Source: Candidatus Daviesbacteria bacterium (GTDB lineage Bacteria > Patescibacteriota > Microgenomatia > Daviesbacterales > UBA10151). Taken from it: a DNA stretch of 64,000 nucleotides. Below are positions 1-64,000 of the stretch, one piece after another; position 1 is the stretch's first letter; each line of letters opens with the position of its first letter. The DNA is taken from the NCBI GenBank assembly GCA_028715175.1, contig JAQUSJ010000001.1, forward strand, positions 71,760 through 135,759, in the 5' to 3' direction. Under the pieces are notes generated by a model. It saw nothing but the letters and a program-made list of their open reading frames with translations. It did not search any database and was not told the origin of the DNA. The translations under genes were made by a program, and so were the position numbers.

Positions 1-363
1 TTAGTTGATAGCGCATGGCAGATATTTTTGAAATCTCCGCTTTATGGTGTTGGTTTGAATAATTTTATTCCGGTGCAAGCTTCCGATTTAATTGCAGGTC
101 CAAACAGGTTTTTGCAACCAGTCCATAATATTTTTCTGCTGGCTTTGTCTGAAACAGGCATAATTGGTCTGATTGGACTAATAAGTCTAATTGGATTTCC
201 CTTTTTGTCATCCCGACGAATGTCGGGATCCATAAATAAAATGACAATTTTGTGGCTTCTTATTCTTTTTCTGGGTATGTTTGATCATTATTTTTTGACT
301 CTGCCGCAAGGATACAGGATATTATTTTTAATATGGGGATTATCATTCTCCATGGTAAAATAA
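1..363 (+). CDS. O-antigen ligase (Wzy_C) family protein, C-terminal part; the gene continues upstream of the window
   Basis: The open frame runs from position 1 with no stop. It has a hydrophobic TM-rich C-terminus and an 'SPLYGVGLNNF' motif typical of Wzy/O-antigen polymerase family proteins. Confidence 0.5.
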   Translation, partial: LVDSAWQIFLKSPLYGVGLNNFIPVQASDLIAGPNRFLQPVHNIFLLALSETGIIGLIGLISLIGFPFLSSRRMSGSINKMTILWLLILFLGMFDHYFLTLPQGYRILFLIWGLSFSMVK

Positions 364-367
364 TCCG

Positions 368-1582
368 GTGAACAGTATCTTTAAGACAATTCTTAAACAA
401 ACTTTTTGGCAGCTGCTGGGTAAGATTATCACTTCCCTTTCCACTTTTATAATTCTGGGACTGGTTGCGAGAAGTTACGGAAAAGAAGGAACAGGAACTT
501 TTACACTTGCTTTAACGTACCTCGCGATATTTTACCTTATATCTGATTTTGGATTTAATGCCCATGTTTTATCCAGCGCGCATGGTATAGAGCACAGGGT
601 ACAAAAAGAATGGAATAAATTACTGGGAACAAGAATTATCTGGTCCGGGATTCTGGTAATTCTGGCAGTCGGACTCTTGCCGTTTTGGCCATTTAGCACT
701 CCCCAATTTACTCAAGCTGTGTCTTTTGGCAGTTTTGCAATCATTGCTTTTGCAATATTTACTACGTGTAATTTAATTTTTCAAAATAAATTAAGATATG
801 ATCTTTCTGTTTTGGCGTCGATTTCGGGAACATTATTTAGCCTGGTAATTTTTATTGTGCTTATTTTTAATAAATTTTCGGTCCCTTTTTTGCTGATTGC
901 TCACCTGGCCGGCTGGATTGTTATTTCGCTGTCCGCGCTTCTCGTAATGAGGAAATTTTTGCATCATTTAACACCCCTTTTTAACTTTGAATATGCCTTG
1001 TTGCTGTTTAAAAAAAGCTGGCCAATCGGCGCGACGCTGACTTTAAACGTGTTATATTTCAGGGCCGATTCATTTATGATTGCTTATTTCAAATCTGTTG
1101 CAGATGTAGGAATTTATAACATTGCATATTCTATTTTTCAGACGGCGCTTGTTTTGCCGACTTTTGTTATGAATTCATATTATCCAATAATGCTCAAGTC
1201 TTTAGGCGGCGCTAAATCAGTTGCATTGAGTTTTTTGGGGTTTTCTCTCGCCGGCACTGTCTTGACGATTGTTTTATCACCCTTTGTAATATGGGCATTA
1301 ACAGGTGGTGGTTTTTCAGAGTCAATTAAATCTTTACAGATTTTGTCGTTTGGCTTTCCGGCGTACTTTCTTTCTTCTCTGTGTATGTGGATTTTGATTG
1401 CCAAAGGCAACTATAAAAAGACGTTTTTCATTTACACGTCTGGGCTGATTTTGAATTTAATTTTAAATTTTATTTATATACCTCAATACTCATACATTGC
1501 ATCTTCCTGGATAACGGTAATTTCAGAATACGCAATTTTGGGAATGCAAGTTATGGTATTATGGTTCGGAAAGAAAGTTTGA
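368..1582 (+). CDS. Polysaccharide biosynthesis protein / MOP-superfamily flippase (Wzx-like)
   Basis: 404-aa polytopic membrane protein with about 12 hydrophobic segments. It sits 5 nt after the ligase-like gene. Confidence 0.5.
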   Translation: MNSIFKTILKQTFWQLLGKIITSLSTFIILGLVARSYGKEGTGTFTLALTYLAIFYLISDFGFNAHVLSSAHGIEHRVQKEWNKLLGTRIIWSGILVILAVGLLPFWPFSTPQFTQAVSFGSFAIIAFAIFTTCNLIFQNKLRYDLSVLASISGTLFSLVIFIVLIFNKFSVPFLLIAHLAGWIVISLSALLVMRKFLHHLTPLFNFEYALLLFKKSWPIGATLTLNVLYFRADSFMIAYFKSVADVGIYNIAYSIFQTALVLPTFVMNSYYPIMLKSLGGAKSVALSFLGFSLAGTVLTIVLSPFVIWALTGGGFSESIKSLQILSFGFPAYFLSSLCMWILIAKGNYKKTFFIYTSGLILNLILNFIYIPQYSYIASSWITVISEYAILGMQVMVLWFGKKV

Positions 1583-1583
1583 T

Positions 1584-1643
1584 ACTAGACTCTAGAAACT
1601 AGATGATAGAATTTGAAGCTAGAGAATTGGAGATAGAAAATTT
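1584..1643. repeat. Intergenic array with strict 7-nt periodicity (ACTAGAC TCTAGAA ACTAGAT GATAGAA TTTGAAG CTAGAGA ATTGGAG ATAGAAA)
   Basis: Read directly between the flippase-like gene and rnhA. Confidence 0.7.
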
Positions 1644-1652
1644 CAAAATATT

Positions 1653-2060
1653 ATGAAGTTAATAATTTATACAGATGGAGCAGCCCGTGGTAATCCCGGA
1701 CCTGCCAGCTATGGTTTTACTATAGCTGATAGGAGAGGAAAACTCCTTTACCAAGAAGGTAAATATATTGGTGTTGCTACAAATAATGTGGCCGAATATA
1801 CTGCAGTGCTACAAGCGCTTGAATACATCAAGAAACAATATAAAGGTAAGAAGCTGGAAATTGAATTTTATGCTGACTCAAGGCTGGTAGTGGAACAGTT
1901 GTCAGGGAGGTATAAAGTTAAAAGTAAACATCTTAAGCCTATTACTCAGCAGATAAAGATTTTAGCAATTGAACTAGGCGGGGTATTATACAGTCACATA
2001 CCAAGATTCAAAAACTTTGAAGCAGACAGGTTAGCGAATTTAGCCCTCGATTCCCGTTAA
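1653..2060 (+). CDS. rnhA: Ribonuclease HI
   Basis: N-terminus 'IYTDGAARGNPGPASYG' and later 'YADSRLVVEQ' match RNase H type 1 catalytic motifs. Confidence 0.75.
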   Translation: MKLIIYTDGAARGNPGPASYGFTIADRRGKLLYQEGKYIGVATNNVAEYTAVLQALEYIKKQYKGKKLEIEFYADSRLVVEQLSGRYKVKSKHLKPITQQIKILAIELGGVLYSHIPRFKNFEADRLANLALDSR

Positions 2061-2062
2061 AA

Positions 2063-2084
2063 TGACATAGAATGTCACCTTTTA
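2063..2084 (+). terminator. Intrinsic terminator after rnhA (perfect 6-bp stem TGACAT/ATGTCA, loop AGA, then CCTTTTAT)
   Basis: A hairpin followed by a T-run is seen 3 nt after the rnhA stop. It could also act as an operator for the downstream gene. Confidence 0.45.
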
Positions 2085-2118
2085 TCTATATTGAAATTAT
2101 CAAGGATAGTGTTACGAT

Positions 2119-4998
2119 TTGCGCGTGGACGAAAAAGATAAATCTATCAATAGAAAAACTAGCATTTCGCTTTCGCGAAATAGCCCCGTGGCCTTAATTG
2201 TGGGCGCGGGAAGCTTTTTGGGATCTAGCTTATCAGATAAGCTGTTGGATAAAGGAATACAGGTTGTCGGGTTGGATGATTTAGAAAATGGCGAAAAGCG
2301 CAATTTAAGAAAGGCGGTTGAGAATAGAAATTTTCACCTGGTAATAGAATCTCCTGATAAGGTTAATCTGGATTTACCGCGACTCGATTATTTATTTATT
2401 ATCCCTTCAGACAAATGGAACCTTCAAAAGGTTTTAGAGCTATTTAAGGAAACTAAATGTAGATGCTTGCTGGTTTCGTCAATCCTGCTTTATGAAAAAG
2501 AACACGAAGATCAAGAAACGAAATTATTAAAGGAGCTGGAAACAAAAATTGCAAAGCATGCCAGCGAATATAAACTAAACGCAAGAATTTTAAGACTGGG
2601 TCCTGTTTATGGTCCAAGGATGAATTTTAAAACCAGGGATCCTTTGATAAAGTTAATTCAACAGAGTTTAACAGGGGAGTTACAAAAACAGGTTTCACTG
2701 GAATTTTCCTCAAGGGCGCTTTTTATTTCCGATGCAGTTGATTTGGCAGTCAAGACTATTTTTTCCGGCGCCACTTCACAAAAAATCTTTGACGGAGTAC
2801 TGCCCACTCCGATCAAGATTTCGGAAGCAAAACAAGTGCTGCTGGACCCCGTTTGGCATGAAAGTCGCGGGTTTAGCCTTTCTGAGCTTCCGCCCTGGCC
2901 AACGCCTAATTTGGATAAAACTATTAAACTTTTAAACTGGAACCCCCGAGCGAAACTGGTGACAAGCTTAAAAGAGACCTTAAAGTTTTTTAAGGATAAC
3001 GAGATTCAAGTACCAAAATTGGAAGATGGAGGATTGAAACTTGAAGATGAAAGAGAAGAGGATAAATGGCGGGAAGAAAAACAGGAGGATTTGACGGCGT
3101 TCAAACAAACAACCGGGACATCCGGTGAAAAATCAAAAAAGGGAATACGTCTATTTAAATATCTATTTCCTTTATCAAAAATATACTTATTTTTAGTGAT
3201 CGCTCTGGTGACATATGCGATTTTGTGGCCCGGTTTAATTTTCGGGTGGGGTATTTTTACTTTCAGCAGTCAATTAAATGAGGGCTTTAAGAATTTGCAA
3301 AAAGGGGATTTTGAAAAAAGTCTTATGAATGTTCATATAGCCAACAGCCGGGTAAAGGCGGCAAAATCAATATTCGACAGTCTGGAACCGGTCAAAAAAA
3401 CAGGCTGGTTTGATAGCGGGTTTGCGACGGGTGAAAATTTATTTGATTTATCATTTCTGTCAGCTGATGCAGCTAAAAATACAATCTTAGGGGTCCAATC
3501 GCTTTTGCAAAGTTTAAAGGCGGTAACAGGCGAAAAGACAGAGTCTCCTTCGGAATATTTTGATTCTGCGCAAATCGCGCTAAACTTGGCAGCGGAGGAT
3601 CTTGCAAAAGCAAATGCGCTTTTGAAAGAAAAAAACTTCAGGCAACAACTGCCAAAGATTTTTTCCCCGCGAATCGAAAATATGGCAAGGGAAATTTCAC
3701 TTTATACAAACTTAGTAGGTAAGGCTCAGGCAATGAGCATCCTTCTTCCGAAGTTGACAGGGTTGGATGGCAGTAAAGCTTATTTAATACTGCTGCAAAA
3801 TAATATGGAGCTTCGCCCGGGCGGGGGATTCATCGGGTCTTTCGCCAAAGTTTCCTTTGAGGGAGGCAAGCTAAAAAATTTAGATGTTAATGATATCTAC
3901 GCAATAGACGGACTTTTGAGTATTCATGTTGAACCGCCAAAAGAAATCAAGGAAGATTTGGGTCAAAAAGACTGGTTTTTGCGAGACTGCAACTGGGAAC
4001 CGGATTTTCCTACCAGCGCCCGGCAAGCCGAGTGGTTTTATACCAAAGAAACAGGGGAGAGGGTTGAGGGTGTGGTGGCCTTGGATGTTTCGGCAATTGA
4101 GGGATTATTAGATATTGTCGGACCGCTGGATTTACCGGATTACAACGAAAAAATTACAGCCGATAACCTGTTTGAAAGAGCGATATCTCATTCGGAACTC
4201 AGTTTTTTCCCTGGATCACAGGCCAAAAAAAGCTTTCTAACGGCCCTAGCAAATCAACTGTTTAATAAAATATTCTTTTTACCTCAAAACAACTGGCCCG
4301 GGATTATCTCGGCACTGGGTAAAGGTTTGGACGAAAAACATATCAGTATTTATTTAAACGATACAAAGCTGTTTTCGTATTTGGCAGCGCAGCGCTGGAT
4401 ACATGATCTACCGCGACAATCAACCCGGGAAAATGATTTTTTGAGCGTAGTTGAAGCAAATTTGGGGGCAAATAAAGCCAATTATTATCTTGATAAAAAC
4501 TACAAGCTGGAAACCGTTGTCGGCAAAGATGGGGAAATTCAACACCGGTTGCGTATAAATTATATTAACAGGAGTCCTTCGGATGCTTTCCCGGGTGGAA
4601 AATATAAAAACAGGATGCGTATTTATCTGCCGTTTGGCAGCAAGCTAACAAGGGCTTTATGGGGCGAAGGGGATATTACCAAAGATGTAACTGGTTTTGT
4701 AGATTACGGCAGGTCAGGCTATTCTATGCTTTTGGAGCTTTTGCCTAAAGAACAAAAGACTCTTGTGTTGGACTACTCGGTGCCTGTGAAATTAGAGTTT
4801 CAGGATGGGAAAACAAATTACAGGTTGGATATTATTAAACAGGCAGGCACATTGAAAGATCCATTGCAGTGGACCATCACTTATCCGATTAACTATCAAC
4901 TAGTGTCATCCCAAGTGAGTAAAATCGGCCCACAGGAACAAATCATTCAAACAGATCTATCCAAAGATCGAAGTTTTGAGGTAGAATTTAAAAAATGA
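2119..4998 (+). CDS. Fusion protein: N-terminal NAD-dependent epimerase/dehydratase-like Rossmann domain plus C-terminal DUF4012 domain
   Basis: 'LIVGAGSFLGSSL' is a glycine-rich Rossmann motif. Mid-protein TM segment. The motif 'LRPGGGFIGSFAKVSFEGGKL' is characteristic of DUF4012. TTG start. Confidence 0.6.
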   Translation: MRVDEKDKSINRKTSISLSRNSPVALIVGAGSFLGSSLSDKLLDKGIQVVGLDDLENGEKRNLRKAVENRNFHLVIESPDKVNLDLPRLDYLFIIPSDKWNLQKVLELFKETKCRCLLVSSILLYEKEHEDQETKLLKELETKIAKHASEYKLNARILRLGPVYGPRMNFKTRDPLIKLIQQSLTGELQKQVSLEFSSRALFISDAVDLAVKTIFSGATSQKIFDGVLPTPIKISEAKQVLLDPVWHESRGFSLSELPPWPTPNLDKTIKLLNWNPRAKLVTSLKETLKFFKDNEIQVPKLEDGGLKLEDEREEDKWREEKQEDLTAFKQTTGTSGEKSKKGIRLFKYLFPLSKIYLFLVIALVTYAILWPGLIFGWGIFTFSSQLNEGFKNLQKGDFEKSLMNVHIANSRVKAAKSIFDSLEPVKKTGWFDSGFATGENLFDLSFLSADAAKNTILGVQSLLQSLKAVTGEKTESPSEYFDSAQIALNLAAEDLAKANALLKEKNFRQQLPKIFSPRIENMAREISLYTNLVGKAQAMSILLPKLTGLDGSKAYLILLQNNMELRPGGGFIGSFAKVSFEGGKLKNLDVNDIYAIDGLLSIHVEPPKEIKEDLGQKDWFLRDCNWEPDFPTSARQAEWFYTKETGERVEGVVALDVSAIEGLLDIVGPLDLPDYNEKITADNLFERAISHSELSFFPGSQAKKSFLTALANQLFNKIFFLPQNNWPGIISALGKGLDEKHISIYLNDTKLFSYLAAQRWIHDLPRQSTRENDFLSVVEANLGANKANYYLDKNYKLETVVGKDGEIQHRLRINYINRSPSDAFPGGKYKNRMRIYLPFGSKLTRALWGEGDITKDVTGFVDYGRSGYSMLLELLPKEQKTLVLDYSVPVKLEFQDGKTNYRLDIIKQAGTLKDPLQWTITYPINYQLVSSQVSKIGPQEQIIQTDLSKDRSFEVEFKK

Positions 4999-5255
4999 AT
5001 AATATTCCTACTGAAACTTTGGGGTTAATTGCAGGAGGGTTTGTGGTTTTTGCCTCATTGCCTCAGATTTTAAAAATTATTAAAACTAAAAGAACAACCG
5101 ATATTTCGCTTCCCATGTATATTGCTTTAAATATAGGCACGTTTCTGTGGTTAGTGTATGGTTTTTTGACACAACAGATGGCATTAATCATTACAAATGT
5201 TATCTTTCAAATTTTTAACCTGACAATTCTATTTCTTAAGATTAAACACGGATAA
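4995..5255 (+). CDS. SemiSWEET / PQ-loop sugar transporter family protein
   Basis: 86 aa with three TM helices and the 'SLPQILKIIKTK' PQ-loop motif. ATGA overlap with the upstream gene. Confidence 0.6.
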   Translation: MNNIPTETLGLIAGGFVVFASLPQILKIIKTKRTTDISLPMYIALNIGTFLWLVYGFLTQQMALIITNVIFQIFNLTILFLKIKHG

Positions 5256-5304
5256 TCAAGCGACCCTTGCCGGGCAAGCTCAAATATGGTAAATTACCAA
5301 GATT

Positions 5305-6057
5305 ATGGATAGATTAAGTTTGAAAGCCGAAGAAAGAAAAATTTTAGGCAAAAAAGTTAAAAAACTACGTCAAGACGGCCAACTCCCGGGTCATGTCTTT
5401 GGCAAGGGAGTGGAAAGCGAATCAGTTTGCGTTGATGGAAAAACATTCTTAAAAACTTTCAAAGAAGCAGGGGAAACCGGTTTAATTGATTTGAAGATTG
5501 GGGCTGAGAAGGTCAGGCCGGTAATGGTGCGGGGAGTGCAATATGATCCTGTTTCAGGTGAGCCCATACATATTGATTTTTATCAAGTCAATTTAAGCGA
5601 AAAAGTTAAGGTCCCGGTGCCCTTAGTTTTAATTGGGGAACAGCCGGAATCGGTTAAATTAGGAGAGACCATTGTTCTGCAAACCTTAAACGAGATTGAG
5701 GTGGAAGCTTTACCAACAGATCTGGTGGAGAAAATTGAGGTAGATATTTCTTCTTTGCAAAATATTGATGATGCCATAACTGTTGGGCAGCTGCAATTTG
5801 ATAAAGATAAGTTAACAATTCAGGTTCCGGGAGAAGAGATTGTGGTAAAACTGGCTCCTGCTGTGACAGCAGAGATGGAGAAACTCTTGGAAGAGCAAGC
5901 TGCGGAAGCTGCGGCTGTGGCTGCTGAAACAGGAGCAGAAGAAACTGAAGCAGGAGCTGTGCCTGCGGAAGGCGAAGTTCCGGTTGAAGGAGAAGTAGCT
6001 GAACAAAAAACTGAAGCTGGAGAGCAGGAATCAACCGAAGAATCTTCAGCAGAATAA
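5305..6057 (+). CDS. rplY: 50S ribosomal protein L25 / general stress protein Ctc, with a long acidic C-terminal tail
   Basis: 'KAEERKILGKKVKKLRQDGQLPGHVFGKG' and 'IHIDFYQV' are typical of bL25/Ctc. The E/A-rich tail is low complexity. Confidence 0.8.
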   Translation: MDRLSLKAEERKILGKKVKKLRQDGQLPGHVFGKGVESESVCVDGKTFLKTFKEAGETGLIDLKIGAEKVRPVMVRGVQYDPVSGEPIHIDFYQVNLSEKVKVPVPLVLIGEQPESVKLGETIVLQTLNEIEVEALPTDLVEKIEVDISSLQNIDDAITVGQLQFDKDKLTIQVPGEEIVVKLAPAVTAEMEKLLEEQAAEAAAVAAETGAEETEAGAVPAEGEVPVEGEVAEQKTEAGEQESTEESSAE

Positions 6058-6070
6058 TCTACACACTTGT

Positions 6071-6508
6071 ATGCATCACGTAGAGCAAGGAAATCCATTT
6101 TATATCTTTCATTGTCCTCGCGCGGCGTTCACTCTAGCAGATATTGGTGGAACTCCATTTGGCGATGAATCAGAGAGGTCAAGCGTTTTCTCGGCTTTAA
6201 TCCAACCTGGAGTTGTAGTTATCGCCACGATAGATACGAATAATGATGTTGAGCAGCTTGCCCCAGATACATATGTCCGGTGTATAAGCACAGGCTACTA
6301 TTTATTAGGCTGTTGGCATCGCAGATTGGATGGTAATGGTTCTTATCTTTTCTATCCAGATGTTACTGAGTTTAGACCTGAGATGATATTAACTGGTTCT
6401 GATATGGTAATGTTTACCAGAAGACATCAAAAATTTAATGATAAAAGTATACCTTATCATAGAATATATCAATTATATTGTGTTTTTGATGCGGCTAATC
6501 TGCGTTAA
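6071..6508 (+). CDS. Hypothetical protein
   Basis: 145-aa ORF with no recognisable motif and no ribosome-binding site. It is convergent with the four-helix-bundle gene. Confidence 0.25.
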   Translation: MHHVEQGNPFYIFHCPRAAFTLADIGGTPFGDESERSSVFSALIQPGVVVIATIDTNNDVEQLAPDTYVRCISTGYYLLGCWHRRLDGNGSYLFYPDVTEFRPEMILTGSDMVMFTRRHQKFNDKSIPYHRIYQLYCVFDAANLR

Positions 6509-6527
6509 TTTTGCGGGAATTGGATCC

Positions 6528-6562
6528 AAAAAGTAACAAGTAACAGGTTTTTAAGTAACAAG
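6528..6562. repeat. Heptamer array (GTAACAA-like units); inverted partner of 6826-6860
   Basis: 'agtaacaagtaacaggtttttaagtaacaagtt' is read directly. Its reverse complement recurs at 6826-6860, so the pair flanks the four-helix-bundle gene. Confidence 0.6.
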
Positions 6563-6841
6563 TTATTTTTGAGAGAGAAAAAGCTTCCAGATGATACGAC
6601 CGGTTTCTTCACGAAGCAACATTATTTCATTATACCGATCTTGTCGTATAAATTTCCTTTTAAAAGCAAAATCCAATAAGTATTCTGTTTCTGCTAAAGA
6701 ACCTAAAGCAATAGATAAGAAACGATGGAATTCCTTCCTATTGTTTCTAGCATGGCCTTCGACTATATTCGTAGGTACAGAAAGAGCAGCTCTTTGTAAC
6801 TGTGACACCAGTCCAAATAATTCCTTATTATTACTTGTCAC
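6563..6841 (-). CDS. Four-helix-bundle protein (23S rRNA intervening-sequence protein family, PF05635-like; Avd-like fold)
   Basis: 'VPTNIVEGHARNNRKEFHRFLSIALGSLAETEYLLDFA' is the signature of this family. Confidence 0.75.
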   Translation of the reverse strand: MTSNNKELFGLVSQLQRAALSVPTNIVEGHARNNRKEFHRFLSIALGSLAETEYLLDFAFKRKFIRQDRYNEIMLLREETGRIIWKLFLSQK

Positions 6842-6860
6842 TTTTGTACTTGTTACTCAG
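6826..6860. repeat. Heptamer array (TTGTTAC-like units); inverted partner of 6528-6562
   Basis: 'ttattacttgtcacttttgtacttgttactcag'. Confidence 0.55.
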
Positions 6861-9006
6861 TGGCTTTTGGCCACGATGTTACCATAATAGACTTGCCTTG
6901 ATGAGGCAATCTCTGCCAGAGCTCTTCTGTGATAAAGGGCATAAATGGATGTAAAAGCTCTAAACAAGTCCTGAAAACATATTCCAAAACAGGTTGAGCT
7001 TCGGCTCGTCGGTCTTTGGTGGATTCAATATACTTGTCTGCAAACTCATGCCAGATGAATTCATAAAGGGTATCTGCTGCATCATGAAACCGGTAAGAAT
7101 TGATAGCTTTTGAGGTGACTTCTATAGTTTTGGATAATTTTTCCAGGATATCCTCATCGTCCGGATTTATATTGTCATTCTGGGGAGCGTTAGCGACTCT
7201 AGAATCTGATTCTGGACAAGCCAGAATGACAGAGGGGTTTAGATGTTTTGCGTCATCCGGAGCAAAGTCAACGATAAATCTGCCGATATTCCAAAGTTTA
7301 TTGGTAAAGTTTCTCATGGCTTGCAGTTTAGGGTGCGAGAGGGATTGATCATGGCCAAAAGCAGTGCCATATACTAAAGCTAATCTGGCAGCATCTGCCC
7401 CGTATTGATCGGCAATATCCATAGGTGAAACCACATTATTTTTGGATTTGCTCATTTTTTTACCCAACGGATCAAGGACCATACCATGCAAAACAATATC
7501 CTCAAATGGAATTTTGCCTGTTGCATAAATTCCCATCATGACCATCCTGGCCACCCAGAAAAATAAAATATCACGGCCGGTTTCCATGATTGTAGTGGGA
7601 TAAAATTTTTCAAAATCCCCTGGGCGTGTGGTTTGTAAAGTAGCGAAGGGCCACTGACCGGATGAAAACCAGGTATCAAAAACATCTGGGTCTCTTTCCA
7701 ATAATTTACTGTTACAGTTAGGACATTTTGGCGGAGTTTCCCCTTCAGTGACTATCCATTGGTCGCAACCGTTGCAAAACCAGGCCGGGATTTGTATGCC
7801 CCAGACAATTTGGCGGGAGATATTCCAGTCTTTGATATTTTTTAACCAGTTAAAGTAAGTCTTTTCAAAATTCTTGGGGTAGATTTTAATTTCACCTTTT
7901 TTAATAACCTCGATGGCCGCTTTAGCCAGCTCTGCCGTTTTAATAAACCATTGCTCCGAGGGCAGTGGTTCTATTTCAGTGCCGCATTTATAACAAACAC
8001 CGACCCGGTTTTTATAATTTTCATCTATTTTTTCAATTAAGTTCTTTTCCAGCATTTCTTTGGCAATGGCTGCTCGAGCCTCTTTTACAGTCATGCCGGA
8101 AAATTTGCCGGTTTTCTCATTTAACCTGCCGTCATAGCCAATCACTTGCCGGATTTCTAAATTATGCCGTTGTCCTATTTCAAAATCCAACATAGAATGA
8201 GCAGGGGTGACTTTGATAACTCCGGTTCCAAATTCCGGATCAACTGCGCTGTCAGCAATAACTTTGATTTTGGCGGGTCCCAGGACTGTTTCTATATCAA
8301 TTATTTTGCCAATGTATTTTTGGTAGCGGGAATCATCAGGGTGTACTGCCACGGCAGTATCACCGAATTTGGTTTCCAGCCTGGTGGTAGCCAGTGTCAG
8401 TGGTCCGTATTTAATGTAGTAAAGTGGGCTAATTCGGTCTTCGTATAGAACTTCCAGGTCAGAAAAGCTGGTGCCGTGTTTGGTGCAGAAGTTGACAATC
8501 CGGTTCCCCCGATAAACCAAACCGTCGTCAAACATTTTTTTAAAAGTCTTGTAAACAATTTTGATAATGTCCGGATCAAGGGTAAATTTCTCTCTTGACC
8601 AATCCAGGGAAAAGCCTAATCTACGCAGTTGTCCCTCCATTTCGCCTTTATTGTTTTGGACAAAATCCCAAATCATTTGGTAAAGCGTTTCTCGGTCAAA
8701 ATCAAAACGGGATTTGCCCTTTTTTTCCAGCTCTTTTTCAAAAACCACTTGAGTTTCAAATCCGGCATGGTCTGAACCAGGTAACCAGAGAGCTGAATCA
8801 CCCAACATGCGGTGAAATCTTATTAAAATATCCTCTACCACATACATGGCATGGCCAAAATGCAAGGGAGCATTGGCATTGGGAGGGGGAAGGATGATAG
8901 TGTAAGGTCTGCCTTTAGGGTGTATTTCAGGTTTAAAAAACCCCAGACCTTCCCAAAATTTATACCATTTAGATTCTACTTTTGTTTGGTCATAAGTTTT
9001 ATCCAT
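6853..9006 (-). CDS. valS: Valine--tRNA ligase (class I aaRS, compact form without a long C-terminal coiled coil)
   Basis: HIGH-type motif 'PPPNANAPLHFGHA', 'KMSKSKNNVV', an editing-domain-sized insertion and the anticodon-binding region. Confidence 0.7.
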   Translation of the reverse strand: MDKTYDQTKVESKWYKFWEGLGFFKPEIHPKGRPYTIILPPPNANAPLHFGHAMYVVEDILIRFHRMLGDSALWLPGSDHAGFETQVVFEKELEKKGKSRFDFDRETLYQMIWDFVQNNKGEMEGQLRRLGFSLDWSREKFTLDPDIIKIVYKTFKKMFDDGLVYRGNRIVNFCTKHGTSFSDLEVLYEDRISPLYYIKYGPLTLATTRLETKFGDTAVAVHPDDSRYQKYIGKIIDIETVLGPAKIKVIADSAVDPEFGTGVIKVTPAHSMLDFEIGQRHNLEIRQVIGYDGRLNEKTGKFSGMTVKEARAAIAKEMLEKNLIEKIDENYKNRVGVCYKCGTEIEPLPSEQWFIKTAELAKAAIEVIKKGEIKIYPKNFEKTYFNWLKNIKDWNISRQIVWGIQIPAWFCNGCDQWIVTEGETPPKCPNCNSKLLERDPDVFDTWFSSGQWPFATLQTTRPGDFEKFYPTTIMETGRDILFFWVARMVMMGIYATGKIPFEDIVLHGMVLDPLGKKMSKSKNNVVSPMDIADQYGADAARLALVYGTAFGHDQSLSHPKLQAMRNFTNKLWNIGRFIVDFAPDDAKHLNPSVILACPESDSRVANAPQNDNINPDDEDILEKLSKTIEVTSKAINSYRFHDAADTLYEFIWHEFADKYIESTKDRRAEAQPVLEYVFRTCLELLHPFMPFITEELWQRLPHQGKSIMVTSWPKATE

Positions 9007-9027
9007 GGAGTAAGTATAGAGGTAAGC

Positions 9028-9381
9028 CTAGTTTTGGTCAATTAGAGAGTAGGGATAAGGGAGTTTTTCAAGTTTCACCCATTCCCATTGGTCCATAAGA
9101 TGAGCAGGACTAGAGATAAGCGGGTCAACTAGAGTATCAGGAAAAAAGCAGAAGCGGCGTCGGGCAAGGTAATTACAGGAAACAGGGATTTCATCCAAAT
9201 CAAAAGTTTCACGACGCCCATTTAGTAAACGAACTACCATGAAACGGTTACCATCATTGTCGGTCAATATCCAATAGCGACTACAATAAATGTGATTTCG
9301 GCCTAAAATGTCGGTCGAGATATGATCTTCGCTCCCTACTAAATGTTCTTGAGATTCTTCTCCGATGTTTTCTATCCCCAT
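9028..9381 (-). CDS. Hypothetical protein (orphan ORF in a compositionally atypical segment)
   Basis: 117-aa ORF; local GC is higher than the flanks; no motif recognised. Confidence 0.2.
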   Translation of the reverse strand: MGIENIGEESQEHLVGSEDHISTDILGRNHIYCSRYWILTDNDGNRFMVVRLLNGRRETFDLDEIPVSCNYLARRRFCFFPDTLVDPLISSPAHLMDQWEWVKLEKLPYPYSLIDQN

Positions 9382-9411
9382 AAAATAGGCCCAAGGAGCA
9401 GTAAGGGAATT

Positions 9412-9696
9412 TTAAAAATTGATTGAGGTCATGTCAAGTTTAGTATTGTAAAGTCTAGTCAATGTTGGTTCGCGTCGACTACCGCCACAAGCGTAGGCGT
9501 CTTGTTGTATTGTAGCTCTCTTCCCAGAAGAAAATCCGTATCTTATTAAGATTCGGTCTCCTGGATCAAGTTGGACACAAGCCCCGGGGGTTCTTAAAAA
9601 TGCATTATTCTTGCCTCTAATAACAGAAGCGTTTGGTATTTTAGACCAGTTGTTAGGCGGACGATAAAATACTACATCAGACAACTCTTTCTCCAT
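9412..9696 (-). CDS. Hypothetical protein (orphan ORF)
   Basis: 94-aa ORF whose start abuts the tsaD terminator, with no ribosome-binding site. It may be non-coding. Confidence 0.15.
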   Translation of the reverse strand: MEKELSDVVFYRPPNNWSKIPNASVIRGKNNAFLRTPGACVQLDPGDRILIRYGFSSGKRATIQQDAYACGGSRREPTLTRLYNTKLDMTSINF

Positions 9697-9720
9697 AAAA
9701 ATAGGCCCTTATGGGGCTTT
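9697..9720 (-). terminator. Putative intrinsic terminator of tsaD (GCCCC-ATAA-GGGC hairpin plus T-run on the minus strand)
   Basis: Reverse complement 'aaagccccataagggcctattttta' lies about 40 nt after the tsaD stop. Confidence 0.35.
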
Positions 9721-9758
9721 ATGAATAAAGTATAGCATTGTGTTTTAAGAGATTCAAG

Positions 9759-10934
9759 TTAGGATAAGGATAAATTGGGGTTGGCTTGGAGTTTTAAGGG
9801 GTTAATGGGATGGAAGTTATAAAAGACAGCAGCGGCAATCATGGCTGCATTATCAGTGCAGAGCTCTGGTGGTGGTACAGAGAGTCTGATAGCTGAAGAC
9901 TGACATCTGATAGCTAATTCTGAGACCAGTTTCTGGTTAGCGGCTACACCGCCAGCGATCATTATTTGGTTGACTTTGTAAGTTTGAACGGCTTTGATAG
10001 TTTTGGCAACTAAAACATCAACAATAGCAGCTTCTATGGAAGCACAAAAATTAGCCAGCTCGGGGTCCTGCCGGCTCGATATCCCGTCGTACATCCTCAC
10101 TCGACTTCGCTCGCTGCGGCTACGCGCCGGGATGCCCTTCTTGCCGTCACCCCTCACCTCCTTTAGCAGATTTGCCACCGCTGTTTTTAAGCCGGAAAAG
10201 GAGAAATCAAAATCTTTGGAATCTATCATCGGTCTAGGGAGACTAAACCTCAAGGCGTCCCCTTGCGAGGCTAAATTGGCAATGGCCGGTCCTCCCGGGT
10301 ATGGCAGTCCCAGGAGTCTGGCGCATTTATCAAAACACTCTCCGGCTGCATCATCTCTGGTTCCGCCTAAATACTCATATTTGCCATGATCTTTAAATAA
10401 AATCAGATCTGTGTGCCCACCGGACACAAGCAGGCCAATGCAGGGGAATTGAGGGTAGCTTTCAGTCTTCAGTATCGCTTCGTCCGCCTTTGGCGTGGCT
10501 TCGCTGTCAGCTTTCAGACTTGTTTTGTCTGACGACTGACGACTGACGACTGACGACTGAGCACCCCAATTTGCATAAAAGTGTCCGAGCAGGTGATTTA
10601 CAGGAATAAGAGGTTTATTCCATAAAAAAGCTAGTGTTTTGGCAGTTTCTACGCCAATCAGAAGTGAGCCAATTAGTCCGGGTCCTTGTGTGATTGCAAT
10701 TGCATTTAACTTGTTACTTGTTACTTGTGCCTTATTCAAACCTTCCTCAATTACCGGTATAATGCTTCTTAATTGTTCTCTGGCAGCTTGCTCAGGTATC
10801 ACGCCTCCATATTTTGCCTGGATAGAAGCTGATGATGCCACAACATTGGATAAAATTTTTATCCGATTTCCGGTCTTTTGTACTACTGCAGCCGCAGTTT
10901 CATCACAGGAGGTTTCGATACCAAGAATTATCAT
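9759..10934 (-). CDS. tsaD: tRNA N6-adenosine threonylcarbamoyltransferase TsaD (Kae1/YgjD family), carrying several in-frame repeat-derived insertions
   Basis: 'MIILGIETSCDETAAAVV', 'GGVAAN' and 'CTDNAAMIA' motifs. At 391 aa it is about 50 aa longer than typical TsaD. The extra segments coincide with the repeats at 9886-9924, 10075-10165, 10480-10560 and 10708-10728. Confidence 0.85.
   Translation of the reverse strand: MIILGIETSCDETAAAVVQKTGNRIKILSNVVASSASIQAKYGGVIPEQAAREQLRSIIPVIEEGLNKAQVTSNKLNAIAITQGPGLIGSLLIGVETAKTLAFLWNKPLIPVNHLLGHFYANWGAQSSVVSRQSSDKTSLKADSEATPKADEAILKTESYPQFPCIGLLVSGGHTDLILFKDHGKYEYLGGTRDDAAGECFDKCARLLGLPYPGGPAIANLASQGDALRFSLPRPMIDSKDFDFSFSGLKTAVANLLKEVRGDGKKGIPARSRSERSRVRMYDGISSRQDPELANFCASIEAAIVDVLVAKTIKAVQTYKVNQIMIAGGVAANQKLVSELAIRCQSSAIRLSVPPPELCTDNAAMIAAAVFYNFHPINPLKLQANPNLSLS
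9886..9924. repeat. Repeat 'ctgatagctgaagactgacatctgatagctaat' (same family as 17474-17498 and 41398-41409)
   Basis: The 18-mer 'ctgatagctgaagactga' is shared with 17474-17491, and 'ctgatagctaat' with 41398-41409. It is translated in frame in tsaD as 'ELAIRCQSSAIRLS'. Confidence 0.7.
10530..10560. repeat. Tandem heptamer (TGACGAC)x4, in frame in tsaD
   Basis: Read directly. It encodes 'VVSRQSSDK' on the coding strand. Confidence 0.85.
10708..10728. repeat. Tandem heptamer (ACTTGTT)x3, in frame in tsaD (encodes 'KAQVTSNKLN')
   Basis: Read directly. It is the same unit as the arrays flanking the four-helix-bundle gene. Confidence 0.75.
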
Positions 10935-10971
10935 GGTGGTATTGTAACAAATTTAGAGGTAAAATTCGGGA

Positions 10972-11814
10972 GTGATTCCTAAACAAGAGTATAAATTTAT
11001 CAAAGACGCTTTGTGGGTTTCTTATACGGCTTTAAAGGATTTTTTAAAGTGTCCCAATGCCTATTATTTAAAAAATATCTATAAAGATCCGAAAACCGGT
11101 TTTAGGTTGCAAATCGCTTCACCATATTTGAGTCTAGGATCTGTGGTGCATGATAGCGCCAGGTGGCTGCTGGACTTGCAAGGTCAGGTTACCAAAGATC
11201 AGTTAGAGCAAAAGTTCAGGAATTTATGGCTGAAATATCGGGGCAAAAGAGGCGGATTTTCTTCAAAGAAGGAGGAAGGAGATTTTGGCAGGCGTGGTTT
11301 GGAAATGATAGGAAATTTTTATAAAAACTGGAAAGTTTTGGGAAAGGCCGCTCCTCAAGTTGCTTTTCCGAAATACCAGCTTACGGATAATGTGATTTTA
11401 ATTGGTAACTTTGATTTTGTGGAAGAGCGGCCTGATGGATCTTTGCATATTGTGGATTTTAAAACCGGAGCTACAGATGAAGATGACAGCTTACAGCTTT
11501 ACATTTATGCCATACTGGCTGAAGCAAATTTTGGGAAACCGGTTACCAGAGCTTCTTTTTGGTATTTGGATAGGGAAGATACACCAAGGGAGATTGTCTT
11601 GGATCCGCTAGAACCCAAACTGGATTGGTTAAAAGGAAAAGTTTTAGAGCTTAAAAAAGCTATTGAAAAGGGCAACTGGGTTTGTATTAAAAAGGAACTT
11701 TGTCGTGATTGCCGGGATTATCAAGCTATAATTAACGGTAAAGGTGAATTCCAATTCTCAGATTTTAGGTATAAAAAGGATATTTACTATCTACCTAAAA
11801 TCAACCACAGTTAA
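10972..11814 (+). CDS. PD-(D/E)XK nuclease, Cas4/RecB-like with Fe-S cysteine cluster (orphan, no CRISPR nearby)
   Basis: N-terminal Cys in 'FLKCPNAYYL'; 'IGNFDFVEE'; 'IVDFKTG' (D-x-K); 'LQLYIYAIL' (QhxxY); C-terminal 'CIKKELCRDCRDY' (C-x6-C-x2-C). Confidence 0.7.
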   Translation: MIPKQEYKFIKDALWVSYTALKDFLKCPNAYYLKNIYKDPKTGFRLQIASPYLSLGSVVHDSARWLLDLQGQVTKDQLEQKFRNLWLKYRGKRGGFSSKKEEGDFGRRGLEMIGNFYKNWKVLGKAAPQVAFPKYQLTDNVILIGNFDFVEERPDGSLHIVDFKTGATDEDDSLQLYIYAILAEANFGKPVTRASFWYLDREDTPREIVLDPLEPKLDWLKGKVLELKKAIEKGNWVCIKKELCRDCRDYQAIINGKGEFQFSDFRYKKDIYYLPKINHS

Positions 11815-11968
11815 TTTTATTTGAGGAATTAATGTCTGCAAATTTGCCTGAATAGCTTGAAATGACACTAAATTCTCTCTCGGAATTTCAAGAGCTATAA
11901 AATCTCATAAACCTATAACTTGACAAAACCTCTTGAAAAGCCTCAAGATATTATTTAGCCCATAAAAT

Positions 11969-12904
11969 ATGGCAGCAGCCGCGAACAAAGAAAGTATTTT
12001 TGAGTCAGAGCAGGGACTACCAGCAGATAATATAATAGGAATCGGGACAGCTCGTGCTCCTGGTTCGTGCGGTGACCTAGTTCTAAGCAAAAAAGACCGT
12101 TTTTCTATTCCTTGTTCCATAAATCGTTTTGTAGACGCAACAGTTACTCTTTATGAGGGGAACGGAGCGCATATTTATGGTCCACAAAATCGTCGTAGAG
12201 CATTAAGAGCAGTTCGTGAAACGCTATCTTATTCAAATAAAAGCGAGTTCAGCGCTCGGGTTCATATTGACAATGATATTCCAAGGGGTATGGCGAGTAG
12301 TGCAGCTAGTGTTGTAGCAGCTATTGGAGCAACAGTTAAAGCCTTAGGTAGAGAAGGGTTATCTCCAGCAGAAGTTGCCTTTCTTGCCTCTAAGGTTGGG
12401 GTAAAGGATGCTATTATGTTTCCGGAGCTCACTCGACTTAGATTTAATCGTGGAGAATTATCTTGTGAGGAGTTGGGACCACCTCCATCAATCGATGTTC
12501 TTGCTCTTGTTTTTTGGGGTAAGATAGGACGGAGGAATAATCGATCCCCTTCTAGAGATGCAATCGACAACGCCTTATACTTTATAAGGACAGGTGCTGT
12601 CAGAGACAAACCCTCATTGGTTGGTAGTGGTGCAACTATGAGCACAAAAGCTCAGCAATATTGTGATCCTGAAACAGTTAGACCAGTTTTTTCTTTTGCT
12701 GAGAGAATTGGGGCTATTGGTGTTACGGCACCCAAAGGATCTGTAATTGGTATTCTTCTAAGTAAAAATTCACTCCCGCCGACAGAGGCTTTAGTGAAGG
12801 CACGAGATGCTTTTCCTATAATTAAAGTGGGCTATTGTCTTAAGATAATTAAGGGTGGTGTGAGATTTAAAGAGGATGATTTAGGAGAGGATTCACCAGC
12901 TTGA
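11969..12904 (+). CDS. GHMP kinase family protein, compositionally atypical (GC-richer than its surroundings)
   Basis: 'IPRGMASSAASVVAAIGA' matches the GHMP kinase phosphate-binding loop (PxGxGLGSSAA). Subfamily not assignable by eye. Confidence 0.5.
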   Translation: MAAAANKESIFESEQGLPADNIIGIGTARAPGSCGDLVLSKKDRFSIPCSINRFVDATVTLYEGNGAHIYGPQNRRRALRAVRETLSYSNKSEFSARVHIDNDIPRGMASSAASVVAAIGATVKALGREGLSPAEVAFLASKVGVKDAIMFPELTRLRFNRGELSCEELGPPPSIDVLALVFWGKIGRRNNRSPSRDAIDNALYFIRTGAVRDKPSLVGSGATMSTKAQQYCDPETVRPVFSFAERIGAIGVTAPKGSVIGILLSKNSLPPTEALVKARDAFPIIKVGYCLKIIKGGVRFKEDDLGEDSPA

Positions 12905-12912
12905 TTTATATT

Positions 12913-12947
12913 GACAAAAAACTTGGTTTATTTTACTATTAAATTAC
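12913..12947 (+). promoter_or_regulatory. Sigma70-like promoter (TTGACA, 17 nt spacer, TACTAT/TATTAAAT)
   Basis: 'ttgacaaaaaacttggtttattttactattaaat' lies immediately after the GHMP-kinase stop. Confidence 0.35.
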
Positions 12948-12949
12948 AA

Positions 12950-13111
12950 TTTAATATTTAATCAAGAGCGATGGGGAGAGTTTTGGCTCAATGATCCATC
13001 CAGCAACCGATCCAAAAGACACGGTGCTAAACCCAAGCCCGTAAGGGAAGGATTAGTCCTGAGTGCAATTGAAGGAAAACACATTTAACCTCTCTTTACG
13101 GGAGGTTTTTT
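12950..13111 (+). ncRNA. Candidate small structured RNA or leader (about 160 nt), bounded by a promoter and a strong intrinsic terminator
   Basis: There is no ORF. The segment ends in the hairpin CCTCTC-TTTAC-GGGAGG followed by TTTTTT at 13089-13111. Its class was not recognised. Confidence 0.3.
13089..13111 (+). terminator. Intrinsic terminator (6-bp stem including one G-U pair, then T6)
   Basis: Read directly. Confidence 0.6.
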
Positions 13112-13159
13112 AATGGTTTGATTGTACTTACTATAAAGTAGAAGGGAGGTTGAGATTAC

Positions 13160-13432
13160 GTGTTAGTAGAATTTGAAAATTCAAGTATCAGACTGAAGAT
13201 TCCTGTAGGTACAGGAAAAGATTCTGAGCAACATATTATAGAAAGGGATAAGCCTTTTGATCCGGCAATATTTGGGCTCGCACATAGATGTCCGGGAGCT
13301 CTGTCAGCAGCAATAGATCAGTTAAGGCTTCGAGCTGAAATATTAAATAATGGAGACAGAAGATTTGTCAGTCACGTGGCTGATAATTTATATGCAGCCA
13401 TTGTGGCTATTAGAAACAGTGAAGAAATATAG
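13160..13432 (+). CDS. Hypothetical protein (90 aa)
   Basis: GTG start preceded by a strong SD 'AAGGGAGG' at -8. Convergent and abutting ahcY. Confidence 0.4.
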   Translation: MLVEFENSSIRLKIPVGTGKDSEQHIIERDKPFDPAIFGLAHRCPGALSAAIDQLRLRAEILNNGDRRFVSHVADNLYAAIVAIRNSEEI

Positions 13433-13433
13433 T

Positions 13434-14690
13434 TTAAGTTCCTTCAGTCCAGGAGGTTAGGTATTTTTTTTGTTCTTCTGTTAAAGAGTCAATTTTAATG
13501 CCTAATGATTCCAGTTTTAATTTGGCAATCATCTCATCCAGCTCTTTTGGCACAGTATAAACATCTGCCTTAAGTTTGCCGCGGTTTTGTACCAGGTACT
13601 CCGCTGCCAATGCTTGATTGGCAAAGGACATATCCATTACATCAGGCGGATGGCCTTCTGCCGAGGCTAAATTAATCAGTCTGCCTTCTGCAAGTACAAA
13701 AATCTTTTTATCTCCCTCCAAAGTAATTTCTTCCAAATTATCCCGGAGTATCCTTCTGTTTTTGGCCGCTTTGACTAAGCCTTCATAATCAAACTCCACA
13801 TTAAAGTGTCCGGTATTGGCTACAATGGCGCCGTCTTTCATTTTTTTAAAATGTTCCACCGAGAGGACTGTTTTATTACCGGTGGCCGTACAAATAATGT
13901 CCGCAATTTTGATGGCTTGATCCATCGGCATTACCTCATACCCATCCATGGTAGCCTCCAGTGCCTTGAGCGGATCAACTTCTGTGATTATTACCAGCGA
14001 CCCCATGCCTCTGGCCCGTTGCGCCAAACCTCTGCCGCACCAGCCGTAACCGCAAACCACAAAGCGTTTTCCGGCCAAAAGCACATTGGTGGCCCGGATC
14101 ACTCCATCAATAGTTGACTGGCCTGTGCCATAACGGTTATCAAACATGTGTTTGGTGCTAGAGTCGTTTACCGCCATCACCGGTATTTTTAGCGTGCCGT
14201 CTTTCAGCATGGCCCGGAGTCTAATGACCCCTGTGGTTGTTTCCTCAGATGAGCCGATGACATCTTTAAGCTGGGATTTTCTTTCTGTGTGGAGCAAAGT
14301 TACCAAATCCGCTCCGTCATCCATGGTAATTTGCGGATTAAAGTCCAAAACAACGTTTAGATGTTTATAATAGGTATCTTTATCCTCGCCTTTTATGGCA
14401 AAAGTAGGGATTTGGTAATCTTCTACCAAAGATGCAGCCACCTCATCCTGGGTAGACAGGGGATTTGAGGCACAAAGAGCCAAATTCGCTCCACCCATCT
14501 TTAAAGCAATCATTAAATTGGCGGTTTCTGAGGTGACATGCAGACAAGCTCCCAAAGTAATACCTTTAAGCGGTTTTTCCTTGGCAAACCTGTCTTTGAT
14601 CAAATTTAAGACTTTCATTTGGGATCTGGCCCATTCAATTTTCAGTTTGCCTTTGGCAGCCAAATTTTTATCTTTAATATCAGACTTCAT
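13434..14690 (-). CDS. ahcY: Adenosylhomocysteinase
   Basis: Conserved N-terminus '[19 protein letters not shown]' and an NAD-binding '[11 protein letters not shown]'-type region. Confidence 0.9.
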
Positions 14691-15618
14691 ATTTCAATTC
14701 TTCTCCAAAATTCTCCTGATATCTTTTTTTAAACTCTTCCAGTGTAAATGTATGTGTAGTTGTACCATATTTTTCTACTGTGTAACAAGCGGCAACTGCT
14801 CCCATTTGTCCGCAAATTTGTAGATCCAAGTTTTTTAAATAGCCTGCCAAAAATCCGGCCCGGTAGGCGTCACCTGCGCCTGTGGGATCAACAGTTGTTT
14901 TGGGTTTTGCAGCTGGGATGGAATAAGTTTTTTGACTAGTTTGTACTATTGACCCTTTTTCTCCTAAAGTAGTGATTAAAATTTTAACTTGTGTCAGCAA
15001 TTGTTGTTCATCCAGTGAGACTTTTTCTTTTAATAGGCTGATTTCGTAATCATTCCCAATCAAGATAGTTGCGTTAGCTATCATCATTTTTAGGTCTTCC
15101 GGGTTCAGCGCCGGAAGTTGCATTCCCGGGTCCAGCATATAGTCAATACCTAAGTTTTGGCATTCTTTGGCAAACTTCACCATCGCTTTCGGGTTATTTG
15201 GTGAAATCACCACCAGATCAGTTTTGGTGTTGTTTAGAGAAAGTGTCTCGGCATCATTCATAGCTCCGGGATAAAAGGCGGTGATTTGGTTATCAGCAAT
15301 ATCAGTCATAATAAATGCGGAAGAGGTGGGTTCGTTTTCGACTATCTTGATTTTTGATACATCAATACTTGCTCGTTCTAAAAATTCAGAATACTCTGCA
15401 AAATCTGAACCTGCTGATCCAACTATGGAAACCGGACATCCTAACAAAGCTAGGTTATAGGCAATGTTTCCGGCAGTGCCGCCTTTTTGTTTTTTTAAAG
15501 TGGTGACTAAAAAAGATAAATTGATCTGGTGAATTTTATCCGGCATGATATGGTCGGAAAATCTGCCTGGATAATCCATAATATGATCAAAAGCCAAAGA
15601 ACCGGTAACTGTTATCAT
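14680..15618 (-). CDS. PfkB-family carbohydrate/nucleoside kinase (adenosine kinase-like)
   Basis: '[17 protein letters not shown]' is the PfkB signature. Its position next to ahcY suggests adenosine salvage. Confidence 0.7.
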
Positions 15619-17382
15619 TTAATCTTTTGTCCCTATTAAGTATACAGCTTGCCAGGGTTTGAAGGAAGATTTCCAGGTTTCGCTGATTAAAGTTTGCCCA
15701 TTTCTGACCACGGTTCTTTTAAAAGATACATTGGCTCCCCAGGCCGACCAGTCTACTTGTTTGACAGTGCCTCGGGGTAATGTCGGATCATCCTGCCGAA
15801 GCTCCGGAGGTGGTGGGGTTTGGTTGGTTACAACTGGGGTGGAGATGCTTACAATTCTGCCATCTGGGGTTCCGTACAAATCAATATACAAAGTTAAACC
15901 CGAAGTATATGCCTGTATTAAAACATGGGCCGGAGTATCATTTTTAAATTGAAAATCAACAGACGGGTAAAAAACCGTGGCATCCAGGCCCGGAGGGAAA
16001 CCCTGCTCATAGTATCCCACCCTGTATGCATGGGCAGTTCTTTTAACTACCGGCAGTCCGGCATTTAAAACAGCCCTAAAAAGGGTGGTTGAATCCTGAC
16101 AAACTCCGCCTCCATCGTCTAAAACAGTCCTGCCTTCTTTAATTACATAGGCCTGTTTAAACCCGGTGGCAGCAGTAATATCTCCGACAGTGGCGTTAAA
16201 AGAAAAAGTTTCTCCGGGAGGAACCAGCACCCCATTTAATTTTGAGGCGGTTAAGTTAATGTTATAAATTCTATTCTGGATAGAACCGGCAAAGCGGGAA
16301 ATGCCCTCTCCCAAGAGCTCTTTGATACCTAAACTATTCACATCCTGGGTTTGGATTTTGGGTTTGATAGTGTCAACCGGCAATTGAATGGTTTTTGGTT
16401 CGTTTCCTGTCGGATTACTTAAAGCATCAGTTATCATCTGGTATGTTTTTTCTTGATCAAGCTTTTGACCTTGCCGGGACGGACGGAAAGCCACCACCCT
16501 TTTTGTATTTGGATTAAATTCAAACAAGCCTTCCTGGACTTGTTGGTCAATGTCCCGGGCAATTGTATCAAGGTAAAGGGAAGCTTTGTCCTTATCCAAA
16601 AGCAAATCACCTGTTTGAAGGTCCAATAAAGTTAAAAGCTGTTTGGTATCTAATATCCAGACGTTGCTATTAAAAACTAATTTGATAGGTTCTTTCATGG
16701 TAGCTTCCAAAATTTCTTTGGCGCGAATTACATGACCTGTGGTAATTTTTGGGGGGACAACCTGAATAGGCAATTGAGGTTCATATTTTCCGTTTAATAG
16801 AAAATTCTGTACTTCTTGCAGGATTTTACCTTTGTCCAGTTCCATGCCATTTCCAGATTCTTTGATTTGAATGCGAGCAGAAGGGCTTCCTTCCGGATTT
16901 AATATCTCATCAAAGACGAGCTCTGCGTTTTGGGGTTTTTGATAAACGGCGTTGGCGATATTATCCAGCTGTTTATCTAAAGATAAGGTAATTTTGGGGA
17001 ACATCTTTGACGAAGTAAAAAAAATCAATGAATTTTTGTGACTGTTTTTGAAATTTTCATCCAGTACGGAATAGTCTATACTGGCAGATGCGGTTGCAAG
17101 ATCGACAGTAAACGAACCCCGGGCGAAAGAAAATTGCAGCTTTTGGTTAGTTCTTTTCTGGAAAACGGACTGCACTTTTCTGATAGCCTGGCCTTTTGTT
17201 AACAGGGAAATATTAGTATCTCCAACGAAAGTCAACGGAAAAAATTTATCTGCCAAACTAACCTGGTAGGCTACAAGGATTAAGAACAATAGGATAATGG
17301 AAAGAAAAACAGGCAATAGATTTGTCTTTATAAGACGGAATTTTGCAAAACAGAAGTGAGAATTTTTTTTAGGCTTGCCCAC
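15619..17382 (-). CDS. VanW family protein (membrane-anchored)
   Basis: 'DDGGGVCQDSTTLFRAVLNAGLPVVKRTAHAY' VanW domain. N-terminal TM. Confidence 0.65.
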   Translation of the reverse strand: MGKPKKNSHFCFAKFRLIKTNLLPVFLSIILLFLILVAYQVSLADKFFPLTFVGDTNISLLTKGQAIRKVQSVFQKRTNQKLQFSFARGSFTVDLATASASIDYSVLDENFKNSHKNSLIFFTSSKMFPKITLSLDKQLDNIANAVYQKPQNAELVFDEILNPEGSPSARIQIKESGNGMELDKGKILQEVQNFLLNGKYEPQLPIQVVPPKITTGHVIRAKEILEATMKEPIKLVFNSNVWILDTKQLLTLLDLQTGDLLLDKDKASLYLDTIARDIDQQVQEGLFEFNPNTKRVVAFRPSRQGQKLDQEKTYQMITDALSNPTGNEPKTIQLPVDTIKPKIQTQDVNSLGIKELLGEGISRFAGSIQNRIYNINLTASKLNGVLVPPGETFSFNATVGDITAATGFKQAYVIKEGRTVLDDGGGVCQDSTTLFRAVLNAGLPVVKRTAHAYRVGYYEQGFPPGLDATVFYPSVDFQFKNDTPAHVLIQAYTSGLTLYIDLYGTPDGRIVSISTPVVTNQTPPPPELRQDDPTLPRGTVKQVDWSAWGANVSFKRTVVRNGQTLISETWKSSFKPWQAVYLIGTKD

Positions 17383-17420
17383 CCCGCTATTGTATCGTTT
17401 TAGGGTATAATTGAAAAGGA

Positions 17421-17498
17421 GCTGTCAGCTCTCAGTCGTCAGTCGTCAGACTTGTAATTTTCTTAGTCTGAAGGCTGATAGCTGAAGACTGATGACTA
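17421..17498. repeat. Palindromic element built from heptamer units: 'tcagtcgtcagtcgtcagac', a 14-nt spacer, then 'gtctgaaggctgatagctgaagactga'
   Basis: Read directly. It sits between a -10/SD-like 'gggtataattgaaaaggag' and the ATG at 17502. Confidence 0.7.
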
Positions 17499-17501
17499 CT
17501 A

Positions 17502-18812
17502 ATGAAGCGAATTATAATTATTGTCTTAAGTTTAAGTATAGTTTTAGGGTTTTTATTTTGGAAATTCGGGCCGAGCATCACACTTTTTAACAAACCCAAA
17601 ACCCAAGGTCCAATTACACTTACCTTTTGGGGGCTTTGGGAAGACGAGAGTCTGATTAAACCGTTGATTGCCGAATATCAAAAACAACACCCGAATGTTT
17701 CTGTCCGCTACGAACGGGAATCATCGATAAATTATAGAACCAGGGTCCAGACGCAAATCAGGGAAGGCGTCGGACCGGACGTTTTTATGATCCACAACTC
17801 CTGGCTGCCGATGTTTGAGAGCGATCTAGCTCCGGTTCCCGCAGATCTGCTGACCTTTGCGGATTATAAAAACATGTTTTATCCGGTTAATGCTGATAGT
17901 TTTGTGAAGAATAATCAAATTTATGGCGCGCCTATGGGAATAGACGGATTGGCTCTTTTTTATAATGAAGATATATTAAACGGAGTGGGAGGTAAGCCTC
18001 CAAAAAACTGGCAGGAATTTATAGATTCCGCAACCAAAATGACGGTGAAGGATGCAAGCGGTATACAAACTGCCGGTGCAGCCATAGGGACAGCAGGTAA
18101 TGTTGATCATTGGTCTGATATTTTGGGGCTTTTACTTATGCAGCAACCAGCTGTTGATTTAAACAACCTGGTAACGCCTCAGGCGACAGAAGTATTGCGG
18201 TTTTACACCAGTTTTGTAACCGATCCGAGAAGAAAGACATGGGATGTGAATTTGCCGAGATCCACGGATATGTTTGCCCAAGGCAGGTTAGGTTTTTACT
18301 TTGCGCCTTCCTGGAGGGCGCATGAGTTAAGAGTAGCAAATCCAAACTTAAAATTTAAAGTTGCCCCTGTACCGCAGCTGTCCGGAAAAGTTGTATCCTG
18401 GGCTACATTTTGGGGCGTTGTAGTATCTGCCAAATCCAAAAACACATCCGAGGCTTGGAAATTTGTTAAGTATTTAACTTCTGCGGAAGCTGAAAAGTTG
18501 GCTTACCAGGAAGCTGCAAAGGTAAGATTATTTGGTGAGCCGTATTCGCAAGTGAGTTTGTCGGCAGAATTGTCTCAAGATCCGATAGTTGGAGCTTTTG
18601 TTTCTCAAGGTCCAAGTTATAAATTCTGGTATCTTGCTTCAAACACCTTTGACAATGGGATTAATGATGAGATGATTAAATACTTTGAAGATGGAATCAA
18701 TGCTACTTTGGCAGGGATTAATCCTCAGACAGCTTTACAAACAGTCGATAAGGGCGTAAAGCAAGTATTGGATAAATATACAAAACCGCCACCTGCTCCG
18801 AGCGGAAGATAA
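17502..18812 (+). CDS. ABC transporter extracellular solute-binding protein (family 1, sugar-type)
   Basis: Signal/TM N-terminus and SBP_bac_1-like sequence. There are no adjacent permease genes. Confidence 0.65.
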   Translation: MKRIIIIVLSLSIVLGFLFWKFGPSITLFNKPKTQGPITLTFWGLWEDESLIKPLIAEYQKQHPNVSVRYERESSINYRTRVQTQIREGVGPDVFMIHNSWLPMFESDLAPVPADLLTFADYKNMFYPVNADSFVKNNQIYGAPMGIDGLALFYNEDILNGVGGKPPKNWQEFIDSATKMTVKDASGIQTAGAAIGTAGNVDHWSDILGLLLMQQPAVDLNNLVTPQATEVLRFYTSFVTDPRRKTWDVNLPRSTDMFAQGRLGFYFAPSWRAHELRVANPNLKFKVAPVPQLSGKVVSWATFWGVVVSAKSKNTSEAWKFVKYLTSAEAEKLAYQEAAKVRLFGEPYSQVSLSAELSQDPIVGAFVSQGPSYKFWYLASNTFDNGINDEMIKYFEDGINATLAGINPQTALQTVDKGVKQVLDKYTKPPPAPSGR

Positions 18813-18869
18813 TGATAAAACTTGTAGTTGCCTCAGATGAAGAAGGCTTAAATGAAGCTCATAAATTAG

Positions 18870-19418
18870 ATGAATAAAAGAGTAATTATTGTTCATGGTT
18901 GGGGTGGTAGTTCTCAAAACGGCTGGATCTCGTGGGCAAGGAAAAAGCTTGAGAAGAGATATGAAGTTTTGGTGCCGGATTTACCTGATACAAATTATCC
19001 GAAAATCGAGAAATGGGTTCCATATCTGGCGCAATTGATGAGTGAGGTTCGGGAAAGCGATATCTTGATTGGCCATAGTATGGGGTGCCAGACAATCATG
19101 CGTTTCCTGCAGGATTTACCAGAAGGCCAAAAGGTTGGAAGAGTAATATTAGTCGCAGGATTTGGCTCATTTCTTAAAGGATTAACTGAAGCAGAATGGC
19201 AGGTTGCTCGGTCTTGGATAGATACACCTCTCGATTTAAACAAAGTGAGAGATAAAGCAGATTCTTTTGTAGCTGTTTTCTCCGATAACGACCCATTTGT
19301 GCCGCTTGAAGAAAACAGAAAGATTTTTGAAACAAAATTAGGAGCCAGAATAATTATAGAAAAAGGACAAGGCCATTTTAATAAAAATACATTACCTATA
19401 CTTTTAGATTTAATTTAG
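18870..19418 (+). CDS. Alpha/beta hydrolase (RBBP9/YdeN-like serine hydrolase)
   Basis: 'ILIGHSMGC' nucleophile elbow (GxSxG) in a 182-aa protein. Confidence 0.55.
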   Translation: MNKRVIIVHGWGGSSQNGWISWARKKLEKRYEVLVPDLPDTNYPKIEKWVPYLAQLMSEVRESDILIGHSMGCQTIMRFLQDLPEGQKVGRVILVAGFGSFLKGLTEAEWQVARSWIDTPLDLNKVRDKADSFVAVFSDNDPFVPLEENRKIFETKLGARIIIEKGQGHFNKNTLPILLDLI

Positions 19419-20378
19419 AAGCGGTAGATTAATTAGCTGGACTTCGGGTTCTAAGGTGATGCCGAATTTTTCTTTGACTTTTTGGGCATATTGTTTTGCC
19501 AATTCACAGAAAGCTTTGGCAGTGCCGCCGCCTGTATTTATAAACAAATTAGCATGGTTCGGTGAAATTTCTATTCCGTCTAATAATTTCCCTTTAGCTC
19601 TGACTGCTTCAAGTAGTACTCCGGCTGGCAGTTTCCCGTAAACTATTTTTTCTGGCTGGATCCTATCCAAAATATCTTTTGGTAAAGTTTCTGCCACAAT
19701 ATTTTTGAAAAAAGACCCAGGGCATTTTATGCCGGGAGGGTATTTAACCAGCCTTTTTGCAAGGATCTCTTTAACTTCCTGTTGCAAGGCTTCCGGATCG
19801 CCACTTTCCAGCTTGAAAGTAACTTCCAGAATAATGTCATGGTTTTGTTTGAAGATACTATCCCGATAATTAAACTGACATTCTTCTTTTGAAAGAGTAG
19901 TTATATTCTTCGCTTCACTCAGAATGACAACAGAGATAATATGATCGGAAATTGTTTGGCCATAAGCTCCGGCATTTCCATAAACTGCTCCGCCAACAGT
20001 ACCCGGAATCCCGGTGAGTTTTTGCAGTCCAGAAAACTCATTTTCGATGGTGTAATCAACAAAATCCTGCAAAAGAGTGCCACTTTTAACACTCAACATC
20101 ACACCTCCGAGGTGTAACAGCATTTCTTCACCTCGGAGGTGAGTTTCTTCTATGCCGGAAACCTCATTTTTAATAACCAAACAATCTATTCCTTCATCAG
20201 AAACTAATAAGTTGCTGCCGCCGCCAATTATCAGATAAGACATTAATTGATCTTTGGCATATTTTATGGCTTCTATTAATTCTTCCTCTGTTTTAACCTT
20301 GACAAATTTTTTGGCAGGGCCACCAATTTGTAAGGTGGTTATTTGACTCATTGGATAGTTATCCTTAAATTTAAGCAT
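19410..20378 (-). CDS. murB: UDP-N-acetylenolpyruvoylglucosamine reductase
   Basis: FAD-binding 'LQIGGPAKKF...IIGGGSNLL' N-terminus and the MurB C-terminal domain. Confidence 0.85.
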   Translation of the reverse strand: MLKFKDNYPMSQITTLQIGGPAKKFVKVKTEEELIEAIKYAKDQLMSYLIIGGGSNLLVSDEGIDCLVIKNEVSGIEETHLRGEEMLLHLGGVMLSVKSGTLLQDFVDYTIENEFSGLQKLTGIPGTVGGAVYGNAGAYGQTISDHIISVVILSEAKNITTLSKEECQFNYRDSIFKQNHDIILEVTFKLESGDPEALQQEVKEILAKRLVKYPPGIKCPGSFFKNIVAETLPKDILDRIQPEKIVYGKLPAGVLLEAVRAKGKLLDGIEISPNHANLFINTGGGTAKAFCELAKQYAQKVKEKFGITLEPEVQLINLPLLN

Positions 20379-20414
20379 AGGGCAATATTATACATTTTGT
20401 GATAAATTAGCACC

Positions 20415-21374
20415 ATGGAAAAGGCTATTCTAAAAACCCTCGCTTATGCGGATATTTTTGATTATCCGCTAAACACATATGAGCTTCATAAATGGTTAAT
20501 TGGCAAAAAATTGACATTAAGACAGGTAGAAAAAGCGCTGAAGAAATTGTATCAAGTATCTGGTATCAAGTATAAAGGAGAGTACTATTTTTTACCCCGA
20601 AGAAATAAATTAACGGCGAAAAGACGGCGAAGAGAAAAACAGTCTGCTATTTATTTCAGAAAGGCAAAAATTCTTTCTCAGGCTTTAAAGCTTATTCCTT
20701 GGATCAAGCTGGTAGGTGTATCCGGGGCTTTGGCTGTGGGAAACGCCGGAAAGAGCGACGATATAGATTTGTTAATTATTACAAGTAAAAATCGGTTATG
20801 GATTAGTAGGTTACTAGCATTAGGACTGCTGTCTTTGATAGGACGACGGAGAAAAGTTGGGGAAAAAGGCAGAAAAATTGCCGGAAAACTTTGTATTAAC
20901 ATTTTACTCGAAGAGGATAGATTGGAGCAACAAAGTAAAGATATCTTTGTCGCACATGAAGTATTACAAATGAAGGTTTTATGGCAAAGGGATGGAGTAT
21001 ATTCTAAATATCTAGAGGATAATGAATGGGCTTTTAAATTTTTACCAAACTGGATTGGTGTTATGGTAGCTCGTCGCGGCGCAAAAAAACGTTCGCACGG
21101 TAGAGACTTGCTCACTTGTGAGAATTTTGTGGAAGACCGTTATCTTCAGTCATTAAGAAAATCAGCCCAAAATCTTCAACATTTTTTGACTGCTCGTGAC
21201 TTCGCTACCCTTATTGTTAATTATTTGGAAGATTTTGCGAAAAGATGGCAGCTTAAGATTATGAAACAGCCGCAGGGTATGGAGCGGATAGAAGATGGGG
21301 CGCTATATTTTCATCCCAACGATTGCAGGTTAAAAATTTTATCTAAATATAAATTAAAAGTAAGAGATCTTTAG
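20415..21374 (+). CDS. Nucleotidyltransferase-domain protein (Pol-beta-like NTase superfamily)
   Basis: 'GVSGALAVGNAGKSDDIDLLII' matches the minimal NTase motif G[SG]x9-13DxD. Confidence 0.4.
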   Translation: MEKAILKTLAYADIFDYPLNTYELHKWLIGKKLTLRQVEKALKKLYQVSGIKYKGEYYFLPRRNKLTAKRRRREKQSAIYFRKAKILSQALKLIPWIKLVGVSGALAVGNAGKSDDIDLLIITSKNRLWISRLLALGLLSLIGRRRKVGEKGRKIAGKLCINILLEEDRLEQQSKDIFVAHEVLQMKVLWQRDGVYSKYLEDNEWAFKFLPNWIGVMVARRGAKKRSHGRDLLTCENFVEDRYLQSLRKSAQNLQHFLTARDFATLIVNYLEDFAKRWQLKIMKQPQGMERIEDGALYFHPNDCRLKILSKYKLKVRDL

Positions 21375-21397
21375 CAACTCTTGACAAGTAGTGCTAG
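21371..21397 (+). promoter_or_regulatory. CIRCE-like inverted repeat (TTAGCAaCTC-N8-tAGTGCTAg) overlapping a TTGACA -35 box upstream of groES
   Basis: The TAGCA/TGCTA arms are read directly. The HrcA repressor gene is present in the window. Confidence 0.4.
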
Positions 21398-21478
21398 TTT
21401 TTGGTATAAACTTCTTTCAGAAGACTATAATCTAATCGATTAGAACTCTTTTCTAGTCTGCCCTCATTAAGATTTCAT

Positions 21479-21799
21479 ATGCCAAAATTAAAAAAGAGCA
21501 TGAGCGACAAAGTACGTATAAAACCATTAATGGGTTATTGTTTAGTTGAACCCAGTGAAGCAGAAATTAAAACCGCTTCCGGTATAATTCTTCCGGAGAG
21601 TGCCCAGGAAAAACCGGCCCAAGGGGTAGTTCTGTCTTGCGGGGATGAAATGATACTGGAAAACGGAAAAACCCTGAAGTGCCCGGTAAAAGTGGGGAAT
21701 AAAGTAGTTTATAAAAAATGGGGCGGAGATGAAATTAAAGTTGATGGTAAAGAGTTAAAACTAGTAAAATTCGACGACCTGATGGCAATTTTGGAATAA
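21479..21799 (+). CDS. groES: Co-chaperonin GroES
   Basis: 'IKPLMGYCLVEP...SGIILPESAQEKPAQGVV' Cpn10 signature. Confidence 0.85.
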   Translation: MPKLKKSMSDKVRIKPLMGYCLVEPSEAEIKTASGIILPESAQEKPAQGVVLSCGDEMILENGKTLKCPVKVGNKVVYKKWGGDEIKVDGKELKLVKFDDLMAILE

Positions 21800-21802
21800 A
21801 CT

Positions 21803-22306
21803 ATGGCAAATATAGCAGTAGAAACTAGAATAGAATTTGGAATTGATCCAACATCGGTTGCGCCTGGTTGTGTAACAACAGCCCCAGTTGAAGTCTGGAG
21901 GTATCATACGCCCTTGGCACGTTCAACAGATGGTGGGGTTTATTATTTACACAGATTAGCCGAAAACCTCCACGGTAGATATATTGGAGGATTCGAGGCA
22001 TATGAGCGACTGGTAAAAAGAGGTATAAAAAGAGATAGCAAGGATGGACTTGACGAGTATGTTCGAGAAGTGGGCAGGGCTTTTGTGAAATGGCAAGGGA
22101 TTTCAGACGACAGTATAGGATTGACAGATAGTTCAAAAGCTGCTTGCGTTCTGGGATTGGCAGCCGAAGTAGTTGATCCAGATGGAACTCCAACAATCAG
22201 GTATCTTAATCGATCAATTGGTGTTTGGAGCAGATTAAAACCGGAAGATACTGCGTTAGAATATAACAAGATAACACATAATTGGGAACCAGTAGCGATT
22301 GAGTAA
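21803..22306 (+). CDS. Hypothetical protein inserted between groES and groEL
   Basis: 167-aa ORF starting 4 nt after the groES stop and ending 11 nt before the groEL start. GC-richer composition. No motif recognised. Confidence 0.45.
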
Positions 22307-22317
22307 AAGGTAAATTT

Positions 22318-23958
22318 ATGGCTAAGATTTTAAAATTTAATTCAGAAGCAAGAGAAAAATTATTAAAGGGTATTAATACCTTAACTGAAGCTGTGGCTAC
22401 TACTTTAGGGCCTAAAGGTAGAAATGTGGCTTTGGATAAAAAATGGGGTGCTCCTAATGTGGTTCACGACGGAGTGACTGTGGCCAAAGAGATCGAGCTG
22501 GAGGATCCGTTTGAAAATATGGGAGCCCAGCTTATTAAAGAAGCAGCCAGCAAAACTTCCGATGTGGCTGGTGATGGTACTACCACTGCTACGATTTTGG
22601 CAAAAGCTATAGTCACTGAGGGTTTAAAAAATATCCAAGCAGGTTCAAATCCCATGATTTTAAAGCGCGGAGTTGAAAAAGCAGTTGTCACCTTAGTTGA
22701 GGAGCTTAAAAAAATGAGCAAGAAAATTTCCACCCAAGAAGAAGTTGCTCAAGTGGCTACGATTTCTGCCTCAGATACTCAAATAGGCAATCTTATAGCA
22801 GAAGCTCTGCAAAAAGTCGGCAAAGACGGGGTGGTGACGGTTGAGGAAGGTAAAACCATGGAAATGAATGTGGATTATAAAGAAGGAATGGAATTTGATA
22901 AAGGTTTTGTTTCCCCTTATTTTGTGACAGATACGGACAAAATGGAGTCATCCATCGAAGATGCCTATATTTTGATCACCGATAAAAAGATTTCTTCCGC
23001 ACAAGATTTGGTACCATTCCTGGAAAAATTTGTGGCTGTTTCCAAGAATCTGGTAATTATTGCTGATGAGGTAGAAGGTGAAGCTTTGGCCCTTTTGGTA
23101 GTTAATAAACTGCGCGGTACTTTCAATGTTTTGGCGGTGAAAGCCCCTGGTTTTGGCGACCGAAGAAAAGAAATGCTGGAAGATATAGCTATTTTAACAG
23201 GTGGAATGGTAATTTCTGAAGATACCGGCAAAAAGTTTGAATCAGTGGAGATTGATGAGCTAGGTCGGGCAGGCAGAGTGACCTCTGATAAAGACAATAC
23301 ATTGATTGTTGATGGTAAAGGGGCCAAGACCAAAATCGAAGCCAGAATCGCTGCTATCAGAAGAGAGCTTGCTGCCTCTGATTCGGAATTTGATAAAGAA
23401 AAACTGCAAGAAAGACTGGCTAAGCTAACAGGTGGGGTGGCAGTGATTAATGTGGGGGCTGCCACAGAAATTGAACTGAAAGAGAAAAAAGAAAGAGTGA
23501 TTGATGCAGTGGCAGCCACAAAGGCGGCAATTGAGGAAGGGATTGTGGCCGGAGGAGAGGTGGCGCTGCTTCGGGCTGGTAAAGCTTTGGACGAGATAAA
23601 TGTTGACGACTCTTCGGCAAGCTCAGGGCAAGAGGAAAAAGTCGGAGTGGCAATTGTCCGCAAAGCCCTGGAACAGCCATTCAGGATGTTAGTTAAAAAT
23701 GCCGGTATGGATGATGGAATAGCATTATCTAAAGTAGTTAGTGAAACCGGTAATATGGGTGTTGATGTTTTAGACGGGGAAATTAAAGATTTAGTGAAGG
23801 CTGGAATTATAGATCCTGTGAAAGTAACCCGCTCTGCCTTGCAGAATGCTGCATCTGTGGCAGTGATGGTCATGACCACTAATTGCCTTATCAGCGATAA
23901 ACCGGAGCCTCCAGTTCCAACTCCTCCAATGCCCCCCGGCGGGATGGGAGAATACTAA
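22318..23958 (+). CDS. groEL: Chaperonin GroEL
   Basis: '[22 protein letters not shown]', '[12 protein letters not shown]' and the C-terminal GGM tail. Confidence 0.95.
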
Positions 23959-24001
23959 AAACTCTTCCAGTTAGACGAACATATCAAGCAGATGTATTTC
24001 T

Positions 24002-24997
24002 TTACTGCATGGTTGGGGGTCGATGCATGTTATCTATACCTGAAGCAAAGTTCTGAAAGTTTTGGCTAGAGGATCTATCAAATAACCTATCATTTCTTAT
24101 TGCCCTTGCTTCCTCTGGATCTTTACCGTCGTAAATGCTAAATGGTAAATATTCTACTTCTGGATAAGGAAATTGGCCTTCTGCGATGACCCGTAGCTGT
24201 TCTGGACTAACTGAGTTAACAGAAATATATCTACCTCCCCAAACTAAATCTTTCCATTTTGCAACATTTCCATCTAAATAATAGCCCTTTTCGTACCTGA
24301 AAACTCTGTCGCCTAATCCTTGAGGAAAAAGTCTTATTCGGACAATTCCGGGAATGGTGTGTTCTTGCTGCGACAAATCTGTAGCTAATAATGAAGCTTG
24401 TCTTTGTAATTCTGGTGTAGCGAACTCTGCTTGGACAGGATAAGGTTCTTCAAAAGTTATTGATCCGAACTGTACTTTTGTCTCTCTGAAACTGACAGTG
24501 GGGGTAAACGGAGTTACAGCCCAAGAGACATCTGCAAAGATTTCTGGGCGGAACATTGTTTTAAGAATTAGATTATACGCATCTGCAAATTGTTCTAGAG
24601 CTTTGAACAAACCTGGTCTTAGATAAGCTCTTTCCCAAGCTGCAGCATTAAGTAAATCTACTACCTCATGGTCTTCAGGGGGTTCAACTATAAGAGCAGC
24701 TGCTGGCTCAACGAAAAAATCACGTATACTTACAAATCTTTGGAATTCTATTCCGGGTTGAAGAAGGGTAAATTGACCAACTACTATGATACTGGGATTC
24801 TTTTTTAGTTCAGTCTCTATTCTGTCACCTAGAAATCTTCGTGGTAAACTTTCAAAGCTAAAACTTGTTGGATTTTGTGGGTTATCTTCTTTTCCTGTCA
24901 TAAATGATTTAGATAGCAGGGATATTATAGTGTTTTCAAGATAAAAGCAACTAATTTTGCTGTCAAAGGGTAGTTTTGATTGAATTTGATGGGCCAA
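24002..24997 (-). CDS. Hypothetical protein (331 aa), mildly GC-atypical
   Basis: Long ORF without recognisable motifs. Confidence 0.35.
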   Translation of the reverse strand: MAHQIQSKLPFDSKISCFYLENTIISLLSKSFMTGKEDNPQNPTSFSFESLPRRFLGDRIETELKKNPSIIVVGQFTLLQPGIEFQRFVSIRDFFVEPAAALIVEPPEDHEVVDLLNAAAWERAYLRPGLFKALEQFADAYNLILKTMFRPEIFADVSWAVTPFTPTVSFRETKVQFGSITFEEPYPVQAEFATPELQRQASLLATDLSQQEHTIPGIVRIRLFPQGLGDRVFRYEKGYYLDGNVAKWKDLVWGGRYISVNSVSPEQLRVIAEGQFPYPEVEYLPFSIYDGKDPEEARAIRNDRLFDRSSSQNFQNFASGIDNMHRPPTMQ

Positions 24998-25028
24998 TAG
25001 AAAGGCAAGTTGTGCTAAACTTTACTTA

Positions 25029-25622
25029 ATGGTTAAGTTTCATTACCGCGAGTCTCCTACCGAAAAGCAAAAAAAGGCTTTCAGAAAATATTTATCTGAA
25101 GATGAAGAATTGGTTTTGGTAACCAGTCTATCTAAAGCTTATATAAGATCTAAGTTTATACTTAACTTACTTTTCCCGGGAATGCTATTTTTGGGGCTTG
25201 GTTTAGGGGTAGGATGGTTTTTTAATATTGGCAGAATTTGGGCCCTTGTTTTGGGATTAGGATTTATGTTTTTATCAGCCATACTTAAAACGATGCATGT
25301 TTATCATGCCAACAGATATTTGTTAACCACCAGAAGAGTCATTATTAAAAAAGGGTTATTCTCTGTTAAGCTGACTGCCGCACTTTTTGATAAAATTACC
25401 AATCTAGTGGTAGACCAATCGATTATTGACAGGTTGCTTTTACATCACGGTACCATTGTTGTAAATACAGCCGGAGTCAGCAAAGGAGAAATAATATTGA
25501 AATATGTGGATTCGCCTATGGAACTCAAAAATTTACTTGAAAGGTTAATTAACCGTGAAAGGGAACAATTTGGACTAAGGGGAGCTAGCTTAACAGAAGT
25601 GGAAGGAGAGATTATTACGTAG
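25029..25622 (+). CDS. Bacterial PH-domain (YdbS/YdbT-like) membrane protein
   Basis: Two TM helices followed by a bPH_2-like domain ('LLTTRRVIIKKGLFS'). Its last 26 codons lie in direct repeat A. Confidence 0.5.
   Translation: MVKFHYRESPTEKQKKAFRKYLSEDEELVLVTSLSKAYIRSKFILNLLFPGMLFLGLGLGVGWFFNIGRIWALVLGLGFMFLSAILKTMHVYHANRYLLTTRRVIIKKGLFSVKLTAALFDKITNLVVDQSIIDRLLLHHGTIVVNTAGVSKGEIILKYVDSPMELKNLLERLINREREQFGLRGASLTEVEGEIIT
25539..25616. repeat. Direct repeat A (the actual 3' end of the PH-domain gene)
   Basis: Aligned by eye with 30223-30300. Confidence 0.85.
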
Positions 25623-26472
25623 TATTAGTTTTATTTTTCTGTGCTGTAAGTATGTAATATCCCGCTTTTCCTTTTCTAAGTAACCTTTGTAAGCCAGCAA
25701 GCAGTGTTTCTATGTCTTGATGCGAACTTTCTGCATCTAAACTTTGTCCATTGGGTGAGGAATCATGATAATCTACTGGAGAGACAACATTTTCAGTTAT
25801 ATTTCTAGGATTTATACATGAAAAGCCATTTGCTAATAGAAGAGCAACTAATTCTTGTATATGAGTAATATTAGGAATATGCATGTGTGTTTTGAGCTCT
25901 GCTATGATGTCGACTTCTTCTTTTGTTAATGTATGTGGATGCATAAATATATCTGCTATTGTTATTATGCCTTTAGATTTCAAGATTCTACTTGATTCTT
26001 GTATTAAGCCTGTTTTGTCTTGAGAGTGAATAAAACTCTCACAAAAAATTATTCTATCGAAAGTTCCACTTCGAAAAGCAAGATGTTCATAGTCTTGGAT
26101 AGAGAATATAGGGCAAAACGAGTCATCTCGATCTTCATATTGACTTGCGAGATGGATATGATTTCTTGATATGTCTATCCCGTATACCCCTGCTTTTGGC
26201 TCAATGTGTTTAATTTCGAATGCTAAGGTCCCTACGCCACATCCTGCATCTAAGATGACTTGTCCAGATTTTATTTCGCTTAGTTCAATAATTCTCCGAG
26301 ACATTTGTAAAGCTGAAATGGAGTTATCTAAAGGTTCACCCCAGTCTTGTTGGTAGCCGATATGCATAGCATAAAGTCCTATTCTCTTTGGATCAGGTGA
26401 CCACTTTAAAAAAATAGGGGCTGTTTGTCTATAGAAAGTTTCTATCTCTTGACGCCTTTCATTATTAGCCAT
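25615..26472 (-). CDS. Class I SAM-dependent methyltransferase (candidate tailoring enzyme of the RiPP cluster)
   Basis: 'VILDAGCGVGTLA' motif I. Its stop overlaps the PH-domain gene stop by 8 nt. Confidence 0.7.
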   Translation of the reverse strand: MANNERRQEIETFYRQTAPIFLKWSPDPKRIGLYAMHIGYQQDWGEPLDNSISALQMSRRIIELSEIKSGQVILDAGCGVGTLAFEIKHIEPKAGVYGIDISRNHIHLASQYEDRDDSFCPIFSIQDYEHLAFRSGTFDRIIFCESFIHSQDKTGLIQESSRILKSKGIITIADIFMHPHTLTKEEVDIIAELKTHMHIPNITHIQELVALLLANGFSCINPRNITENVVSPVDYHDSSPNGQSLDAESSHQDIETLLAGLQRLLRKGKAGYYILTAQKNKTNTT

Positions 26473-26602
26473 AACTCAGACAGTATTTTATCACAGATAA
26501 TATTTACTATGGGCGATATTAATATCTTGTTTTGATAATCAGATTATGGTATAGACTTAGTAATGAATAGATTAATTCTTTTACGAAAGGAGGTGAAATA
26601 AT

Positions 26603-26788
26603 ATGAGTCATCATCCAGAACAATCAGAACAGTTGAGACGCAGTATGGCAGATGCAAAAGAATTTCGGGCTACTCAAGGCGTCAAAGGGACAAGAGCTTT
26701 TTTGTGTATGCCTCAACCTTGCGCACCGCCGCCACATCCACCGCCTTGTAAACCACCATGCTCTCCTTGCGTGGGACAGATTAAGTAG
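26603..26788 (+). CDS. RiPP precursor peptide (TOMM/LAP-like): leader plus a Cys/Pro-rich core 'FLCMPQPCAPPPHPPPCKPPCSPCVGQIK'
   Basis: 61 aa. Strong SD 'AAAGGAGGTGA' 7 nt upstream. It lies directly upstream of the YcaO gene. The C-terminal 28 residues carry six Cys. Confidence 0.65.
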   Translation: MSHHPEQSEQLRRSMADAKEFRATQGVKGTRAFLCMPQPCAPPPHPPPCKPPCSPCVGQIK

Positions 26789-26856
26789 TAAAAGGTTTTT
26801 GCAAGAAGGGGCTGAAACATATTTTGTATAATTAATTATCCTGCCGAGTGTAGAAT

Positions 26857-28161
26857 ATGAATATAAATGGTTTCTTTCAGAGGATAAGTAGGTTTGTATT
26901 GAATAATCCTAAAATTGTAAAGAGTTTCTACAAGACGCCGAATTATAATGATGAGCCTCAGCTGTATCAGTATTCTTCGCAATTTATAGATGGTAATTCG
27001 TTAAGAGTGTCAATGGATTCGATAGCTTCGGGAACATCATTTGACAAGAATAGCGCATTATTGAAACTATTGGGAGAAACAGTAGAAAGATATTCTCTTA
27101 GTATATACGATAATAGTAAATTAATTTATAGAAGTTTCCGTGAGCTAGTTTGTAAAAATAAAAATGCTTTAAATCCAACTGGACTAGCATTACTACCTCA
27201 ATTCTTCAAAGAGAACAAGAAAGAAGCCCTCTATGATATCAAATTTTACTGGGTTATAGGTAAGTCTTTAGTTACTAATAAGAATATATTGGTTCCTGCT
27301 CAACTTATTTTTGTTCCATATTCCCATTCTAAATCTGAGCCTATTCTTCAAACGCCGATATCAACAGGAGCTGCAGCAGGAGAGGCGATTTACGATGCGC
27401 TCTATAGAGGTATTTGTGAAGTTATAGAACGGGATTCTTTTATGATCCATTATTACAATAAAATAAGCTCTCCTAGAATTAATCCTTACTCTTTAAGAAG
27501 TAAGAAAATCTCAAAAATAATCAGAATATTTGAAAGGTATAATTTAGAATTATGTGTTAACGATATAACAACTGATATTGGTGTTCCTGCTGTTATAGCT
27601 ACTGTTATCGATAAAACTGGTCTGGGACCTGCTATTTGTGTTGGACTTAAGGCGGGATTTGATATGAACCAAAATGTGATTGGTGCTACTGAGGAGACTC
27701 TTATGGTTCGTTCATGGATTCGGGATGAATATATGTATTTGAAGCCTAAACATAGTTCTCCTAGGATAATTAGTACTATAGAAGAAAGAGCAAATTTCTG
27801 GTGTCCTACAAGTACAATTCATTATTTGGATTTCTGGTTAAGCACGAGAAATAACGGAGGTTCTTATAAATTATGCAAATTTAGGCGAAGTTCTTACAAA
27901 GAAAAGGTTATGGAATTGATAAGAATATTGAAATCGAAAGGGCTTGACATTATTTATATTGATATAACTGCTCCCGAAATACGTAAGTATAATGTAAAGG
28001 TGGTTAAAGTGATAATACCTCAGTTGCAGCCGGTACATTTAGATGAAAGATATCCATATCTTACTTTTCAAAGATTGTATAATGCGCCCGTAAATATGGG
28101 AATTTTAGGAAGACCTAAGACATTTGAAGAACTTAATAGTATTCCTCATCCATTTTTATGA
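26857..28161 (+). CDS. YcaO-domain cyclodehydratase
   Basis: 'SGTSFDKNSALLKLLGETVERYS' is the YcaO ATP-binding motif. 'STGAAAGEAIYDALYRGICEVIERDS' is the second conserved YcaO block. Confidence 0.8.
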   Translation: MNINGFFQRISRFVLNNPKIVKSFYKTPNYNDEPQLYQYSSQFIDGNSLRVSMDSIASGTSFDKNSALLKLLGETVERYSLSIYDNSKLIYRSFRELVCKNKNALNPTGLALLPQFFKENKKEALYDIKFYWVIGKSLVTNKNILVPAQLIFVPYSHSKSEPILQTPISTGAAAGEAIYDALYRGICEVIERDSFMIHYYNKISSPRINPYSLRSKKISKIIRIFERYNLELCVNDITTDIGVPAVIATVIDKTGLGPAICVGLKAGFDMNQNVIGATEETLMVRSWIRDEYMYLKPKHSSPRIISTIEERANFWCPTSTIHYLDFWLSTRNNGGSYKLCKFRRSSYKEKVMELIRILKSKGLDIIYIDITAPEIRKYNVKVVKVIIPQLQPVHLDERYPYLTFQRLYNAPVNMGILGRPKTFEELNSIPHPFL

Positions 28162-28940
28162 AAAAAGATTATAGAAAGAGATTATTGAGCATAATTGACG
28201 GAAAGGAGTATTTGTCGGATAAATTTAATCGAGCCACAAATAATAAAAACATTAGCGCTTGGGGTCGCAAAAAGAGCCCTGAGGCATGGATCAAGATTCA
28301 TTTTAAAACCTACCCACGCCTAAATAGAATAAAATTAGTAAAAGTTTTCCAAAATAGGAAGATATCTTTAGTAGATGTGCTAAAAAATAGGCGTTCGAGT
28401 AGGACTTTTTCAGGTAAACCTATTTCCATAAAAGATTTATCTTACTTATTATTATATTCAAGTGGTATTATCGATCATGGGTTTGCACCGGATAAGAGTA
28501 GAAGGGTATATCCCTCAGCTGGAGCACGCTATCCGTTAGAAGTATATCCACTCATTCTTAGCGATGGTGATGGAGTGAAAGCTGGTTTGTATCATTATAA
28601 TGTGAAAGAGCATATTTTAGAAGTTATCCTAAAGGAAGATTTAAAACACTGGTTGCTTGAGTCTACTGGTAATTTCAAACCAATAATTAAAGCAAGTGTG
28701 GTGTTTATTGTTACAGGAGTTCTTGATCGAACTAGAGTAAAATATGGAGATAGAGGGTATAGATACGTACTAATGGAAGCAGGGCATATGGCCCAAAATT
28801 TATTACTTCTTGCAACCGGTTTAGGAATGGCTAATTTGGCGATTGGAGGGTATACAGATTCTAAGGTTACAGAGTTGTTGAATTTGGAATTAGTGAAAGA
28901 GGTATCATTGTATATGATTGCTGTAGGTGGATATGTCTAA
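28158..28940 (+). CDS. SagB-type (McbC-like) FMN-dependent dehydrogenase
   Basis: 'RRSSRTF', 'PSAGARYPLEVYPLIL' and 'GLYHYN' are characteristic of SagB/nitroreductase-fold azoline dehydrogenases. ATGA overlap with the YcaO gene. Confidence 0.8.
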   Translation: MKKDYRKRLLSIIDGKEYLSDKFNRATNNKNISAWGRKKSPEAWIKIHFKTYPRLNRIKLVKVFQNRKISLVDVLKNRRSSRTFSGKPISIKDLSYLLLYSSGIIDHGFAPDKSRRVYPSAGARYPLEVYPLILSDGDGVKAGLYHYNVKEHILEVILKEDLKHWLLESTGNFKPIIKASVVFIVTGVLDRTRVKYGDRGYRYVLMEAGHMAQNLLLLATGLGMANLAIGGYTDSKVTELLNLELVKEVSLYMIAVGGYV

Positions 28941-30216
28941 ACATAGTTTAATTAGATTAGAAAATGGCTTGACGCTATTTTTACAGCGTATTCCGAGGGT
29001 GCGTTCTGTTTCTGTTTCCATCGGTGTTAGGGCAGGTTCTAGGTATGAGACGAAAGAAACGGCTGGATTGGCACATTTTCTGGAACATATGTTATTTGAG
29101 GGTACCAAACAATATCCAACAGCCAAAAAATTAGCAGAGCAAATAGAAAGAGTTGGTGGACACTCCGGTGCATATACCAATAGAGAATATGTAATTTATA
29201 ATGTTAAAGTTTTTGAAAAGTATCTAGAGATAGCTTTTAAGTATCTTTCTCAAATTATTTTTGATTCAAGTTTGGAATTGAGTAATATTGAGAAGGAGAA
29301 AAGTATTGTTCTGGAGGAGATAAAACGAGTAGCAGATAATCCTGAACAAGTAATTTGGGAAGAATGGATGAAATGGGTATGGGATACTGATCAGCCACTT
29401 GGTCGTTCGATTCTGGGAGACAAAGAAACAGTTCAAAAAATTACTAAATCAAAACTGCAGGCATACTTGCAAAATTTATATGTACCCCAAAATATGATAC
29501 TTACAGTGGTAGGAAATTTTTCATTGTTAGAGGTAGAAAAATATGTTCGAAAATACTTTGATGTAAAAATGACTGGGAAGATTCCAGTATTACAAAAATC
29601 AGAATTGCCCGAGCACAAAAGTAAAACTAAAGTCATGCAGTTAGATACACAGCAAGTTCAACTACTCTGTGGTTTTGTGACTGGTGTTTCGTATTTCCAC
29701 AAAGATCGATTCATAATGTGGTTACTGGCTGAACTCTTAAGTGGAGGAGTAAGTGCGAGGATATTTCAAAAGCTTATTTACGAACTGGGAATTGCTTATT
29801 CTGCCGGAACATATGATATGGAATTCAAGGATACGGGAATATTCTTTATTTATGGTGGATTTGCTAAAGAAAATATTGAGAAAGCCATAACGACTATTTT
29901 TGACGAACTAAGAGAACTTCAAATGAAAAGCGTCATTCCTGATGAATTGGCTAGCGCAAAAGAGAGAAGTATAGCCAGATTATATTTTTCTGCAGAAAAA
30001 CCAGATTATCTTGCTGGTTTACATGCGACACAATTTATTACAGAGGGGAAAATAATGACGATAGAGACACTATCAGAGGAAATAAATCAGGTAAGTTCAG
30101 CTGATGTTAAGAGAGTTGCGCAAAAATATTTTAATAATTCAGATGTATATATTATGTTGCGTGGTCCAGTAAGACAAGATCAAGTAAAAATAATTGATGA
30201 AATAATTGATAGGTAA
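28927..30216 (+). CDS. M16-family (pitrilysin-like) zinc peptidase; candidate leader peptidase
   Basis: Inverzincin motif 'HFLEHMLFEGT' (HxxEH). Overlaps the dehydrogenase gene by 14 nt. Confidence 0.8.
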   Translation: MDMSKHSLIRLENGLTLFLQRIPRVRSVSVSIGVRAGSRYETKETAGLAHFLEHMLFEGTKQYPTAKKLAEQIERVGGHSGAYTNREYVIYNVKVFEKYLEIAFKYLSQIIFDSSLELSNIEKEKSIVLEEIKRVADNPEQVIWEEWMKWVWDTDQPLGRSILGDKETVQKITKSKLQAYLQNLYVPQNMILTVVGNFSLLEVEKYVRKYFDVKMTGKIPVLQKSELPEHKSKTKVMQLDTQQVQLLCGFVTGVSYFHKDRFIMWLLAELLSGGVSARIFQKLIYELGIAYSAGTYDMEFKDTGIFFIYGGFAKENIEKAITTIFDELRELQMKSVIPDELASAKERSIARLYFSAEKPDYLAGLHATQFITEGKIMTIETLSEEINQVSSADVKRVAQKYFNNSDVYIMLRGPVRQDQVKIIDEIIDR

Positions 30217-30222
30217 TTTTTG

Positions 30223-30300
30223 GAAAGGTTAATTAATCGCGAAAGAGAACAATTTGGACTAAGGGGAGCTAGCTTAACAGAAGTGGAAGGAGAGATTATT
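30223..30300. repeat. Direct repeat B (a non-coding duplicate of the PH-domain gene 3' end, att-like)
   Basis: It starts 7 nt after the M16 peptidase stop. It would encode 'FLERLINREREQFGLRGASLTEVEGEIIS*'. Confidence 0.85.
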
Positions 30301-30332
30301 TCCTGAAAGGAAATAGTCCCACGGTTTATTTC

Positions 30333-31046
30333 TTAGTCTTGCGCTATCGGGCGGGGCATATCCGGAATTTCCGGAAGTAGAGCCTGCGGATTAACATAAC
30401 TATCATTGCGGGTAATTTCCAGATGCGTATGAGGACCGGAAGTATGGCCTGTTAAGCCTACCTCTCCTAAAATATTTTCCGGAGCAACCTCGTCCTTAAC
30501 TTTAACGTAGATTTTTCCCATGTGAGCATACTTTGATTTAAATCCGTTCTCGTGAGTCACTACCACATAATTTCCCAAACCCCAAAAATCTCTTCCAACC
30601 TCAAAAACTTTACCATTGATGATCGGACGGACAGGCATACCCAATCCTGTGGCAATATCTATGCCCGGATGCCATGTTGAGAATCTGGTTGTTAGATAAC
30701 CAGGGTGCGGTAAGACTAGAGGTTTAGAAAATGATTCGGCGATGACTTCTTCTTTTTGTTCCTGCCCGGCCGCCTTGTATGAAGCTAAAGCCAGCGATTT
30801 TTTAACAGGAGGGATAGAAAGTGTTGGGTAGTATCCTGTCAGGGAAAAGAAAATAAAACCAATAATGGCAAGCTTTGTAAACCTCTTAAGGAACCTTAGC
30901 TTGATTTTAGATAATTTCCGAGTGAGGGCAACCCTTTCAGAAATTACCATAGACAGAAGGTTTATGTTTTGATATTTCAAAACAAATCCCATACTGGATA
31001 GTATGGGATGAATGCGAATAGTATCACTTTCGAGCTCAAATGTCAA
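30333..31046 (-). CDS. M23-family peptidoglycan metalloendopeptidase
   Basis: 'GIDIATGLGMPV' and 'GLTGHTSGPHTHLEI' (HxH) motifs. N-terminal TM. Confidence 0.8.
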   Translation of the reverse strand: MTFELESDTIRIHPILSSMGFVLKYQNINLLSMVISERVALTRKLSKIKLRFLKRFTKLAIIGFIFFSLTGYYPTLSIPPVKKSLALASYKAAGQEQKEEVIAESFSKPLVLPHPGYLTTRFSTWHPGIDIATGLGMPVRPIINGKVFEVGRDFWGLGNYVVVTHENGFKSKYAHMGKIYVKVKDEVAPENILGEVGLTGHTSGPHTHLEITRNDSYVNPQALLPEIPDMPRPIAQD

Positions 31047-31878
31047 TGAAAATGGAGTGGAGTATAATGTATCGATGAAAAAATTCTTGGTTTGGTTTTT
31101 AATTCTTTTGAGTTTGATAGCTTTACTGCTTCGTTTCAGTAATCAATTGGCTGAAACTTTTTTTGGAGTCAAACAAACAAGCGGTATTTCTATTTTATCT
31201 GATCCGATAGAAGCAACCGTTTTCTTAGACGGTAAAGAAACCGGAAAGACGCCTTTTGACAGCAAAGATTTAGACGTTAAAGAATATCTAGTCAGACTGG
31301 AAAAAAATAAAGCCTTTTGGCAAGGTAAAGTTAAATTAAATGCCGGTACAATAGTGGTTATTATAAGAGATATAGCTAGCGATTCCGCATCTTCTGCCGG
31401 GGAAATTTTAACGCTAGACCGGGGAAAAGGGATAACTATAATTTCCAATCCGTCTGATGCAGGAGTAGAAATTGATGGTCGCATCATTGGAAAGACACCA
31501 ATCACGGCTGATGTGAATACAGGGGAGCATACTATTTTAGTAAGCCATACAAATTATTTGAATAGAAGCATCAAGGTTGATTTGCCTGTAAACTTTAATC
31601 TTACGGTTTCGGTAGATCTAGCGCTTTCCGAAGCTGATTTGGAGGCAATAGAGACCCCAGTCATAACTCAAACACCTGAAGTTATCGTTAAGCAAACTCC
31701 GACAGGATTTTTAAGGGTTAGAGATAAGGCGTCGCTTAGCGGGAAAGAAATTGCACAAGTCAAACCAGGAGATAACCTTATTCTTTTGGAAGAGCAAGGA
31801 TCCTGGGATAGGATAAGATTGTCTAACGGGACTGAGGGATTTGTTTCATCTTCCTATGTTGAAAAGAAAAGTCCTTAG
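31012..31878 (+). CDS. PEGA-domain plus SH3b-domain protein
   Basis: Two 'ISxPxxAxVxLDGxxxGKTP' PEGA repeats and a C-terminal bacterial SH3-like segment. Confidence 0.55.
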   Translation: MRIVSLSSSNVNENGVEYNVSMKKFLVWFLILLSLIALLLRFSNQLAETFFGVKQTSGISILSDPIEATVFLDGKETGKTPFDSKDLDVKEYLVRLEKNKAFWQGKVKLNAGTIVVIIRDIASDSASSAGEILTLDRGKGITIISNPSDAGVEIDGRIIGKTPITADVNTGEHTILVSHTNYLNRSIKVDLPVNFNLTVSVDLALSEADLEAIETPVITQTPEVIVKQTPTGFLRVRDKASLSGKEIAQVKPGDNLILLEEQGSWDRIRLSNGTEGFVSSSYVEKKSP

Positions 31879-32807
31879 GCTCCCAAAAAGTAAATAATTC
31901 CTACCACCATTACTATCCAGATGATGACTGTTACGAGTAAAGGTTTATCGGTTAAGATTACACGCTCCGGAGATTCGCCTTCTTTTTTCTCATAAATTAT
32001 ATAGAGATATCTCATGACGGCATATAACACAACCGGAACTGTTGCCATTAAATATTTTGCTTCTGTGATTGGTATTTCAAAACCGCCAAAGAAAGTTGAC
32101 AATATCCGGCCTGCTTGAATCGGTGGTTGTAAGAATGCAAAAAAAGCATATGTTAACCAGGTGGAGTTGGCAAACATGGAGGTTAAAATGTCCAGTAAAT
32201 TTTCCGGATAATGAAGCAATGTTTCTCTGTGTCCGAATGCCTGAGATTCCATTAATGTCCGCTCCGATCTTCTTTTTCCAATAGCCAAAAAGAGAGCAGA
32301 GCTTGTGACACACAGCAAAAACCAGACGTTTAAATGAGCATCAATTACCCAGACCCCACTATAAACTCGAAGGACAAAGCCGGCTGCAATCACTAAAACA
32401 TCAATTAAAATTATTTGTTTTAAGTAAGCAGAATAAAGTAGCTGCATTATTAGATAAGTTAGTGCAGCAAAGAAAAAACCGGGAGAAAGCGCATATGACA
32501 GCGGTAAAAAAATTACAATTGAGACAAGAGCCAAAGTTACGGCTAAAGGGACGGGAATAAGTCCGGATGCTATTGGACGCTTTTTTTTAAAAGGGTGGAG
32601 TTTATCTCTTTCAATATCAAATACATCATTTAGTAAGTAAGTGGTTGAAGAAAAGATGCAAAAGAGAAGAAATGCTTCGCCCGTTTTTATTTGATTTACT
32701 CTGTCGAAAAGCATGCCGGAAAAGATTAAACCGGCGAAAACTGCGAAGTTTTTTATCCACTGTCTGGGCCGCGCTGCCCTGAATAATCCCCAAAAAAGTT
32801 TAACCAT
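31875..32807 (-). CDS. UbiA-family prenyltransferase (decaprenyl-phosphate phosphoribosyltransferase-like)
   Basis: 'NDVFDIERDKLHP' (NDxxDxxxD). Polytopic. Confidence 0.6.
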   Translation of the reverse strand: MVKLFWGLFRAARPRQWIKNFAVFAGLIFSGMLFDRVNQIKTGEAFLLFCIFSSTTYLLNDVFDIERDKLHPFKKKRPIASGLIPVPLAVTLALVSIVIFLPLSYALSPGFFFAALTYLIMQLLYSAYLKQIILIDVLVIAAGFVLRVYSGVWVIDAHLNVWFLLCVTSSALFLAIGKRRSERTLMESQAFGHRETLLHYPENLLDILTSMFANSTWLTYAFFAFLQPPIQAGRILSTFFGGFEIPITEAKYLMATVPVVLYAVMRYLYIIYEKKEGESPERVILTDKPLLVTVIIWIVMVVGIIYFLGA

Positions 32808-33811
32808 AAAATGGCTCCTAAAATAATTGTCCCGATAAGTGCTGCCGCAAATAGTTTGCCGCTGGAGGACAAACTTAGAGCTGCTGCACCAAGAATAGCA
32901 CTTCCTAATATGTAAAACAAGGCAATTTGTTCATGCGAAAATCCTTGTTCAAGGAGTTTATGATGCAGATGACCACGGTCGCCCCAGACAGGCGATTTAC
33001 CCTCCAGAATTCGTCTGAAGAATGTGTATGCAAAATCGGTTGCCGGAATTAAAAGCACAAGCCCTGCGGTTGCTAATTTTCCTCCGGATAAAATAGCCAA
33101 AACCGCAATCATAAATCCTAAAACTCCTGATCCGGAAAACCCCGGGAAAAGTTTGGCCGGATGCCAATTAAAAAGCAAAAGAGCGAAACCAGCTCCCGCA
33201 GTGATAAATGAAAGTTTTGCCAAATTGACTTGCGTGGGATCATGAAACACATTTAGCTTTAAGGATAACAGCCCTAAAATTATCGCTGCAATCGTAATCA
33301 CACCCGGCATTTGACCATCCACACCTTTTGACCAGTTCATCATATTAATTACCCAAACGATCCAAATTACCGCCAAAAAATCGGCAAGCAGCATTAATTG
33401 AGGGTTTGTATCAAAGCGGATGATTCCACCCAATGGGTTAGTGATAAAGGAAATGCCTATTCCCATACAAACTACGATACCTGCTGCAAGAAATTGGGTT
33501 AAGAGCCGCAAATATGGCGAAAGATTCTGGTAACGGTCGTCTAAAAGTCCTATCACGAGCAAAATGATAAGCCCTGCCAGGATTCCGATTGTATATTTTT
33601 CAAACGGGATAAATAGTACCATTGTCAGCGCAATTCCGATAAAGACAGGTAATCCTCCTGCTCTTGGAACAATCCTTTGTTGGGTATGAGCAGGGTGCGG
33701 TCTTGTCTTAGGGTTATCAAGCATTTTAAATTTTTTTGCAAAAGTAATAGTGAGAGGTACGGAAATTATAGTCAGCATAAAAGAAATTATTGGAGGTAAC
33801 AAAAAATCCAT
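32753..33811 (-). CDS. Glycosyltransferase family 4 polyprenyl-phosphate sugar-1-phosphate transferase (MraY/WecA-like)
   Basis: 'GLLDDRYQNLSPYLRL' and polytopic topology. The true start is probably internal, given a 55-nt overlap with the downstream gene. Confidence 0.65.
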   Translation of the reverse strand: MDFLLPPIISFMLTIISVPLTITFAKKFKMLDNPKTRPHPAHTQQRIVPRAGGLPVFIGIALTMVLFIPFEKYTIGILAGLIILLVIGLLDDRYQNLSPYLRLLTQFLAAGIVVCMGIGISFITNPLGGIIRFDTNPQLMLLADFLAVIWIVWVINMMNWSKGVDGQMPGVITIAAIILGLLSLKLNVFHDPTQVNLAKLSFITAGAGFALLLFNWHPAKLFPGFSGSGVLGFMIAVLAILSGGKLATAGLVLLIPATDFAYTFFRRILEGKSPVWGDRGHLHHKLLEQGFSHEQIALFYILGSAILGAAALSLSSSGKLFAAALIGTIILGAILWLNFFGDYSGQRGPDSG

Positions 33812-33813
33812 AT

Positions 33814-34179
33814 TTAAATAAAATTAAAGACTATTTTTATAAATGTGACTGTTAATAATAGACTTATTACAAGTGGAGAAAAAAGCAGCATTTTTTTGAA
33901 AAAGGATTGGGATGGATGCAACTGCCAGGAAATCCCCGAATTCAAGAGGGTAATTACCATGATAATTGCCGGAATTAACAGAAACTCCTGGCGAGAGGCG
34001 AGTCGATCGTTGCCCCAAAGGAGTGAATAAAAAAGCGGTAATTTAGGCGGTAATGACCGTAAGCCCAAAAGTATAGTTACTGCGAGAATCAGACCTATGA
34101 TAACAGGAAATAGGGTTATCCATAAAACCAACTTGTTTGAAATGACAAAATCTTCGGATCCTTTTTTTAATTTAAACAT
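33814..34179 (-). CDS. Small membrane protein
   Basis: 121 aa with 3-4 TM segments. Confidence 0.3.
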   Translation of the reverse strand: MFKLKKGSEDFVISNKLVLWITLFPVIIGLILAVTILLGLRSLPPKLPLFYSLLWGNDRLASRQEFLLIPAIIMVITLLNSGISWQLHPSQSFFKKMLLFSPLVISLLLTVTFIKIVFNFI

Positions 34180-34186
34180 AAATTTT

Positions 34187-36004
34187 TTATACTTTTTCTA
34201 GTAACCTTGCCTTATTAGTTACCCTAAATTCCAATTTTTTGCCAAACATCAGAGAAGTTTGGGCATCAATTGCAGGCAAGGAAGAAATAGTTATAAGGAT
34301 TAGAGGTAGTAAAAGCCATTGAGCATATGACCAGATTCTTTTAAATAGCGACCAATCAGCCGGTCTTTTCGGCACTACTTTTTCATGGACGTAAATGGTG
34401 CCAAATAGCCCAAAAAAAGTGATTGTTAAAATCCACGAAGAAACAATCGGTAAATTTACAGACAATACGGAGGTTTTAAAACTGGGATTTACAAAAGATA
34501 TCAATAAGCTTCCAAAGGTGACGAAAATTGCCAAAAACCCCCATTTCAGATCCCCCCAAATTTTAAAAAGTACCCGATCGGTTTTATCCCAAAAATCAAT
34601 TTCTTTGGTAAAATACTGCTTAACAATGAAGGGAATATGTTCCACCCCATAAGCCCATCTCTTGATTTGTAAATACTGGTTTTGGAAGGTTTTGAAAAGA
34701 GTAACATCCTGGACGGCGTCTCCGGAAATAGGCAAAAAATGAGGGACAACTCTGTAATCGCCGTTAAAATGAAAATAAGCTTTCCAGTAGAAACCATTGT
34801 CGTCGTTTACTTTATCGGGTATCCAGAGACCGATATCAAGTAGTGCTTTTAGAGAAATCGACATTGAAGAATAGTTCATATATTTGTCTGATCCTACCAT
34901 TTCCGCCATCTGCCAAAAGCTGGTACCGGTTGCCATGAGTCTCATCGGGGTTGGGGTTTGCCAATAATTATTGTGGTATAGAAAAACACCGGTAAAGGTT
35001 CGTTTATCTCTGACGGAGCCGGGTAGCGATAAATACTTATACAGTGCTCCGGCAAGGAATTGTTGGTGAATGACAAAATCAGCATCCAGGGTTGTGACAA
35101 AAACATCCTCAATTTGAATTCCTGCTTTTTGAAGCTGTGGAAGGATATGTTTTATCATCCAATTTTTATTTGATCCTTGACCGGCGACTTCTCCCTCTAA
35201 GCCATAGGGATGGATTGTTGTGAATACACCCCCAATTTTTCTTTCGATCTTTTTTAGATACTCTTTAGTTTCACGAATTTTTTCCGGGTCATCTCTTTCC
35301 TCAAATCCCACAGCAATCAAGATTTTATTTTTTGGATAACTGCAGTTGGCAATGGCATTAAAAGTAGGCTTGAGGATATATAATGCTTCTTTGTAAGTGG
35401 GAATCAAAATTAATTGGTAATATTTCTCCCATTCTTTTGGAAAATCCTTTCGTAGTAACTTTTGCCAATCCTGATGTTTTGCCCATTCCATTTTGCGGTA
35501 GCCAATGATTATTAGGACAGCAATTCTAAAAGCAGTTAATAACCAGTAAACGTCGGCAATTAAAATAAGATATGCGACTGCATAAGGAAGAGTAAACGAT
35601 AACCAGATCGGAGAAGTTAGCGCCAGCCAGGTTAAGCTCCCCGGTAGAATTTCCAGAAATCTTTCAAATCCATTCGCGTGTTTTAAAACAAATTCCTGCT
35701 CCGACCTTTCAAAAAGGATAAATCGTTGGGATAGCAGATGGTGTATTATAAGACCGAGGCCTGATCCAATCAGAAAAAGACCGGTCAGAATATTAACTCC
35801 ACCGGTAAGCATAGATTGTCCCCAAAAGCTAACCAAAAACCCCAACAGCACAAAGAAGAGTCCAAGGAAACTATAACGGATTCCTTTAACTACTCTATTT
35901 AAGATTTCCGAAAAATAGAAAAAGGATAAAAAACCAATAAAAAAGACCAGTAAAATACGCATGTGTATGTCCCTAAGTTTACCTACTTGAGCCTCAGAAA
36001 GCAA
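34187..36004 (-). CDS. Processive family-2 glycosyltransferase (membrane-embedded, QxxRW type)
   Basis: 'TTLDADFV' (DxD) and 'LQIKRWAYG' (QxxRW), with TM bundles at both termini. Confidence 0.6.
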   Translation of the reverse strand: MLSEAQVGKLRDIHMRILLVFFIGFLSFFYFSEILNRVVKGIRYSFLGLFFVLLGFLVSFWGQSMLTGGVNILTGLFLIGSGLGLIIHHLLSQRFILFERSEQEFVLKHANGFERFLEILPGSLTWLALTSPIWLSFTLPYAVAYLILIADVYWLLTAFRIAVLIIIGYRKMEWAKHQDWQKLLRKDFPKEWEKYYQLILIPTYKEALYILKPTFNAIANCSYPKNKILIAVGFEERDDPEKIRETKEYLKKIERKIGGVFTTIHPYGLEGEVAGQGSNKNWMIKHILPQLQKAGIQIEDVFVTTLDADFVIHQQFLAGALYKYLSLPGSVRDKRTFTGVFLYHNNYWQTPTPMRLMATGTSFWQMAEMVGSDKYMNYSSMSISLKALLDIGLWIPDKVNDDNGFYWKAYFHFNGDYRVVPHFLPISGDAVQDVTLFKTFQNQYLQIKRWAYGVEHIPFIVKQYFTKEIDFWDKTDRVLFKIWGDLKWGFLAIFVTFGSLLISFVNPSFKTSVLSVNLPIVSSWILTITFFGLFGTIYVHEKVVPKRPADWSLFKRIWSYAQWLLLPLILITISSLPAIDAQTSLMFGKKLEFRVTNKARLLEKV

Positions 36005-36018
36005 ATGATCCGCAGGAT

Positions 36019-36906
36019 CTAAATCTTAAATATCTTTTTAGCATTCTCCGTAGTTTGATTAGAAACCGTTTCAAATGTGATTCCTTTGAGATTAGCGATC
36101 AGACGGGCAATTTCTTTGACGCTAGAGGGTTCATTCCTTTGGCCACGTTTACTTTGGGGAGCGAGAAACGGGGAATCGGTTTCTAAAAGGATCCGTTCTA
36201 AAGGGATAATTTTGGCGGCTTCCCTTAAGTATTCATTTTTGGGGTAAGTGATATTAGCTGCAAAAGCCACTAAAAAGTTAGTAGTCTGTAGTAGGTAGTT
36301 GGTAGTTTGGGGAAGACCGGAATAGCAGTGATAAACTCCAAAATGATCTTTGGTCATATCAATAGCAGTTTGCCAGCATTCGGAATTTTCAGGATTTTTT
36401 GAGCGGTCATCACGGCAATGAACAACTAAAGGCAGATTTAATTTTTTGGCCAAATCAATTTGGGCCTGAAAAAGTTTTTTCTGGAGAATTTTAATCTGGT
36501 CTGGTGGAATAGATGGAGGAGTGAAACCAGGATTGCTGTTAAAGAAAAAATCCAGCCCACATTCTCCAATCCCAGCGACCTTTTCTGAATTACTTCTATA
36601 AATCTCTTCTAATTGGGTTATATCGTTTACCAAATCCTTTTGTACGTTTGTACCACGATCGGAGGATGTTTATGATTGTTGGTATTTAATTGCTTCGTGC
36701 GGATGGATGCCGATAGTGGAATATACTGATAAACCTTTAGGCCATTTAGTATTTTTAGCCTGATTCAAAGCTTCCTTGCTTTTTTCAATATCTACTCCAA
36801 TGTTGATGATTGCAGAAATTCCGCTATCTAAAGCTCTTTGGATTACTTCATCAAAATCTTCTTTATATGATTCCCAGTAAAGATGGGCATGTGTATCAAT
36901 TAACAT
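36019..36906 (-). pseudogene. tatD: TatD-family hydrolase interrupted by a single in-frame TAA (fragments 36670-36906 and 36019-36633)
   Basis: N-terminal fragment 'MLIDTHAHLY...IGIHPHEA' and C-terminal fragment '...AGIGECGLDFF...ETDSPFLAP' are in the same frame, separated by TAA plus 12 codons. The C-terminal fragment also contains heptamer repeat 36280-36310. Confidence 0.55.
36280..36310. repeat. Heptamer array (GGTAGTT-like), in frame in tatD (encodes 'PQTTNYLLQTTNFL')
   Basis: 'gtagtctgtagtaggtagttggtagtttgg'. Confidence 0.7.
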
Positions 36907-36926
36907 ATACGAGCGTTATTCTTTCC

Positions 36927-36988
36927 TGTCATCCTGAGGCGATTAGCCGAAGGATATGATTATATTCTTCACTTCGTTCAGAATGACG
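36927..36988. repeat. Palindromic repeat element, GTCATCCTGAGCG family (intergenic tatD/metG)
   Basis: 'tgtcatcctgaggcgattagccgaagga...cttcgttcagaatgacg' imperfect inverted repeat. Confidence 0.75.
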
Positions 36989-36998
36989 ATTCTCTTCA

Positions 36999-38420
36999 TT
37001 AAATCCTTGGAAATAGAGGAGGTTGCGATTTAATAGCTCCGGAAAATTGTTTTAAAATTTTTTCGGAAGTTTCGGGTAAAAAAGGTTGTAATTTTAGGTT
37101 TAGATATCTAATTGCGTCTACTACAACTTGCATAACATTGATTAAATTTTGTCCTTTGAGTTTCCATGGTTGTTGATTATTTATATAATGGTCAATGATT
37201 CTTATTTCATCCCATATTAATTTTAGCGCTTCATCAAATCTGTAATTTTCCAAAGCCTTTGCATATAGAGTTGTTATATCTCCTGACGTTGTCGGTATAC
37301 TTGTTACAAGTTTGTTTATTGAGGGATTATTGTCCGAAATTGTTATGTTTTCGCAGAGTTTGGCAACTCTTGCCACTAAGTTCCCTAATCCATTTGCTAA
37401 GTCTGCATTATATAAGCGATCAAGAGCATCCCATGAAAAATCGCCATCTTCACCAAATGGAAATGCAGCCAGCAAAACATATCTAGTTCCATCTACACCG
37501 TATTTTTCTACTAATTGATCTGGACTAATTACATTTCCTAAAGTCTTAGACATCTTTTGTCCATTAACAGTAAAAAACCCATGTGCGAAAATTTGTTTTG
37601 GTAGTTTTTCGTCAATTGCCAGAAGCATTGCCGGCCAAATTATTGCATGAAACCAAAGAATATCTTTGCCTACCAAGTGAAGATCTGCCGGCCAAAAATT
37701 ATTTTGCGATCCATAAGTATAGTAATTAATTAAAGCTTCTATCCAAACATAAGCTGTGTGAGAGCAGTCAAAAGGTAGTGGAATTCCCCATTCAAGATTC
37801 GCTCTTGAAATAGAGATATCCTCCAAACCCTGTTTGATTTTACCCAGTATTTCGTTTTTCCTTGATTGCGGACTAATTTTAATTGTGTCAGAAGTGATTA
37901 GTTGTTCTAACTGTTTTTGATAAGCTGTTAGTTTAAAGTAGTAATTCTCTTCTGAGTGTTCGATTGGTTTGGTTTGGTGATCAGGACACAAACCGTTGAC
38001 TAATTCTTCCGGCGACATAAATTTTTCATGCCCTACACAATACAATCCCTTATAAAGTCGGGGTTTAGCATCAATTGCGCCCTTATCGTAAAGTTTCTGT
38101 AAAAATTTCTGTGCCATTTTTATGTGATCTTCATCAGTAGTTCTAATAAATCTAACAAAATCAATATCTAATTTCTCCCAAGCTTGTTTGAATTCTTCTG
38201 AAATCTTATCAGCATAGTCCTTAGGTTGTTGATTATGTTTTTTGGCTGCTTCAGCTATTTTTGCACCATGTTCATCAGTGCCAACTAATAATCTGGCATC
38301 GTAACCTTTGCATTTCCAGTAACGGGTTAAAACATCAGCTGCTACTGTAGGATACGCATGGCCGATGTGGGGGACATCATTAACATAATAAATTGGAGTT
38401 GTAATAAAAAATTTATTCAT
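36999..38420 (-). CDS. metG: Methionine--tRNA ligase (compact form)
   Basis: 'PIYYVNDVPHIGHAY' (HIGH) and 'KMSKTLGNVISP' (KMSKS). Confidence 0.85.
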   Translation of the reverse strand: MNKFFITTPIYYVNDVPHIGHAYPTVAADVLTRYWKCKGYDARLLVGTDEHGAKIAEAAKKHNQQPKDYADKISEEFKQAWEKLDIDFVRFIRTTDEDHIKMAQKFLQKLYDKGAIDAKPRLYKGLYCVGHEKFMSPEELVNGLCPDHQTKPIEHSEENYYFKLTAYQKQLEQLITSDTIKISPQSRKNEILGKIKQGLEDISISRANLEWGIPLPFDCSHTAYVWIEALINYYTYGSQNNFWPADLHLVGKDILWFHAIIWPAMLLAIDEKLPKQIFAHGFFTVNGQKMSKTLGNVISPDQLVEKYGVDGTRYVLLAAFPFGEDGDFSWDALDRLYNADLANGLGNLVARVAKLCENITISDNNPSINKLVTSIPTTSGDITTLYAKALENYRFDEALKLIWDEIRIIDHYINNQQPWKLKGQNLINVMQVVVDAIRYLNLKLQPFLPETSEKILKQFSGAIKSQPPLFPRI

Positions 38421-38788
38421 AGTTTCTTCGTCAGTTTAGGGATTTTTGATAATTTAGTCAATTTATGTTTTTTAATTTTCCTAAAATAACTGAAAAGTAA
38501 ATAAGTGGCAGCAACAGTTAATAGAGCAGTTACAATATTTAAAGTATCCAAAGCTTTAAGGATGAGTAGAAAAATGAGACCTAAAGAGAAAGAACAAGAA
38601 GAAAGAATATTTCTTAAAAAGATATTAAGAGTAAATATTAATGCCAAATATAAAGGAGTCAAAAATAGAATCAGCTGAGTATAATTTGCCTGGGTTAGAC
38701 TTTCAGGGTATGGTACTTGTAAAACCACAAATATAAAAATCCCCCAAAAAAACAAAACAGAAATAATTTTTGGAAAAACTTCAGGCAT
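38417..38788 (-). CDS. Hypothetical membrane protein
   Basis: 123 aa with 3-4 TM segments. ATGA overlap with metG. Confidence 0.3.
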   Translation of the reverse strand: MPEVFPKIISVLFFWGIFIFVVLQVPYPESLTQANYTQLILFLTPLYLALIFTLNIFLRNILSSCSFSLGLIFLLILKALDTLNIVTALLTVAATYLLFSYFRKIKKHKLTKLSKIPKLTKKL

Positions 38789-38802
38789 ATATCAATTGTA
38801 AA

Positions 38803-40974
38803 CTAAACTCCCGCCATTTCAAAAGTGGATCCCATGGAATTTTTGGAAACTTCGATCCGGACTGGGAATTCTTCTTTTAACTCTTCAATATGGGTGATAA
38901 CTAAAATTTTTTCAAAATCCCCTTTAATTGCATCAATTGCCTCAACCAGCTTAGCTCTTCCCGGTGCATCTTGAGAACCAAAACCTTCATCGATAACTAA
39001 AAATTGTAGTTTTGCTCCGGCCCGATGGGTAAGCAGTTTTGAAATAGCCAGTCGGACGGCAAAATTAACCCTAAAGGCTTCACCACCCGAATACATCTCA
39101 TAAGGTCTTTCACCCATTTCATCCGAAATAATAATATCCAATGTTTCTATGATGCCTTTTTCTCCGCTATCTAATTTAGTTTTTGTTTCCCGCTGGGTCA
39201 AAAGAGTAATCTTCATTCTTCCTTCTGTAAGTTTTTCTAAAAGTTTATTTGCCTCATCCTCAATTTCCGGAATGGCTCCCTCAATAATCATTGCCTGAAT
39301 CCCTTTTTTACCAAAAGCTAAAGCCAGTTCCTCAAAAGTTCCTTTTTCTTTTGCAAGTTTAGATTTTTCATCTGATTTTTGTTTTTTTAAGTTTTCCATC
39401 TGAGCAGTCCGGGAGATAAGTTCATTAATTTGCCCCAGCATTCCTTGAGCCTCTTTTTCTTCTGTTCGTAATTTTGCCATTTCCTGTTCTGCTTCATTGA
39501 TTTCAAGGTTAACTTTGGATAGTTTTTCAGGTAAATCAGATGGAAGTGCTACAATTTCTCTTTTCAGAGTATCGACCTGGGCTTTTTTATTTACAAACAT
39601 TGCCCGCATTTCCGAAACTACCTTTTCTTCGCTTGCAAGGGTGGCCTGAATTTTTAACATTTGTTCTTTGTCGGCTTGGGCCTTTTCCAAACCCTCAAGC
39701 TTTGTACAAATATCAAGATATTTACTTTGGTCGAAGACAAAATTTTTTAATGTGCTTTCTATTTTTTTGATTCTTTCTTCTTCAATAGCAAAATCTATTT
39801 CTTTTAAACTTTTTTGTAAAACTTGGATCTGGTCTGTTATGTTTTTGTGGACATGTTCCTTTTCGGTTTTGCCGATTTCCTGTCCGCAAGTAGGACACTT
39901 GGCCCCGGATATTTTAGTTTCTTTCAACTGGCTGTTTAATTTTTCTATTTCATTTTTAAACTGCTCTGATTTTTGTTTTTTCAAATTAATTTGTCCTAAA
40001 ATATCTGAAAGCTCTTTTTCTAACTCCATCCTTTTTTGTTTTATTTCATCCAGTTTATTCTTCTCACCTTGTAAATCTTTTAATTCTGAAAGTTCCGCGG
40101 TTACTTTATTTAACTTACTCAACTCTTCTTTTAAGGATTCAATTTTAAATTTGCGGTTTTTACCCTGGAAAATGATTTCTTCCAGCTCTTTTTTATTTTG
40201 CAGGAAATTTTGTTCTAATTTTGTTTTTTGTTCATTTGCTATTTTTAGAGTTTCGCGTTTATCTTGTAAATTTTTAATTTTTTCTTGCAGAGTTTTTATT
40301 TTTTCTTCAACTTGAACAATAGTTTCTTCTGCCACTCTTTTCTTCTCACTCCTTTCTTCTTTTTGGGAAAGCTCTGCTTCTATTTCTAAAGTCTGGTATT
40401 CCAAAAGTTGGAGTTTGCTTTGGATCTCTTTTATTTTTTCTTTGGCTTTCTCTTCCAGTAAGTCATAATGGGACAACCCTAAAATATCTGCCAGGATTCT
40501 TTTTCTATCGGTCGGGCCTTTGGTGGTAAATTCATCCGCATGACCCTGGCGGAGGTATGAAGAGTTGGTAAAGGTTTCAAAAGTTAAATGCAAACAGTTG
40601 ATAATTTTTTCTTGGGTGGCTTTTATTGTCCCCTCTGTTAGGTTATGTGATCCGGCTGCGCCGGACCAAAATTCCAAAGTAGTGGAACCGCCACCTTTTT
40701 TGACACGTTTTCTTTCCAGTCTATAAATATTTCCATCTAATTCAAAAGAAAATTCAACACTCATCTCATTAGCGCCTGAGTGGATTAAAGAATCGGCAGA
40801 ATCACCTGCCCGCGATACTCCCCAGATGCACCAGGTGATGGCATCCAAAAGCGATGATTTGCCGGCTCCGTTTAAGCCGGATATAGCAGCCAGTTTAAAT
40901 TTGGTAAAGTCCAACTCAGGCGGATTATCAGCATAACTGGTGAAATTTGATAATTTTAATTTTACCGGTATCAT
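38803..40974 (-). CDS. sbcC: SbcC/Rad50-like ATPase with zinc hook
   Basis: Walker A 'GLNGAGKSSLLDAITW', a long coiled coil with 'CPTCGQ' hook, and the C-terminal signature/Walker B 'LQFLVIDEGFGSQD'. Confidence 0.8.
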   Translation of the reverse strand: MIPVKLKLSNFTSYADNPPELDFTKFKLAAISGLNGAGKSSLLDAITWCIWGVSRAGDSADSLIHSGANEMSVEFSFELDGNIYRLERKRVKKGGGSTTLEFWSGAAGSHNLTEGTIKATQEKIINCLHLTFETFTNSSYLRQGHADEFTTKGPTDRKRILADILGLSHYDLLEEKAKEKIKEIQSKLQLLEYQTLEIEAELSQKEERSEKKRVAEETIVQVEEKIKTLQEKIKNLQDKRETLKIANEQKTKLEQNFLQNKKELEEIIFQGKNRKFKIESLKEELSKLNKVTAELSELKDLQGEKNKLDEIKQKRMELEKELSDILGQINLKKQKSEQFKNEIEKLNSQLKETKISGAKCPTCGQEIGKTEKEHVHKNITDQIQVLQKSLKEIDFAIEEERIKKIESTLKNFVFDQSKYLDICTKLEGLEKAQADKEQMLKIQATLASEEKVVSEMRAMFVNKKAQVDTLKREIVALPSDLPEKLSKVNLEINEAEQEMAKLRTEEKEAQGMLGQINELISRTAQMENLKKQKSDEKSKLAKEKGTFEELALAFGKKGIQAMIIEGAIPEIEDEANKLLEKLTEGRMKITLLTQRETKTKLDSGEKGIIETLDIIISDEMGERPYEMYSGGEAFRVNFAVRLAISKLLTHRAGAKLQFLVIDEGFGSQDAPGRAKLVEAIDAIKGDFEKILVITHIEELKEEFPVRIEVSKNSMGSTFEMAGV

Positions 40975-40975
40975 A

Positions 40976-42169
40976 TTAGTTTTCTAAAAGCGCTGCGGCG
41001 TAATTTTCCAGTTCCTTTTGTTTGCCAGGGGAATATTTTTTTGCTTCAAAGTATTTTTTTAAAGCAGCAATAGGAGTTAAACTTTCTACATCTTTTCCTA
41101 AATCGATTTTTTCCCTTTCAACTTTTTCAATGTTTCGGGAAATTCCAGCTAAAATATGAGCGGAAGATAGTGCTTTTTTAATTTTGTCCATCTCAATATC
41201 TTTATCCAACTCTGCCGGTATATTTATTACCAGCCGGATAATTTTATCAGCAAGAGCGCACTTTTTAATTTCATCTAATACTATTTGGGTTGGGTCAAGA
41301 TCTGTAGTTTTTAAATTAACAGTAACTGTTAAAAATTTTCTTGCTCCTGAGGGAATAAATTTATAGCTTGTTTCAAATTTATCTGACGACTGACGACTGA
41401 TAGCTAATATCTCGACTATTATAAAACCTTTTTCTTCTTTCTCTTCGCCGAAATCTATCCGCTCTGGAGAACCGGAGTAAACAATTAGTGGTCCGGCACC
41501 TGCCGGACTAGAAAGAACTTGATGTTTGTGAATATGGCCTAAAGCCACATAAGAGATCCTTTTATCTTGAAGAAGCGGCAGAGGAATTGTGATATCGTTT
41601 CCGATAGCCAGTCCCTTTTCCGACCCAAAAACTGAACCTTCAATTTCGGCATGCGAGGCCAGTATTGCAGGTCCGCCAGCTGGCGGAGGCTTAATTTTTT
41701 CATACATAAGTTTTAATTTTTCGGCAACTTGCTTGTAGTCATTTTTATGGAGCCAGGGAAGAGTAATAACTTGTAAATTGCCGGATTTGGTCTTAATTTG
41801 CAAAAGTTCCGGAAATCTTGAAACCCAGACATTTTCTATCTCCAGGGCAGAGTAGATATCCAAAGTATTGGCTTTGCCTTCTGCATTTGGAGTGTCATGG
41901 TTTCCCACCACCAGCACAACAGGGATTTTTTTGGCCAGTATCTTAATTCTTTCTCCAAATCCCCGCTGTTGGGTGGGGTTTGGATCTCTGGTTTTATAGG
42001 CATCTCCTGCAAAAATGACTGCGTCAACCTGCTCTTCAAAAGCTTTTTCCACTATAAAATCAAAAGTCTTAAAAAAGTCGAGTAATCTGGTAGAAAGTCC
42101 GGTTTCCGGATCCAACCTGGTATAATTTTCCATACCAATATGCAGGTCGGAAAAATGAAGTAGTTTCAT
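40976..42169 (-). CDS. sbcD: SbcD/Mre11-like nuclease
   Basis: 'LLHFSDLHIG', 'GDAYKTRDP' and 'GNHD' calcineurin-like phosphoesterase motifs. It contains the in-frame repeat at 41383-41409. Confidence 0.85.
   Translation of the reverse strand: MKLLHFSDLHIGMENYTRLDPETGLSTRLLDFFKTFDFIVEKAFEEQVDAVIFAGDAYKTRDPNPTQQRGFGERIKILAKKIPVVLVVGNHDTPNAEGKANTLDIYSALEIENVWVSRFPELLQIKTKSGNLQVITLPWLHKNDYKQVAEKLKLMYEKIKPPPAGGPAILASHAEIEGSVFGSEKGLAIGNDITIPLPLLQDKRISYVALGHIHKHQVLSSPAGAGPLIVYSGSPERIDFGEEKEEKGFIIVEILAISRQSSDKFETSYKFIPSGARKFLTVTVNLKTTDLDPTQIVLDEIKKCALADKIIRLVINIPAELDKDIEMDKIKKALSSAHILAGISRNIEKVEREKIDLGKDVESLTPIAALKKYFEAKKYSPGKQKELENYAAALLEN
41383..41409. repeat. Repeat 'ctgacgactgacgactgatagctaat', in frame in sbcD (encodes 'ILAISRQSSDK')
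   Basis: Same family as 10530-10560 and 9886-9924. Confidence 0.8.
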
Positions 42170-42189
42170 CGGGGAGATTATATCATTGC

Positions 42190-43353
42190 TTGGTCAGGTA
42201 TAATATCCACATGTTCAGATGCCGTATAGATAAAGTTAGATCACACCTTAAAAAACAAAACCTAGATGCAGTTTTGATTTCTGCTGTATCCAATATTTGT
42301 TATCTTACTGGCTATGCTAATTTTTCTCAAAATGAGCGAGAAGCATATTTAATTATTACAAAAAATGAACAATTCATCATTACCGATGGTAGGTATTCGG
42401 GTGTAATAAAAAGACAAGTCCCCTATTTTAAATTACTGGAACTAACTGGTGAAAATTCTCTTAAAAATATTTTTGCAAAGTTTGCCCGTCTTAAAGTTTT
42501 GGGGATAGAAGAAGACGAAATAACTGTTTCAGAACATAAGATGTTAAAAAAACATTTTAAGAAAATGAAGCATCTGGATATTAAATCTCACAGATCAGTT
42601 AAAACTGATGATGAGATTAGAAAAATAGAGGAAGCTGCAAAATTAGGAGATAAAGCATTTAAGTATATTTTAGGGAAAATAAAAGAAGGTATTAGCGAAA
42701 AAGAATTGGCATATGAATTGGAATTATTTATCAAGAAAAATGGAGGAGAGTTGTCTTTTCCTCCGATTATTGCTTTTGGTCGAAACTCTGCCATACCACA
42801 TCATCAAACAGGAGAAACTAAATTGGATAAAAAAGAAGGACAGTTTATCCTCCTTGATTTCGGGGTGAAACTTGAAAATTATTGTTCAGATATGACAAGG
42901 ACCATAATTTTTGGAAAACCAACTAATAAACAAAAAAGAATATACGAAACAGTACTAAAAGCCCAGCAAAAAGCGATAGATTTTATAAATTCAAAAATTA
43001 AATCAGGTAAAAAAGTTAAGGCTTCTGATGCAGATAAAACTGCCAGAGATTTTATTATTTCCCAAAAATATCCAAATATTCCTCATTCTTTGGGACACGG
43101 CATCGGTTTACAAGTGCACGAACATCCCTCTCTTTCTTCCAAAAGCCGCGATATTTTAAAGACAGGGATGGTTTTTTCGATAGAGCCGGGGATATATTTA
43201 CCTGATTTCGGCGGGGTAAGAACTGAGGATCTATTTTGCATCAGCAAAATAGTCCCGAGCGAAACGAAGGGTTTATTTGTTTTGGGAAAAAATGACTTAA
43301 AGCAGTTAACTAATTCACCGAAATCAATCATTTCCATTCAAGCGTTAAGTTGA
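42190..43353 (+). CDS. M24-family Xaa-Pro aminopeptidase
   Basis: 'HSLGHGIGLQVHEHP' and the pita-bread metal ligand pattern. Confidence 0.8.
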   Translation: MVRYNIHMFRCRIDKVRSHLKKQNLDAVLISAVSNICYLTGYANFSQNEREAYLIITKNEQFIITDGRYSGVIKRQVPYFKLLELTGENSLKNIFAKFARLKVLGIEEDEITVSEHKMLKKHFKKMKHLDIKSHRSVKTDDEIRKIEEAAKLGDKAFKYILGKIKEGISEKELAYELELFIKKNGGELSFPPIIAFGRNSAIPHHQTGETKLDKKEGQFILLDFGVKLENYCSDMTRTIIFGKPTNKQKRIYETVLKAQQKAIDFINSKIKSGKKVKASDADKTARDFIISQKYPNIPHSLGHGIGLQVHEHPSLSSKSRDILKTGMVFSIEPGIYLPDFGGVRTEDLFCISKIVPSETKGLFVLGKNDLKQLTNSPKSIISIQALS

Positions 43354-43388
43354 CATTAATATTACGACCGTAGCATTAATGTTAACCA

Positions 43389-43904
43389 TTATTGCGAATA
43401 AAACCAGAAACTATCTATTTTTTTATATGGTTTCCAGTTTGGAAAATGGTAAGTTTGGGTAATGATTACTGTTTTCTTTTTTAATTCTTTTTTCAATTTT
43501 TCTTCTAATTTTTTAACACCTTTTGGTAAAAGATAAATATAGATTACATCAGCGTCAGCATAATTTTTTGAAAAAAGATTGCCATGATAAAATTTTACGT
43601 TCCCAGGCGTGGTCTGGGAAGCTGATTTTATGCGAGAATAAAGAACGCGCAGCCATGATTGTTCAATGCCCACTGAATGCGCTCCTAAGCTGGCTGCTGC
43701 AAAAACAACCCTGCCATCCCCGGATCCTAATTCATAAAACTTTTTTCCTCTTTTTACGCCAGCTAATTTCAAAATCTTTTTTATTTGATCCATTTTAGTG
43801 GGAACAAACGGTGCGTCAGTTCCGGCAAACCAGGATAGGGCTATAACGCAACCTATTAAGATGCCTCCGGAGATAATGAGTGATATATCCATATTTTGTG
43901 TCAT
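43389..43904 (-). CDS. Class I SAM-dependent methyltransferase (small)
   Basis: 'FYELGSGDGRVV' motif I. The annotated ATG lies inside repeat 43898-43968, so the true start may be Met5. Confidence 0.5.
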   Translation of the reverse strand: MTQNMDISLIISGGILIGCVIALSWFAGTDAPFVPTKMDQIKKILKLAGVKRGKKFYELGSGDGRVVFAAASLGAHSVGIEQSWLRVLYSRIKSASQTTPGNVKFYHGNLFSKNYADADVIYIYLLPKGVKKLEEKLKKELKKKTVIITQTYHFPNWKPYKKIDSFWFYSQ

Positions 43905-43968
43905 CCTGAACGTAGCGAAAGATCTTCCGTGGTCGCGGAAGATTGCCCGCTAATCGCTCGCAATGACG
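43898..43968. repeat. Palindromic repeat element, GTCATCCTGA family (intergenic MTase/femAB-like)
   Basis: 'tgtcatcctgaacgtagcgaaagatcttccg...cggaagattgcccgctaatcgctcgcaatgacgg'. Confidence 0.7.
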
Positions 43969-43972
43969 GGAA

Positions 43973-45040
43973 TTATTTCCCAATCAATTTTAGCAAAAAA
44001 ATTTTGAGTGGAGTTAAGCGGTCTACAGCAGTAAACAGCCAATATACCGGCCAGTTAAATACCAAATCATAAGTCCCGATATATTCTGTTAATTGTCCTC
44101 CATATCCCTGTTTAAACTTATGAAAGCCAAACCAGGGATCTTTTGGATTTGCATCAGGACCCAGGGCTCCCCACATGTCAAACTTTTTAAAACCCATTTT
44201 TTTACCTAATTTTATAGCTTCCCAGGCCACTAAATTATTTGCCATTACCTCCGGGTGGATTTTGGAAGAACCGCCGTAAGGGTAATAAAGAGTACCTTTA
44301 AAATTTAACAGCATCCAGGCAGTTAAGGGTAGTTGGTAGTAAGCAATAAGTAAACGAGCCATGCCGGCATTTTTCAGGGTTTGCCAGACTTTGCGGTGAT
44401 AGTTTTTATTATGTCCATGATAACCTTGTCTTTTGGTAGTTTCAAAATATAATTTTAAATAAATTTCAAAAGCCTCATCGTCCCTTCTTTCTTCCACTCT
44501 TACTCGATGTTTTTGGGCAACCTTGATGTTGTATCTGGTTTTCGGGTGCATTTTTTTTAAAAGTTCTTCTTCTGATTTTGTTAAATCAACAATAAAATTA
44601 TATTTAGTAAATAACGGTTTAGGGGATTTGATAAAATTCGTATCAACGCTGTCATTCTGAGCGATTAGCGAAGAATATAATTCTGGGTTTATATCCTTCG
44701 TTTCACTCAGGACGACAGGATGAATGTTAGCGATGACATCAGGCTCTATTTTTATGAAAGCGCAATTATTTTCCTGGCCGATTTTTTTTAAAGCTTTTGC
44801 TAATTCTTTGTTAGGGAATGGACCTTTTGGGAGGTAGCCGACGTATTGGTTTGTAAAGGGAATCTTATGTAAAGTTAGCTGGAAGGCTTTGGATAATTTG
44901 TTTCCGTGGTATATGCCGTAGCGCAGAAGCGGAATTTGTAGAGATTTTCTAAACTCTCCCCATTCGTATGACTGGATGACATGAGTAACTAATTTGTTGT
45001 ACTGTGATTTTTGTTTGTCGCCGATTGGTCGTAAATCCAT
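43973..45040 (-). CDS. FemAB-family peptidoglycan bridge-formation (aminoacyltransferase) protein
   Basis: FemABX-like length and the 'KTRYNIK' motif. It contains an in-frame palindromic element at 44650-44717. Confidence 0.6.
   Translation of the reverse strand: MDLRPIGDKQKSQYNKLVTHVIQSYEWGEFRKSLQIPLLRYGIYHGNKLSKAFQLTLHKIPFTNQYVGYLPKGPFPNKELAKALKKIGQENNCAFIKIEPDVIANIHPVVLSETKDINPELYSSLIAQNDSVDTNFIKSPKPLFTKYNFIVDLTKSEEELLKKMHPKTRYNIKVAQKHRVRVEERRDDEAFEIYLKLYFETTKRQGYHGHNKNYHRKVWQTLKNAGMARLLIAYYQLPLTAWMLLNFKGTLYYPYGGSSKIHPEVMANNLVAWEAIKLGKKMGFKKFDMWGALGPDANPKDPWFGFHKFKQGYGGQLTEYIGTYDLVFNWPVYWLFTAVDRLTPLKIFLLKLIGK
44650..44717. repeat. Palindromic repeat element, GTCATTCTGAGCG family, in frame in the FemAB-family gene (encodes 'VVLSETKDINPELYSSLIAQND')
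   Basis: 'gtcattctgagcgattagcgaagaatata...tatatccttcgtttcactcaggacgac'. Confidence 0.8.
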
Positions 45041-45130
45041 GCGACAAGTATATAAGGACCTGCTTCGTACTTCAATATGAATATTTTATTTCGTGCTCGC
45101 AGAACCTTGCCTTTTCGCTACGCGAAAACG

Positions 45131-45823
45131 TCAGAAGATTTGGATTTTGGCTTTTGTTTTAAGTTCCTGGAATTTTTCTGAAAAGATTTGAGTTAATTTT
45201 TGGTTTTTGAGATTATCGTAAGCTTCTTTTTCCTGTCCTGCAGAATCTGTTGCACGCAGCTGATCTTGATTTTGTTCTATAAATTTTGTGACTTCTTCCG
45301 CGGAAACTGTCGCATCGTTTGCGTAGAGTTTTTCAATTGTTAATTGCAATTTAATTTGATTTCTGATGCTTATCTTTGTTTGTCCCTGTTGAGCAAGCAT
45401 GGCGTCCAGAGTTTGCGCTCCGCCCAAACTTGTTTCTATTTCCGAGATTTTTTTATCAACATCCGCCTCTGATACTACCGCATGATTTTTTGCAGCTTCG
45501 TCCAAAATTATTTTCTCATTTATCATTTGAGTTAAGGTTTGAGAGCGGAAATCCCGATTAAGGCGCATCTGCAGCTCTAGATTATTGATAGGTGAGCCAT
45601 TTACTGTTGCAGCAACAAACCAATTCTTTTTGAATATTACCAAAAGCAGCAATCCTGTGATTATCAGGATAATATAAAATTTCTTTGAGGATCGGAAGTT
45701 TTTTAAAGAAGATAATTTATCCAGTAAATTATTAACTGTACTAAATGGATAATTCGGTTTTTGTTTAACAAGAGACTGTTTAGCCATTGACCGATAATAA
45801 CAGAAATAATTGTATTTTGGCAA
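45131..45823 (-). CDS. SurA N-terminal-domain-like periplasmic chaperone protein (real start probably near 45787)
   Basis: TM anchor followed by a SurA_N-like helical domain. No PPIase domain. Confidence 0.35.
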   Translation of the reverse strand: MPKYNYFCYYRSMAKQSLVKQKPNYPFSTVNNLLDKLSSLKNFRSSKKFYIILIITGLLLLVIFKKNWFVAATVNGSPINNLELQMRLNRDFRSQTLTQMINEKIILDEAAKNHAVVSEADVDKKISEIETSLGGAQTLDAMLAQQGQTKISIRNQIKLQLTIEKLYANDATVSAEEVTKFIEQNQDQLRATDSAGQEKEAYDNLKNQKLTQIFSEKFQELKTKAKIQIF

Positions 45824-45844
45824 GAGCTAATCTATGATGATTAT

Positions 45845-46486
45845 ATGCAAAGAGGTTCTGCCCAACTTCTAGTGGTTTTTATTGCTGTAACTGCTCTTGC
45901 GGCAGGTGGTTATTATTACTTAAGCGCTAAAGGCAAAAATCCTTTGCCAGCTATTAATGCAAATGTTGCTCCTTTAAAAACTCTTCAGTCCAGTGATTAT
46001 GCAAATCAAAGTTTGGGTTTTGGTTTTACATACCCGAAGAGGTTTTTCGCAAAAGATGATTCCGAAGATGAATTTAATAAGCGGGGCAATGGTGATTTCA
46101 GGAAGAATTTTAAAGGTTATGTTGGATATGAGCCGGGAAAATTTTTAGGAGCAGCGGTGGTGTTGGATAAAAATAACGATTACGAGCAAAACCCTTTTAC
46201 TGTTTGGGTTTTTAATAACCCGCAAAATTTAAGTATTGATAACTGGTATAAAAATTATTGGTATTATCCATTTGTCTGGGGAGATTTTACATATTCTGGA
46301 AAAGTTGTCTTAGCTCCAAAAGAAGAAGCCACAATTTCAGGGCAGCCGGCCAAATCCGGAGTTATTGATTATCAACCCGGAAAACCAAAATTTATTTATG
46401 TGGCAAAAGATGGGAAAATGTATTTATTCAGGGTGATTGGGGAAACTGGTAATCAGATTCTTTCCACTTTTAAATTCCTAAAGTAA
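45845..46486 (+). CDS. Hypothetical secreted or membrane-anchored protein
   Basis: N-terminal signal/TM, then an aromatic-rich domain. Confidence 0.3.
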   Translation: MQRGSAQLLVVFIAVTALAAGGYYYLSAKGKNPLPAINANVAPLKTLQSSDYANQSLGFGFTYPKRFFAKDDSEDEFNKRGNGDFRKNFKGYVGYEPGKFLGAAVVLDKNNDYEQNPFTVWVFNNPQNLSIDNWYKNYWYYPFVWGDFTYSGKVVLAPKEEATISGQPAKSGVIDYQPGKPKFIYVAKDGKMYLFRVIGETGNQILSTFKFLK

Positions 46487-46524
46487 GTAAATATCTACTC
46501 TTCGATTTCATTCAGGGTGAACAA

Positions 46525-47220
46525 TTATAAAAGATAGATATCCACAAATCTTGCAGTCCAGCCGGCAGTGCGAGTATCATCAAAGCCTAAATCAATGATA
46601 TTGCCTTTAATTGCCCCACCAGTATCACCGGCTATGGCCATGCCGTATCCTGGAACATAAGCCTTGCTTCGAAGTTTTATTACCTGGGGATCCACGGCAA
46701 TTACCCCTTTGCCGGCCCTCATGCCTATGGCTGTCCATTCGTTGCAACCCGGGCATCTAGAATCATAATGAGTGGCATAAACCCGCATTTTTTTCCAATA
46801 TTTAATTTCTCCATCCGGAGTCTGTAAAGTTTTCCAGACTATTTTGGTACCCCGCAAAATTTTTTTATCTTCGGCAGGTATTGTTTCAACAGAAATCAGT
46901 TCTCTTTCATATTCTTCCCCCTCTTTTGAATAAGTAATTTTATATATTTTTGTTTTTTTACCATCTGCTCCTTCTTCCAAGACTTTTTCTTCACCTGCTT
47001 CGGTTTCCGGATCATCTTGATAAACTGTTTTCTTAGCTAGAACTTCAGTTTCTTCCTGCAGTTTTTCTGTAAAAGAGGATTCGGTATGAACAGGTTGATT
47101 AACCGGCAAACTGTTGATTGGAGATCCCGTAGATTGTCCCAAAATAGCAGGGGGTTGCCAGAAAGTTTTGGCAAAGGTAGTCAGCGCAAATATTAAAATA
47201 ATTCCTAAATATTTTTCCAT
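46525..47220 (-). CDS. 3D-domain (MltA/RlpA-like) cell-wall-associated protein
   Basis: C-terminal 'YATHYDSRCPGCNEWTAIGMRAG...GDTGGAIKGNIIDL' 3D domain. Confidence 0.55.
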   Translation of the reverse strand: MEKYLGIILIFALTTFAKTFWQPPAILGQSTGSPINSLPVNQPVHTESSFTEKLQEETEVLAKKTVYQDDPETEAGEEKVLEEGADGKKTKIYKITYSKEGEEYERELISVETIPAEDKKILRGTKIVWKTLQTPDGEIKYWKKMRVYATHYDSRCPGCNEWTAIGMRAGKGVIAVDPQVIKLRSKAYVPGYGMAIAGDTGGAIKGNIIDLGFDDTRTAGWTARFVDIYLL

Positions 47221-47223
47221 TGT

Positions 47224-47265
47224 ATAGATCCTTCGACTCTCCGGCTTCCGCCGGATCGCTCAGGA
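47224..47265. repeat. Half palindromic element, identical over 42 bp to 60813-60854
   Basis: 'atagatccttcgactctccggcttccgccggatcgctcagga' is read at both loci. Confidence 0.85.
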
Positions 47266-47271
47266 CGCCTT

Positions 47272-49257
47272 TCAGGCGTTTAACCAGTCATCTTCGTCAA
47301 TTGAGTTTGATATATCACTTGCTGTATTGGGTTGATCTTTGTCTCTGTAATTTGTATTACTACTGATCAAGTTTTCCGGAATGTCTATTAAGAATCTGGA
47401 AACCAGGTTGTTGCTTCGTGTACCAAAGTACAATCTTTGCCCGGTATAAGTTAAATAAAGTTTTTCTTTGGCGCGGGTGATGCCGACATACATAAGTCTT
47501 CTTTCTTCTTCCAGTTCCCGGACATCCAGCATGGATCTGGAGTGAGGGAATAAACCTTCTTCCATGCCAACCATGAAAACAATTGGGAATTCCAATCCTT
47601 TGGCGCTATGGAGAGTCATTAAAGTTACGGCATCAACCGGCTGTTTGCTGTTAGTTTTTCGCTTTTGACCAGGTATGTTGCCGTTTTCCACCAGAGCCAC
47701 TTTTTCTAAAAACTCTGTTAAATCAGAGAACTGTTCCGCAACCGAGCGAAGCTCTTTAACATTTTCCGCGCGCATTTTGCCTTCTTCGCTGCTGTCATCA
47801 AGATATGCCAAATACCCTGTTGCCTGTAGGATTTTGTCTAAAAGTTCTAAGGTAGTGTAAGGCAGATTGTCATTCTGAGGCGGAGCCGAAGAATATAAAT
47901 TAGATCCTTCGTTGTCGCTCAGGATGACAGAGCGAAGCTCTATCGCTTTTGATAATCTGCCTTTACCAATTTTTTCGGCTCTCTTTAAAGAAATAGAATC
48001 TTCGGGATTTTGGAGTAAACGGAGATAGGCGAGAATATCCTTAATTTCTTTTCTGGCATAGAAGCTGACCCCGCCTACTAATTTATAAGGTATGCCGACT
48101 TTCAGGAATTGTTCCTCCAGAGCCCGGGATTGGGCATTAGTTCTGTAAAGAATAGCATATGAGTTTAGAGTTCGTAGTTCGTAGTTCGTAGTTTTTTTGT
48201 CTTTACTATGAACTAATAACTCTGAACTATGAACTATTTTGTCTACGACAAAATTAGCTTCTTCAACCTCATTTCTTGTTTCAACTACCTCTATTTTTTC
48301 TCCTCCATCTTTCTTGGTCCAGAGTTTTAAGATGGGATGAGATTTATTTTTGGAGATGACAGCAAAGGCAGCATCCAGGATATTTTGAGTGGAACGGTAG
48401 TTTTGTTCCAGATTAAAGATCGCTACATTCGGATAATCCTTTTGGAAATTAACAATATTGCGAAAATCTGCTCCTCTAAACGAGTACACACTTTGGCTTG
48501 CGTCCCCCACAACACAAATATTTTTATGGCGGTTACTCAAGTATTTTGAAATCAGATATTGAGCAGGATTAGTATCCTGGTATTCATCAATTAAAATATA
48601 CTTAAATTGAATTTGGTATCTGGTTAAAATTGCTGGTTCGGCTTGGAATAATTTAATTACATATAATAATAAATCATCAAAATCCAGAGCATGGTTTCTT
48701 TCCAGAATTTTTTGATATTCCAAATAAATTTTCGCTACAATTTCCTGAAAATAACCCCGGGCATATTGAGGGTATTCTAAAGAAGAAATTAATTCATTTT
48801 TTGCCCCTGATATAGTGGATCTAACAGAAAAAGGAGAAGTTTTTTGAAGCGGGATATTTAAATTACCCATAGCTTCTTTGACAGCATCCAAAGCATCACC
48901 TTCATCATAGATAGCAAAACCGGGAGGCAACTTCAAGACTTTGCCGTCCCGGCGCAAAACCCTGGCGCAAAAACTATGAAATGTTCCCATCATTGGTTCG
49001 TGGTTTGCTGCCAGCGGTTCATTGGCCAAAAGTTTCCTGATACGTTCCATCATCTCGCCGGCCGCTTTATTAGTGAAAGTCAAAACCAGGATATTTTCCG
49101 GAGGAATTTTCTTTTCGGAAATTAAATAAGCCACCCGGTAGGTTAAAACTCTGGTTTTGCCTGAACCGGCTCCGGCCAAAATAAGAGTCGGACCCTCAGT
49201 TGCTTTAACAGCTTTCTGTTGTGCGGGATTTAGATCATTTAAAAGAGAATTGGGCAT
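47272..49257 (-). CDS. pcrA: UvrD/PcrA-family ATP-dependent DNA helicase, carrying three in-frame repeat insertions
   Basis: 'LILAGAGSGKTRVLTYRVAYLI' Walker A plus helicase motifs. It contains repeats at 47866-47930 and 48163-48240. Confidence 0.85.
   Translation of the reverse strand: MPNSLLNDLNPAQQKAVKATEGPTLILAGAGSGKTRVLTYRVAYLISEKKIPPENILVLTFTNKAAGEMMERIRKLLANEPLAANHEPMMGTFHSFCARVLRRDGKVLKLPPGFAIYDEGDALDAVKEAMGNLNIPLQKTSPFSVRSTISGAKNELISSLEYPQYARGYFQEIVAKIYLEYQKILERNHALDFDDLLLYVIKLFQAEPAILTRYQIQFKYILIDEYQDTNPAQYLISKYLSNRHKNICVVGDASQSVYSFRGADFRNIVNFQKDYPNVAIFNLEQNYRSTQNILDAAFAVISKNKSHPILKLWTKKDGGEKIEVVETRNEVEEANFVVDKIVHSSELLVHSKDKKTTNYELRTLNSYAILYRTNAQSRALEEQFLKVGIPYKLVGGVSFYARKEIKDILAYLRLLQNPEDSISLKRAEKIGKGRLSKAIELRSVILSDNEGSNLYSSAPPQNDNLPYTTLELLDKILQATGYLAYLDDSSEEGKMRAENVKELRSVAEQFSDLTEFLEKVALVENGNIPGQKRKTNSKQPVDAVTLMTLHSAKGLEFPIVFMVGMEEGLFPHSRSMLDVRELEEERRLMYVGITRAKEKLYLTYTGQRLYFGTRSNNLVSRFLIDIPENLISSNTNYRDKDQPNTASDISNSIDEDDWLNA
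47866..47930. repeat. Palindromic repeat element, GTCATTCTGAGGCG...CGCTCAGGATGAC, in frame in the helicase gene (encodes 'SVILSDNEGSNLYSSAPPQNDN')
   Basis: Read directly. Confidence 0.85.
48163..48240. repeat. Two adjacent heptamer arrays, (GTTCGTA)x3 and (TATGAAC)-like x4, in frame in the helicase gene (encode 'IVHSSELLVHSKDKKTTNYELRTLNS')
   Basis: Read directly. Confidence 0.8.
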
Positions 49258-49319
49258 AGATGGAGTCAGTATAACACCCCTTTTACTTTTTTAAAAAGCA
49301 TGTTATTATTTTTACCCTT

Positions 49320-49577
49320 ATGATTAAGCTTTTAGATTTTTGGGCTCCCTGGTGCGGACCATGCCAAATAATGACACCTGTCATTGAAGAATTGGACAAG
49401 GAATTTAAAGGCAAAGTAGAGATAGAGAAAATCAATGTTGATGAGAATCAAAGTAAAGCTAGCGAATATGGAGTAATGAGTATTCCTACCTATGTTGTTT
49501 TAAAAGATGGAAAAGAAGTTGGTCGAAAGATTGGTGTTACTTCAAAAGCAGATCTTTTAGCTCTATTTAAAAGTTGA
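49320..49577 (+). CDS. trxA: Thioredoxin
   Basis: 'WAPWCGPCQ' active site. Confidence 0.85.
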   Translation: MIKLLDFWAPWCGPCQIMTPVIEELDKEFKGKVEIEKINVDENQSKASEYGVMSIPTYVVLKDGKEVGRKIGVTSKADLLALFKS

Positions 49578-49873
49578 ACTTCAAAAATCGTGTTATTGAA
49601 ATCGTTAATAAGATTCCTTATGGTAAAGTTACCACTTATGGTACTGTGGCCACTTTGGCAGGAATTCCGAGAGGCGGAAGGCTGGTGGGTGGGATTTTGC
49701 ATTTTAATATTGATAGCTCTCCTTGGCATAGAGTAGTCAATAGACACGGGTTTATTTCTACTAAATGTCTGGATCATCCAAAAGAATTACAGAAAGCACT
49801 TTTGGAACAAGAAGGCATAGAAGTGAGTAATGATTTCATGATAAACTTACAAAAGTATGGCTGGTGGGGTTAA
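49574..49873 (+). CDS. Alkyltransferase-like protein (MGMT-family DNA-binding domain with Trp replacing the acceptor Cys)
   Basis: 'PWHRVVN' instead of PCHRV. Its size and the helix-turn-helix 'TYGTVATLAG' match ATL proteins. ATGA overlap with trxA. Confidence 0.65.
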   Translation: MNFKNRVIEIVNKIPYGKVTTYGTVATLAGIPRGGRLVGGILHFNIDSSPWHRVVNRHGFISTKCLDHPKELQKALLEQEGIEVSNDFMINLQKYGWWG

Positions 49874-49904
49874 TGTTAACCAGCTTGTCAGTGCACAAAA
49901 AACC

Positions 49905-49950
49905 GCTCGCGCGACCAAGTCGCTCGCTTGGGATTTGTTTCGCGCCAAGC
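49905..49950. repeat. GC-rich nested hairpin element 'gcgcgaccaagtcgctcgcttgggatttgtttcgcgc', related to the GC-rich insert in tsaD (10095-10130, 'gacttcgctcgctgcgg')
   Basis: Stems gcgcga/tcgcgc and ccaag/cttgg are read directly. Confidence 0.5.
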
Positions 49951-50005
49951 AATAACTTAAAGACATGTATTTCGGTGGTGCGCTCAACTGCATCACATTT
50001 TTTGA

Positions 50006-50716
50006 TTGCTACTGACTTCGCTGGTTTTTTCTTATATGAAAAATATTTGGATCATAGCTAATTGGAAATCTAACAAAAATATTGCTGAGGCACTTGATTG
50101 GATTTCAAAAGTGGGGCCAAATCTACCCAAAAGAGAAAATTTTAAAGTAGTAGTTTGTCCCAGCTTTAGCGCTCTATCAGAAGTGAAAAAAGCCATCACT
50201 GTAGGTAATTTTCCTCTTATAGTTGGAGCGCAGGATTTATCGCCTCTTGGTGCAGGTGCCTATACAGGAGAAGAGAGTGCAGAACTTCTAAAAGAGTTAA
50301 TTGATTTGGCAATCTTGGGCCATTCTGAAAGAAGACAAAATTTTGGGGAAACAGACGAAATGTTGGCCAAAAAAGTTGCTCAGGCAAATGCATACAGCAT
50401 TATTCCTGTAGTTTGTGTTCAAAGCTCAGATACTCCGGTGCCGGAGGGATGTAAATTGATTGCTTATGAACCGATCTTCGCTATTGGTACAGGTAATCCG
50501 GATACCCCGGAAAACGCCAATCAGGTGGCAGGGGTTTTGAAAGAAAAACATGGTCCGGCACCTGCCGGATTAGAGGTATTGTATGGCGGAAGCGTTACCA
50601 GTGAAAATGCCAAAGCTTTCATATTTCAATCTAACATTAACGGACTGCTAATCGGTAAAGCCTCTTTAGATGCGGAGGAGTTTATCAAAATATGTAAAGT
50701 TATGGAGCTGATTTAA
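50006..50716 (+). CDS. tpiA: Triosephosphate isomerase (probable true start at ATG 50039)
   Basis: 'IIANWKSNKN', 'GHSERR' and 'AYEPIFAIGTG'. Confidence 0.85.
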   Translation: MLLTSLVFSYMKNIWIIANWKSNKNIAEALDWISKVGPNLPKRENFKVVVCPSFSALSEVKKAITVGNFPLIVGAQDLSPLGAGAYTGEESAELLKELIDLAILGHSERRQNFGETDEMLAKKVAQANAYSIIPVVCVQSSDTPVPEGCKLIAYEPIFAIGTGNPDTPENANQVAGVLKEKHGPAPAGLEVLYGGSVTSENAKAFIFQSNINGLLIGKASLDAEEFIKICKVMELI

Positions 50717-51964
50717 GTGGATAATTTAAGGCCCTTAAGGTTAGGCAAAAGCGAAAAAGATAATCCCTTGAAGGTTAGAAGAGTAAGGCAGGCGATTAAA
50801 AAATTATTGCCGGTACTAATCGTAGTAGGAATTTTAATATCACTTGCCATTTTTCTAACGACTTTGTCGGGAACCAATTCCTATGTTTCTTCCATTATTT
50901 CTGGTACCGCACTCAAAAGTACTGATGGCAGGGTTAATATTTTACTGTTGGGAATAGCCGGCGGGACCCATGAGGGACCAACTTTAACAGATACGATTAT
51001 GGTTGCCTCATATAATCTTAAAACCGATCAGGTTTATCTTTTTTCTATTCCCAGGGATTTATGGCTGCCTTCTTTTAAAAGCAAAGTAAATGCAGTGTAT
51101 GAAATTGGTCTTTCGCAAAATAATGGTTTGGGGCTTTCTAAAACTGTCATGGGTAATATTTTAGGTTTGCCTATTCACTACTCTTTAAGAGTAGATTTTA
51201 GGGGTTTTGTACAAGCAATTGACACAATAGACGGAATAGATGTAGCAGTTGAAAAGTCTTTTGATGATTATCTATACCCGATTCAAGGGAAAGAAGATGA
51301 CCTTTGTGGAAATAGCGAGAAAGAGATGGAATTTAGTGAAGAAGAAGCAAAAAAATTAAATATTGATCCTGGTAAAAGAAAAGTTCTAATCAATCCTGAA
51401 GGACAAATCGCCACAGATGCGGCAGAAGAAGATAAAGGAATTAAATATTTTAGTTGTAGATATGAACATATTAGTTTTAGTCAGGGTAAGATGCATATGA
51501 ATGGGGCAGTGGCCTTGGCTTTTGTCAGGTCAAGACATGGTACAAACGGTGAGGCATCAGATTTTGCCAGGTCAAAAAGACAGCAAAAAGTGATTGAGGC
51601 AGTCAGGAGTCGATTGCTATCTTTAGAAACTCTCTCAAGCCCTCAGAAAGTTTCGGATTTAGTTAAAACATTAGGTAAAAGCATAGACACCGACATTTCT
51701 ATAAAAGATGCACTTGAATTCTATAAATTGTCTCGCAAAATCGGCAAAATTCACAGTTTTATTTTAGATGCTTCTCCAAAATCAGGTTTATCAGACAATG
51801 TAACTTCTTTGTTGATTAATCCTCCGCGTGATGAGTATGGAGGCGCTTATGTTTTGATATCTCAAGATGATGACTTTTCTATTATACAAGGATATGTTAA
51901 AAAGATACTCGAAGGGCAAATAACAGAATATGAAGCTACTGGTGCTGCACGGACCGGCAATTGA
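50717..51964 (+). CDS. LytR-CpsA-Psr (LCP) family cell-wall glycopolymer transferase
   Basis: TM anchor, 'NILLLGIAGG', 'DTIMVASYN' and 'FSIPRDLW'. Confidence 0.8.
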   Translation: MDNLRPLRLGKSEKDNPLKVRRVRQAIKKLLPVLIVVGILISLAIFLTTLSGTNSYVSSIISGTALKSTDGRVNILLLGIAGGTHEGPTLTDTIMVASYNLKTDQVYLFSIPRDLWLPSFKSKVNAVYEIGLSQNNGLGLSKTVMGNILGLPIHYSLRVDFRGFVQAIDTIDGIDVAVEKSFDDYLYPIQGKEDDLCGNSEKEMEFSEEEAKKLNIDPGKRKVLINPEGQIATDAAEEDKGIKYFSCRYEHISFSQGKMHMNGAVALAFVRSRHGTNGEASDFARSKRQQKVIEAVRSRLLSLETLSSPQKVSDLVKTLGKSIDTDISIKDALEFYKLSRKIGKIHSFILDASPKSGLSDNVTSLLINPPRDEYGGAYVLISQDDDFSIIQGYVKKILEGQITEYEATGAARTGN

Positions 51965-52580
51965 AGCTTCCAGAAGGAAATTAGGAGAACTGCGCAAGAA
52001 ATTTGATCCTGATAATGTTGTAGTTTTTGATGCTCAAGCAAGTTCAGGACAAGTAATTGCCAATTTAATGACGGTTCCTATGTTTTCCGAGGAAAGGTTG
52101 ATTATCTGGGAAAACCCAATTGATGTTTTTGAACCACCAACTACCAACTACCAACTACCAACTACTCTAATCCTATGGTTTGATCATATTATAGATACAA
52201 AAAAATGGCCGGGGTTTGAATACCTGTTTTTCCCGGAAAGTAAAGAAATTTCCGTATTTCCATTTTTGGATTATTTGGCAGCTCATGATAAAAAAGCTTT
52301 CTTAGAAGTGGAGAAATTAAAAAAAGCAAATTTCGATGTCCACTATCTCATAACTATGGTTTTTTATCTGTTGCGGAATTTGGTAGTTACTCCTAAAACC
52401 GCGCCTCCCTTTGTTAAGCAAAAACTTGCCAAACAAAGAAGTAATTTTAGCAAAGAAAGATTAATAAATCTTTACAGGGATATTTTAGAAATTGAATTTA
52501 AAATTAAGTCAGGTTTATTGGAAAAAGACCAGGCAGAATTTTTACTGGTTAATAAATTCATTGGGAGCCTAATGATTTGA
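51930..52580 (+). CDS. holA: DNA polymerase III delta subunit-like protein
   Basis: 'LLVLHGPAIEASRRKL...LMTVPMFSEERLII' resembles the HolA N-terminus. It contains heptamer array 52133-52170. Confidence 0.4.
   Translation: MKLLVLHGPAIEASRRKLGELRKKFDPDNVVVFDAQASSGQVIANLMTVPMFSEERLIIWENPIDVFEPPTTNYQLPTTLILWFDHIIDTKKWPGFEYLFFPESKEISVFPFLDYLAAHDKKAFLEVEKLKKANFDVHYLITMVFYLLRNLVVTPKTAPPFVKQKLAKQRSNFSKERLINLYRDILEIEFKIKSGLLEKDQAEFLLVNKFIGSLMI
52133..52170. repeat. Tandem heptamer (ACTACCA)x4, in frame in the holA-like gene (encodes 'PPTTNYQLPTTL')
   Basis: Read directly. Confidence 0.85.
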
Positions 52581-53538
52581 GTTTTTGAGACATCAAATCC
52601 AGATCTTTTTGATTAATTACCCCATCTGTATTAATATCTGTTTTTGCACACGATCTATTCCCTGGTAAAGCAGTATTTGGTTGTTTGCCGAAACATGAAG
52701 ACAGTATTGCATAATCGGTTGAATTTATTTTTCCGTCACTATTTAAATCATATTTATCTAAATCCTTGATGGCTGAAGGCAGCGGTGTTTCAGTAAGTAT
52801 AGTCAGATCAAGATCTTGACCTAGTTTAACGGGAGGAAGAGAAGATGAATTAGTTTGTAACTTGAAGAGGATACTTGCGTTTCCTTTGTCGGAGTTGATA
52901 GTCAATTTAGCAATTGTTTCTTCTGTTAATGGAAATACATCAGAAAGGTCTGTTTTGCGGATTTGGGCGATAGGGATCAAAAAATTGCCGCCAGACTTGA
53001 TTAAAGAAGACTGGGTTGCAGCATCCTGGATTGATAAATAAACAACGCCATCATTTAGCGGGTTATTGCCGTCTATTACAGAACCTATGACTGGTGTAAA
53101 TCCAGCCTGATTAATTAGAGGGTTTGCAGTGTCAAATTTCATTACTTCTGATATGAACTTGCCGGATGTAATTTTAAATAAATAGTTAGTGTTAGGAAGC
53201 AGGTTTTTTAGTGTCACATAATGGATTAAACGGGGTTTGGGCCTCGCACCAGACGGTGTGGGATTAGCATCCCTATCGTCTAGCACTGTTTGTTCTCCGG
53301 GATTTTTTTGGCCATAGGTGATAAAAGATTTAGTGGCAGTATTTGTTTGCCAGGAAATTACTGCCGAATCATCCGTGATGTTCGTAATAGCAACATCTCG
53401 TGGAGTCAAATCAGGTGCGGCTTGTGACAAAAAAACTTGCTCTCTTAAAACTAAATAAAGCCCGCTTATTATTCCTAGAATGATTATACTTAAACCAAGA
53501 AGCGTTGGTATTTTAAATTTGTTGAAGAAATTTGTCAT
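52558..53538 (-). CDS. Secreted protein with FN3/purple-acid-phosphatase-N-like domain and C-terminal dockerin-type repeats
   Basis: N-terminal TM. 'DLNSDGKINSTDYAIL' and 'DINTDGVINQKDLDLM' are dockerin/EF-hand-like pairs. Confidence 0.5.
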   Translation of the reverse strand: MTNFFNKFKIPTLLGLSIIILGIISGLYLVLREQVFLSQAAPDLTPRDVAITNITDDSAVISWQTNTATKSFITYGQKNPGEQTVLDDRDANPTPSGARPKPRLIHYVTLKNLLPNTNYLFKITSGKFISEVMKFDTANPLINQAGFTPVIGSVIDGNNPLNDGVVYLSIQDAATQSSLIKSGGNFLIPIAQIRKTDLSDVFPLTEETIAKLTINSDKGNASILFKLQTNSSSLPPVKLGQDLDLTILTETPLPSAIKDLDKYDLNSDGKINSTDYAILSSCFGKQPNTALPGNRSCAKTDINTDGVINQKDLDLMSQKLKSLGSQ

Positions 53539-53709
53539 GGTGATTCTACGCTGCTGGTATCCAAGTCTGGACTAATTGGTACGATAATTTCTTGCAGCTT
53601 TTGAGGTATTTCCACCTGGGAGCGCGTATGAAAAATATCGAATATAACCCATGCGCTAATCGTAATAAAAGTTATTATAACAGCTATCAGCCACTCTTTG
53701 CGTAACATA
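53536..53709 (-). CDS. Small single-TM protein (57 aa), translationally coupled (ATGA) to the dockerin protein
   Basis: Manual translation of the minus strand: 'MLRKEWLIAVIITFITISAWVIFDIFHTRSQVEIPQKLQEIIVPISPDLDTSSVESP'. Confidence 0.3.
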
Positions 53710-54417
53710 TTATTTTAGATAGAATGCTTTTCCTGATAAAGATAAAATTAATGATTTGCTGTCGCTGGTTTTCGATAAAGATAAACTGTCAATAGAGATT
53801 AACCGGTTACTCGTTTTCAAGTCCTGCAAGAGCGCGGTTAAGTTGTTATAATTACCTTCCGCGTTAAAAGTAAATTTCGCTTCAGCCAATACACCCAATT
53901 TATCTGTGATTTTAGTTTCTATCGCAAACGGCTGGATTTGTAATGCCGATACCGACGCCTCGTGATTCTTAGTTGTTTGTTCAAGGGTTTGTGATATTGA
54001 TTTTAAATTGATTGAGTCGGGAATTGCAGCAGAAATTTTGTCTTTAATTTTCTGATCTAAATTATCATAATTTTTTTTGCCTAAAGAGAGATTATTTGCT
54101 TTTTGAGTGACTTTTTGTAAAATCGCATCTGCATCCGCTATCTTTTTCTGTAAGACAAGAATAGTTTCTACAGTTGGTTTGATCGCAAAATATATGAGTA
54201 TTGTGATAACTAAAAGACTTAATATTGTTGATCCGTAATTTTTAACAATAGGGAGTTTAGTAATTGGCTTAATATATGTAAAATACCGCGAATAGAGAGT
54301 AGATCTATTGTGCATACGATTACAATTTACTTCCTCCTGAAGCTGTCGGTTTAGCCGAGGCATCAATAGCAAATTTGATAGTGTCTTGTTCCATGCTAAT
54401 GCTTGAAAGGTTGACAT
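53710..54417 (-). CDS. PilO-like pilus assembly protein (single TM plus periplasmic domain)
   Basis: Topology and its position downstream of the PilN-like gene. Weak sequence evidence. Confidence 0.3.
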   Translation of the reverse strand: MSTFQALAWNKTLSNLLLMPRLNRQLQEEVNCNRMHNRSTLYSRYFTYIKPITKLPIVKNYGSTILSLLVITILIYFAIKPTVETILVLQKKIADADAILQKVTQKANNLSLGKKNYDNLDQKIKDKISAAIPDSINLKSISQTLEQTTKNHEASVSALQIQPFAIETKITDKLGVLAEAKFTFNAEGNYNNLTALLQDLKTSNRLISIDSLSLSKTSDSKSLILSLSGKAFYLK

Positions 54418-54904
54418 CGCTAAAAGCGTTGTCCATTTTTAAGCCGGCAATAAAGTTGGCAATATCGCTGTTAAATGACGTCTGGCCGGAGATATGGATA
54501 TTGGCACTGCCAAGGTTTGTATCAATGTTAATACTTGATAAAGTAATACTTGTAGGAATTTGGTCGGCAATTTTTTTCAAAAGTAATTGCCAATCGAGCG
54601 TATTTGTTTTTATTGTATTTATTGTTAATAATTTAAGTTGAGTATCTCTGATTAAAAGCTCATAAGACTTTAAGCTTTCGATGTAAGGAATTTGTTCTGC
54701 GATAGCTTCATTTTTTGCTGCTAAGTCTGCATCGAATTTAAATCTTGCAACAAGAGCAATTAAAACCAGCGCATTAACAGCAATAAAGATGTAGCGTCCG
54801 CTGGAAAATAACCAGCTAATAAGCTTAACCGGAAGTTTTTCAGGATTACTTTGTGGTTTAAGCAGGTTTAGATTAAGAGTCAGAACGGGTTTAGATTTGG
54901 GCAT
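54320..54904 (-). CDS. PilN-like (fimbrial assembly) protein
   Basis: N-terminal cytoplasmic segment, one TM, then a periplasmic coiled coil. Weak. Confidence 0.3.
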   Translation of the reverse strand: MPKSKPVLTLNLNLLKPQSNPEKLPVKLISWLFSSGRYIFIAVNALVLIALVARFKFDADLAAKNEAIAEQIPYIESLKSYELLIRDTQLKLLTINTIKTNTLDWQLLLKKIADQIPTSITLSSINIDTNLGSANIHISGQTSFNSDIANFIAGLKMDNAFSDVNLSSISMEQDTIKFAIDASAKPTASGGSKL

Positions 54905-54939
54905 GACTTCATTATACTAGGATAATACACGATTGAAAA

Positions 54940-55269
54940 CTACTTAGCTTTTTTAACAGGAGTTTTTTTGACGGACTTTTTAGGAGCGATATTTACTCCT
55001 TGCGAGATTAGTTTTGATAGTCGTGACTTTAATCGGGCAGACTTATTTGGATGAATTAAGTGTACCTTGGCGGCTTTATCCAAGGCAGAAAAGGTGGCCT
55101 GTAAATCTTTGGCTGTTTTGCTTGTTCTTACTTTTTTTATTAAAGCTTTTAAGGCGGCCTCCCGCTTTTTGTTACGGGCTGTTCTTGTCTTATCTTTGCG
55201 CACCTTTTTAATTGCTGATTTTATAATTGGCATAAATTTATTTATGACGATTATATCAGAGGAGCGCAA
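54940..55269 (-). CDS. rpsT: 30S ribosomal protein S20
   Basis: 'SAIKKVRKDKTRTARNKKRE...' basic helical protein of the right size. Confidence 0.8.
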   Translation of the reverse strand: MRSSDIIVINKFMPIIKSAIKKVRKDKTRTARNKKREAALKALIKKVRTSKTAKDLQATFSALDKAAKVHLIHPNKSARLKSRLSKLISQGVNIAPKKSVKKTPVKKAK

Positions 55270-55367
55270 TTCGCCTTAGCGAAAGCGACCTGCTGATCTA
55301 ATTGGCATGAGGGGAATAGTAACACAGCTTCTTTCTTTGCACAAGCCAGAATGCTAAAATCTTATTT

Positions 55368-57002
55368 ATGGTAAAAAATCTTTTTTCGCTTCTTTATTCC
55401 AGACAAACATCAATTTTATCGGCAGCTTCAATAATCATGACAACGATGATATTATCCAAAGTCTTAGGTTTAATCCGTGATCGTTTACTGGCACATGTGT
55501 TTTTGCCGGAAAAAATAGATATTTTTTGGGCGGCATTTAGATTACCGGACTTAATATTTCAGATAATTATTCTTGGTGCACTATCAGTAGCTTTTATACC
55601 GGTATTTACTGAACATCTGGAGAATAAAGGTAAAGAGGATGCTTTTGAGATGGCAAGGGCAGTTTTAAATGTGTCTTTAGTTATATTTATTTTTACAACA
55701 ATCTTAATTTATTTTTTTGCCCAACCTATCATTGCCAGCTTTATTGCGCCGGGGTTTACTGCTTCAAGGCAAATACAAGTTGTGCAGTTAACACGGGTTA
55801 TTTTATTTGGTCAGGTTATTTTAGTGCTGGGATCTTTTTTTATTGGCATTTCGCAATCTTTTCAAAGATTTATTATTCCATCCCTGTCACCTGTCTTTTA
55901 TAACTTTGGAATTATTTTAGGTATTGTTTTTTTGTCCAAGCAGATGGGTATTATGGGTGCGGCTTATGGTGTAGTAATAGGTGCATTCTTGCATGCCGCA
56001 GTACAAATACCATTAGTTTGGTCTATGGGTTTCAGGTTTAAATTCCCTCTCAAATTTTTTAATCCGGGAGTAAAAGAAATAATGAGACTGATGAGCGTTA
56101 GGACGATTGGACTCTCTGCCGAACAAATTAATGAAACAGTAGGACTAGCTTTGGCTTCAGTTGCTTCTGTGGGGTCTGTGACATATCTGACTTTTGCACA
56201 ACATTTACAAGTTGTACCAATAGGTCTTTTCGGGGCAACGCTGGCTCAAGCTGCTTTGCCTGTTCTCTCTTCAGAAAGAGCTAGAGGAAGAATTGAAGAA
56301 TTTAAAATAACTATTCTTACAACTTTACACCAAATTCTTTTCCTGACGCTGCCGGCAACAGCAATTCTGATTGTAATTAGAATTCCGGTTGTCAGGCTTG
56401 TTTTTGGCGCTTCTCAATTTAACTGGGAAGCCACGGTTTTAACCGGCGCAACATTAGCTTTTCTTTCAATCGGCCTCTCTGCCCAAGCTATCTCTTTGCT
56501 TTTGGTAAGAGGTTTTTATGCCTTAAAAGACACGAAAACGCCGGTTATTGTTTCTCTTGCGGTAGTGACAGTCAATATTGTACTGAGTTTATATGCTATT
56601 GTTATTTTAAAGTTTGATGTTTGGAGTATAGGATTTGCCAATTCTGTTTCTGCGGTACTCTCGGCAATCCTGCTTTTTGGGACACTTCATTTTAAGGTAG
56701 GAAAATTTAATTTAAAAATGGTGTTAATTCCTCTTTTGAAAATGCTTATGGCAACTGTAGTTATGGGTGTTTCTTTGTATATTCCAGTAAAGCTTTTAGA
56801 TGCTGTAATTTTCGATACCACCAAAACTGTCAATCTTTTGGCTTTGACCGGGATTTCTTCCTTATTTGCTTTATCTATATATGTAGCATTGGTTAGATTT
56901 TTGAAGGTGCGGGAATTGGATACATATGTTGAACTTATTAAAAGATTTGGGAGACTGCAAAGTAAGTTGAAGTCTAAAGAAATTCTGTCTGAGACTGTTT
57001 AG
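55368..57002 (+). CDS. murJ: Lipid II flippase MurJ (MviN)
   Basis: 544-aa MOP-family protein with N-terminal 'ILSKVLGLIRDRLLAHVF' and the conserved Arg/Asp pattern. Confidence 0.85.
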   Translation: MVKNLFSLLYSRQTSILSAASIIMTTMILSKVLGLIRDRLLAHVFLPEKIDIFWAAFRLPDLIFQIIILGALSVAFIPVFTEHLENKGKEDAFEMARAVLNVSLVIFIFTTILIYFFAQPIIASFIAPGFTASRQIQVVQLTRVILFGQVILVLGSFFIGISQSFQRFIIPSLSPVFYNFGIILGIVFLSKQMGIMGAAYGVVIGAFLHAAVQIPLVWSMGFRFKFPLKFFNPGVKEIMRLMSVRTIGLSAEQINETVGLALASVASVGSVTYLTFAQHLQVVPIGLFGATLAQAALPVLSSERARGRIEEFKITILTTLHQILFLTLPATAILIVIRIPVVRLVFGASQFNWEATVLTGATLAFLSIGLSAQAISLLLVRGFYALKDTKTPVIVSLAVVTVNIVLSLYAIVILKFDVWSIGFANSVSAVLSAILLFGTLHFKVGKFNLKMVLIPLLKMLMATVVMGVSLYIPVKLLDAVIFDTTKTVNLLALTGISSLFALSIYVALVRFLKVRELDTYVELIKRFGRLQSKLKSKEILSETV

Positions 57003-57026
57003 GTTGAATTTGCTACAATACCCTCT

Positions 57027-58862
57027 GTGAATATCAGAAATTTCTCAATTATTGCTCATATTGACCACGGTAAATCTACTTTGGCAGACAGGCTGCTGGA
57101 GATTTGCCATACGGTTCCACCGGATAAAATGAAGCCGCAGCTTTTAGATTCTTTGGCGCTGGAGCGTGAACGTGGTATTACTATAAAACTTGCTCCTGTA
57201 AGATTGAAATACAATTTAGACGGTGTGGAATATGTCCTAAACCTGATTGATACACCGGGACATGTTGATTTTTCTTATGAGGTTTCCAGAGCTCTGGCAG
57301 CAGTTGAAGGCGCAATACTTTTAGTAGATGCAACCCAGGGTATTCAAGCGCAAACTTTGGCACACGGTTTGGCAGCTCTAGAGCAAAATTTAACGTTAAT
57401 TCCGGTAATAAATAAAATTGATTTACCGAATGCGGATATTGAATCAACAAAAAAACAACTTATAGAAACATTCGGATTTGCAGCAGAGGAGATATTGCTA
57501 GTGTCAGGCAAGACTGGTCAGGGTGTGCAGAAGCTTTTGGAAATAATAATTGAAAAAGTGCCTCCGCCTAAAATAGATCTTTTGTCACAAAGCTTCTCAG
57601 GACTGCAAGTCCTTCGGGCTCTTGTTTTTGATTCGTTTTTTGACAGCTTTAAAGGGGTGGTTGCCCAGGTACGAATTGTTGAAGGCCAGACACCAAAAAC
57701 TCAAGCCCCGATTATTTTTCTGGGGACTAAAGCTTCGGGCCATATCCTGGAAACCGGATTTTTTGCTCCTCAGCTTATTCCAAATAACGGTCTAAAAGCA
57801 GGAGAGATAGGTTATATTGCCACAGGCATTAAAGAGCCGGATTTAGTCAGAGTTGGTGATACAATAACAAGTTTATCGAATATCGAATATGGTACATCGG
57901 AAGACAAAAACGATAACCGATTAACGATAAACGATATACAACCTTTGCCAGGTTATAAGCAGGTTAAACCAATGGTTTTTGTGGGACTTTTTCCCATAGA
58001 CGCTGACGAGTATTTTGAATTGAAAGAAGCTTTGGCTAAATTTAGATTAACTGATCCTGCTTTTTCTTATACTCCGGAGCAATCACGAGCTTTAGGAGCC
58101 GGTTTTCGATGCGGGTTTTTAGGGTTACTTCATGCAGAGGTGGTACAGGAGAGGTTACTAAAAGAATTTAATGTCGATCTTTTGGCGACTGCTCCGTCAG
58201 TTGAATATTTGCTGGATAGAAAACCTATTATTTCACCAAGCGATTTGCCGCAAGGAACCAATATCAAGAATTTAGAAGAACCATGGGTAAATTTAAGGAT
58301 TTTTGTACCACAAACTTATATCGGTTCGGTTATGGAATTAGTACAAGATAAGAGGGGTAAGTTTTTAAACATGCAGCACTTTGGGATCCAAGTTGAACTG
58401 TTGTATGAGATGCCGCTTTCTGAGATGGTGACTAACTTTTATGATAAATTAAAATCAGTTTCTTCCGGTTTTGCTTCCCTGGACTGGGAGTTTTTGGATT
58501 TTCGGGAAGCGGATGCGGTCAGGGTAGATATTTTGGTTTCCGGGGAAAAAGTAGATGCTCTCTCAACTATTGTTTTTAGACCTAAGGCGGAAAGTTTTGG
58601 CAGGAGGATGGTGGAAAAATTAAAAGAAGTGCTGCCTCGGCAAAATTTTACTATTGCAATTCAAGCTGCTATTGGCGGGACTATTATTGCCAGGGAAACA
58701 GTCAGTCCTTTCAGAAAAGATGTTACAGCTAAACTTTATGGAGGAGATAGGACCAGAAAAGACAAACTTTTGGAAAAACAGAAAAAGGGTAAAAAGAAAA
58801 TGAAGACGATCGGTAGGGTACAGATACCGCAGGAAGCATTTTTAAGCGTTTTAAAATCTTAA
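57027..58862 (+). CDS. lepA: Elongation factor 4 (LepA)
   Basis: 'IRNFSIIAHIDHGKSTLADRLL', 'DTPGHVDF' and 'NKIDL' G-domain motifs, plus the LepA C-terminal domain. Confidence 0.95.
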   Translation: MNIRNFSIIAHIDHGKSTLADRLLEICHTVPPDKMKPQLLDSLALERERGITIKLAPVRLKYNLDGVEYVLNLIDTPGHVDFSYEVSRALAAVEGAILLVDATQGIQAQTLAHGLAALEQNLTLIPVINKIDLPNADIESTKKQLIETFGFAAEEILLVSGKTGQGVQKLLEIIIEKVPPPKIDLLSQSFSGLQVLRALVFDSFFDSFKGVVAQVRIVEGQTPKTQAPIIFLGTKASGHILETGFFAPQLIPNNGLKAGEIGYIATGIKEPDLVRVGDTITSLSNIEYGTSEDKNDNRLTINDIQPLPGYKQVKPMVFVGLFPIDADEYFELKEALAKFRLTDPAFSYTPEQSRALGAGFRCGFLGLLHAEVVQERLLKEFNVDLLATAPSVEYLLDRKPIISPSDLPQGTNIKNLEEPWVNLRIFVPQTYIGSVMELVQDKRGKFLNMQHFGIQVELLYEMPLSEMVTNFYDKLKSVSSGFASLDWEFLDFREADAVRVDILVSGEKVDALSTIVFRPKAESFGRRMVEKLKEVLPRQNFTIAIQAAIGGTIIARETVSPFRKDVTAKLYGGDRTRKDKLLEKQKKGKKKMKTIGRVQIPQEAFLSVLKS

Positions 58863-58865
58863 TTT

Positions 58866-59837
58866 ATGAAAATAATAAAACCTGCAAAACTTTGTCTAGG
58901 AGATACCATTGGGATTGTGGCTTCATCTTTGCCAGTCCTTGATACCCATAAAGAGAAATATCAAAAAGGGAAAAAGTTGATTCAGGAAATGGGTTTTAAG
59001 ATTAAAGAAGGGAAAACTATTGGCCAGAAGAGATGGTGGATGGCAGGAACCCCTAAAGAGGTAGCCCAAGATATAAATTCCATGTTCTTAGATAAACAGA
59101 TTAGGGCAATTATGGCTCATACTGGAGGATATTCTGCAATCTCGGTGATAGAACATTTAGATTATGGTTTGATAGTCCAAAATCCAAAACCATTTATTGG
59201 GATGTCTGATACGACTATTTATCATCTGGCGATTTTTGAAAGATGCGGTATGGTGGGATTCCATATGGATGATTTAAGTTATGGATTCGGCAGGGAATTG
59301 AAGGAAGGAATGGAAAACTGGCCTAAGCTAAACCAAGAACTATTTTTGAAGTTTCTAACCAAAACTCAAGCTCCCGGAATAATAAAACCAATCACTGAAT
59401 GGGAAGAATGGAAAAAAGGGCAAGCTTCTGGCCATTTGATGGGAGGAATTTTAGAAAGAATTTCTACATTATCCGGTACAAAATATTTTCCTAATTTGGA
59501 TTTGTTTGAAGGTGGTGTGTTATTTTGGGAAGAAATTGGTAAAGATTTATCAGAAATCTACCAATATCTTTATCAGCTAAAAAATATGGGGATTTTTGAA
59601 AAAATAAACGGGATGTTGATTGGAAAAATTAAATATTCCAAACCGCTGAGACAACAAGTAGTAGAACCTACCCTAAAAGAAATGGTCTTGGAAATTTTGA
59701 AAGATTATAATTTTCCTATCATGGCTAATATGGATTTTGGCCATTTTACCGTCAATATCCCCATGCCAATTGGTATCAAAGTTTCTTTTGATACTGCCAA
59801 AAAAGAATTAAAATTTTTAGAAGGAGCAGTTGTTTAA
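58866..59837 (+). CDS. ldcA: LD-carboxypeptidase (S66 family, muramoyltetrapeptide carboxypeptidase-like)
   Basis: 'LCLGDTIGIVASS' and 'IRAIMAHTGGYS' Ser/His-containing blocks. Confidence 0.75.
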   Translation: MKIIKPAKLCLGDTIGIVASSLPVLDTHKEKYQKGKKLIQEMGFKIKEGKTIGQKRWWMAGTPKEVAQDINSMFLDKQIRAIMAHTGGYSAISVIEHLDYGLIVQNPKPFIGMSDTTIYHLAIFERCGMVGFHMDDLSYGFGRELKEGMENWPKLNQELFLKFLTKTQAPGIIKPITEWEEWKKGQASGHLMGGILERISTLSGTKYFPNLDLFEGGVLFWEEIGKDLSEIYQYLYQLKNMGIFEKINGMLIGKIKYSKPLRQQVVEPTLKEMVLEILKDYNFPIMANMDFGHFTVNIPMPIGIKVSFDTAKKELKFLEGAVV

Positions 59838-60486
59838 TATGAATAAAATTAAAGCAGTGCTTTTTGATATGGATGGACTGATGGTGGACACTGAACCTAT
59901 ACACCTTCGGGCTTTTAATTATGCACTGGGGAAATATGGCAAACATTTAACAGAGGAGGGAAATACCAGAAGGTATATTGGAACTCCTGATATTGATGGA
60001 GCAAAGGATATGGTGTTGAGATTTAGTTTACCTATATCTGCTCAAGAGCTTGTTATGGTTAAGAAAGCAAGGGTTAAAGAACTGCTGACAAGTCTAGAAC
60101 CAGAACCAGGTCTAATTGAACTGCTGGCAAACTTGAAGCAAAACGATTACAAAGTTGCAATTGCTTCCAGTTCTTACTTAGAAACGATAAGAAAAATTAT
60201 TCAAGATCTGGGAGTTGCTAAGATGATTGATAAATTAGCTTCTGCTGAAGAAGTCAAACAAGGTAAACCAGCACCTGATGTGTATTTACTAGCTGCAGAA
60301 AAATTAGGGGTAAGCCCTAGTGAATGTTTAGTGCTAGAAGATGCACCAAAAGGAGTTCAAGCAGGCAAGTTAGCTGGAATGAAAGTTTTTGCAATTCCCA
60401 GTCAGTACACAAAAGATGGGGATTTTAGTTTGGCAGATAAAGTATTGAGCAGTTTGTCTGAGGTGTTTGATTTAATTAACCTCTGA
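59830..60486 (+). CDS. HAD-superfamily hydrolase (beta-phosphoglucomutase-like subfamily IA)
   Basis: 'AVLFDMDGLMVDTE' motif I and 'VLEDAPKGVQAG' motif IV. Confidence 0.75.
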   Translation: MFNMNKIKAVLFDMDGLMVDTEPIHLRAFNYALGKYGKHLTEEGNTRRYIGTPDIDGAKDMVLRFSLPISAQELVMVKKARVKELLTSLEPEPGLIELLANLKQNDYKVAIASSSYLETIRKIIQDLGVAKMIDKLASAEEVKQGKPAPDVYLLAAEKLGVSPSECLVLEDAPKGVQAGKLAGMKVFAIPSQYTKDGDFSLADKVLSSLSEVFDLINL

Positions 60487-61231
60487 TAATTTTACAACTG
60501 GGACATCTTAGGGATTCTGCCTCATAAATTTTGGCGACTTGGTTTGATAATTTAAAGATTAATTCTGATCCCTCGTCAACTTTAAAAATATCAGGATTAT
60601 TGTCAAAAGACAGAGTGGCAGCTCCCCTAACCAATTTAAAAGTAGCTGTATCCTCATCCTTGAAAAAAACAGCTGGAATTTTTTCAGTAGTATTGTTAAA
60701 AGCTAACCCCCAACCTTTTTTAAAAGTTTGTCCGGTGATGCTTTTAAAATAACCGGTGGAGCCAAAAGGAGTAGATAAAACTATTCCGTCTCCAATGAAA
60801 AGCTGATTATTTATAGATCCTTCGACTCTCCGGCTTCCGCCGGATCGCTCAGGATGACTCGTTTCGCTCGTCACCTGGAAACGGATAGTATGTATAGGTT
60901 GGGCATTCCTGATGACAAAATCATTTAATGCTGTAAATGTCTGATATAAAATTGTAGTTTCCAGCTTTTTATACTCTTTTGTTTTTAACCCTCCTTCAAG
61001 CAGGCGCTTTAATAGAGTTTTTTCATCATGTTCGGGACATTTTTTACAAACGGAACTGGCCCTAATAGGTAATTTGGGAATTCCCGGATAAATTCTTTCT
61101 GAATACAAAAGAGTACCGTCTCCACCATAACTTATGATTACGTCAGGATTGGAATGAACTATTTCAAAACCGAAGCTTTTTACAAGCCCTATTATGTTTT
61201 TTGCATTTTTACCAATTAGTAATGTTTTCAT
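60476..61231 (-). CDS. nadK: NAD kinase, with an in-frame palindromic-element insertion
   Basis: 'GGDGTLL' and 'GSTGY' motifs. The inserted element is translated as 'ETSHPERSGGSRRVEGSINN'. Confidence 0.8.
   Translation of the reverse strand: MKTLLIGKNAKNIIGLVKSFGFEIVHSNPDVIISYGGDGTLLYSERIYPGIPKLPIRASSVCKKCPEHDEKTLLKRLLEGGLKTKEYKKLETTILYQTFTALNDFVIRNAQPIHTIRFQVTSETSHPERSGGSRRVEGSINNQLFIGDGIVLSTPFGSTGYFKSITGQTFKKGWGLAFNNTTEKIPAVFFKDEDTATFKLVRGAATLSFDNNPDIFKVDEGSELIFKLSNQVAKIYEAESLRCPSCKIIRG
60813..60860. repeat. Half palindromic element (GATCCTTCG...CGCTCAGGATGAC) in frame in nadK; 42 bp identical to 47224-47265
   Basis: Read directly. Confidence 0.85.
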
Positions 61232-61290
61232 AGGCTCATGATACTACAATTTCTATAAATATTTCAGGTATACTAAAATATTAAGTTTCT

Positions 61291-62529
61291 ATGGCACCTA
61301 AAATTTCACCATTTATAACCCTTAAAATTCCGGTTTTTAGGAATTTTTTATTCGGAACATTTATTTCGGAGATTGGCAATCAGATGCAAATAGTGGCGGT
61401 AGCATGGCAAGTCTATGAGTTGACCCGGAATCCCGCTTCGTTAGGTTTAATCGGTCTTGCGAATTTTTTGCCGGTGCTTGCCTTTTCTTTAATTGGAGGT
61501 TTGGTTGCAGATAAAGCAGACAGGAAAAAACTTTTAATTTTGAGCCAAAGCACTTTATCTCTGATCGCATTTATTTTGTTTTTTTTAACTGCAACTCATT
61601 TTATTAATCCATTGATAATTTATTTTATGCTGATGCTGAATTCAATTGCAGCTTCGTTTTCACTCCCCGCCAGACAGGCAGTTTTACCGAACCTGTTGCC
61701 TAAAAAGTTATTTATGAATGCTGTTTCCATACATACTCTGCAATTTCAATCCGCTGTTTTGATCGGTCCCGCTATAGCAGGGTTTTTGATAGGAGGATTT
61801 GGAGTAGCATCGGTTTATCTTTTGAATGCCGTTTCGTTTTTAATTTTTACTGGCAGCATCCTTACGATTAAGGTGCCGCTGAATTTAAAAACTGAAGCAG
61901 TTGAGTTTAACTTAAACTCGATTCTGGACGGGATTAAGTTTGTTGTATCCACCCCGATTCTATATTCAACAATGATATTGGATTTTCTGGCAACATTTTT
62001 TGGGACAGCAAATATTTTAATGCCTATCTTTGCAAAAGAGATTTTGCGTGTTGGTCCTGAAGGGTTGGGACTCTTGTATTCTGCGCCTGCAGTAGGAGCT
62101 GTTGTTGCGGGATTGTTACTATCTTTTTTCCACTACCACCGGCTTAAAAATCAAGGCAAGATGATTATTATTTCCATTATTCTCTATGGCGCGGCAACGA
62201 TCGGTTTTGGTTTGTCCAAAAATTTACCATTGTCTCTGTTTTTCTTAAGTCTGGCGGGATTCGGAGATATGATTTCTTCGGTTATCAGGAACACTATTAG
62301 ACAGCTTATAACACCGGATCATTTGCGGGGGAGGATGGTTTCGATTATGAGGATTTTCTTCCAGGGTGGGCCCCAACTGGGGGAAATTGAAGCAGGGTTT
62401 TTAGCAAAAGTCATCGGCGGGCCTGCATCGGTTGTGATTGGGGGAGTTGGGGTAATACTCATTACCTCCTTGATTGCCTGGCGGAATAAAAGTTTGAGAA
62501 ATTATCAGGGAAAAGAATTGGCGGTTTAG
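61291..62529 (+). CDS. MFS transporter
   Basis: 12-TM topology and 'GGLVADKADRKKLL' MFS loop motif. Confidence 0.7.
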   Translation: MAPKISPFITLKIPVFRNFLFGTFISEIGNQMQIVAVAWQVYELTRNPASLGLIGLANFLPVLAFSLIGGLVADKADRKKLLILSQSTLSLIAFILFFLTATHFINPLIIYFMLMLNSIAASFSLPARQAVLPNLLPKKLFMNAVSIHTLQFQSAVLIGPAIAGFLIGGFGVASVYLLNAVSFLIFTGSILTIKVPLNLKTEAVEFNLNSILDGIKFVVSTPILYSTMILDFLATFFGTANILMPIFAKEILRVGPEGLGLLYSAPAVGAVVAGLLLSFFHYHRLKNQGKMIIISIILYGAATIGFGLSKNLPLSLFFLSLAGFGDMISSVIRNTIRQLITPDHLRGRMVSIMRIFFQGGPQLGEIEAGFLAKVIGGPASVVIGGVGVILITSLIAWRNKSLRNYQGKELAV

Positions 62530-62567
62530 ACTCTTTAACCCGGACTAAATCAGAGTCTTGACAAGAA

Positions 62568-62594
62568 CTAGCAGTCGATGTAAACTACTGCTAG
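62568..62594 (+). promoter_or_regulatory. CIRCE-like HrcA operator (CTAGCAGTC-N9-TACTGCTAG), overlapping the promoter of hrcA (TTGACA at 62558)
   Basis: 8 of 9 positions form an inverted repeat with a 9-nt spacer. The core TAGCA..TGCTA matches CIRCE TTAGCACTC-N9-GAGTGCTAA. Confidence 0.55.
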
Positions 62595-62603
62595 TTTATT
62601 AGT

Positions 62604-63332
62604 ATGGCTGAACTTTCAGATCGACAACGAGCACTTTTAAAAGCAATAATAGAAGAATATATCGAGTTTGCCGAGCCGGTTGGATCTGAGATTATTGAAA
62701 GAAAATATAATCTGGGGGTTTCCCCTGCCACTATTAGAATTGAAATGGGACGTTTAACAGACAGCGGGTATCTCCGTCAGCCCCATACGTCTGCCGGAAG
62801 GGCGCCAACATCAACAGGGATGAGATTTTATATTGCTGAGCTGATGAACGAAAAACAGCTTCCAATTGCGGCTGAAGTTTCGATTAAAGAGAAACTGATG
62901 TCGCAAAGATATAAACAAGAGAGGCTTTTGAAAGAGGCTGTTTTATCGCTGGCCCAAAGGCTTGATATGTTAGGTTTGGTAATTGATGATGAAGGTCAAA
63001 TATTCTATGCCGGTGCGGCAAACATTTTGGATTGGCCGGAATTTTATGATATTGATGTGACCAGATTTGTTCTGTCGCTTTTTGATGAAAACCCCAGGTT
63101 ACAGGAAATTATCGGGAGGGCTGTCGGATCTGATCCGGTGCATATCTTGTTTGGCGAAGATATGGAATTTGAATATTTGCGGCCGACAAGCTTTGTTTTT
63201 ACAAAATATGATGCGAATGAAGGTAAAACCGGAGTGGTTGGGGTGATAGGTCCAGCCAGGATGAATTTCCCGCTGGTTTTGCCTTATGTAAAATATGTCA
63301 GAAATATGTTAACTGAAGCAATGAGAATTTAG
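62604..63332 (+). CDS. hrcA: Heat-inducible transcription repressor HrcA
   Basis: 'LSDRQRALLKAIIEEYIEFAEPVGSEII' winged-helix N-terminus. The operon continues into grpE-dnaK. Confidence 0.9.
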   Translation: MAELSDRQRALLKAIIEEYIEFAEPVGSEIIERKYNLGVSPATIRIEMGRLTDSGYLRQPHTSAGRAPTSTGMRFYIAELMNEKQLPIAAEVSIKEKLMSQRYKQERLLKEAVLSLAQRLDMLGLVIDDEGQIFYAGAANILDWPEFYDIDVTRFVLSLFDENPRLQEIIGRAVGSDPVHILFGEDMEFEYLRPTSFVFTKYDANEGKTGVVGVIGPARMNFPLVLPYVKYVRNMLTEAMRI

Positions 63333-63357
63333 TAGTATGTAGAATGTAGTAAGTAGT

Positions 63358-63360
<3 letters not shown>
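63330..63360. repeat. Heptamer array (GTAGTAT / GTAGAAT / GTAGTAA / GTAGTAT) between hrcA and grpE; the last unit supplies the grpE ATG
   Basis: 'tagtagtatgtagaatgtagtaagtagtatggg'. Confidence 0.7.

Positions 63361-64000
<640 letters not shown>

Follow-up and report, generated by a model that had tools for sequence, protein, structure and literature searches.

Dispersed arrays of a heptanucleotide, CTGANNN (NNNTCAG on the coding strand), occur in the genome of a very small, uncultured Candidatus Daviesbacteria bacterium, where they are probably kept at sites that are free of stop codons, in frame and tolerated, the encoded peptide being a passenger. We analyzed a 64-kb window, the whole stretch of DNA under study, from a 743.7-kb (743,708-bp) contig. 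A first-pass annotation had proposed a dispersed repeat family with translated copies in tsaD and sbcD and a palindrome between genes. The family was borne out, and all four sequences named were found where they had been placed, with correct translations. The CTGA copies are part of a wider over-representation of 7-base tandem arrays, seen both here and in related genomes, and not a private repeat family.

Heptamer arrays in the window

The 18-mer CTGACGACTGACGACTGA occurs exactly at three loci of the window, and a further 18-mer, CTGATAGCTGAAGACTGA, common to 9886-9903 in tsaD and 17475-17492 between genes, ties in a fourth. With two or fewer mismatches, TGACGACTGACGA has seven matches in the window versus 0.39 expected, a number reached in none of 100 shuffles; chance origin of the repeat copies is excluded. 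Chains of 4-mers numbered 69 at a spacing of 7 versus 2-13 at other spacings from 4 to 12, and tolerant arrays numbered 9 at period 7 versus 0-1 at other periods over the same range. The conserved main cores are CTGA and CTAC. GCTATCAG, previously listed as a separate unit, proved to be the junction between CTGATAG units. An unusual feature of the set is that array sites are ORF-internal almost throughout; as the genome is about 93% coding, most arrays fall within genes. Some arrays (in tsaD, sbcD, femAB and uvrD) are in-frame insertions in hypervariable loops, and those at tsaD 9886-9924 and in tatD are "array alleles" that replace native segments of the same length. Arrays and host ORFs are as follows.

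6531..6857 (6531-6560 and 6831-6857), no strand: inverted AAGTAAC / GTTACTT arrays flanking a 92-aa ORF
9759..10934, minus: tsaD ORF
9879..9924, minus: six-unit TCAGNNN array in tsaD, encoding SELAIRCQSSAIRLS; same-length array allele
10455..10565, minus: inverted heptamer-array insertion in tsaD, aa 124-160, GAQSSVVSRQSSDKTSLKADSEATPKADEAILKTESY
10479..10499, minus: nested 21-nt segment GCCACGCCAAAGGCGGACGAA within the tsaD insertion, from codon-level comparison
10707..10729, minus: (ACTTGTT)x3 array in tsaD, aa 68-77, KAQVTSNKLN; no length change
17421..17498, no strand: intergenic inverted pair, with a TATAAT box (17405-17410) on one side and the ATG at 17502 on the other
36276..36310, minus: ACTACNN x4 array in tatD, PQTTNYLLQTTN; array allele in place of a native helix, of equal length
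40976..42169, minus: sbcD ORF
41372..41407, minus: four-unit array inserted in the sbcD hypervariable loop, aa 255-266, LAISRQSSDKFE
48160..48237, minus: inverted array pair in the uvrD/pcrA hypervariable loop, IVHSSELLVHSKDKKTTNYELRTLNS; RNA fold z -3.8
52132..52166, plus: (AACTACC)x4.9 array in a holA-like gene, PPTTNYQLPTT; CTAC-core family, sense
57874..57936, plus: TATCGAA and AAACGAT heptamer arrays in lepA, …NIEYGTSEDKNDNRLTINDI…
63331..63360, plus: (GTAGTAT)x4 array between hrcA and grpE, extending into the grpE ATG at 63358

The tsaD run annotated as (TGACGAC)x4 at 10530-10560 is present as (CTGACGA)x4.6 at 10529-10560 and reads ...AQSSVVSRQSSDK... as proposed. Its location and reading stand, but the run is incomplete, being a single arm of an inverted-array insertion of about 110 nt whose overlooked second arm is AGCTTTCAGTCTTCAG ... 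GCTGTCAGCTTTCAG. The center of the insertion, CAGAC-TTGTTTT-GTCTG, is similar to that of the intergenic copy. On the coding strand, (TCAGTCG)x5 is followed by the center CAGAC-AAAACAA-GTCTG and a CTGA arm of 2 + 2 units, the third unit of which reads CTAC so that an in-frame TGA is avoided. As single-stranded DNA the insertion folds at -25.4 kcal/mol (z -4.0), and residues 127-158 are coil with pLDDT <50 in the predicted structure. The nested 21-nt segment, found once in the window and not in the homologous L120 insert, holds a small CGCC-AAA-GGCG hairpin with CGAAGC direct repeats on both sides.

The sbcD copy was confirmed in position and reading (CTGACGACTGACGACTGATAGCTAAT at 41383-41409, read as EILAISRQSSDKFE). 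Its array, with coding-strand units TTAGCTA TCAGTCG TCAGTCG TCAGATA, is a single arm without a hairpin or a fold signal (z -0.71). Comparison with many orthologs supports the earlier description of inserted copies for tsaD 10455-10565 and sbcD 41372-41407, both in frame. The tsaD segment 9886-9924, which translates to SELAIRCQSSAIRLS, had been described as a degenerate copy. It does belong to the family, having CTGATAGCTGAAGACTGA in common with the intergenic copy, but it is not an insertion: the segment is of equal length in orthologs and replaces a native helix and strand. The model (pLDDT about 90 over the segment) places a helix at 334-346 and a strand at 350-352 in the array itself, and the L122 ortholog has a decayed form, ELATRCKSLAVRLS.

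Upstream of an ATG, a 78-bp palindrome had been reported at 17421-17498. An inverted pair does occupy this position; it is not a perfect palindrome, having 28-nt arms that are 71% complementary around a 12-nt spacer, with up to 88% complementarity in other 7-nt registers. The left arm is GCTGTCAGCTCTCAG(TCGTCAG)x2, the center ACTTGT-AATTTTCT-TAGTCTGA, and the right arm CTGAAGG CTGATAG CTGAAGA CTGATGA CTAC. The pair folds as RNA at -34.6 kcal/mol (z -3.3) and as DNA with z -3.76, and stops 4 nt short of the start codon (ATG at 17502) of a solute-binding-protein gene. Leaderless-type promoters are the usual kind in the window, with a Shine-Dalgarno-like motif in only 8 of 59 genes, and this copy, if active at all, might act as a hairpin in the 5' leader of a gene that would otherwise be of leaderless type.

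The uvrD/pcrA pair, with AGT/ACT cores (AGTTCGT x3.6, then ACTATGA-type units), is of the same superfamily as the CTGA copies and has identical polarity. The tsaD array at 10707..10729 represents a different heptamer family, whose core is ACT/AGT, and the AACGATA/TTATCGT unit of the lepA arrays was found again in several related loci. The ORF between the AAGTAAC/GTTACTT arrays (6563..6841, minus strand) is of the 23S_rRNA_IVP family, and the array pair has the AGT-then-ACT polarity of other inverted pairs.

Arrays in related genomes

Across 829 kb of related metagenome loci, 495 chains were found at spacing 7 versus 57-191 at others, with the same top cores as in the window (CTAC 30, ACTA 27, CTGA 26). 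Near-perfect arrays numbered 27 at period 7, all 27 of them in ORFs, versus 0-3 at periods 5, 6 and 8-11. Insertions recur at the TsaD YANW-FPC loop, an SbcD loop (13-45 aa long), the IEPDV site of FemAB and a loop of UvrD; these hot spots hold different repeat families in different lineages. The nearest relatives lack the inserts. The tsaD 10455-10565 insertion is missing from short orthologs and has a homolog in P0006/L120; tatD orthologs carry either the ACTACNN array allele or a non-array allele. Presence of the same peptide in distant orthologs, named by the first-pass annotation as evidence against its reading, was found in part: four other Daviesbacteria sequences have a homologous array in SbcD, and one has such an array in TsaD.

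For sbcD, identity of the window to L127/L128 is 90-100% through most of the gene but falls to 45-68% in the loop patch, where identity to L124 is 91-95%. Likewise, tsaD is 55-78% identical to that of L120 across the gene and 87-97% identical in the insert. Array patches are thus closer between genomes than are their host genes, and this sequence comparison suggests transfer, copying or recombination rather than old protein sequence.

Patch similarity so far above that of host genes argues against ordinary simple sequence repeats (SSRs) formed by independent replication slippage at each site without copying between sites, an explanation that we consider unlikely, though deserving of some weight. 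Independent slippage would fit the perfect head-to-tail units, the top rank of heptamers among long SSRs in many bacteria (Mrazek 2007, cited in PMC4679880 and PMC4692102), the CTGACGA run in unrelated phyla, and tatD same-length alleles that start at a native ACTAC (Thr-Thr) seed. It does not fit the non-periodic flanks and center common to non-orthologous copies (10503-10523 and 17421-17455 have in common GCTGTCAGCT(T/C)TCAG plus TCAGACTTGT) or the prevalence of few cores, CTGA and CTAC. Polarity of inverted pairs is also fixed, 18:0, with the TCAG arm 5', the CTGA arm 3' and a short center between, and agrees in three Daviesbacteria CTGA-core cases (window tsaD, window intergenic and L120 tsaD) and the uvrD ACT-core pair. 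Simple slippage predicts neither the fixed polarity nor the same-length array alleles. Finally, orthologous arrays showed no unit-number polymorphism, all having the same number, and thus no sign of ongoing slippage.

Hairpin-like architecture, dispersed copies, presence or absence at orthologous sites, in-frame insertion in housekeeping genes reminiscent of Rickettsia RPEs (PMC10969869), and the terminal-repeat-like inverted pair around the small 23S_rRNA_IVP gene would be expected of miniature non-autonomous elements (REP, MITE or RPE-like hairpins) mobilized by a transposase acting in trans from elsewhere in the genome. We nonetheless find this origin quite doubtful. No defined ends, target-site duplications or terminal inverted repeats beyond the periodic cores were recognized, arm composition and unit number vary, the sbcD copy is single-armed, and same-length replacement alleles are not a product of transposition. 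The 59 window ORFs, covering 9% of the contig, include no transposase, integrase or RAYT-like protein. Under the favored explanation of dispersed heptamer arrays kept where tolerated, arrays may arise or extend through 7-nt-register misalignment or template switching, and would spread among related strains through ectopic copying and homologous recombination of short patches.

Orientation, reading frame and encoded peptide

The coding copies do have the same orientation, as first noted: in all data, CTGA arrays within ORFs are antisense in 66 cases and sense in none. CTAC arrays are biased the other way (15 of 15 sense). With CTGANNN on the coding strand, one unit in three yields an in-frame TGA, 7 and 3 being coprime, so that runs of three or more units survive in antisense only; CTAC arrays are sense-biased because the complement, GTAG, carries TAG. 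The common strand of coding copies is a consequence of stop-codon avoidance. An insertion mechanism sensing the direction of transcription or replication, and so fixing unit orientation relative to the gene, is very unlikely. Such a mechanism would account for antisense placement throughout, and strict inverted-pair polarity does imply some directional process, but the stop-codon filter alone predicts 100% antisense runs of three or more units as well as the opposite orientation of the CTAC family. Genic hairpin copies, moreover, hold both orientations, the sense arm being split 2 + 2 with the third TGA lost, and direction sensing adds nothing required by the data.

Runs of at least three units are read in every frame, and the peptide is accordingly a cyclic permutation of SSVVSRQ. 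Peptide selection or orientation-specific insertion, suggested earlier as alternatives, is not needed, as stop codons and three-frame reading suffice. The SRQSSD end is common to three independent genes, tsaD, sbcD and femAB (the last in relatives), a shared frame with p about 0.11 when all frames are open.

Among the shared arrays of sbcD and the tsaD hairpin, the TCAG core does not vary, synonymous sites included, whereas changes at the other three positions freely alter amino acids. With small samples chosen partly by peptide similarity, 1 of 52 core positions versus 13 of 39 variable positions were polymorphic (p = 4e-5), as were 0 of 16 versus 6 of 13 third codon positions (p = 0.004). 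Nucleotide-level core conservation holds in two of three orthologous sets; the third, tsaD 9886-9924 compared with L122, is opposite (five core and two variable changes), and the pooled result weakens to p = 0.007. In other phyla, units adjoining CTGACGA runs show no clean core/variable split. The useful-peptide reading gains no favoring evidence here, and the SSVVSRQ-type peptide is best regarded as a passenger. That TsaD and SbcD retain the inserts for a benefit from the peptide (…SRQSSDK…) is barely credible: recurrence of the SRQSSD reading in those proteins and, in relatives, in FemAB and the keeping of arrays in several orthologs speak for it, but the tsaD insert is predicted to be disordered, non-core sites show R/H, S/T/L, I/V, D/A and K/R replacements while synonymous core sites are fixed, the nearest relatives have no insert or an unrelated one at the site, three-frame reading of each unit yields no single peptide, and the frame shared by three events has p of only about 0.11.

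Survival of a heptamer array as a tolerated passenger would instead depend on a stop-free strand being the coding strand, on a net length change that preserves the reading frame, and on a tolerant site, whether a surface loop (insertion) or a helix (same-length replacement).

Relation to known heptamer repeats

Cyanobacterial STRR heptamers were reportedly described by Mazel in 1990. STRR units are CCCCAGT and CAACAGT, and the pattern NNNNAGT fits most window arrays (TCGTCAG-T, TCGTAGT, TGGTAGT, AACAAGT). Small dispersed repeats (SDR) of Nostoc, fixed 21-27-nt sequences said to have been reported by Elhai in 2008, are likewise very small dispersed elements of a heptamer-rich genome that differ in presence between relatives; here, however, the unit is a 7-mer array, and the nested tsaD segment is single in the window and forms no family.

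Among the matches listed, the 18-mer is in more than 119 stretches from Acidobacteriota, Chloroflexota, Planctomycetota, Cyanobacteria, Bacteroidota and others, many of them inverted pairs close to gene starts. The (CTGACGA)n motif therefore spans many phyla and is not lineage-specific, often forming inverted pairs of fixed polarity. The copies are of the class known as STRR, long SSR or TAACTGA-type heptamers in cyanobacteria, Beggiatoaceae, Bacteroidetes and Xanthomonas. Heptamer excess, forward-stop/reverse-translatable logic and arrays by start codons are on record (PMC4679880, PMC4692102, bioRxiv 10.1101/2022.06.06.494920), and in cyanobacterial STRR/long SSRs the heptamer is also the over-represented tandem-repeat period (Mrazek 2007, as cited in PMC4679880 and PMC4692102), although those repeats are described as intergenic.

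TAACTGA direct repeats of marine Beggiatoaceae, Cyanobacteria and Bacteroidetes (MacGregor 2015, PMC4679880) are, similarly, 7-nt tandem units with CTGA (TAACTGA is CTGATAA rotated), in 2 to 6 or more copies at many dispersed loci with other heptamers intermixed. They have stops in all three frames forward and are translatable in reverse, and many directly precede start codons without a Shine-Dalgarno motif, as do window arrays 17468-17498 and 63331-63360. In contrast to the Daviesbacteria arrays, nearly all within conserved housekeeping genes and with variable triplets CGA, TAG, AGA and others, the Beggiatoaceae copies are overwhelmingly intergenic, with rare intragenic ones at protein ends or in hypothetical ORFs, and inverted pairs were reported only once (PMC4679880). 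GGGAATC of Xanthomonas and GGGGA(T/C)T of Nostoc also form dispersed arrays, with positions 1-4 and 6 conserved and others variable, variable unit number and some stem-loop-capable inverted pairs; they are G-rich, quadruplex-capable and intergenic, whereas the Daviesbacteria arrays are not G-rich and mostly coding (PMC4692102). Rickettsia RPEs resemble our arrays as translated, fold-compatible hairpin repeats in frame in unrelated housekeeping genes, but are discrete elements of about 100-150 bp whose sequence is specific to the family and whose encoded peptide is conserved (PMC10969869); the Daviesbacteria elements are 25-110 nt, built of 7-nt units in variable copy number, without a fixed peptide.

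For STRR/heptamer SSRs, the searchable literature holds no account of arrays occupying essential genes in frame, of hot-spot loops or of CPR hosts. Relative to the known heptamers of that literature, what is new is a CPR host with in-frame arrays in essential genes, translated as loop insertions or as alternatives to native segments.

Period-7 arrays in the window and in related genomes

The first-pass annotation had described a second dispersed repeat family of 7-nt units, and the family is real: its four sequences lie where they were placed and read as they were translated. TRF reports CTGACGA repeated 4.6 times with 100% identity at 10529-10560 and 2.6 times at both 41383-41400 and 17432-17449. 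With up to two mismatches, TGACGACTGACGA has 7 matches in the window versus 0.39 expected. The 18-mer CTGACGACTGACGACTGA is found in both tsaD and sbcD, and the intergenic copy carries its reverse complement; a second 18-mer, CTGATAGCTGAAGACTGA, is common to 9886-9903 and 17475-17492. Tolerant scans of the window gave 9 arrays at period 7 versus 0-1 at each of the other periods in the range 4-12. At a spacing of 7 there were 69 four-mers that recurred three times, versus 2-13 at other spacings, with CTGA/TCAG, CTAC/GTAG and AACT ranking highest, and NNNNAGT fits most units (TCGTCAG-T, TCGTAGT, TGGTAGT, AACAAGT, ATGTAGT). Further arrays lie in uvrD (an inverted pair), holA, tatD, lepA, a second tsaD site and the hrcA-grpE spacer. 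The main features discussed below are as follows.

10455-10565, minus strand: inverted-array insertion of about 110 nt in tsaD; plus-strand other arm AGCTTTCAGTCTTCAG … GCTGTCAGCTTTCAG; centre CAGAC-TTGTTTT-GTCTG
6563-6841, minus strand: 92-aa 23S_rRNA_IVP ORF (four-helix-bundle, Avd-like), N-terminal part missing relative to the profile, between convergent genes, flanked by inverted AAGTAAC/GTTACTT arrays
19901-19928, 36960-36987 and 44689-44716: dispersed palindromic family copies
47223-47270 and 60812-60859: dispersed palindromic family copies
47866-47928: dispersed palindromic family copy

The same excess was evident in 829 kb from 80 metagenome loci encoding SbcD relatives, where the spacing-7 count was 495 versus 57-191 at other spacings, with cores as in the window. 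Under a strict criterion, 727 kb of non-redundant sequence held 27 near-perfect arrays at period 7 versus 0-3 at periods 5, 6 and 8-11. All 27 were inside ORFs, which is notable given that periods 6 and 9 would keep the reading frame. Within Daviesbacteria, CTGA arrays are dispersed over the four window loci and relatives' femAB, sbcD and tsaD. An association of arrays with 23S_rRNA_IVP genes was dropped, since a tblastn search of 1.8 Mb of fetched loci gave no further copy of the gene.

Candidatus Daviesbacteria belongs to the Microgenomates, a group of the Candidate Phyla Radiation (CPR). The window is 38.5% G+C and about 93% coding, and Pfam assigns housekeeping functions to almost all of its ORFs. 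Searches of the 59 ORFs turned up no transposase, integrase or reverse transcriptase, the sole related match being an RNase H domain protein at 1653-2060. Two 78-nt direct repeats, 96% identical (25539-25616 and 30223-30300), encode the C-terminal 26 aa of a bPH_2 protein; the 4.7-kb block between them encodes a methyltransferase, YcaO, a nitroreductase-family protein and an M16 peptidase and has the appearance of a RiPP-type island that duplicated its target on insertion.

Arrays in coding loops and before start codons

The tsaD run noted in the first-pass annotation is present, but constitutes only one arm of the inverted-array insertion. This insertion and the intergenic copy, which reads GCTGTCAGCTCTCAG(TCGTCAG)2ACTTGT…, have a nearly equal left arm and centre. 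TsaD of the window (identical to NCBI MDD5415471.1) belongs to a set of homologues of 327-445 aa in which the loop from YANW to P-FPC is empty in the short members. Where filled, the loop carries the CTGA hairpin (window and P0006, encoded on locus L120), an ACTAC-type inverted array (P0002, locus L122) or G+C-rich palindromic families (P0005, P0028). The insert in P0002 (TsaD gene at L122 5247-6323) is an array of (CCGACTA) type that has an ACTAC core and continues in AAGACGG units; it occupies exactly the site of the window hairpin. Nucleotide identity between window and L120 tsaD is 55-78% over the gene and 87-97% inside the insert. In an AlphaFold2 model of the window protein (mean pLDDT 75.6), the array insert (aa 127-158) is coil with pLDDT <50, as are aa 264-288, in a G+C-rich insert. 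The latter, an in-frame insert GIPARSRSERSRVRMYDGISSRQDPE at 10059-10136 (aa 267-292), fills a second loop, where P0004, P0010, P0011 and P0021 have related inserts; it is probably the first repeat family of the first-pass annotation. A nested 21-nt hairpin of the array insertion was considered as an SDR-like family and rejected, being unique in the window. The degenerate copy at 9886-9924 proved to be a six-unit array, but not an insertion: the segment has the same length in all TsaD orthologues and is modeled as helix plus strand with pLDDT ~90.

Comparison of orthologues revealed both presence and absence, with the CTGA array lacking from most TsaD homologues. In SbcD, the loop after EEKEEKG varies from 13 to 45 aa. 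A four-unit TCAG array is found there in six sbcD genes (window, L124, L126, L129, L185, L199), and other inserts at the site include QVARIKPARS, LRAQAK…PRND, VIPAKAGI…SGMT and HSELDSESK…NEFGMT. Outside the loop, window SbcD shares 91-92% identity with L127, L128 and L130, all without the array, versus 76-83% with array carriers. Sliding nucleotide identity showed the window gene to be 90-100% like L127/L128 along its length, whereas a loop patch of about 120 nt is 91-95% like L124 and 45-68% like L127/L128. At the IEPDV site of FemAB, …QSSVVSRQSSD… is encoded in L152, L164 and L185, and the window carries a different insert there, VVLSETKD…IAQND. A UvrD loop is likewise an insertion hot spot. 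The UvrD/PcrA orthologue of a close relative (L127 588-3653) has an intein (Hint, Intein_splicing) after GDASQ; the window gene has none. Other dispersed palindromic families, of the …TTCGCTTCACTCAGAATGAC… and …GATCCTTCGACTC…GCTCAGGA… types, are partly translated in frame, for example as FemAB VVLSETKD…IAQND and UvrD VILSDNEGSNLYSSAPPQNDN.

In tatD, the array ACTACCA ACTACCT ACTACAG ACTACTA encodes TTNYLLQTTN and replaces a helix, which in other Daviesbacteria occurs in the array form or as non-array sequence (TTQKAIQKAS, TTAKVLQIPN), patchily even among closest relatives. Since arrays occupy such native segments at unchanged length, simple insertion is no explanation for them. Separately, an in-frame TAA at 36670-36672 breaks tatD (36019-36906, minus strand) in a variable loop (…HPHEAIKYQQS*TSSDRGTNVQKD…) that is uninterrupted in orthologues; this could reflect a pseudogene, a split gene or an assembly error.

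Non-orthologous copies within this genome also share non-periodic sequence. Taken together with absence of arrays from close relatives, the sbcD mosaic and the identity within the tsaD insert, this sharing argues, at the level of sequence comparison, for copying and patch-wise recombination between strains and not for independent slippage at each site. PilO- and PilN-like genes at 53710-54904 represent type IV pilus or competence-like machinery, which could be relevant to the DNA uptake that mosaic patches imply.

The intergenic palindrome at 17421-17498 is an inverted pair as described, but an imperfect one, with 28-nt arms that are 71% complementary and whose periodicity allows pairing in several 7-nt registers. 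The RNA fold of the region has an energy of -34.6 kcal/mol (z -3.3). A TATAAT box (17405-17410) precedes the palindrome, and the ATG of a solute-binding-protein gene follows at 17502. An SD-like motif precedes only 8 of the 59 window genes, and many have a TANAAT -10 box 6-12 nt before the start codon (gene starts at 10934, 42169, 49257 and 20378, for example), which suggests that mRNAs with no or very short leaders are widespread in the window. Removal of the 78 nt would restore -10 box spacing of this leaderless type. An SD-bridging role of AAGGAG (17416-17421) beside the hairpin was set aside as a main idea given this scarcity of SD-like motifs and the prevailing -10 box spacing. Another intergenic array, (GTAGTAT)4, extends into the ATG of grpE. 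Both intergenic arrays upstream of gene starts (17468-17498 and 63331-63360) abut an ATG, a placement like that reported for Beggiatoaceae and Nostoc. Intergenic copies also create spurious "hypothetical proteins." No Rfam family covers any array copy; the sole window match is a SAM riboswitch (RF00162, 49.7 bits) at 12956-13058 on the plus strand, downstream of a GHMP-kinase-like ORF and facing the end of an AdoHcy hydrolase gene.

Orientation, core conservation and polarity

A common orientation and frame of the coding copies had been taken to indicate selection on the encoded peptide or an orientation-specific insertion mechanism. Orientation is indeed shared, and it is a stop-codon filter. 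None of 66 in-ORF CTGA runs of at least three units, over all data, is sense, because CTGANNN on the coding strand gives an in-frame TGA once per three units; conversely, all 15 in-ORF CTAC-family arrays are sense, as their complement carries TAG. In the tsaD hairpin, the obligate sense arm consists of two units, a spacer and another two units, with CTAC where a third unit would give an in-frame TGA. The same logic of stops and translatable strands has been applied to TAACTGA repeats (MacGregor, PMC4679880). The claim of a shared frame fared less well. A run of at least three units crosses all frames, so "same frame" concerns only the end of the run. The end …TCG TCA GAY is common to tsaD, sbcD and relatives' femAB (p ~0.11 with all three frames open), whereas the array at 9886 and one in L168 femAB are in other phases.

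Selection on the peptide is not supported. Across six sbcD arrays and two tsaD hairpins, a small sample of sequences partly recognized by similarity, 1 of 52 core TCAG/CTGA positions is polymorphic versus 13 of 39 others (p = 4e-5); at third codon positions the figures are 0 of 16 for the core and 6 of 13 for the rest (p = 0.004). Non-core changes freely alter amino acids. Between the 9886 array and its L122 counterpart, core changes outnumber non-core changes 5 to 2; with this array pooled into the sbcD and tsaD sets, p = 0.007.

CTGA heptamer arrays are not lineage-specific. An 18-mer scan of one genome per species, with more than 119 stretches among the matches listed and informative on breadth, not on counts per genome, included Acidobacteriota, Chloroflexota, Planctomycetota, Cyanobacteria, Bacteroidota, Actinomycetota, Poribacteria, a Woesearchaeota contig and a deltaproteobacterial MAG in which copies are numerous. 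The window's own genome was not among the matches listed, but another Patescibacteria contig (L024) was, with flanks closely resembling the window's tsaD insertion. Many listed matches consist of a (NNNTCAG)n arm followed, after a spacer, by a (CTGANNN)n arm; a G+C-rich stem is often present in the spacer, and such pairs often precede an ATG by a few tens of bases. In listed loci of other phyla below 55% G+C, 32 arrays are intergenic and 4 at ORF edges versus 17 within ORFs; in Daviesbacteria, 13 arrays are in ORFs and 2 are intergenic. Among neighboring opposite arrays in the matches listed, the TCAG arm preceded the CTGA arm in all 18 cases (18:0, binomial p = 8e-6); scored by the ACT core, the ratio was 17:0. 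Polarity is equal in Daviesbacteria, in three CTGA-core cases (window tsaD, window intergenic and L120 tsaD) and the uvrD ACT-core pair. Hairpin formation alone does not explain a fixed polarity. In units flanking CTGACGA runs of other phyla, the split between core and variable positions was not clear-cut. Among fetched loci, the signatures GCTGTCAGCTYTCAG and TCAGACTTGT were confined to the tsaD orthologue and to three unrelated loci of Acidobacteriota (Terriglobia L041 and L069, and L039), and a sub-family defined by them was dropped as having too few loci. A protein search with (SSVVSRQ)n returned only 31 hypothetical ORFs of 34-81 aa, from which host-protein diversity is not readable.

One speculative and rather improbable proposal would unite these observations: CTGA or ACT every 7 nt would form a cis-element recognized as nucleic acid by one factor, with polarity reflecting that factor or the process that lays arrays down. 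Arrays in essential genes of Daviesbacteria would then be under nucleotide-level and not protein-level constraint, able to overwrite native codons, and those of cyanobacteria, Beggiatoaceae, Acidobacteriota and CPR would form one system with one mechanism. Candidate readers include cold-shock, S1 and KH proteins that bind single-stranded DNA or RNA, as well as a replication or repair enzyme.

Known repeat classes and biological meaning

The closest known repeats are the TAACTGA-type heptamers and the STRR or long SSR class, which have in common with the window family the 7-nt unit length, CTGA content, stop logic and proximity to start codons. Head-to-tail 7-nt units, a period-7 excess and dispersed mixed units are all found here. 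That class is predominantly intergenic, whereas Daviesbacteria arrays are mostly in ORFs, within conserved genes of a CPR bacterium. No unit-number polymorphism in 7-nt steps was seen among orthologous coding arrays, the only 14-nt difference being between the non-orthologous tsaD and intergenic copies. In-gene behavior most closely resembles that of Rickettsia palindromic elements (RPEs), which are in frame and fold-compatible. RPEs, however, have a consensus of about 100-150 bp and a conserved peptide, while window copies are 27-110 nt, occur as single arms and pairs, and have variable units with no fixed consensus. Close relatives differ in whether an orthologous site carries the array, a trait of MITE, REP and RPE elements; arms are inverted only through their 4-nt cores (71-88% complementarity), and no target-site duplication is recognizable in filled versus empty sbcD sites. 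Phase-variable contingency SSRs, which typically affect surface or virulence genes, were rejected, as hosts are housekeeping genes (tsaD, sbcD, uvrD, holA, lepA) and orthologues have no frameshifted alleles or length variants.

For 35 years heptamer tandem repeats have been on record, chiefly from cyanobacteria and, to our knowledge, with neither a mechanism nor a reader protein. The literature searched contained no description of such arrays in Patescibacteria. The repeat now appears in a CPR bacterium with a genome of ~0.74 Mb, inside essential genes, so comparisons of orthologues serve as natural experiments. Constraint on DNA can be told from constraint on protein by codon degeneracy, the tolerance of a protein can be read from its hot-spot loops, and exchange between strains is visible in the mosaic patches. 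Inverted pairs keep a strict polarity across phyla, which offers a simple and testable hint at the way arrays are made. Together with the other repeat families, arrays inflate and diversify protein loops of CPR bacteria, with effects on alignments, phylogenies and structure prediction.

Follow-up and report, generated by a model that had tools for sequence, protein, structure and literature searches.

The tsaD gene in the 64-kb stretch of DNA analysed here (the window) is probably a functional, essential gene of an ultra-small and uncultivated CPR bacterium (Microgenomates or Daviesbacteria-like) that has taken up short hairpin repeat elements as DNA and now reads them through as protein. Two stretches, here called insertion A and insertion B, account for the added length (Table 1). 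An earlier, sequence-only reading of this DNA had described the ORF as longer than is typical, and this is borne out: at 391 aa, it is about 50 aa longer than the bacterial TsaD chains with solved structures (327-354 aa). The same reading proposed at least four separate in-frame insertions. Repeat-like stretches are indeed found, roughly where they were placed, in all four cases, but only two of them, the GC-rich block (insertion B) and the TGACGAC array (insertion A), add length, whereas the other two, which we call regions (i) and (iv), are of normal length.

On its score against the curated TIGR03723 equivalog model (377.8 bits, cutoff 296.1), the ORF is a bacterial tRNA t6A37 threonylcarbamoyltransferase, TsaD. 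It also matches PF00814 (E = 1e-89) and the TsaD chains of the PDB (E = 8e-77). The AlphaFold model (mean pLDDT 83.7, pTM 0.83) has the two-domain ASKHA fold of Kae1/TsaD, and in Foldseek it matches E. coli and Salmonella TsaD (4ydu, 4wq5, 3zet) with target-normalised TM scores of 0.90-0.93; low model confidence is confined to residues 128-156, 266-269 and 274-282. In the predicted structure, each insert separates neighbouring secondary-structure elements without altering the core. Alignment with the solved TsaD of E. coli and Salmonella (phmmer), a comparison that the sequence-only reading had proposed, opened gaps at query aa 122-157 and 265-292 and nowhere else, and these gaps are insertions A and B. 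The catalytic residues, which it had also proposed to check, are conserved: in the His-His-Asp metal site, H114 and H118 align with chain residues 111 and 115 of the E. coli and Salmonella enzymes, and D361 has its counterpart there too (Table 1). The metal ligands of E. coli TsaD are H111, H115 and D300. These three residues, together with the GPG, SGGHT, DDAAGE and GGVAAN motifs, are invariant among 36 homologs. The insert-bearing enzyme probably still carries out t6A synthesis.

Table 1. Positions of tsaD, its metal ligands and the repeat-derived features, numbered from the first letter of the window.
Feature	Position	Strand	Description
tsaD ORF	9759..10934	(-)	391 aa, intact; catalytic core conserved
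D361, third metal ligand	9852..9854	(-)	In CTDN motif; codon GAT; counterpart of chain residue 300 in the E. coli and Salmonella enzymes
Region (i)	9883..9924	(-)	Degenerate (TCAGNNN)x4-TCAGAC array; encodes AIRCQSSAIR
Insertion B	10059..10154	(-)	96-nt GC-rich imperfect palindrome, AGGGGTGACGG...CAGGACCCCGAG; aa 261-292
Insertion A	10455..10565	(-)	Hairpin with heptamer-array arms; aa 124-160, GAQSSVVSRQSSDKTSLKADSEATPKADEAILKTESY
Right arm of A	10461..10519	(-)	GTCTGAAAGCTGACAG ... CTGAAGACTGAAAG; interrupted by nested mini-hairpin
Left arm of A	10526..10560	(-)	(TCAGTCG)x4.6 ending TCAGAC; + strand is a CTGACGA array
HxxxH metal-binding motif (H114, H118)	10581..10595	(-)	Five residues upstream of insertion A; codons checked
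Region (iv)	10709..10728	(-)	ACTTGTT x2.9 (TRF); coding strand CAAGTAA; encodes QVTSNKL
Intergenic hairpin	17425..17492	(+)	Architecture as insertion A: (TCAGNNN)3-TCAGAC-loop-GTCTGA-(NNNCTGA)3

The linker that follows the HxxxH helix is the site of insertion A, which has the architecture (TCAGTCG)4.6 ... (CTGANNN)n, with a predicted fold of -44.5 kcal/mol; in the protein model it is coil, with a pLDDT of 41-52. Site A is 37 aa long in this TsaD and 4-5 aa ('empty') in 33 of 120 homologs, so that about 32 aa have been added. TRF gives the left arm as CTGACGA at 10529-10560 (period 7, 4.6 copies, 100% matches). The right arm contains a GC island (10475-10511) and a nested 21-nt GC-rich mini-hairpin, GAAGCCACGCCAAAGGCGGAC. 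No more than two CTGA units are consecutive in this arm and, as there are never three, TGA is never brought into frame; the intergenic copy of the hairpin, which folds at -33.9 kcal/mol, has four. Compared with the copy in one relative (L082), from which the mini-hairpin is absent as a 21-nt indel, insertion A is 88% identical in nucleotide sequence, whereas the tsaD cores are 66.8% identical and their third positions 42.5%. Closer relatives are without insertion A, and the heptamer-armed hairpin is also present in the tsaD of two others.

Regions (i) and (iv) are instances of a genome-wide 7-nt periodicity on sequence of normal length and are not insertions, because both belong to parts of the protein that have the usual length and are predicted to fold with high confidence. 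The segment that holds region (i) has 17 aa in 35 of 120 homologs, the window's included, and 19 aa in 77. The region itself forms helix and strand with a pLDDT of at least 89, shows (TCAGNNN)x4 on the coding strand at 9883-9910 (regex), is 86% identical to 41380-41408, and is orthologous, with only about nine point differences, in the closest relative whose DNA was compared (L083). Likewise, the segment that holds region (iv) has 15 aa in 87 of the 120 homologs, this TsaD among them; the region aligns without gaps to GLTAKDID of the E. coli protein, has a pLDDT of 96-97, and its unit recurs at 6531-6545 and 6831-6857. The proposal that three repeat families are involved is roughly right: region (i) and insertion A belong to a TCAG/CTGA heptamer, region (iv) to an AAGTAAC heptamer, and insertion B is the GC-rich palindrome.

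Period 7 is prominent well beyond these regions. In the window, 17 of 45 TRF rows have this period and there are six exact period-7 arrays; shuffled sequence gives none, and periods 5, 6 and 8-12 give 0-1. Repeats of the kinds seen in tsaD are also present in the window's valS, murB, a femAB-like gene, uvrD, lepA, holA and tatD. The window's relatives are CPR, and the CPR loci hold 62 period-7 arrays against at most seven for any other period, with four in the non-CPR loci. The view of tsaD as a hot spot therefore holds, and more broadly than was proposed: across 52 CPR loci, the density of period-7 arrays is 0.63 per kb inside tsaD and 0.10 per kb in the flanks, and with distant CPR only it is 0.51 versus 0.12 per kb (p = 3e-6), an excess of four to six times. 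In these 52 genes, the arrays recur at five or six shared loops, and their units are particular to each lineage; for example, sites C and S0 are heptamer-periodic in most relatives, with units as different as GAACTAG, GAGCTAG, CAATCAT, TAACTAT and AACGATT. A link between the heptamer units and the 7-nt anticodon loop was also considered, and was dropped because most units do not fit.

These observations bear on the strongest alternative, in which the heptamer stretches, insertion A included, were made in place. A mutational process specific to period 7 (replication slippage, or template switching on hairpins) would overwrite or expand weakly constrained segments, selection would keep length and frame, and nothing would be inserted from elsewhere. 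Such a process fits the periodicity of regions (i) and (iv) without any change of length, the confinement of the enrichment to a single period, and the clustering of differing units at shared loops; indeed, where different heptamer units occupy equivalent tsaD loops across many lineages, generation in situ fits at least as well as insertion. As an explanation of the heptamer stretches as a whole, however, we consider it unlikely, though a serious contender: insertion A is far more similar between two genomes than their tsaD genes are and is missing from closer relatives, the same composite hairpin stands between genes elsewhere in the window, and element B is left wholly unexplained.

Insertion B is read in the protein as RGDGKKGIPARSRSERSRVRMYDGISSRQDPE. 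Its GC content is 0.667, and the segment 10049-10158 is the longest GC island of the window (GC 0.65, against 0.385 overall). It occupies the loop between helices 247-260 and 291-319, where AlphaFold predicts coil with a pLDDT of 45-56. The covariance model of the family, which we call element B, matches insertion B with 103 bits (E = 8e-23) and, at E <= 10 with filters off, nothing else in the window. There is thus no second copy in these 64 kb, and the suggested relationship of insertion B to a hairpin at 49905-49950 does not stand. Members elsewhere were sought in metagenome contigs with a DNA pattern scan (GGGGTGACGG N50-80 CAGGACCCC) and then with the covariance model. The pattern scan gave at least 120 matches. 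Most of those listed are chance occurrences in GC-rich DNA or unrelated repeats that share the termini, and nine among the matches listed are true members, as judged by alignment score and low-GC context; copy numbers are thus lower bounds. The covariance model gave at least 14 strong matches (59-106 bits) of 87-98 nt on about 13 contigs. The ends GGGGTGACGG...CAGGACCCC are conserved, and the invariance of the termini GGGGT...ACCCC in the alignment reflects ascertainment, as the ends had served as the search pattern; the whole element is an imperfect palindrome, that is, it has terminal inverted repeats. A 34-aa peptide profile of element B, doubled to 68 aa, matched only three short proteins and was uninformative on hosts.

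On other CPR contigs, element B is found in frame in SecA, L10, L1 (twice), RadA, DinB, NusG and a membrane protein. Within the tsaD of relatives, it is found at site B (L081, L103) and at site A (L003, L002). Its occurrence at site B is patchy: 11 of 120 TsaD homologs carry it there, and in nine of these the four nearest neighbours (core identity 0.72-0.81) are all without it, while the remaining two have one or two neighbours that are also carriers. The nearest neighbours of the window's TsaD among the 120 homologs all lack it, and the inserts that relatives have at site B fall into at least six unrelated families. The sequence-only reading had allowed that the extra segments might turn out to be shared by repeat-free relatives; the nearest TsaD relatives either lack insertions A and B or have unrelated sequence in their place, and both consist of repeat DNA added in frame where the loops are hypervariable. 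The element B copies of the window and L081 share 92.6% identity, whereas the tsaD cores are 69.8% identical and third codon positions 44%. Import of the inserts together with flanking gene sequence by homologous recombination was considered and rejected, because no extended tract of raised identity was seen in the flanks of either insert. Formally, an ancient insertion of element B, followed by strong conservation at the DNA level and many losses, is still an admissible account.

That most Microgenomates TsaD (327-445 aa) are enlarged at these two loops, and that the excess of heptamer arrays in tsaD over its flanks could hint at a gene-specific role, might be taken to mean that the extra segments are vertically inherited functional loops of CPR TsaD, replacing, for example, TsaB, TsaE or tRNA contacts, and that their likeness to repeats is compositional. 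This is improbable, given that unrelated sequences occupy one site among close relatives and that site A is empty in so many homologs; furthermore, the same element recurs in unrelated proteins and at the second TsaD site and, being read in different frames and orientations, gives rise to unrelated peptides. Six of the seven substitutions between the element B copies of the window and L081 are non-synonymous, while the stems covary, and the inserts are predicted to be disordered.

The covariation of element B is extensive. The consensus hairpin has 27 pairs, 11 of them with compensatory double changes; 95.9% of stem cells are paired, against 29-43% in slid controls, and the covariation score is 0.391, compared with 0.169 in shuffled alignments and less than 0.05 in slid controls. 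On one strand, G-U pairs outnumber A-C mismatches (17 versus 5 cells). Like insertion A, the element has no ORF of its own. Sense frames +1 and +2 of nearly all copies contain stops, which leaves one of the three sense frames open, and every sense-oriented genic copy uses frame 0. Copies are found in both orientations and in alternative frames, those in SecA and RadA being of opposite orientation. The exclusive use of stop-free frames by genic copies indirectly suggests that the inserts are translated. Least probable of all is that TsaD has normal length in the cell, the hairpins being intervening sequences that RNA processing, RNA splicing or protein splicing takes out: although the hairpins are strong and covarying, the excess of G-U suggests that a single-stranded nucleic-acid form matters, and CPR rRNA genes carry intervening sequences, excision would lift the constraint on frame, and yet the genic copies all keep the host frame free of stops; copies of opposite orientation would give a different RNA, 32-37 aa is far too short for an intein, the only Pfam domains in the protein are TsaD and HypF_C_2, and no Rfam family matches elements A or B (the only Rfam match in the window is a SAM riboswitch).

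Under the reading that we prefer, incorporation of repeats at the DNA level followed by translation, non-coding hairpin repeats would have entered tsaD in two events (A and B) that add length. The distribution of the elements suggests that they are mobile, and a mechanism acting in trans may carry them from place to place in a CPR genome and from one such genome to another. The most likely mobiliser would be an enzyme of the kind known from REP/RAYT or IS200/IS605, which recognises hairpins in single-stranded form; for the heptamer arms, slippage or recombination is more probable. In essential genes, selection would spare only some copies, namely those that keep the frame, avoid stops and lie in permissive surface loops, and the outcome would be a disordered, hydrophilic loop in which R, S, D, G and K abound, while neither the fold nor the His-His-Asp metal site would be affected. 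For element B to stand at one site, in one orientation and in one frame in distantly related hosts, either a preference for that site or very stringent filtering by selection would be required. Among the window's 59 long ORFs there is no transposase, RAYT or integrase, and no cognate IS or transposase with ends matching element B. When the flanks of the copies were compared, neither a clear target-site duplication nor a pair of filled and empty sites was seen; common to the flanks is (C)GA...GAG(CG), which may be part of the element.

The coding-palindrome phenomenon appears to be widespread in CPR. More tentatively, and with rather less than even confidence, we propose that in CPR/Patescibacteria as a whole an undescribed process makes or spreads heptamer-array hairpins and GC-rich palindromes and continually seeds translated disordered loops in essential proteins, with tsaD as a preferred target. 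If so, 'protein-coding palindromes' would have a second occurrence outside Rickettsia, of much wider scope, with a mechanism tied to a period of seven. The literature searched contained no paper linking heptamer repeats or coding palindromes to CPR, and in-frame 'selfish' palindromes in essential genes have so far been treated as a peculiarity of Rickettsia. The cases in TsaD, SecA, NusG, L1 and L10 suggest a more general route to new protein segments in reduced genomes. Such inserts can inflate or distort statistics on protein length, homology and annotation for CPR proteins. With two to six recurrent landing sites, which different lineages have filled with unrelated elements, TsaD is in effect a natural insertion-tolerance scan of an essential enzyme. 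Finally, a 7-nt unit is not a multiple of three, and yet it is enriched inside ORFs.

Several known systems share some of these features. Heptanucleotide tandem repeats of heterocystous cyanobacteria, the STRR sequences, were reportedly described by Mazel and colleagues in 1990. Like the arrays here, they show a lineage-wide enrichment of 7-nt tandem repeats with several unit families per genome. However, STRR are cyanobacterial, and the units of the CPR arrays (TCAGTCG, AAGTAAC, AACTACC and others) presumably differ from the STRR consensus. Furthermore, unlike STRR, many of the arrays here are part of ORFs and are read successively in each of the three frames, and they often occur as inverted pairs that form hairpin arms and are clustered in particular protein loops. 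STRR repeats have been used for fingerprinting (PMC5088731).

The tandem repeats of Borgs create intrinsically disordered regions and, like the elements here, are fast-evolving intragenic DNA repeats that add disordered, hydrophilic segments (PMC9879509). They are, however, direct tandem arrays, whereas the elements here are palindromic. The intragenic repeat units of Borgs are, as far as is known, multiples of three, unlike the 7-nt unit here, with which frame is preserved only by the insert as a whole. Coding palindromes are also carried by the mitochondrial genes of nematomorphs, which share with the present case long hairpin-forming inverted repeats in coding sequence, both arms being translated (PMC6649704). 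That case is organellar and eukaryotic, and dispersal across unrelated genes or genomes is not shown there (PMC6649704).

Among bacterial repeats, MITEs and REP/BIME-type elements (ERIC, BOX, Correia, REP-RAYT) resemble element B in being small, non-coding, imperfect palindromes with conserved ends and many dispersed copies, and occasional in-frame fusions of MITE/REP-type elements with host ORFs are on record (PMC10969869). Element B differs from them in that no clear target-site duplication was detected among the copies compared and no cognate IS, transposase or RAYT was found in the window. REP elements are, moreover, extragenic by definition, whereas most copies of element B found are intragenic.

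The closest known analogue is the Rickettsia palindromic elements (RPEs), the protein-coding palindromes of that genus (Ogata et al., 2000, 2002; summarised in PMC10969869). As far as that summary describes them, RPEs resemble the elements here in being short, non-autonomous palindromes dispersed in a reduced genome, in lying in frame within unrelated housekeeping genes, and in having family members outside genes as well (PMC10969869). RPEs occupy surface loops where the host fold tolerates them (PMC10969869), and the inserts here, predicted to be coil, may do likewise. They differ in lineage, the present hosts being free-living or episymbiotic CPR/Patescibacteria, and in length, element B having 87-98 nt against about 100-150 bp in the RPEs of that summary. 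Unlike RPEs, the elements here are GC-rich in an AT-rich genome, one family is apparently translated in at least three frames or orientations, and element B is accompanied by heptamer-array hairpins. The likeness is thus one of behaviour, a relationship in sequence not being expected across phyla: these elements seem to work like RPEs, without being members of that family.

The reading frame under study encodes TsaD by all the tests that we applied. Its product matches Pfam PF00814 (E = 1e-89) and the TsaD equivalog TIGR03723 (377.8 bits, cutoff 296), its nearest solved structures are the TsaD proteins of Salmonella (E = 8e-77) and E. coli (E = 6e-74), and the homologs nearest to it are CPR proteins (from Candidatus Daviesbacteria, Daviesiibacteriota and other Microgenomates), with the gene order PD-(D/E)XK nuclease, tsaD, small ORF, valS kept in one relative. 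The protein carries ~50 aa extra, the chains of solved bacterial TsaD being 327-354 aa. The metal ligands established for TsaD, here H114, H118 and D361, match chain residues 111, 115 and 300 in the E. coli and Salmonella proteins and are unchanged across 36 homologs, as are the GPG, SGGHT, DDAAGE and GGVAAN motifs. An AlphaFold model built on the alignment of 36 homologs had a mean pLDDT of 83.7 and a pTM of 0.83, and matched E. coli TsaD with a target-normalised TM of 0.90-0.93. We predict that the insert-bearing enzyme stays active.

The sequence-only reading, which had proposed at least four in-frame insertions in this gene, was partly confirmed as an observation and partly supported as an interpretation: all four stretches exist, but only A and B are insertions. 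Aligned locally with TsaD of E. coli and of Salmonella, the query shows just two breaks: its residues 122-157 face 4 residues of the E. coli protein, and its residues 265-292 face about 2. We also measured the lengths of four variable segments in an alignment of the 120 best homologs. The segment holding region (iv) is 15 aa in 87 of these, the query among them, and that holding region (i) is 17 aa in 35, again with the query, and 19 aa in 77; site A spans 4-52 aa (4-5 aa in 33 homologs, 37 aa in the query) and site B 10-60 aa (42 aa in the query). Thus, from the alignment breaks and segment lengths, A and B are real insertions, adding ~32 aa and 28-30 aa, and (i) and (iv) add none. The predicted structure agrees with two insertions only, as low confidence is confined to residues 128-156, 266-269 and 274-282, all coil, and residues 69-76 and 338-350 are confident helix or strand (block pLDDT 89-97).

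Coordinates of tsaD, its inserts and other features of the window
Feature	Position	Strand	Details
tsaD ORF	9759-10934	minus	391 aa
Region (i)	9883-9924		degenerate (TCAGNNN)x4 array
Insertion B (element B)	10059-10154	coding strand	AGGGGTGACGG...CAGGACCCCGAG, 96 nt
Insertion A	10455-10565	coding strand	(TCAGTCG)4.6-TCAGAC-aaaacaa-GTCTGAAAGCTGACAG-[21-nt GC mini-hairpin]-...CTGAAGACTGAAAG
Region (iv)	10709-10728		exact CAAGTAA array, 2.9 copies, encodes QVTSNKL
Heptamer array, uvrD/pcrA	48161-48237
Heptamer array, lepA	57874-57936
Heptamer array, holA-like	52130-52168
Heptamer array, tatD	36276-36307
Heptamer array, metallophosphoesterase	41380-41400
valS palindrome	7135-7248 (valS 6853-9006)	minus	in-frame GTCATTCTGG...CCAGAATGAC, encodes SVILACPESDSRVANAPQNDN
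28-nt repeat, 3 copies	19901-19928; 44689-44716; 36960-36987	coding strand sequence	GTCATTCTGAGTGAAGCGAAGAATATAA; murB, femAB-like, intergenic
48-nt GC-rich hairpin repeat	47223-47270; 60812-60859		intergenic; in ORF 60476-61231 (-); copies 96% identical
SAM riboswitch	12956-13058	+	RF00162, 49.7 bits

Regions (i) and (iv) are nevertheless genuine 7-nt-periodic stretches. The unit of (iv) is found again at 6531-6545 and 6831-6857, its peptide also occurs in a RadA linker on another CPR contig, and the region aligns residue for residue with GLTAKDID of E. coli. Over 39 nt, region (i) and the orthologous sequence of a relative (L083) are separated by about nine point differences. Because neither region gains length, and because the same segments are heptamer-periodic in many relatives with other units, the periodicity overlies sequence of normal length, by replacement or in-situ homogenisation. 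The copies at 6531-6545 and 6831-6857 lie in the spacer beside the valS stop codon as inverted heptamer arrays (AAGTAAC and TTACTTG), 266 nt apart.

Insertion A is a hairpin (predicted folding, -44.5 kcal/mol), both arms of which are heptamer arrays in inverted orientation. This architecture recurs in the intergenic stretch 17425-17492 and at site A of tsaD in two relatives (L082 and L001), and site A also hosts arrays of other units: ACTACCG with CGGAAGA (L083), TCAGCTA (L001) and AGTTCAA (L008). As a 7-nt unit passes through all three reading frames, three CTGA units in a row would put a TGA in frame; such runs reach at most two units in the genic insertion and four, read directly, in the intergenic copy.

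Element B has a GC content of 0.667 (vs 0.385 for the window) and lies in the longest GC island of the window. It is also present at site B of tsaD in locus L081 (protein P0004, which shares 75% of core columns with the query) and in L103 (P0013), and at site A, the other hot spot, in L003 and L002. Scanning metagenome contigs for a pattern and then filtering the hits yielded at least nine genuine copies, all in CPR-like contigs of low GC, and a covariance model added more. Besides tsaD, the hosts include SecA, ribosomal proteins L10 and L1, RadA, DinB, NusG and a large membrane protein, and a UvrD-like helicase and IleRS hold variants that share its termini. Both orientations are represented among the copies, and internal 1-2 nt indels lead them to encode different peptides (for example RGDG...SRQDPE, RGDGEEGSRR...EPAGPR and, from the reverse strand, RGPAGSVSRR...SPSPL).

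Eleven copies align to one long hairpin of 27 pairs, with compensatory double changes in 11 pairs. Paired cells amount to 95.9%, vs 29-43% with slid partners, and the covariation score is 0.391 vs 0.169 for shuffles; the invariance of the outermost helices follows from their use as the search pattern. On one strand, G-U occupies 17 stem cells vs 5 for A-C, an excess that hints at a strand-specific single-stranded intermediate. Could the element be removed before translation? In genic copies only frame 0 of the sense strand is stop-free, and every sense-oriented genic copy uses it; all three antisense frames are open; and the sole non-genic copy has a stop in frame 0. This frame usage, as would be predicted from selection on translation, argues against such removal.

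Several further observations concern element B and its carriers. A second, 82-nt family shares its termini (AGGGGTGACGGG...CCCCGGCAGGACCCCGAA), with several copies per contig in moderately GC-rich metagenome contigs (L089, L144 and L163, all on contig Ga0208953_1000157, plus about 10 further loci). This hints that hairpin elements with such conserved ends form a wider superfamily. In L081 tsaD (4012-5226), the host sequence VSNLLKE directly upstream of element B recurs as VSNLIKT, the two bracketing an extra 11 aa, and this may be a 21-nt duplication from an earlier event at site B; the same protein has a 25-aa insert at another site, S0 (...NRFRNKFGMTK...). Around L160 3565-3658, three segments derived from repeats seem to be stacked in one NusG N-terminal extension: a TCAG-heptamer-like peptide (VISDQSSDKTSE), element B and a '...DPSLIAQDDK' element.

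An alternative is that A and B are conserved protein loops. At site B, element B is found in 11 of the 120 homologs, scattered; nine of these carriers have as their four nearest neighbours (core identity 0.72-0.81) homologs that are without it or have an unrelated insert, and it is absent from all nearest neighbours of the query. Counted across relatives, the unrelated insert families at site B number at least six. Between the window and L081, element B is 92.6% identical, vs 69.8% for the tsaD core and 44% at third positions, and six of seven substitutions change the amino acid; for insertion A, compared with L082, the values are 88%, 66.8% and 42.5%. No tract of raised identity was found reaching into the flanks of either insert in these comparisons. 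Because the distribution is patchy, site B holds many families, the inserts exceed their host gene in identity with no such tract, and the peptide of B is unconserved, we regard A and B not as conserved protein loops but as DNA-level elements that were acquired or homogenised well after their host lineages had diverged.

The sequence-only reading had also called tsaD a hot spot, an idea borne out across the whole radiation by array enrichment and by recurrent sites inside the gene. In 53 CPR-like loci (332 kb) there are 62 period-7 arrays, and no other period between 5 and 12 exceeds seven arrays, vs four period-7 arrays in 30 non-CPR loci (197 kb). Where tsaD coordinates were mapped (52 loci), density is 0.63 per kb inside tsaD vs 0.099 in the flanks, and the 41 distant CPR loci alone give 0.51 vs 0.123 per kb (binomial p = 3e-6). 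Placed on the query, 14 arrays lie at site A, seven at site C, six at S0, five at residues ~224-226, three at site B and two at residues ~20-22.

In the window as a whole, period 7 accounts for 17 of 45 tandem-repeat rows, the majority inside ORFs, and uvrD/pcrA, lepA, tatD, a holA-like gene and a metallophosphoesterase gene carry heptamer arrays or hairpins. The uvrD and lepA arrays are inverted pairs (hairpins), and the holA-like array, AACTACC, is the reverse complement of the tatD array, GGTAGTT. In-frame palindromes, GC-rich or of the form GTCATTCTG...CAGAATGAC, lie in valS, murB, the femAB-like gene and an unassigned ORF. The valS palindrome has the termini of the 'VILSEAKNI' family; the 28-nt repeat is translated in frame in two of its three copies (VILSEAKNI and VVLSETKDI), and the genic 48-nt copy encodes an in-frame SHPERSGGSRRVEGS in an ORF without a Pfam match. 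Separately, 78-nt direct repeats (25539-25616 and 30223-30300; 96% identical) stand either side of a 4.7-kb lower-GC block with genes for a methyltransferase, a YcaO cyclodehydratase, a nitroreductase/SagB-like protein and an M16 peptidase, which looks like a RiPP (TOMM-type) cluster and may be an inserted island. The SAM riboswitch has a GHMP-kinase-like gene on one side and opposite-strand S-adenosylhomocysteine hydrolase and PfkB kinase genes on the other.

We have documented the anatomy, dispersal, patchy distribution, recency, stem covariation and frame usage of these elements, and infer that A and B are non-autonomous palindromic repeats, presumably read as loops that are disordered and hydrophilic. 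Within an essential gene, a copy would persist only if it is in frame, has no stop and sits in a permissive loop. No transposase, integrase or RAYT was found among the 59 long ORFs of the 64-kb window, and no target duplication is evident flanking the element. In the literature that we searched, neither coding palindromes nor heptamer arrays were described for CPR bacteria; a broader and more novel reading of the finding is plausible.

The closest analogue is the Rickettsia palindromic elements (RPEs), which PMC10969869, citing Ogata 2000 and 2002, describes as in-frame, protein-coding palindromes in many unrelated genes. The window elements would work alike, although we claim no membership; the CPR elements differ in lineage, size and composition, and come along with heptamer-array hairpins. 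The STRR repeats of cyanobacteria are likewise heptamer arrays. The CPR arrays resemble them, but lie largely inside genes.

Follow-up and report, generated by a model that had tools for sequence, protein, structure and literature searches.

The adjacency of groES and groEL is among the most conserved gene pairings in bacteria, so that a third reading frame placed between them raises the question of whether it is a gene at all, where it came from and whether it belongs to the chaperonin system. Such an arrangement is found in a 64,000-nucleotide stretch of DNA (hereafter the window) from a member of Candidatus Daviesbacteria. The initial annotation had described a 504-nt open reading frame, named here ORF167, that fills the gap between the two genes, and its coordinates proved to be correct when compared with the ORF list, the sequence and the Pfam assignments of the flanking genes (Table 1). 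The ATG of ORF167 lies 3 nt past the groES stop codon and its own stop codon 11 nt short of the groEL start, within a groES–groEL gap of 518 nt. The groES–groEL junction is referred to below as the slot, and the loci compared are designated by numbers with the prefix L.

Table 1. Features of the groESL locus in the window, and open reading frames found in the groES–groEL slot of the window and of other loci
Feature	Position	Strand	Size	Remarks
groESL promoter region	21371..21410	+		read from the sequence; core conserved in relatives
groES	21479..21799	+	106 aa	Cpn10; Pfam PF00166, E=2.6e-27
ORF167 (slot ORF of the window)	21803..22306	+	167 aa	occupant of the groES–groEL slot; ORF call and host-like codon signature
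Spacer AAGGTAAATTT	22307..22317	+	11 nt	AAGG before the groEL start, purine-rich and weakly SD-like
groEL	22318..23958	+	546 aa	Cpn60; Pfam PF00118, E=3e-73
L003 slot ORF			68 aa	
L005 slot ORF			142 aa	
L006 slot ORF			82 aa	
L007 slot ORFs			115 + 115 aa	
L009 slot ORFs			116 + 143 aa	
L081 slot ORFs			62 + 82 aa	
L082 slot ORFs			117 + 85 aa	
L085 slot ORF			80 aa	
L130 slot ORF			146 aa	
L166 slot ORF			97 aa	

ORF167 is a genuine protein gene and not a chance ORF. Its in-frame codon score, calculated with a codon model for which 47 long window ORFs served as training set, is 0.173 per codon, compared with 0.04–0.28 (median 0.168) for real genes of the window and at most 0.024 for spurious overlapping ORFs. 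A stop-free run of 167 codons is expected in the shuffled 518-nt gap with a probability of about 1e-4 (empirical) or 4e-6 (analytic). The GC contents of the three codon positions (GC1/GC2/GC3 = 0.54/0.46/0.29), with GC3 below GC1 as in the host bias, have the periodicity expected of an established gene in an AT-biased genome. The source record lists it as hypothetical protein PHE48_00580 of Candidatus Daviesbacteria bacterium. That ORF167 is a chance ORF or an assembly artefact is hardly credible: although it occurs only once in public data, the coding statistics speak against chance, the source record's own annotation also treats it as a gene, the 743,708-bp contig is collinear with relatives on both flanks, and analogous slot genes are present in 10 independent assemblies, one of these on 29 contigs.

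The gene had also been described as GC-richer than its neighbours, which holds relative to groES (42.5% versus about 39.5%) but not relative to groEL (about 43%); the median gene of the window has 38.3%, and 13% of the window genes match or exceed ORF167. Since the excess is confined to codon positions 1 and 2, not 3, and groEL is equally rich, it is not a signal of foreign composition, and GC content was dropped as a sign of foreign origin. The encoded protein (18.6 kDa, pI 5.6, GRAVY -0.32, 4 Trp and 8 Tyr residues, no transmembrane segment) has a globular-like composition and is predicted to be soluble, mildly acidic and cytoplasmic.

Upstream of groES, a promoter is recognisable with a -35 box TTGACA (21381–21386), an 18-nt spacer containing TG at 21402–21403, and a -10 box TATAAA (21405–21410). 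An imperfect 27-nt palindrome, TTAGCAACTCTTGACAAGTAGTGCTAG (21371–21397), overlaps the -35 box and resembles CIRCE. The operator proposed in the initial annotation needs qualifying: the palindrome agrees with CIRCE in its length of 27 nt and in its outer arms (TTAGCA-N15-TGCTAG, unique in the window against 0.02 expected), but it is degenerate, agreeing with the consensus TTAGCACTC-N9-GAGTGCTAA at 13 of 18 positions by our own count and giving no match at three or fewer mismatches. The core CTTGACAA...TGCTAG...TATAAA is kept upstream of groES in L001–L005 and L009, while the left arm of the palindrome is absent in L001–L003, the three closest GTDB relatives. In gene order and orientation, and in having a single upstream sigma-70-like promoter overlapped by an inverted repeat with outer arms of the CIRCE type, the window resembles a canonical bicistronic CIRCE/HrcA groESL operon, and its closest relatives also have the usual spacer of 3–4 nt; it departs from this model in the degenerate operator, the left arm of which is not kept in those relatives, and in the third, unrelated gene between groES and groEL.

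Between groES and groEL no terminator-like site was found on the plus strand, and promoter-like matches did not exceed the shuffle expectation, so that transcription from the groES promoter is the default assumption, and ORF167 would be co-transcribed with groES and groEL. SD-like 4-mers precede only 7 of the 53 window genes; taken with the position of the ATG just past the groES stop codon, this suggests that ORF167 may be translated by coupling or by leader-independent initiation. A purine-rich SD-like motif is located before groEL in most loci, with or without an insert, and in the empty slot of the close relative L161 a GGAG inside the groES stop region precedes groEL.

The search for relatives of ORF167 returned nothing outside the source genome. 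Only self-matches were obtained against 5.77e9 protein clusters in a word-indexed search and against 1.84e9 representatives in an exhaustive HMMER scan; since the HMMER-scanned database also contains the remaining proteins of the MAG, no paralogue was found there either. The earlier statement that the protein has no recognisable motif was borne out, no family being assigned by Pfam, NCBIfam (E<=1 or E<=10), PHROGs or PADLOC, and among PDB sequences there was nothing under E=1.6. Neither PF00166 nor any other chaperone profile matched, so membership of the Cpn10/GroES or other co-chaperone families was not detected, and comparison with the window's GroES gave a BLASTP E-value of 36, i.e. no similarity. 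Pfam and PADLOC gave no match to toxin–antitoxin or anti-phage defence families, and a phage-derived, moron-like protein was not recognised in PHROGs, in IMG/VR or in the INPHARED collection (tblastn against 50,697 phage records, E<=1). No homologue was detected by tblastn in 173 loci, and there is no second copy within the 64-kb window. Duplication or overprinting of local sequence was rejected as an origin, blastn and tblastx searches against the window and all loci having revealed no DNA-level source. A single-sequence AlphaFold2 model (pLDDT 40, pTM 0.33) was uninformative and too poor for a fold search, so that it says nothing against a chaperonin-related fold. With a coding score typical of real genes and self-matches only, ORF167 is an ORFan, a taxonomically restricted orphan of a single species.

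The closest relatives allow the gain of this gene to be placed. L161 (GCA_028712705.1, P0003) encodes a GroEL 97% identical to that of the window, with 90% identity of groEL at the DNA level and 77% at third codon positions; its groES ends at position 588 and its groEL starts at 593, leaving a 4-nt spacer and an empty slot. On a neighbour-joining tree of GroEL, which leaves out L009 because of runs of N, the window is sister to L161 and nested among L162, L164 and L165, all with spacers of 3–4 nt. A precise loss in the L161 lineage would need parallel precise losses in L162, L164 and L165. The slots of the nearest relatives as a whole (GroEL 88–97% identical) are precisely empty, ORF167 is absent from L161, L162, L164, L165, L167, L169 and others, and no blastn or tblastx similarity to the insert was found in any fetched locus.

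Because the window nests among relatives with empty slots, parsimony assigns the gain to the terminal branch, and ORF167 was most likely inserted there; because the L161 site comprises only 4 nt, the 518 nt would have come from elsewhere and not have evolved in place. Of the origins initially suggested, that of a captured gene is thus supported. There is no such support for a new co-chaperone-like accessory: the nearest relatives and about half of the clade lack ORF167, the other occupants of the slot are unrelated to it and to each other, and similarity to GroES is lacking. Relatives clearly do not have a common three-gene groESL arrangement that includes a conserved protein family. Judging from these genomes, ORF167 is dispensable for chaperonin function and, since its nearest relatives manage without it, would lie outside the core chaperonin machine.

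A rather unlikely alternative to insertion is that ORF167 was born de novo from non-coding DNA, for example from an expanded spacer seeded with MITE-like repeats, and was exposed to translation by the strongly expressed operon. Transcription would be guaranteed by the operon context, the lack of homologues in the protein searches would be expected, and the slot does hold non-coding sequence in some relatives: expansions of 104–128 nt occur in L001, L084 and L168, and a MITE-like element, GTCATCCTGAG...GAAGGATC, lies in the slot of L001 and L005. However, the 4-nt site of L161 offers no visible non-coding precursor in situ, and ORF167 does not look newly born, being long and globular-like, richer in GC than the genome in the first two codon positions, free of internal tandem repeats and fully mature in its codon signature, with the low chance probability of a 167-codon ORF given above.

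The junction was compared in 160 loci retrieved from GTDB genomes and JGI metagenomes by using the GroEL of the window as query, with closer relatives added through a protein search and context look-ups. Of the 26 measurable loci whose GroEL shares at least 69% identity with that of the window, 8 have a gap of more than 200 nt. Such a gap is also present in the window itself, in L009 (968 nt) and in L085 (at least 244 nt), but in none of 135 more distant loci (median 39 nt, maximum 189 nt), a set that takes in other Microgenomates, among them Gottesman-, Levy-, Woese-, Chisholm- and Beckwithbacteria. Within the Daviesbacteria clade the spacer ranges from 3 to 968 nt and contains from zero to two ORFs, about half of the clade having no occupant. 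Eleven loci of this clade yielded 15 slot ORFs of 62–167 aa (Table 1), all on the operon strand and tightly packed, and the codon scores of 14 of them (0.09–0.28; the L166 ORF left out) are of the coding type. The inserts are stable within species: that of L006 was found on 29 contigs, from Rifle and groundwater samples, with a single amino-acid variant, and variants of the L007a and L130 inserts were found at 90% identity or more.

None of the occupants has a significant family match, and they are unrelated to one another. BLASTP and Smith–Waterman comparisons with shuffles detected no similarity in 91 pairs (the maximum z of 3.2 lies within the multiple-testing expectation), a motif scan revealed no common motif, and no cross-locus tblastn matches were obtained. 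Resemblances noticed by eye between slot ORFs ('xLGLxxxxDP' and 'IGVW') were dropped because neither the alignments nor the motif scan bore them out. Apart from ORF167, only the L005 occupant was searched against the 5.77e9 clusters, and it is a singleton there. The groES–groEL slot is therefore hypervariable across Daviesbacteria, a point overlooked in the initial annotation; since the sister genome is empty and other Daviesbacteria carry different, unrelated orphans at the same place, the junction can be regarded as a recurrent insertion slot.

These data bear on the idea that all slot proteins derive from a single ancient family evolving extremely fast, perhaps a modulator, accessory or dedicated client of the chaperonin, which was ancestral in the slot and was repeatedly lost. 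All five deeper-branching lineages of the neighbour-joining tree (L005, L006, L007, L081 and L082) have slot ORFs, the first-position ORFs of L007, L009 and L082 are nearly equal in length (115, 116 and 117 aa), and every occupant runs in the same direction as groES and groEL and is tightly coupled to them, a position that, together with heat-shock co-regulation, would fit a chaperonin partner. We nevertheless consider a single family unlikely: beyond the lack of any pairwise similarity or common motif, and of any resemblance of ORF167 to GroES, the lengths vary from 62 to 167 aa with one or two genes per slot, the nearest relatives are precisely empty along with about half of the clade, and the relics described below represent discrete insertion events.

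Alternatively, the occupants could be fast-turnover conflict genes, with functions in defence, anti-defence or of the phage moron type, that exploit a groESL promoter induced by heat shock or infection. Extreme diversity, orphanhood, small size, rapid turnover and stability within species are typical of accessory genes driven by conflict, the adjacent junction between groEL and the bPH_2 gene carries PIN-domain genes in several relatives, and many phages depend on host GroEL and GroES. However, the slot ORFs that were scanned gave no significant family match (best PADLOC/PHROG E 0.018–0.035), ORF167 has no relative in IMG/VR or INPHARED, and there are no adjacent integrase or phage genes. With circumstantial evidence only in its favour, this explanation is improbable as well.

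Indications of how genes could enter the slot were found at the junctions of three relatives. In L005, a complete groES (ending MAILE-stop) is followed by 61 nt that include a piece of the MITE-like element and then by a second groES tail, TTTGATGATTTAATGGGAGTTTTAGAATAA (FDDLMGVLE-stop; 2537–2566), which matches the L130 allele at 28 of 30 positions and the tail of its own groES at only 20 of 30. In L009, the sequence ATGGCAAAATTAATATTTGAT joined to GATTTAATAGGAGGTTTAAGATGA is located between the two slot genes; its left part can be aligned with the groEL head (p=0.002, shuffling), and its right part (2534–2563) corresponds to a groES tail like that of L130 (23/30, compared with best background 30-mer matches of 16–19/30). 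The two copies are fused at TTTGAT, which is common to both genes (groES ...KFDD...; groEL MAKILKFD...). In L003, the groES tail is repeated, with gaps, in the last 32 nt or so of the 68-aa ORF (score 32, null maximum 22). Since the relics in L005 and L009 are of a foreign allele type, transfer between lineages appears to have been involved, and the scars point to homologous recombination on one side with an illegitimate or microhomology-mediated join on the other. Homology-facilitated illegitimate recombination is an established process in naturally transformable bacteria.

The window itself has no significant junction duplication or relic, its best 30-mer match (17/30) being at background level, so that the mechanism proposed for ORF167 is an extrapolation from the three relatives. 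The start of ORF167, ATGGCAAATAT, is groEL-like (MANI... compared with MAKI...), its end, ...GCGATTGAGTAA, is groES-tail-like (...AIE-stop compared with ...AILE-stop), and in blastn the L161 segment 585–603 extends onto both junctions of the window. A target-site duplication was considered and rejected, as the likeness of head and tail is within the range of other gene starts and ends of the same genome; it is compatible with such an event but is not evidence of it.

The initial annotation had also raised the possibility of a remnant of a mobile insertion. For the window, descent of ORF167 from a degraded homing endonuclease gene, intron, transposon or integron cassette is very improbable, even though ORF167 is an insertion relative to the sister genome and MITE-like repeats land in the groESL locus of relatives and are present in three copies elsewhere in the window. 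The MITE-like motif is absent from 21800–22317, and terminal inverted or direct repeats do not exceed chance, no significant flanking repeat being found around the single copy of ORF167 in the window. The protein has no LAGLIDADG, GIY-YIG, HNH or similar Pfam domain, such as would be expected in a homing endonuclease, intron or intein, and no transposase or integrase domain; the Rfam scan of 21200–22500 (E<=1) yielded no intron and only a sub-threshold glycine-riboswitch match inside groES. Furthermore, ORF167 is intact and has a mature coding signature. Recombination scars at the groES–groEL junction do exist in three relatives, though not in the window.

Taken together, ORF167 is probably best explained as a species-specific orphan that was inserted on the terminal branch into a slot permissive in Daviesbacteria and that is carried as an accessory passenger. 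According to this explanation, the groES–groEL junction would repeatedly acquire small, unrelated and co-oriented genes in Daviesbacteria, the likely route being recombination anchored in the conserved chaperonin genes, in which one end pairs by homology and the other is joined illegitimately or through microhomology. Inserts would survive only where groEL continues to be co-transcribed and translated, and this proposed filter could be the reason why all occupants share the operon strand, are small, lie close to their neighbours and contain no terminators. The conserved TTGACA-18-TATAAA promoter bearing the CIRCE-like palindrome would drive joint transcription of groES, ORF167 and groEL, and ORF167 would be translated from its ATG by coupling or re-initiation. 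Its role is most likely accessory and lineage-specific, or that of a near-neutral passenger on a strongly expressed, stress-induced operon; a co-transcribed passenger of accessory function is more probable than a component of the chaperonin.

A more far-reaching and doubtful version of this explanation is that the slot works as an integrase-free cassette slot, in which recombination anchored in the ultra-conserved groES tail and groEL head captures, stacks and exchanges promoterless orphans under a strong stress-inducible promoter. Recombination could proceed partly via TTTGAT (Phe-Asp), found near the groES 3' end and the groEL 5' end in several genomes, and the cargo, including ORF167, would then represent a hidden pool of fast-turnover proteins, acting, for example, in conflict with phages or in interaction with the host of an episymbiont. 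Integron cassette arrays likewise consist of small ORFs of unknown function that lack promoters of their own, share one orientation, lie close together and are expressed from a promoter upstream, and some slot loci stack two such units, with a junction relic between those of L009. Unlike integrons, however, the slot has no integrase gene noticed among the adjacent ORFs examined and no terminal repeats beyond chance, and its junction relics duplicate the ends of groES and groEL instead of representing recombination sites.

The slot can also be compared with hypervariable islets and integration hotspots, with which it shares conserved flanks, lineage-specific cargo and empty sites in close relatives; the duplicated flank fragments of foreign allele type in L005 and L009 are what one-sided homologous anchoring predicts. 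It differs from them in being located in a two-gene essential operon and not between transcription units, in its cargo of one or two tiny co-oriented ORFs with no associated recombinase, and in that all tested cargo are singletons of no known family. Among the ORFans of CPR/Patescibacteria, ORF167 is ordinary in lacking a homologue outside one genome, in being small and domain-less, and in its annotation as hypothetical; it differs in that the empty site of the sister genome fixes the insertion point to the nucleotide and in sharing its position with 14 unrelated ORFans, and for these two reasons the origin and turnover of ORFans become measurable here. Neither orphan genes nor variable islets flanked by conserved genes are without precedent. 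Genes lying between groES and groEL, or such a slot, are not described in the literature searched (PMC13245659 was not relevant); within that literature, a hypervariable orphan slot in the groESL operon of a single CPR lineage is new.

As a dispensable protein of one species, ORF167 is itself of modest immediate significance. What was unexpected is that nearly every occupied lineage carries a different orphan at this junction. The slot offers an unusually clean system for the study of orphan-gene origin and turnover, owing to the nucleotide-exact insertion point, sisters with empty sites, presumed expression from the operon and scars kept in some lineages. If the cassette reading were true, the slot would act as a natural gene trap in which the entry of orphan genes into bacterial genomes could be followed. 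In practical terms, groESL operons of CPR bacteria should not be presumed to be bicistronic, and the length of the groES–groEL spacer is no neutral marker in this group.

The slot is not the only variable site of the region. Relative to L161, the window contains two more extra segments within 9 kb, a 331-aa orphan ORF on the minus strand between groEL and the bPH_2 gene, and a YcaO-type RiPP cluster of about 4.6 kb. In relatives, the groEL–bPH_2 junction is occupied by PIN, YjbQ, IspG-like and other genes, and the junction between murB and groES and that downstream of groEL are also variable in the clade. Since the neighbouring junctions vary too, the slot may reflect general genome fluidity filtered by selection and not a dedicated hotspot, the simplest reading being a high background rate of insertion combined with strong selection for co-transcription and translation of groEL. 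The groES–groEL slot stands out among these sites in that it lies inside an operon and every one of its occupants is a small, co-oriented orphan.

The slot between groES and groEL is not the only variable position in this neighbourhood (coordinates are listed in the table). The 319-aa gene between murB and groES, for which the only Pfam match was a weak, nucleotidyltransferase-like one (E = 0.008), occupies the same position in many Microgenomates and is missing in four of the compared groESL loci (L001, L006, L007, and L165); the groESL neighbourhood varies in this gene as well. On the other side, searches of the 331-aa ORF that separates groEL from the conserved bPH_2 gene against Pfam and PHROG returned no match, and neither did tblastn against any of the related loci. 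In the sister locus L161 and in L001 this ORF is missing and bPH_2 directly follows groEL. The ORF is a second lineage-specific orphan next to groEL.

Further downstream, a stretch of about 4.6 kb (25615-30216), not present in L161, comprises genes for a SAM methyltransferase, a candidate precursor peptide, a YcaO cyclodehydratase, a nitroreductase-family protein, and an M16 peptidase, and appears to be a RiPP gene cluster of the azol(in)e type in a CPR genome.

Features of the window and of related groESL loci (relics are numbered within their own locus).
Feature	Location	Strand	Details
319-aa gene	20415-21374	+	between murB and groES
331-aa ORF	24002-24997	-	TTG start; between groEL and bPH_2
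SAM methyltransferase	25615-26472	-	in segment lacking from L161
Candidate precursor	26603-26788		61 aa, Cys/Pro-rich, MSHHPEQ...CMPQPCAPPPHPPPCKPPCSPCVGQIK
YcaO cyclodehydratase	26857-28161		Pfam 2e-52
Nitroreductase-family (SagB-like) protein	28158-28940		
M16 peptidase	28927-30216		
MITE-like repeat	19904-19928	-	
MITE-like repeat	43900-43924	+	
MITE-like repeat	44692-44716	-	
Relic in slot	L009 2494-2563		
Relic in slot	L005 2476-2566		
Relic in slot	L003 2955-2994		

The slots of three related loci carry relics of the chaperonin genes, namely extra copies of the groES 3' end and a copy of the groEL 5' head. In L005 and L009 the relics have the allele type found in L130 (MGVLE) and not that of the host (MAILE or MAILA), implying that lineages have recombined with each other at the chaperonin genes. 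Several of the related GTDB records, including L003, L004, and L008-L012, are titled 'uncultured Gammaproteobacteria bacterium (binchicken...)', with GroEL sequences 64-89% identical to those of Daviesbacteria; for these CPR genomes the taxonomy given in the title is evidently a placeholder or wrong.

A MITE-like repeat, GTCATCCTGAG..GCGAAGGATC, is present in three copies in the window, against none expected. In one case the repeat falls within the MurB-like ORF and in its reading frame, giving the translation VILSEAKNI. Related copies occur in non-coding parts of the relatives' groESL locus, namely the slots of L001 and L005 and the groES 5' UTR of L161.

The groES 5' UTR of the window (21411-21478) has two short palindromes able to form hairpins, CTTCTTTCAGAAG and TCTAATCGATTAGA. 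About 20 nt ahead of the groES start it also carries a CTGCC(C)TC motif that is kept in L001-L005. This leader may be a regulatory RNA element, e.g., a thermosensor.
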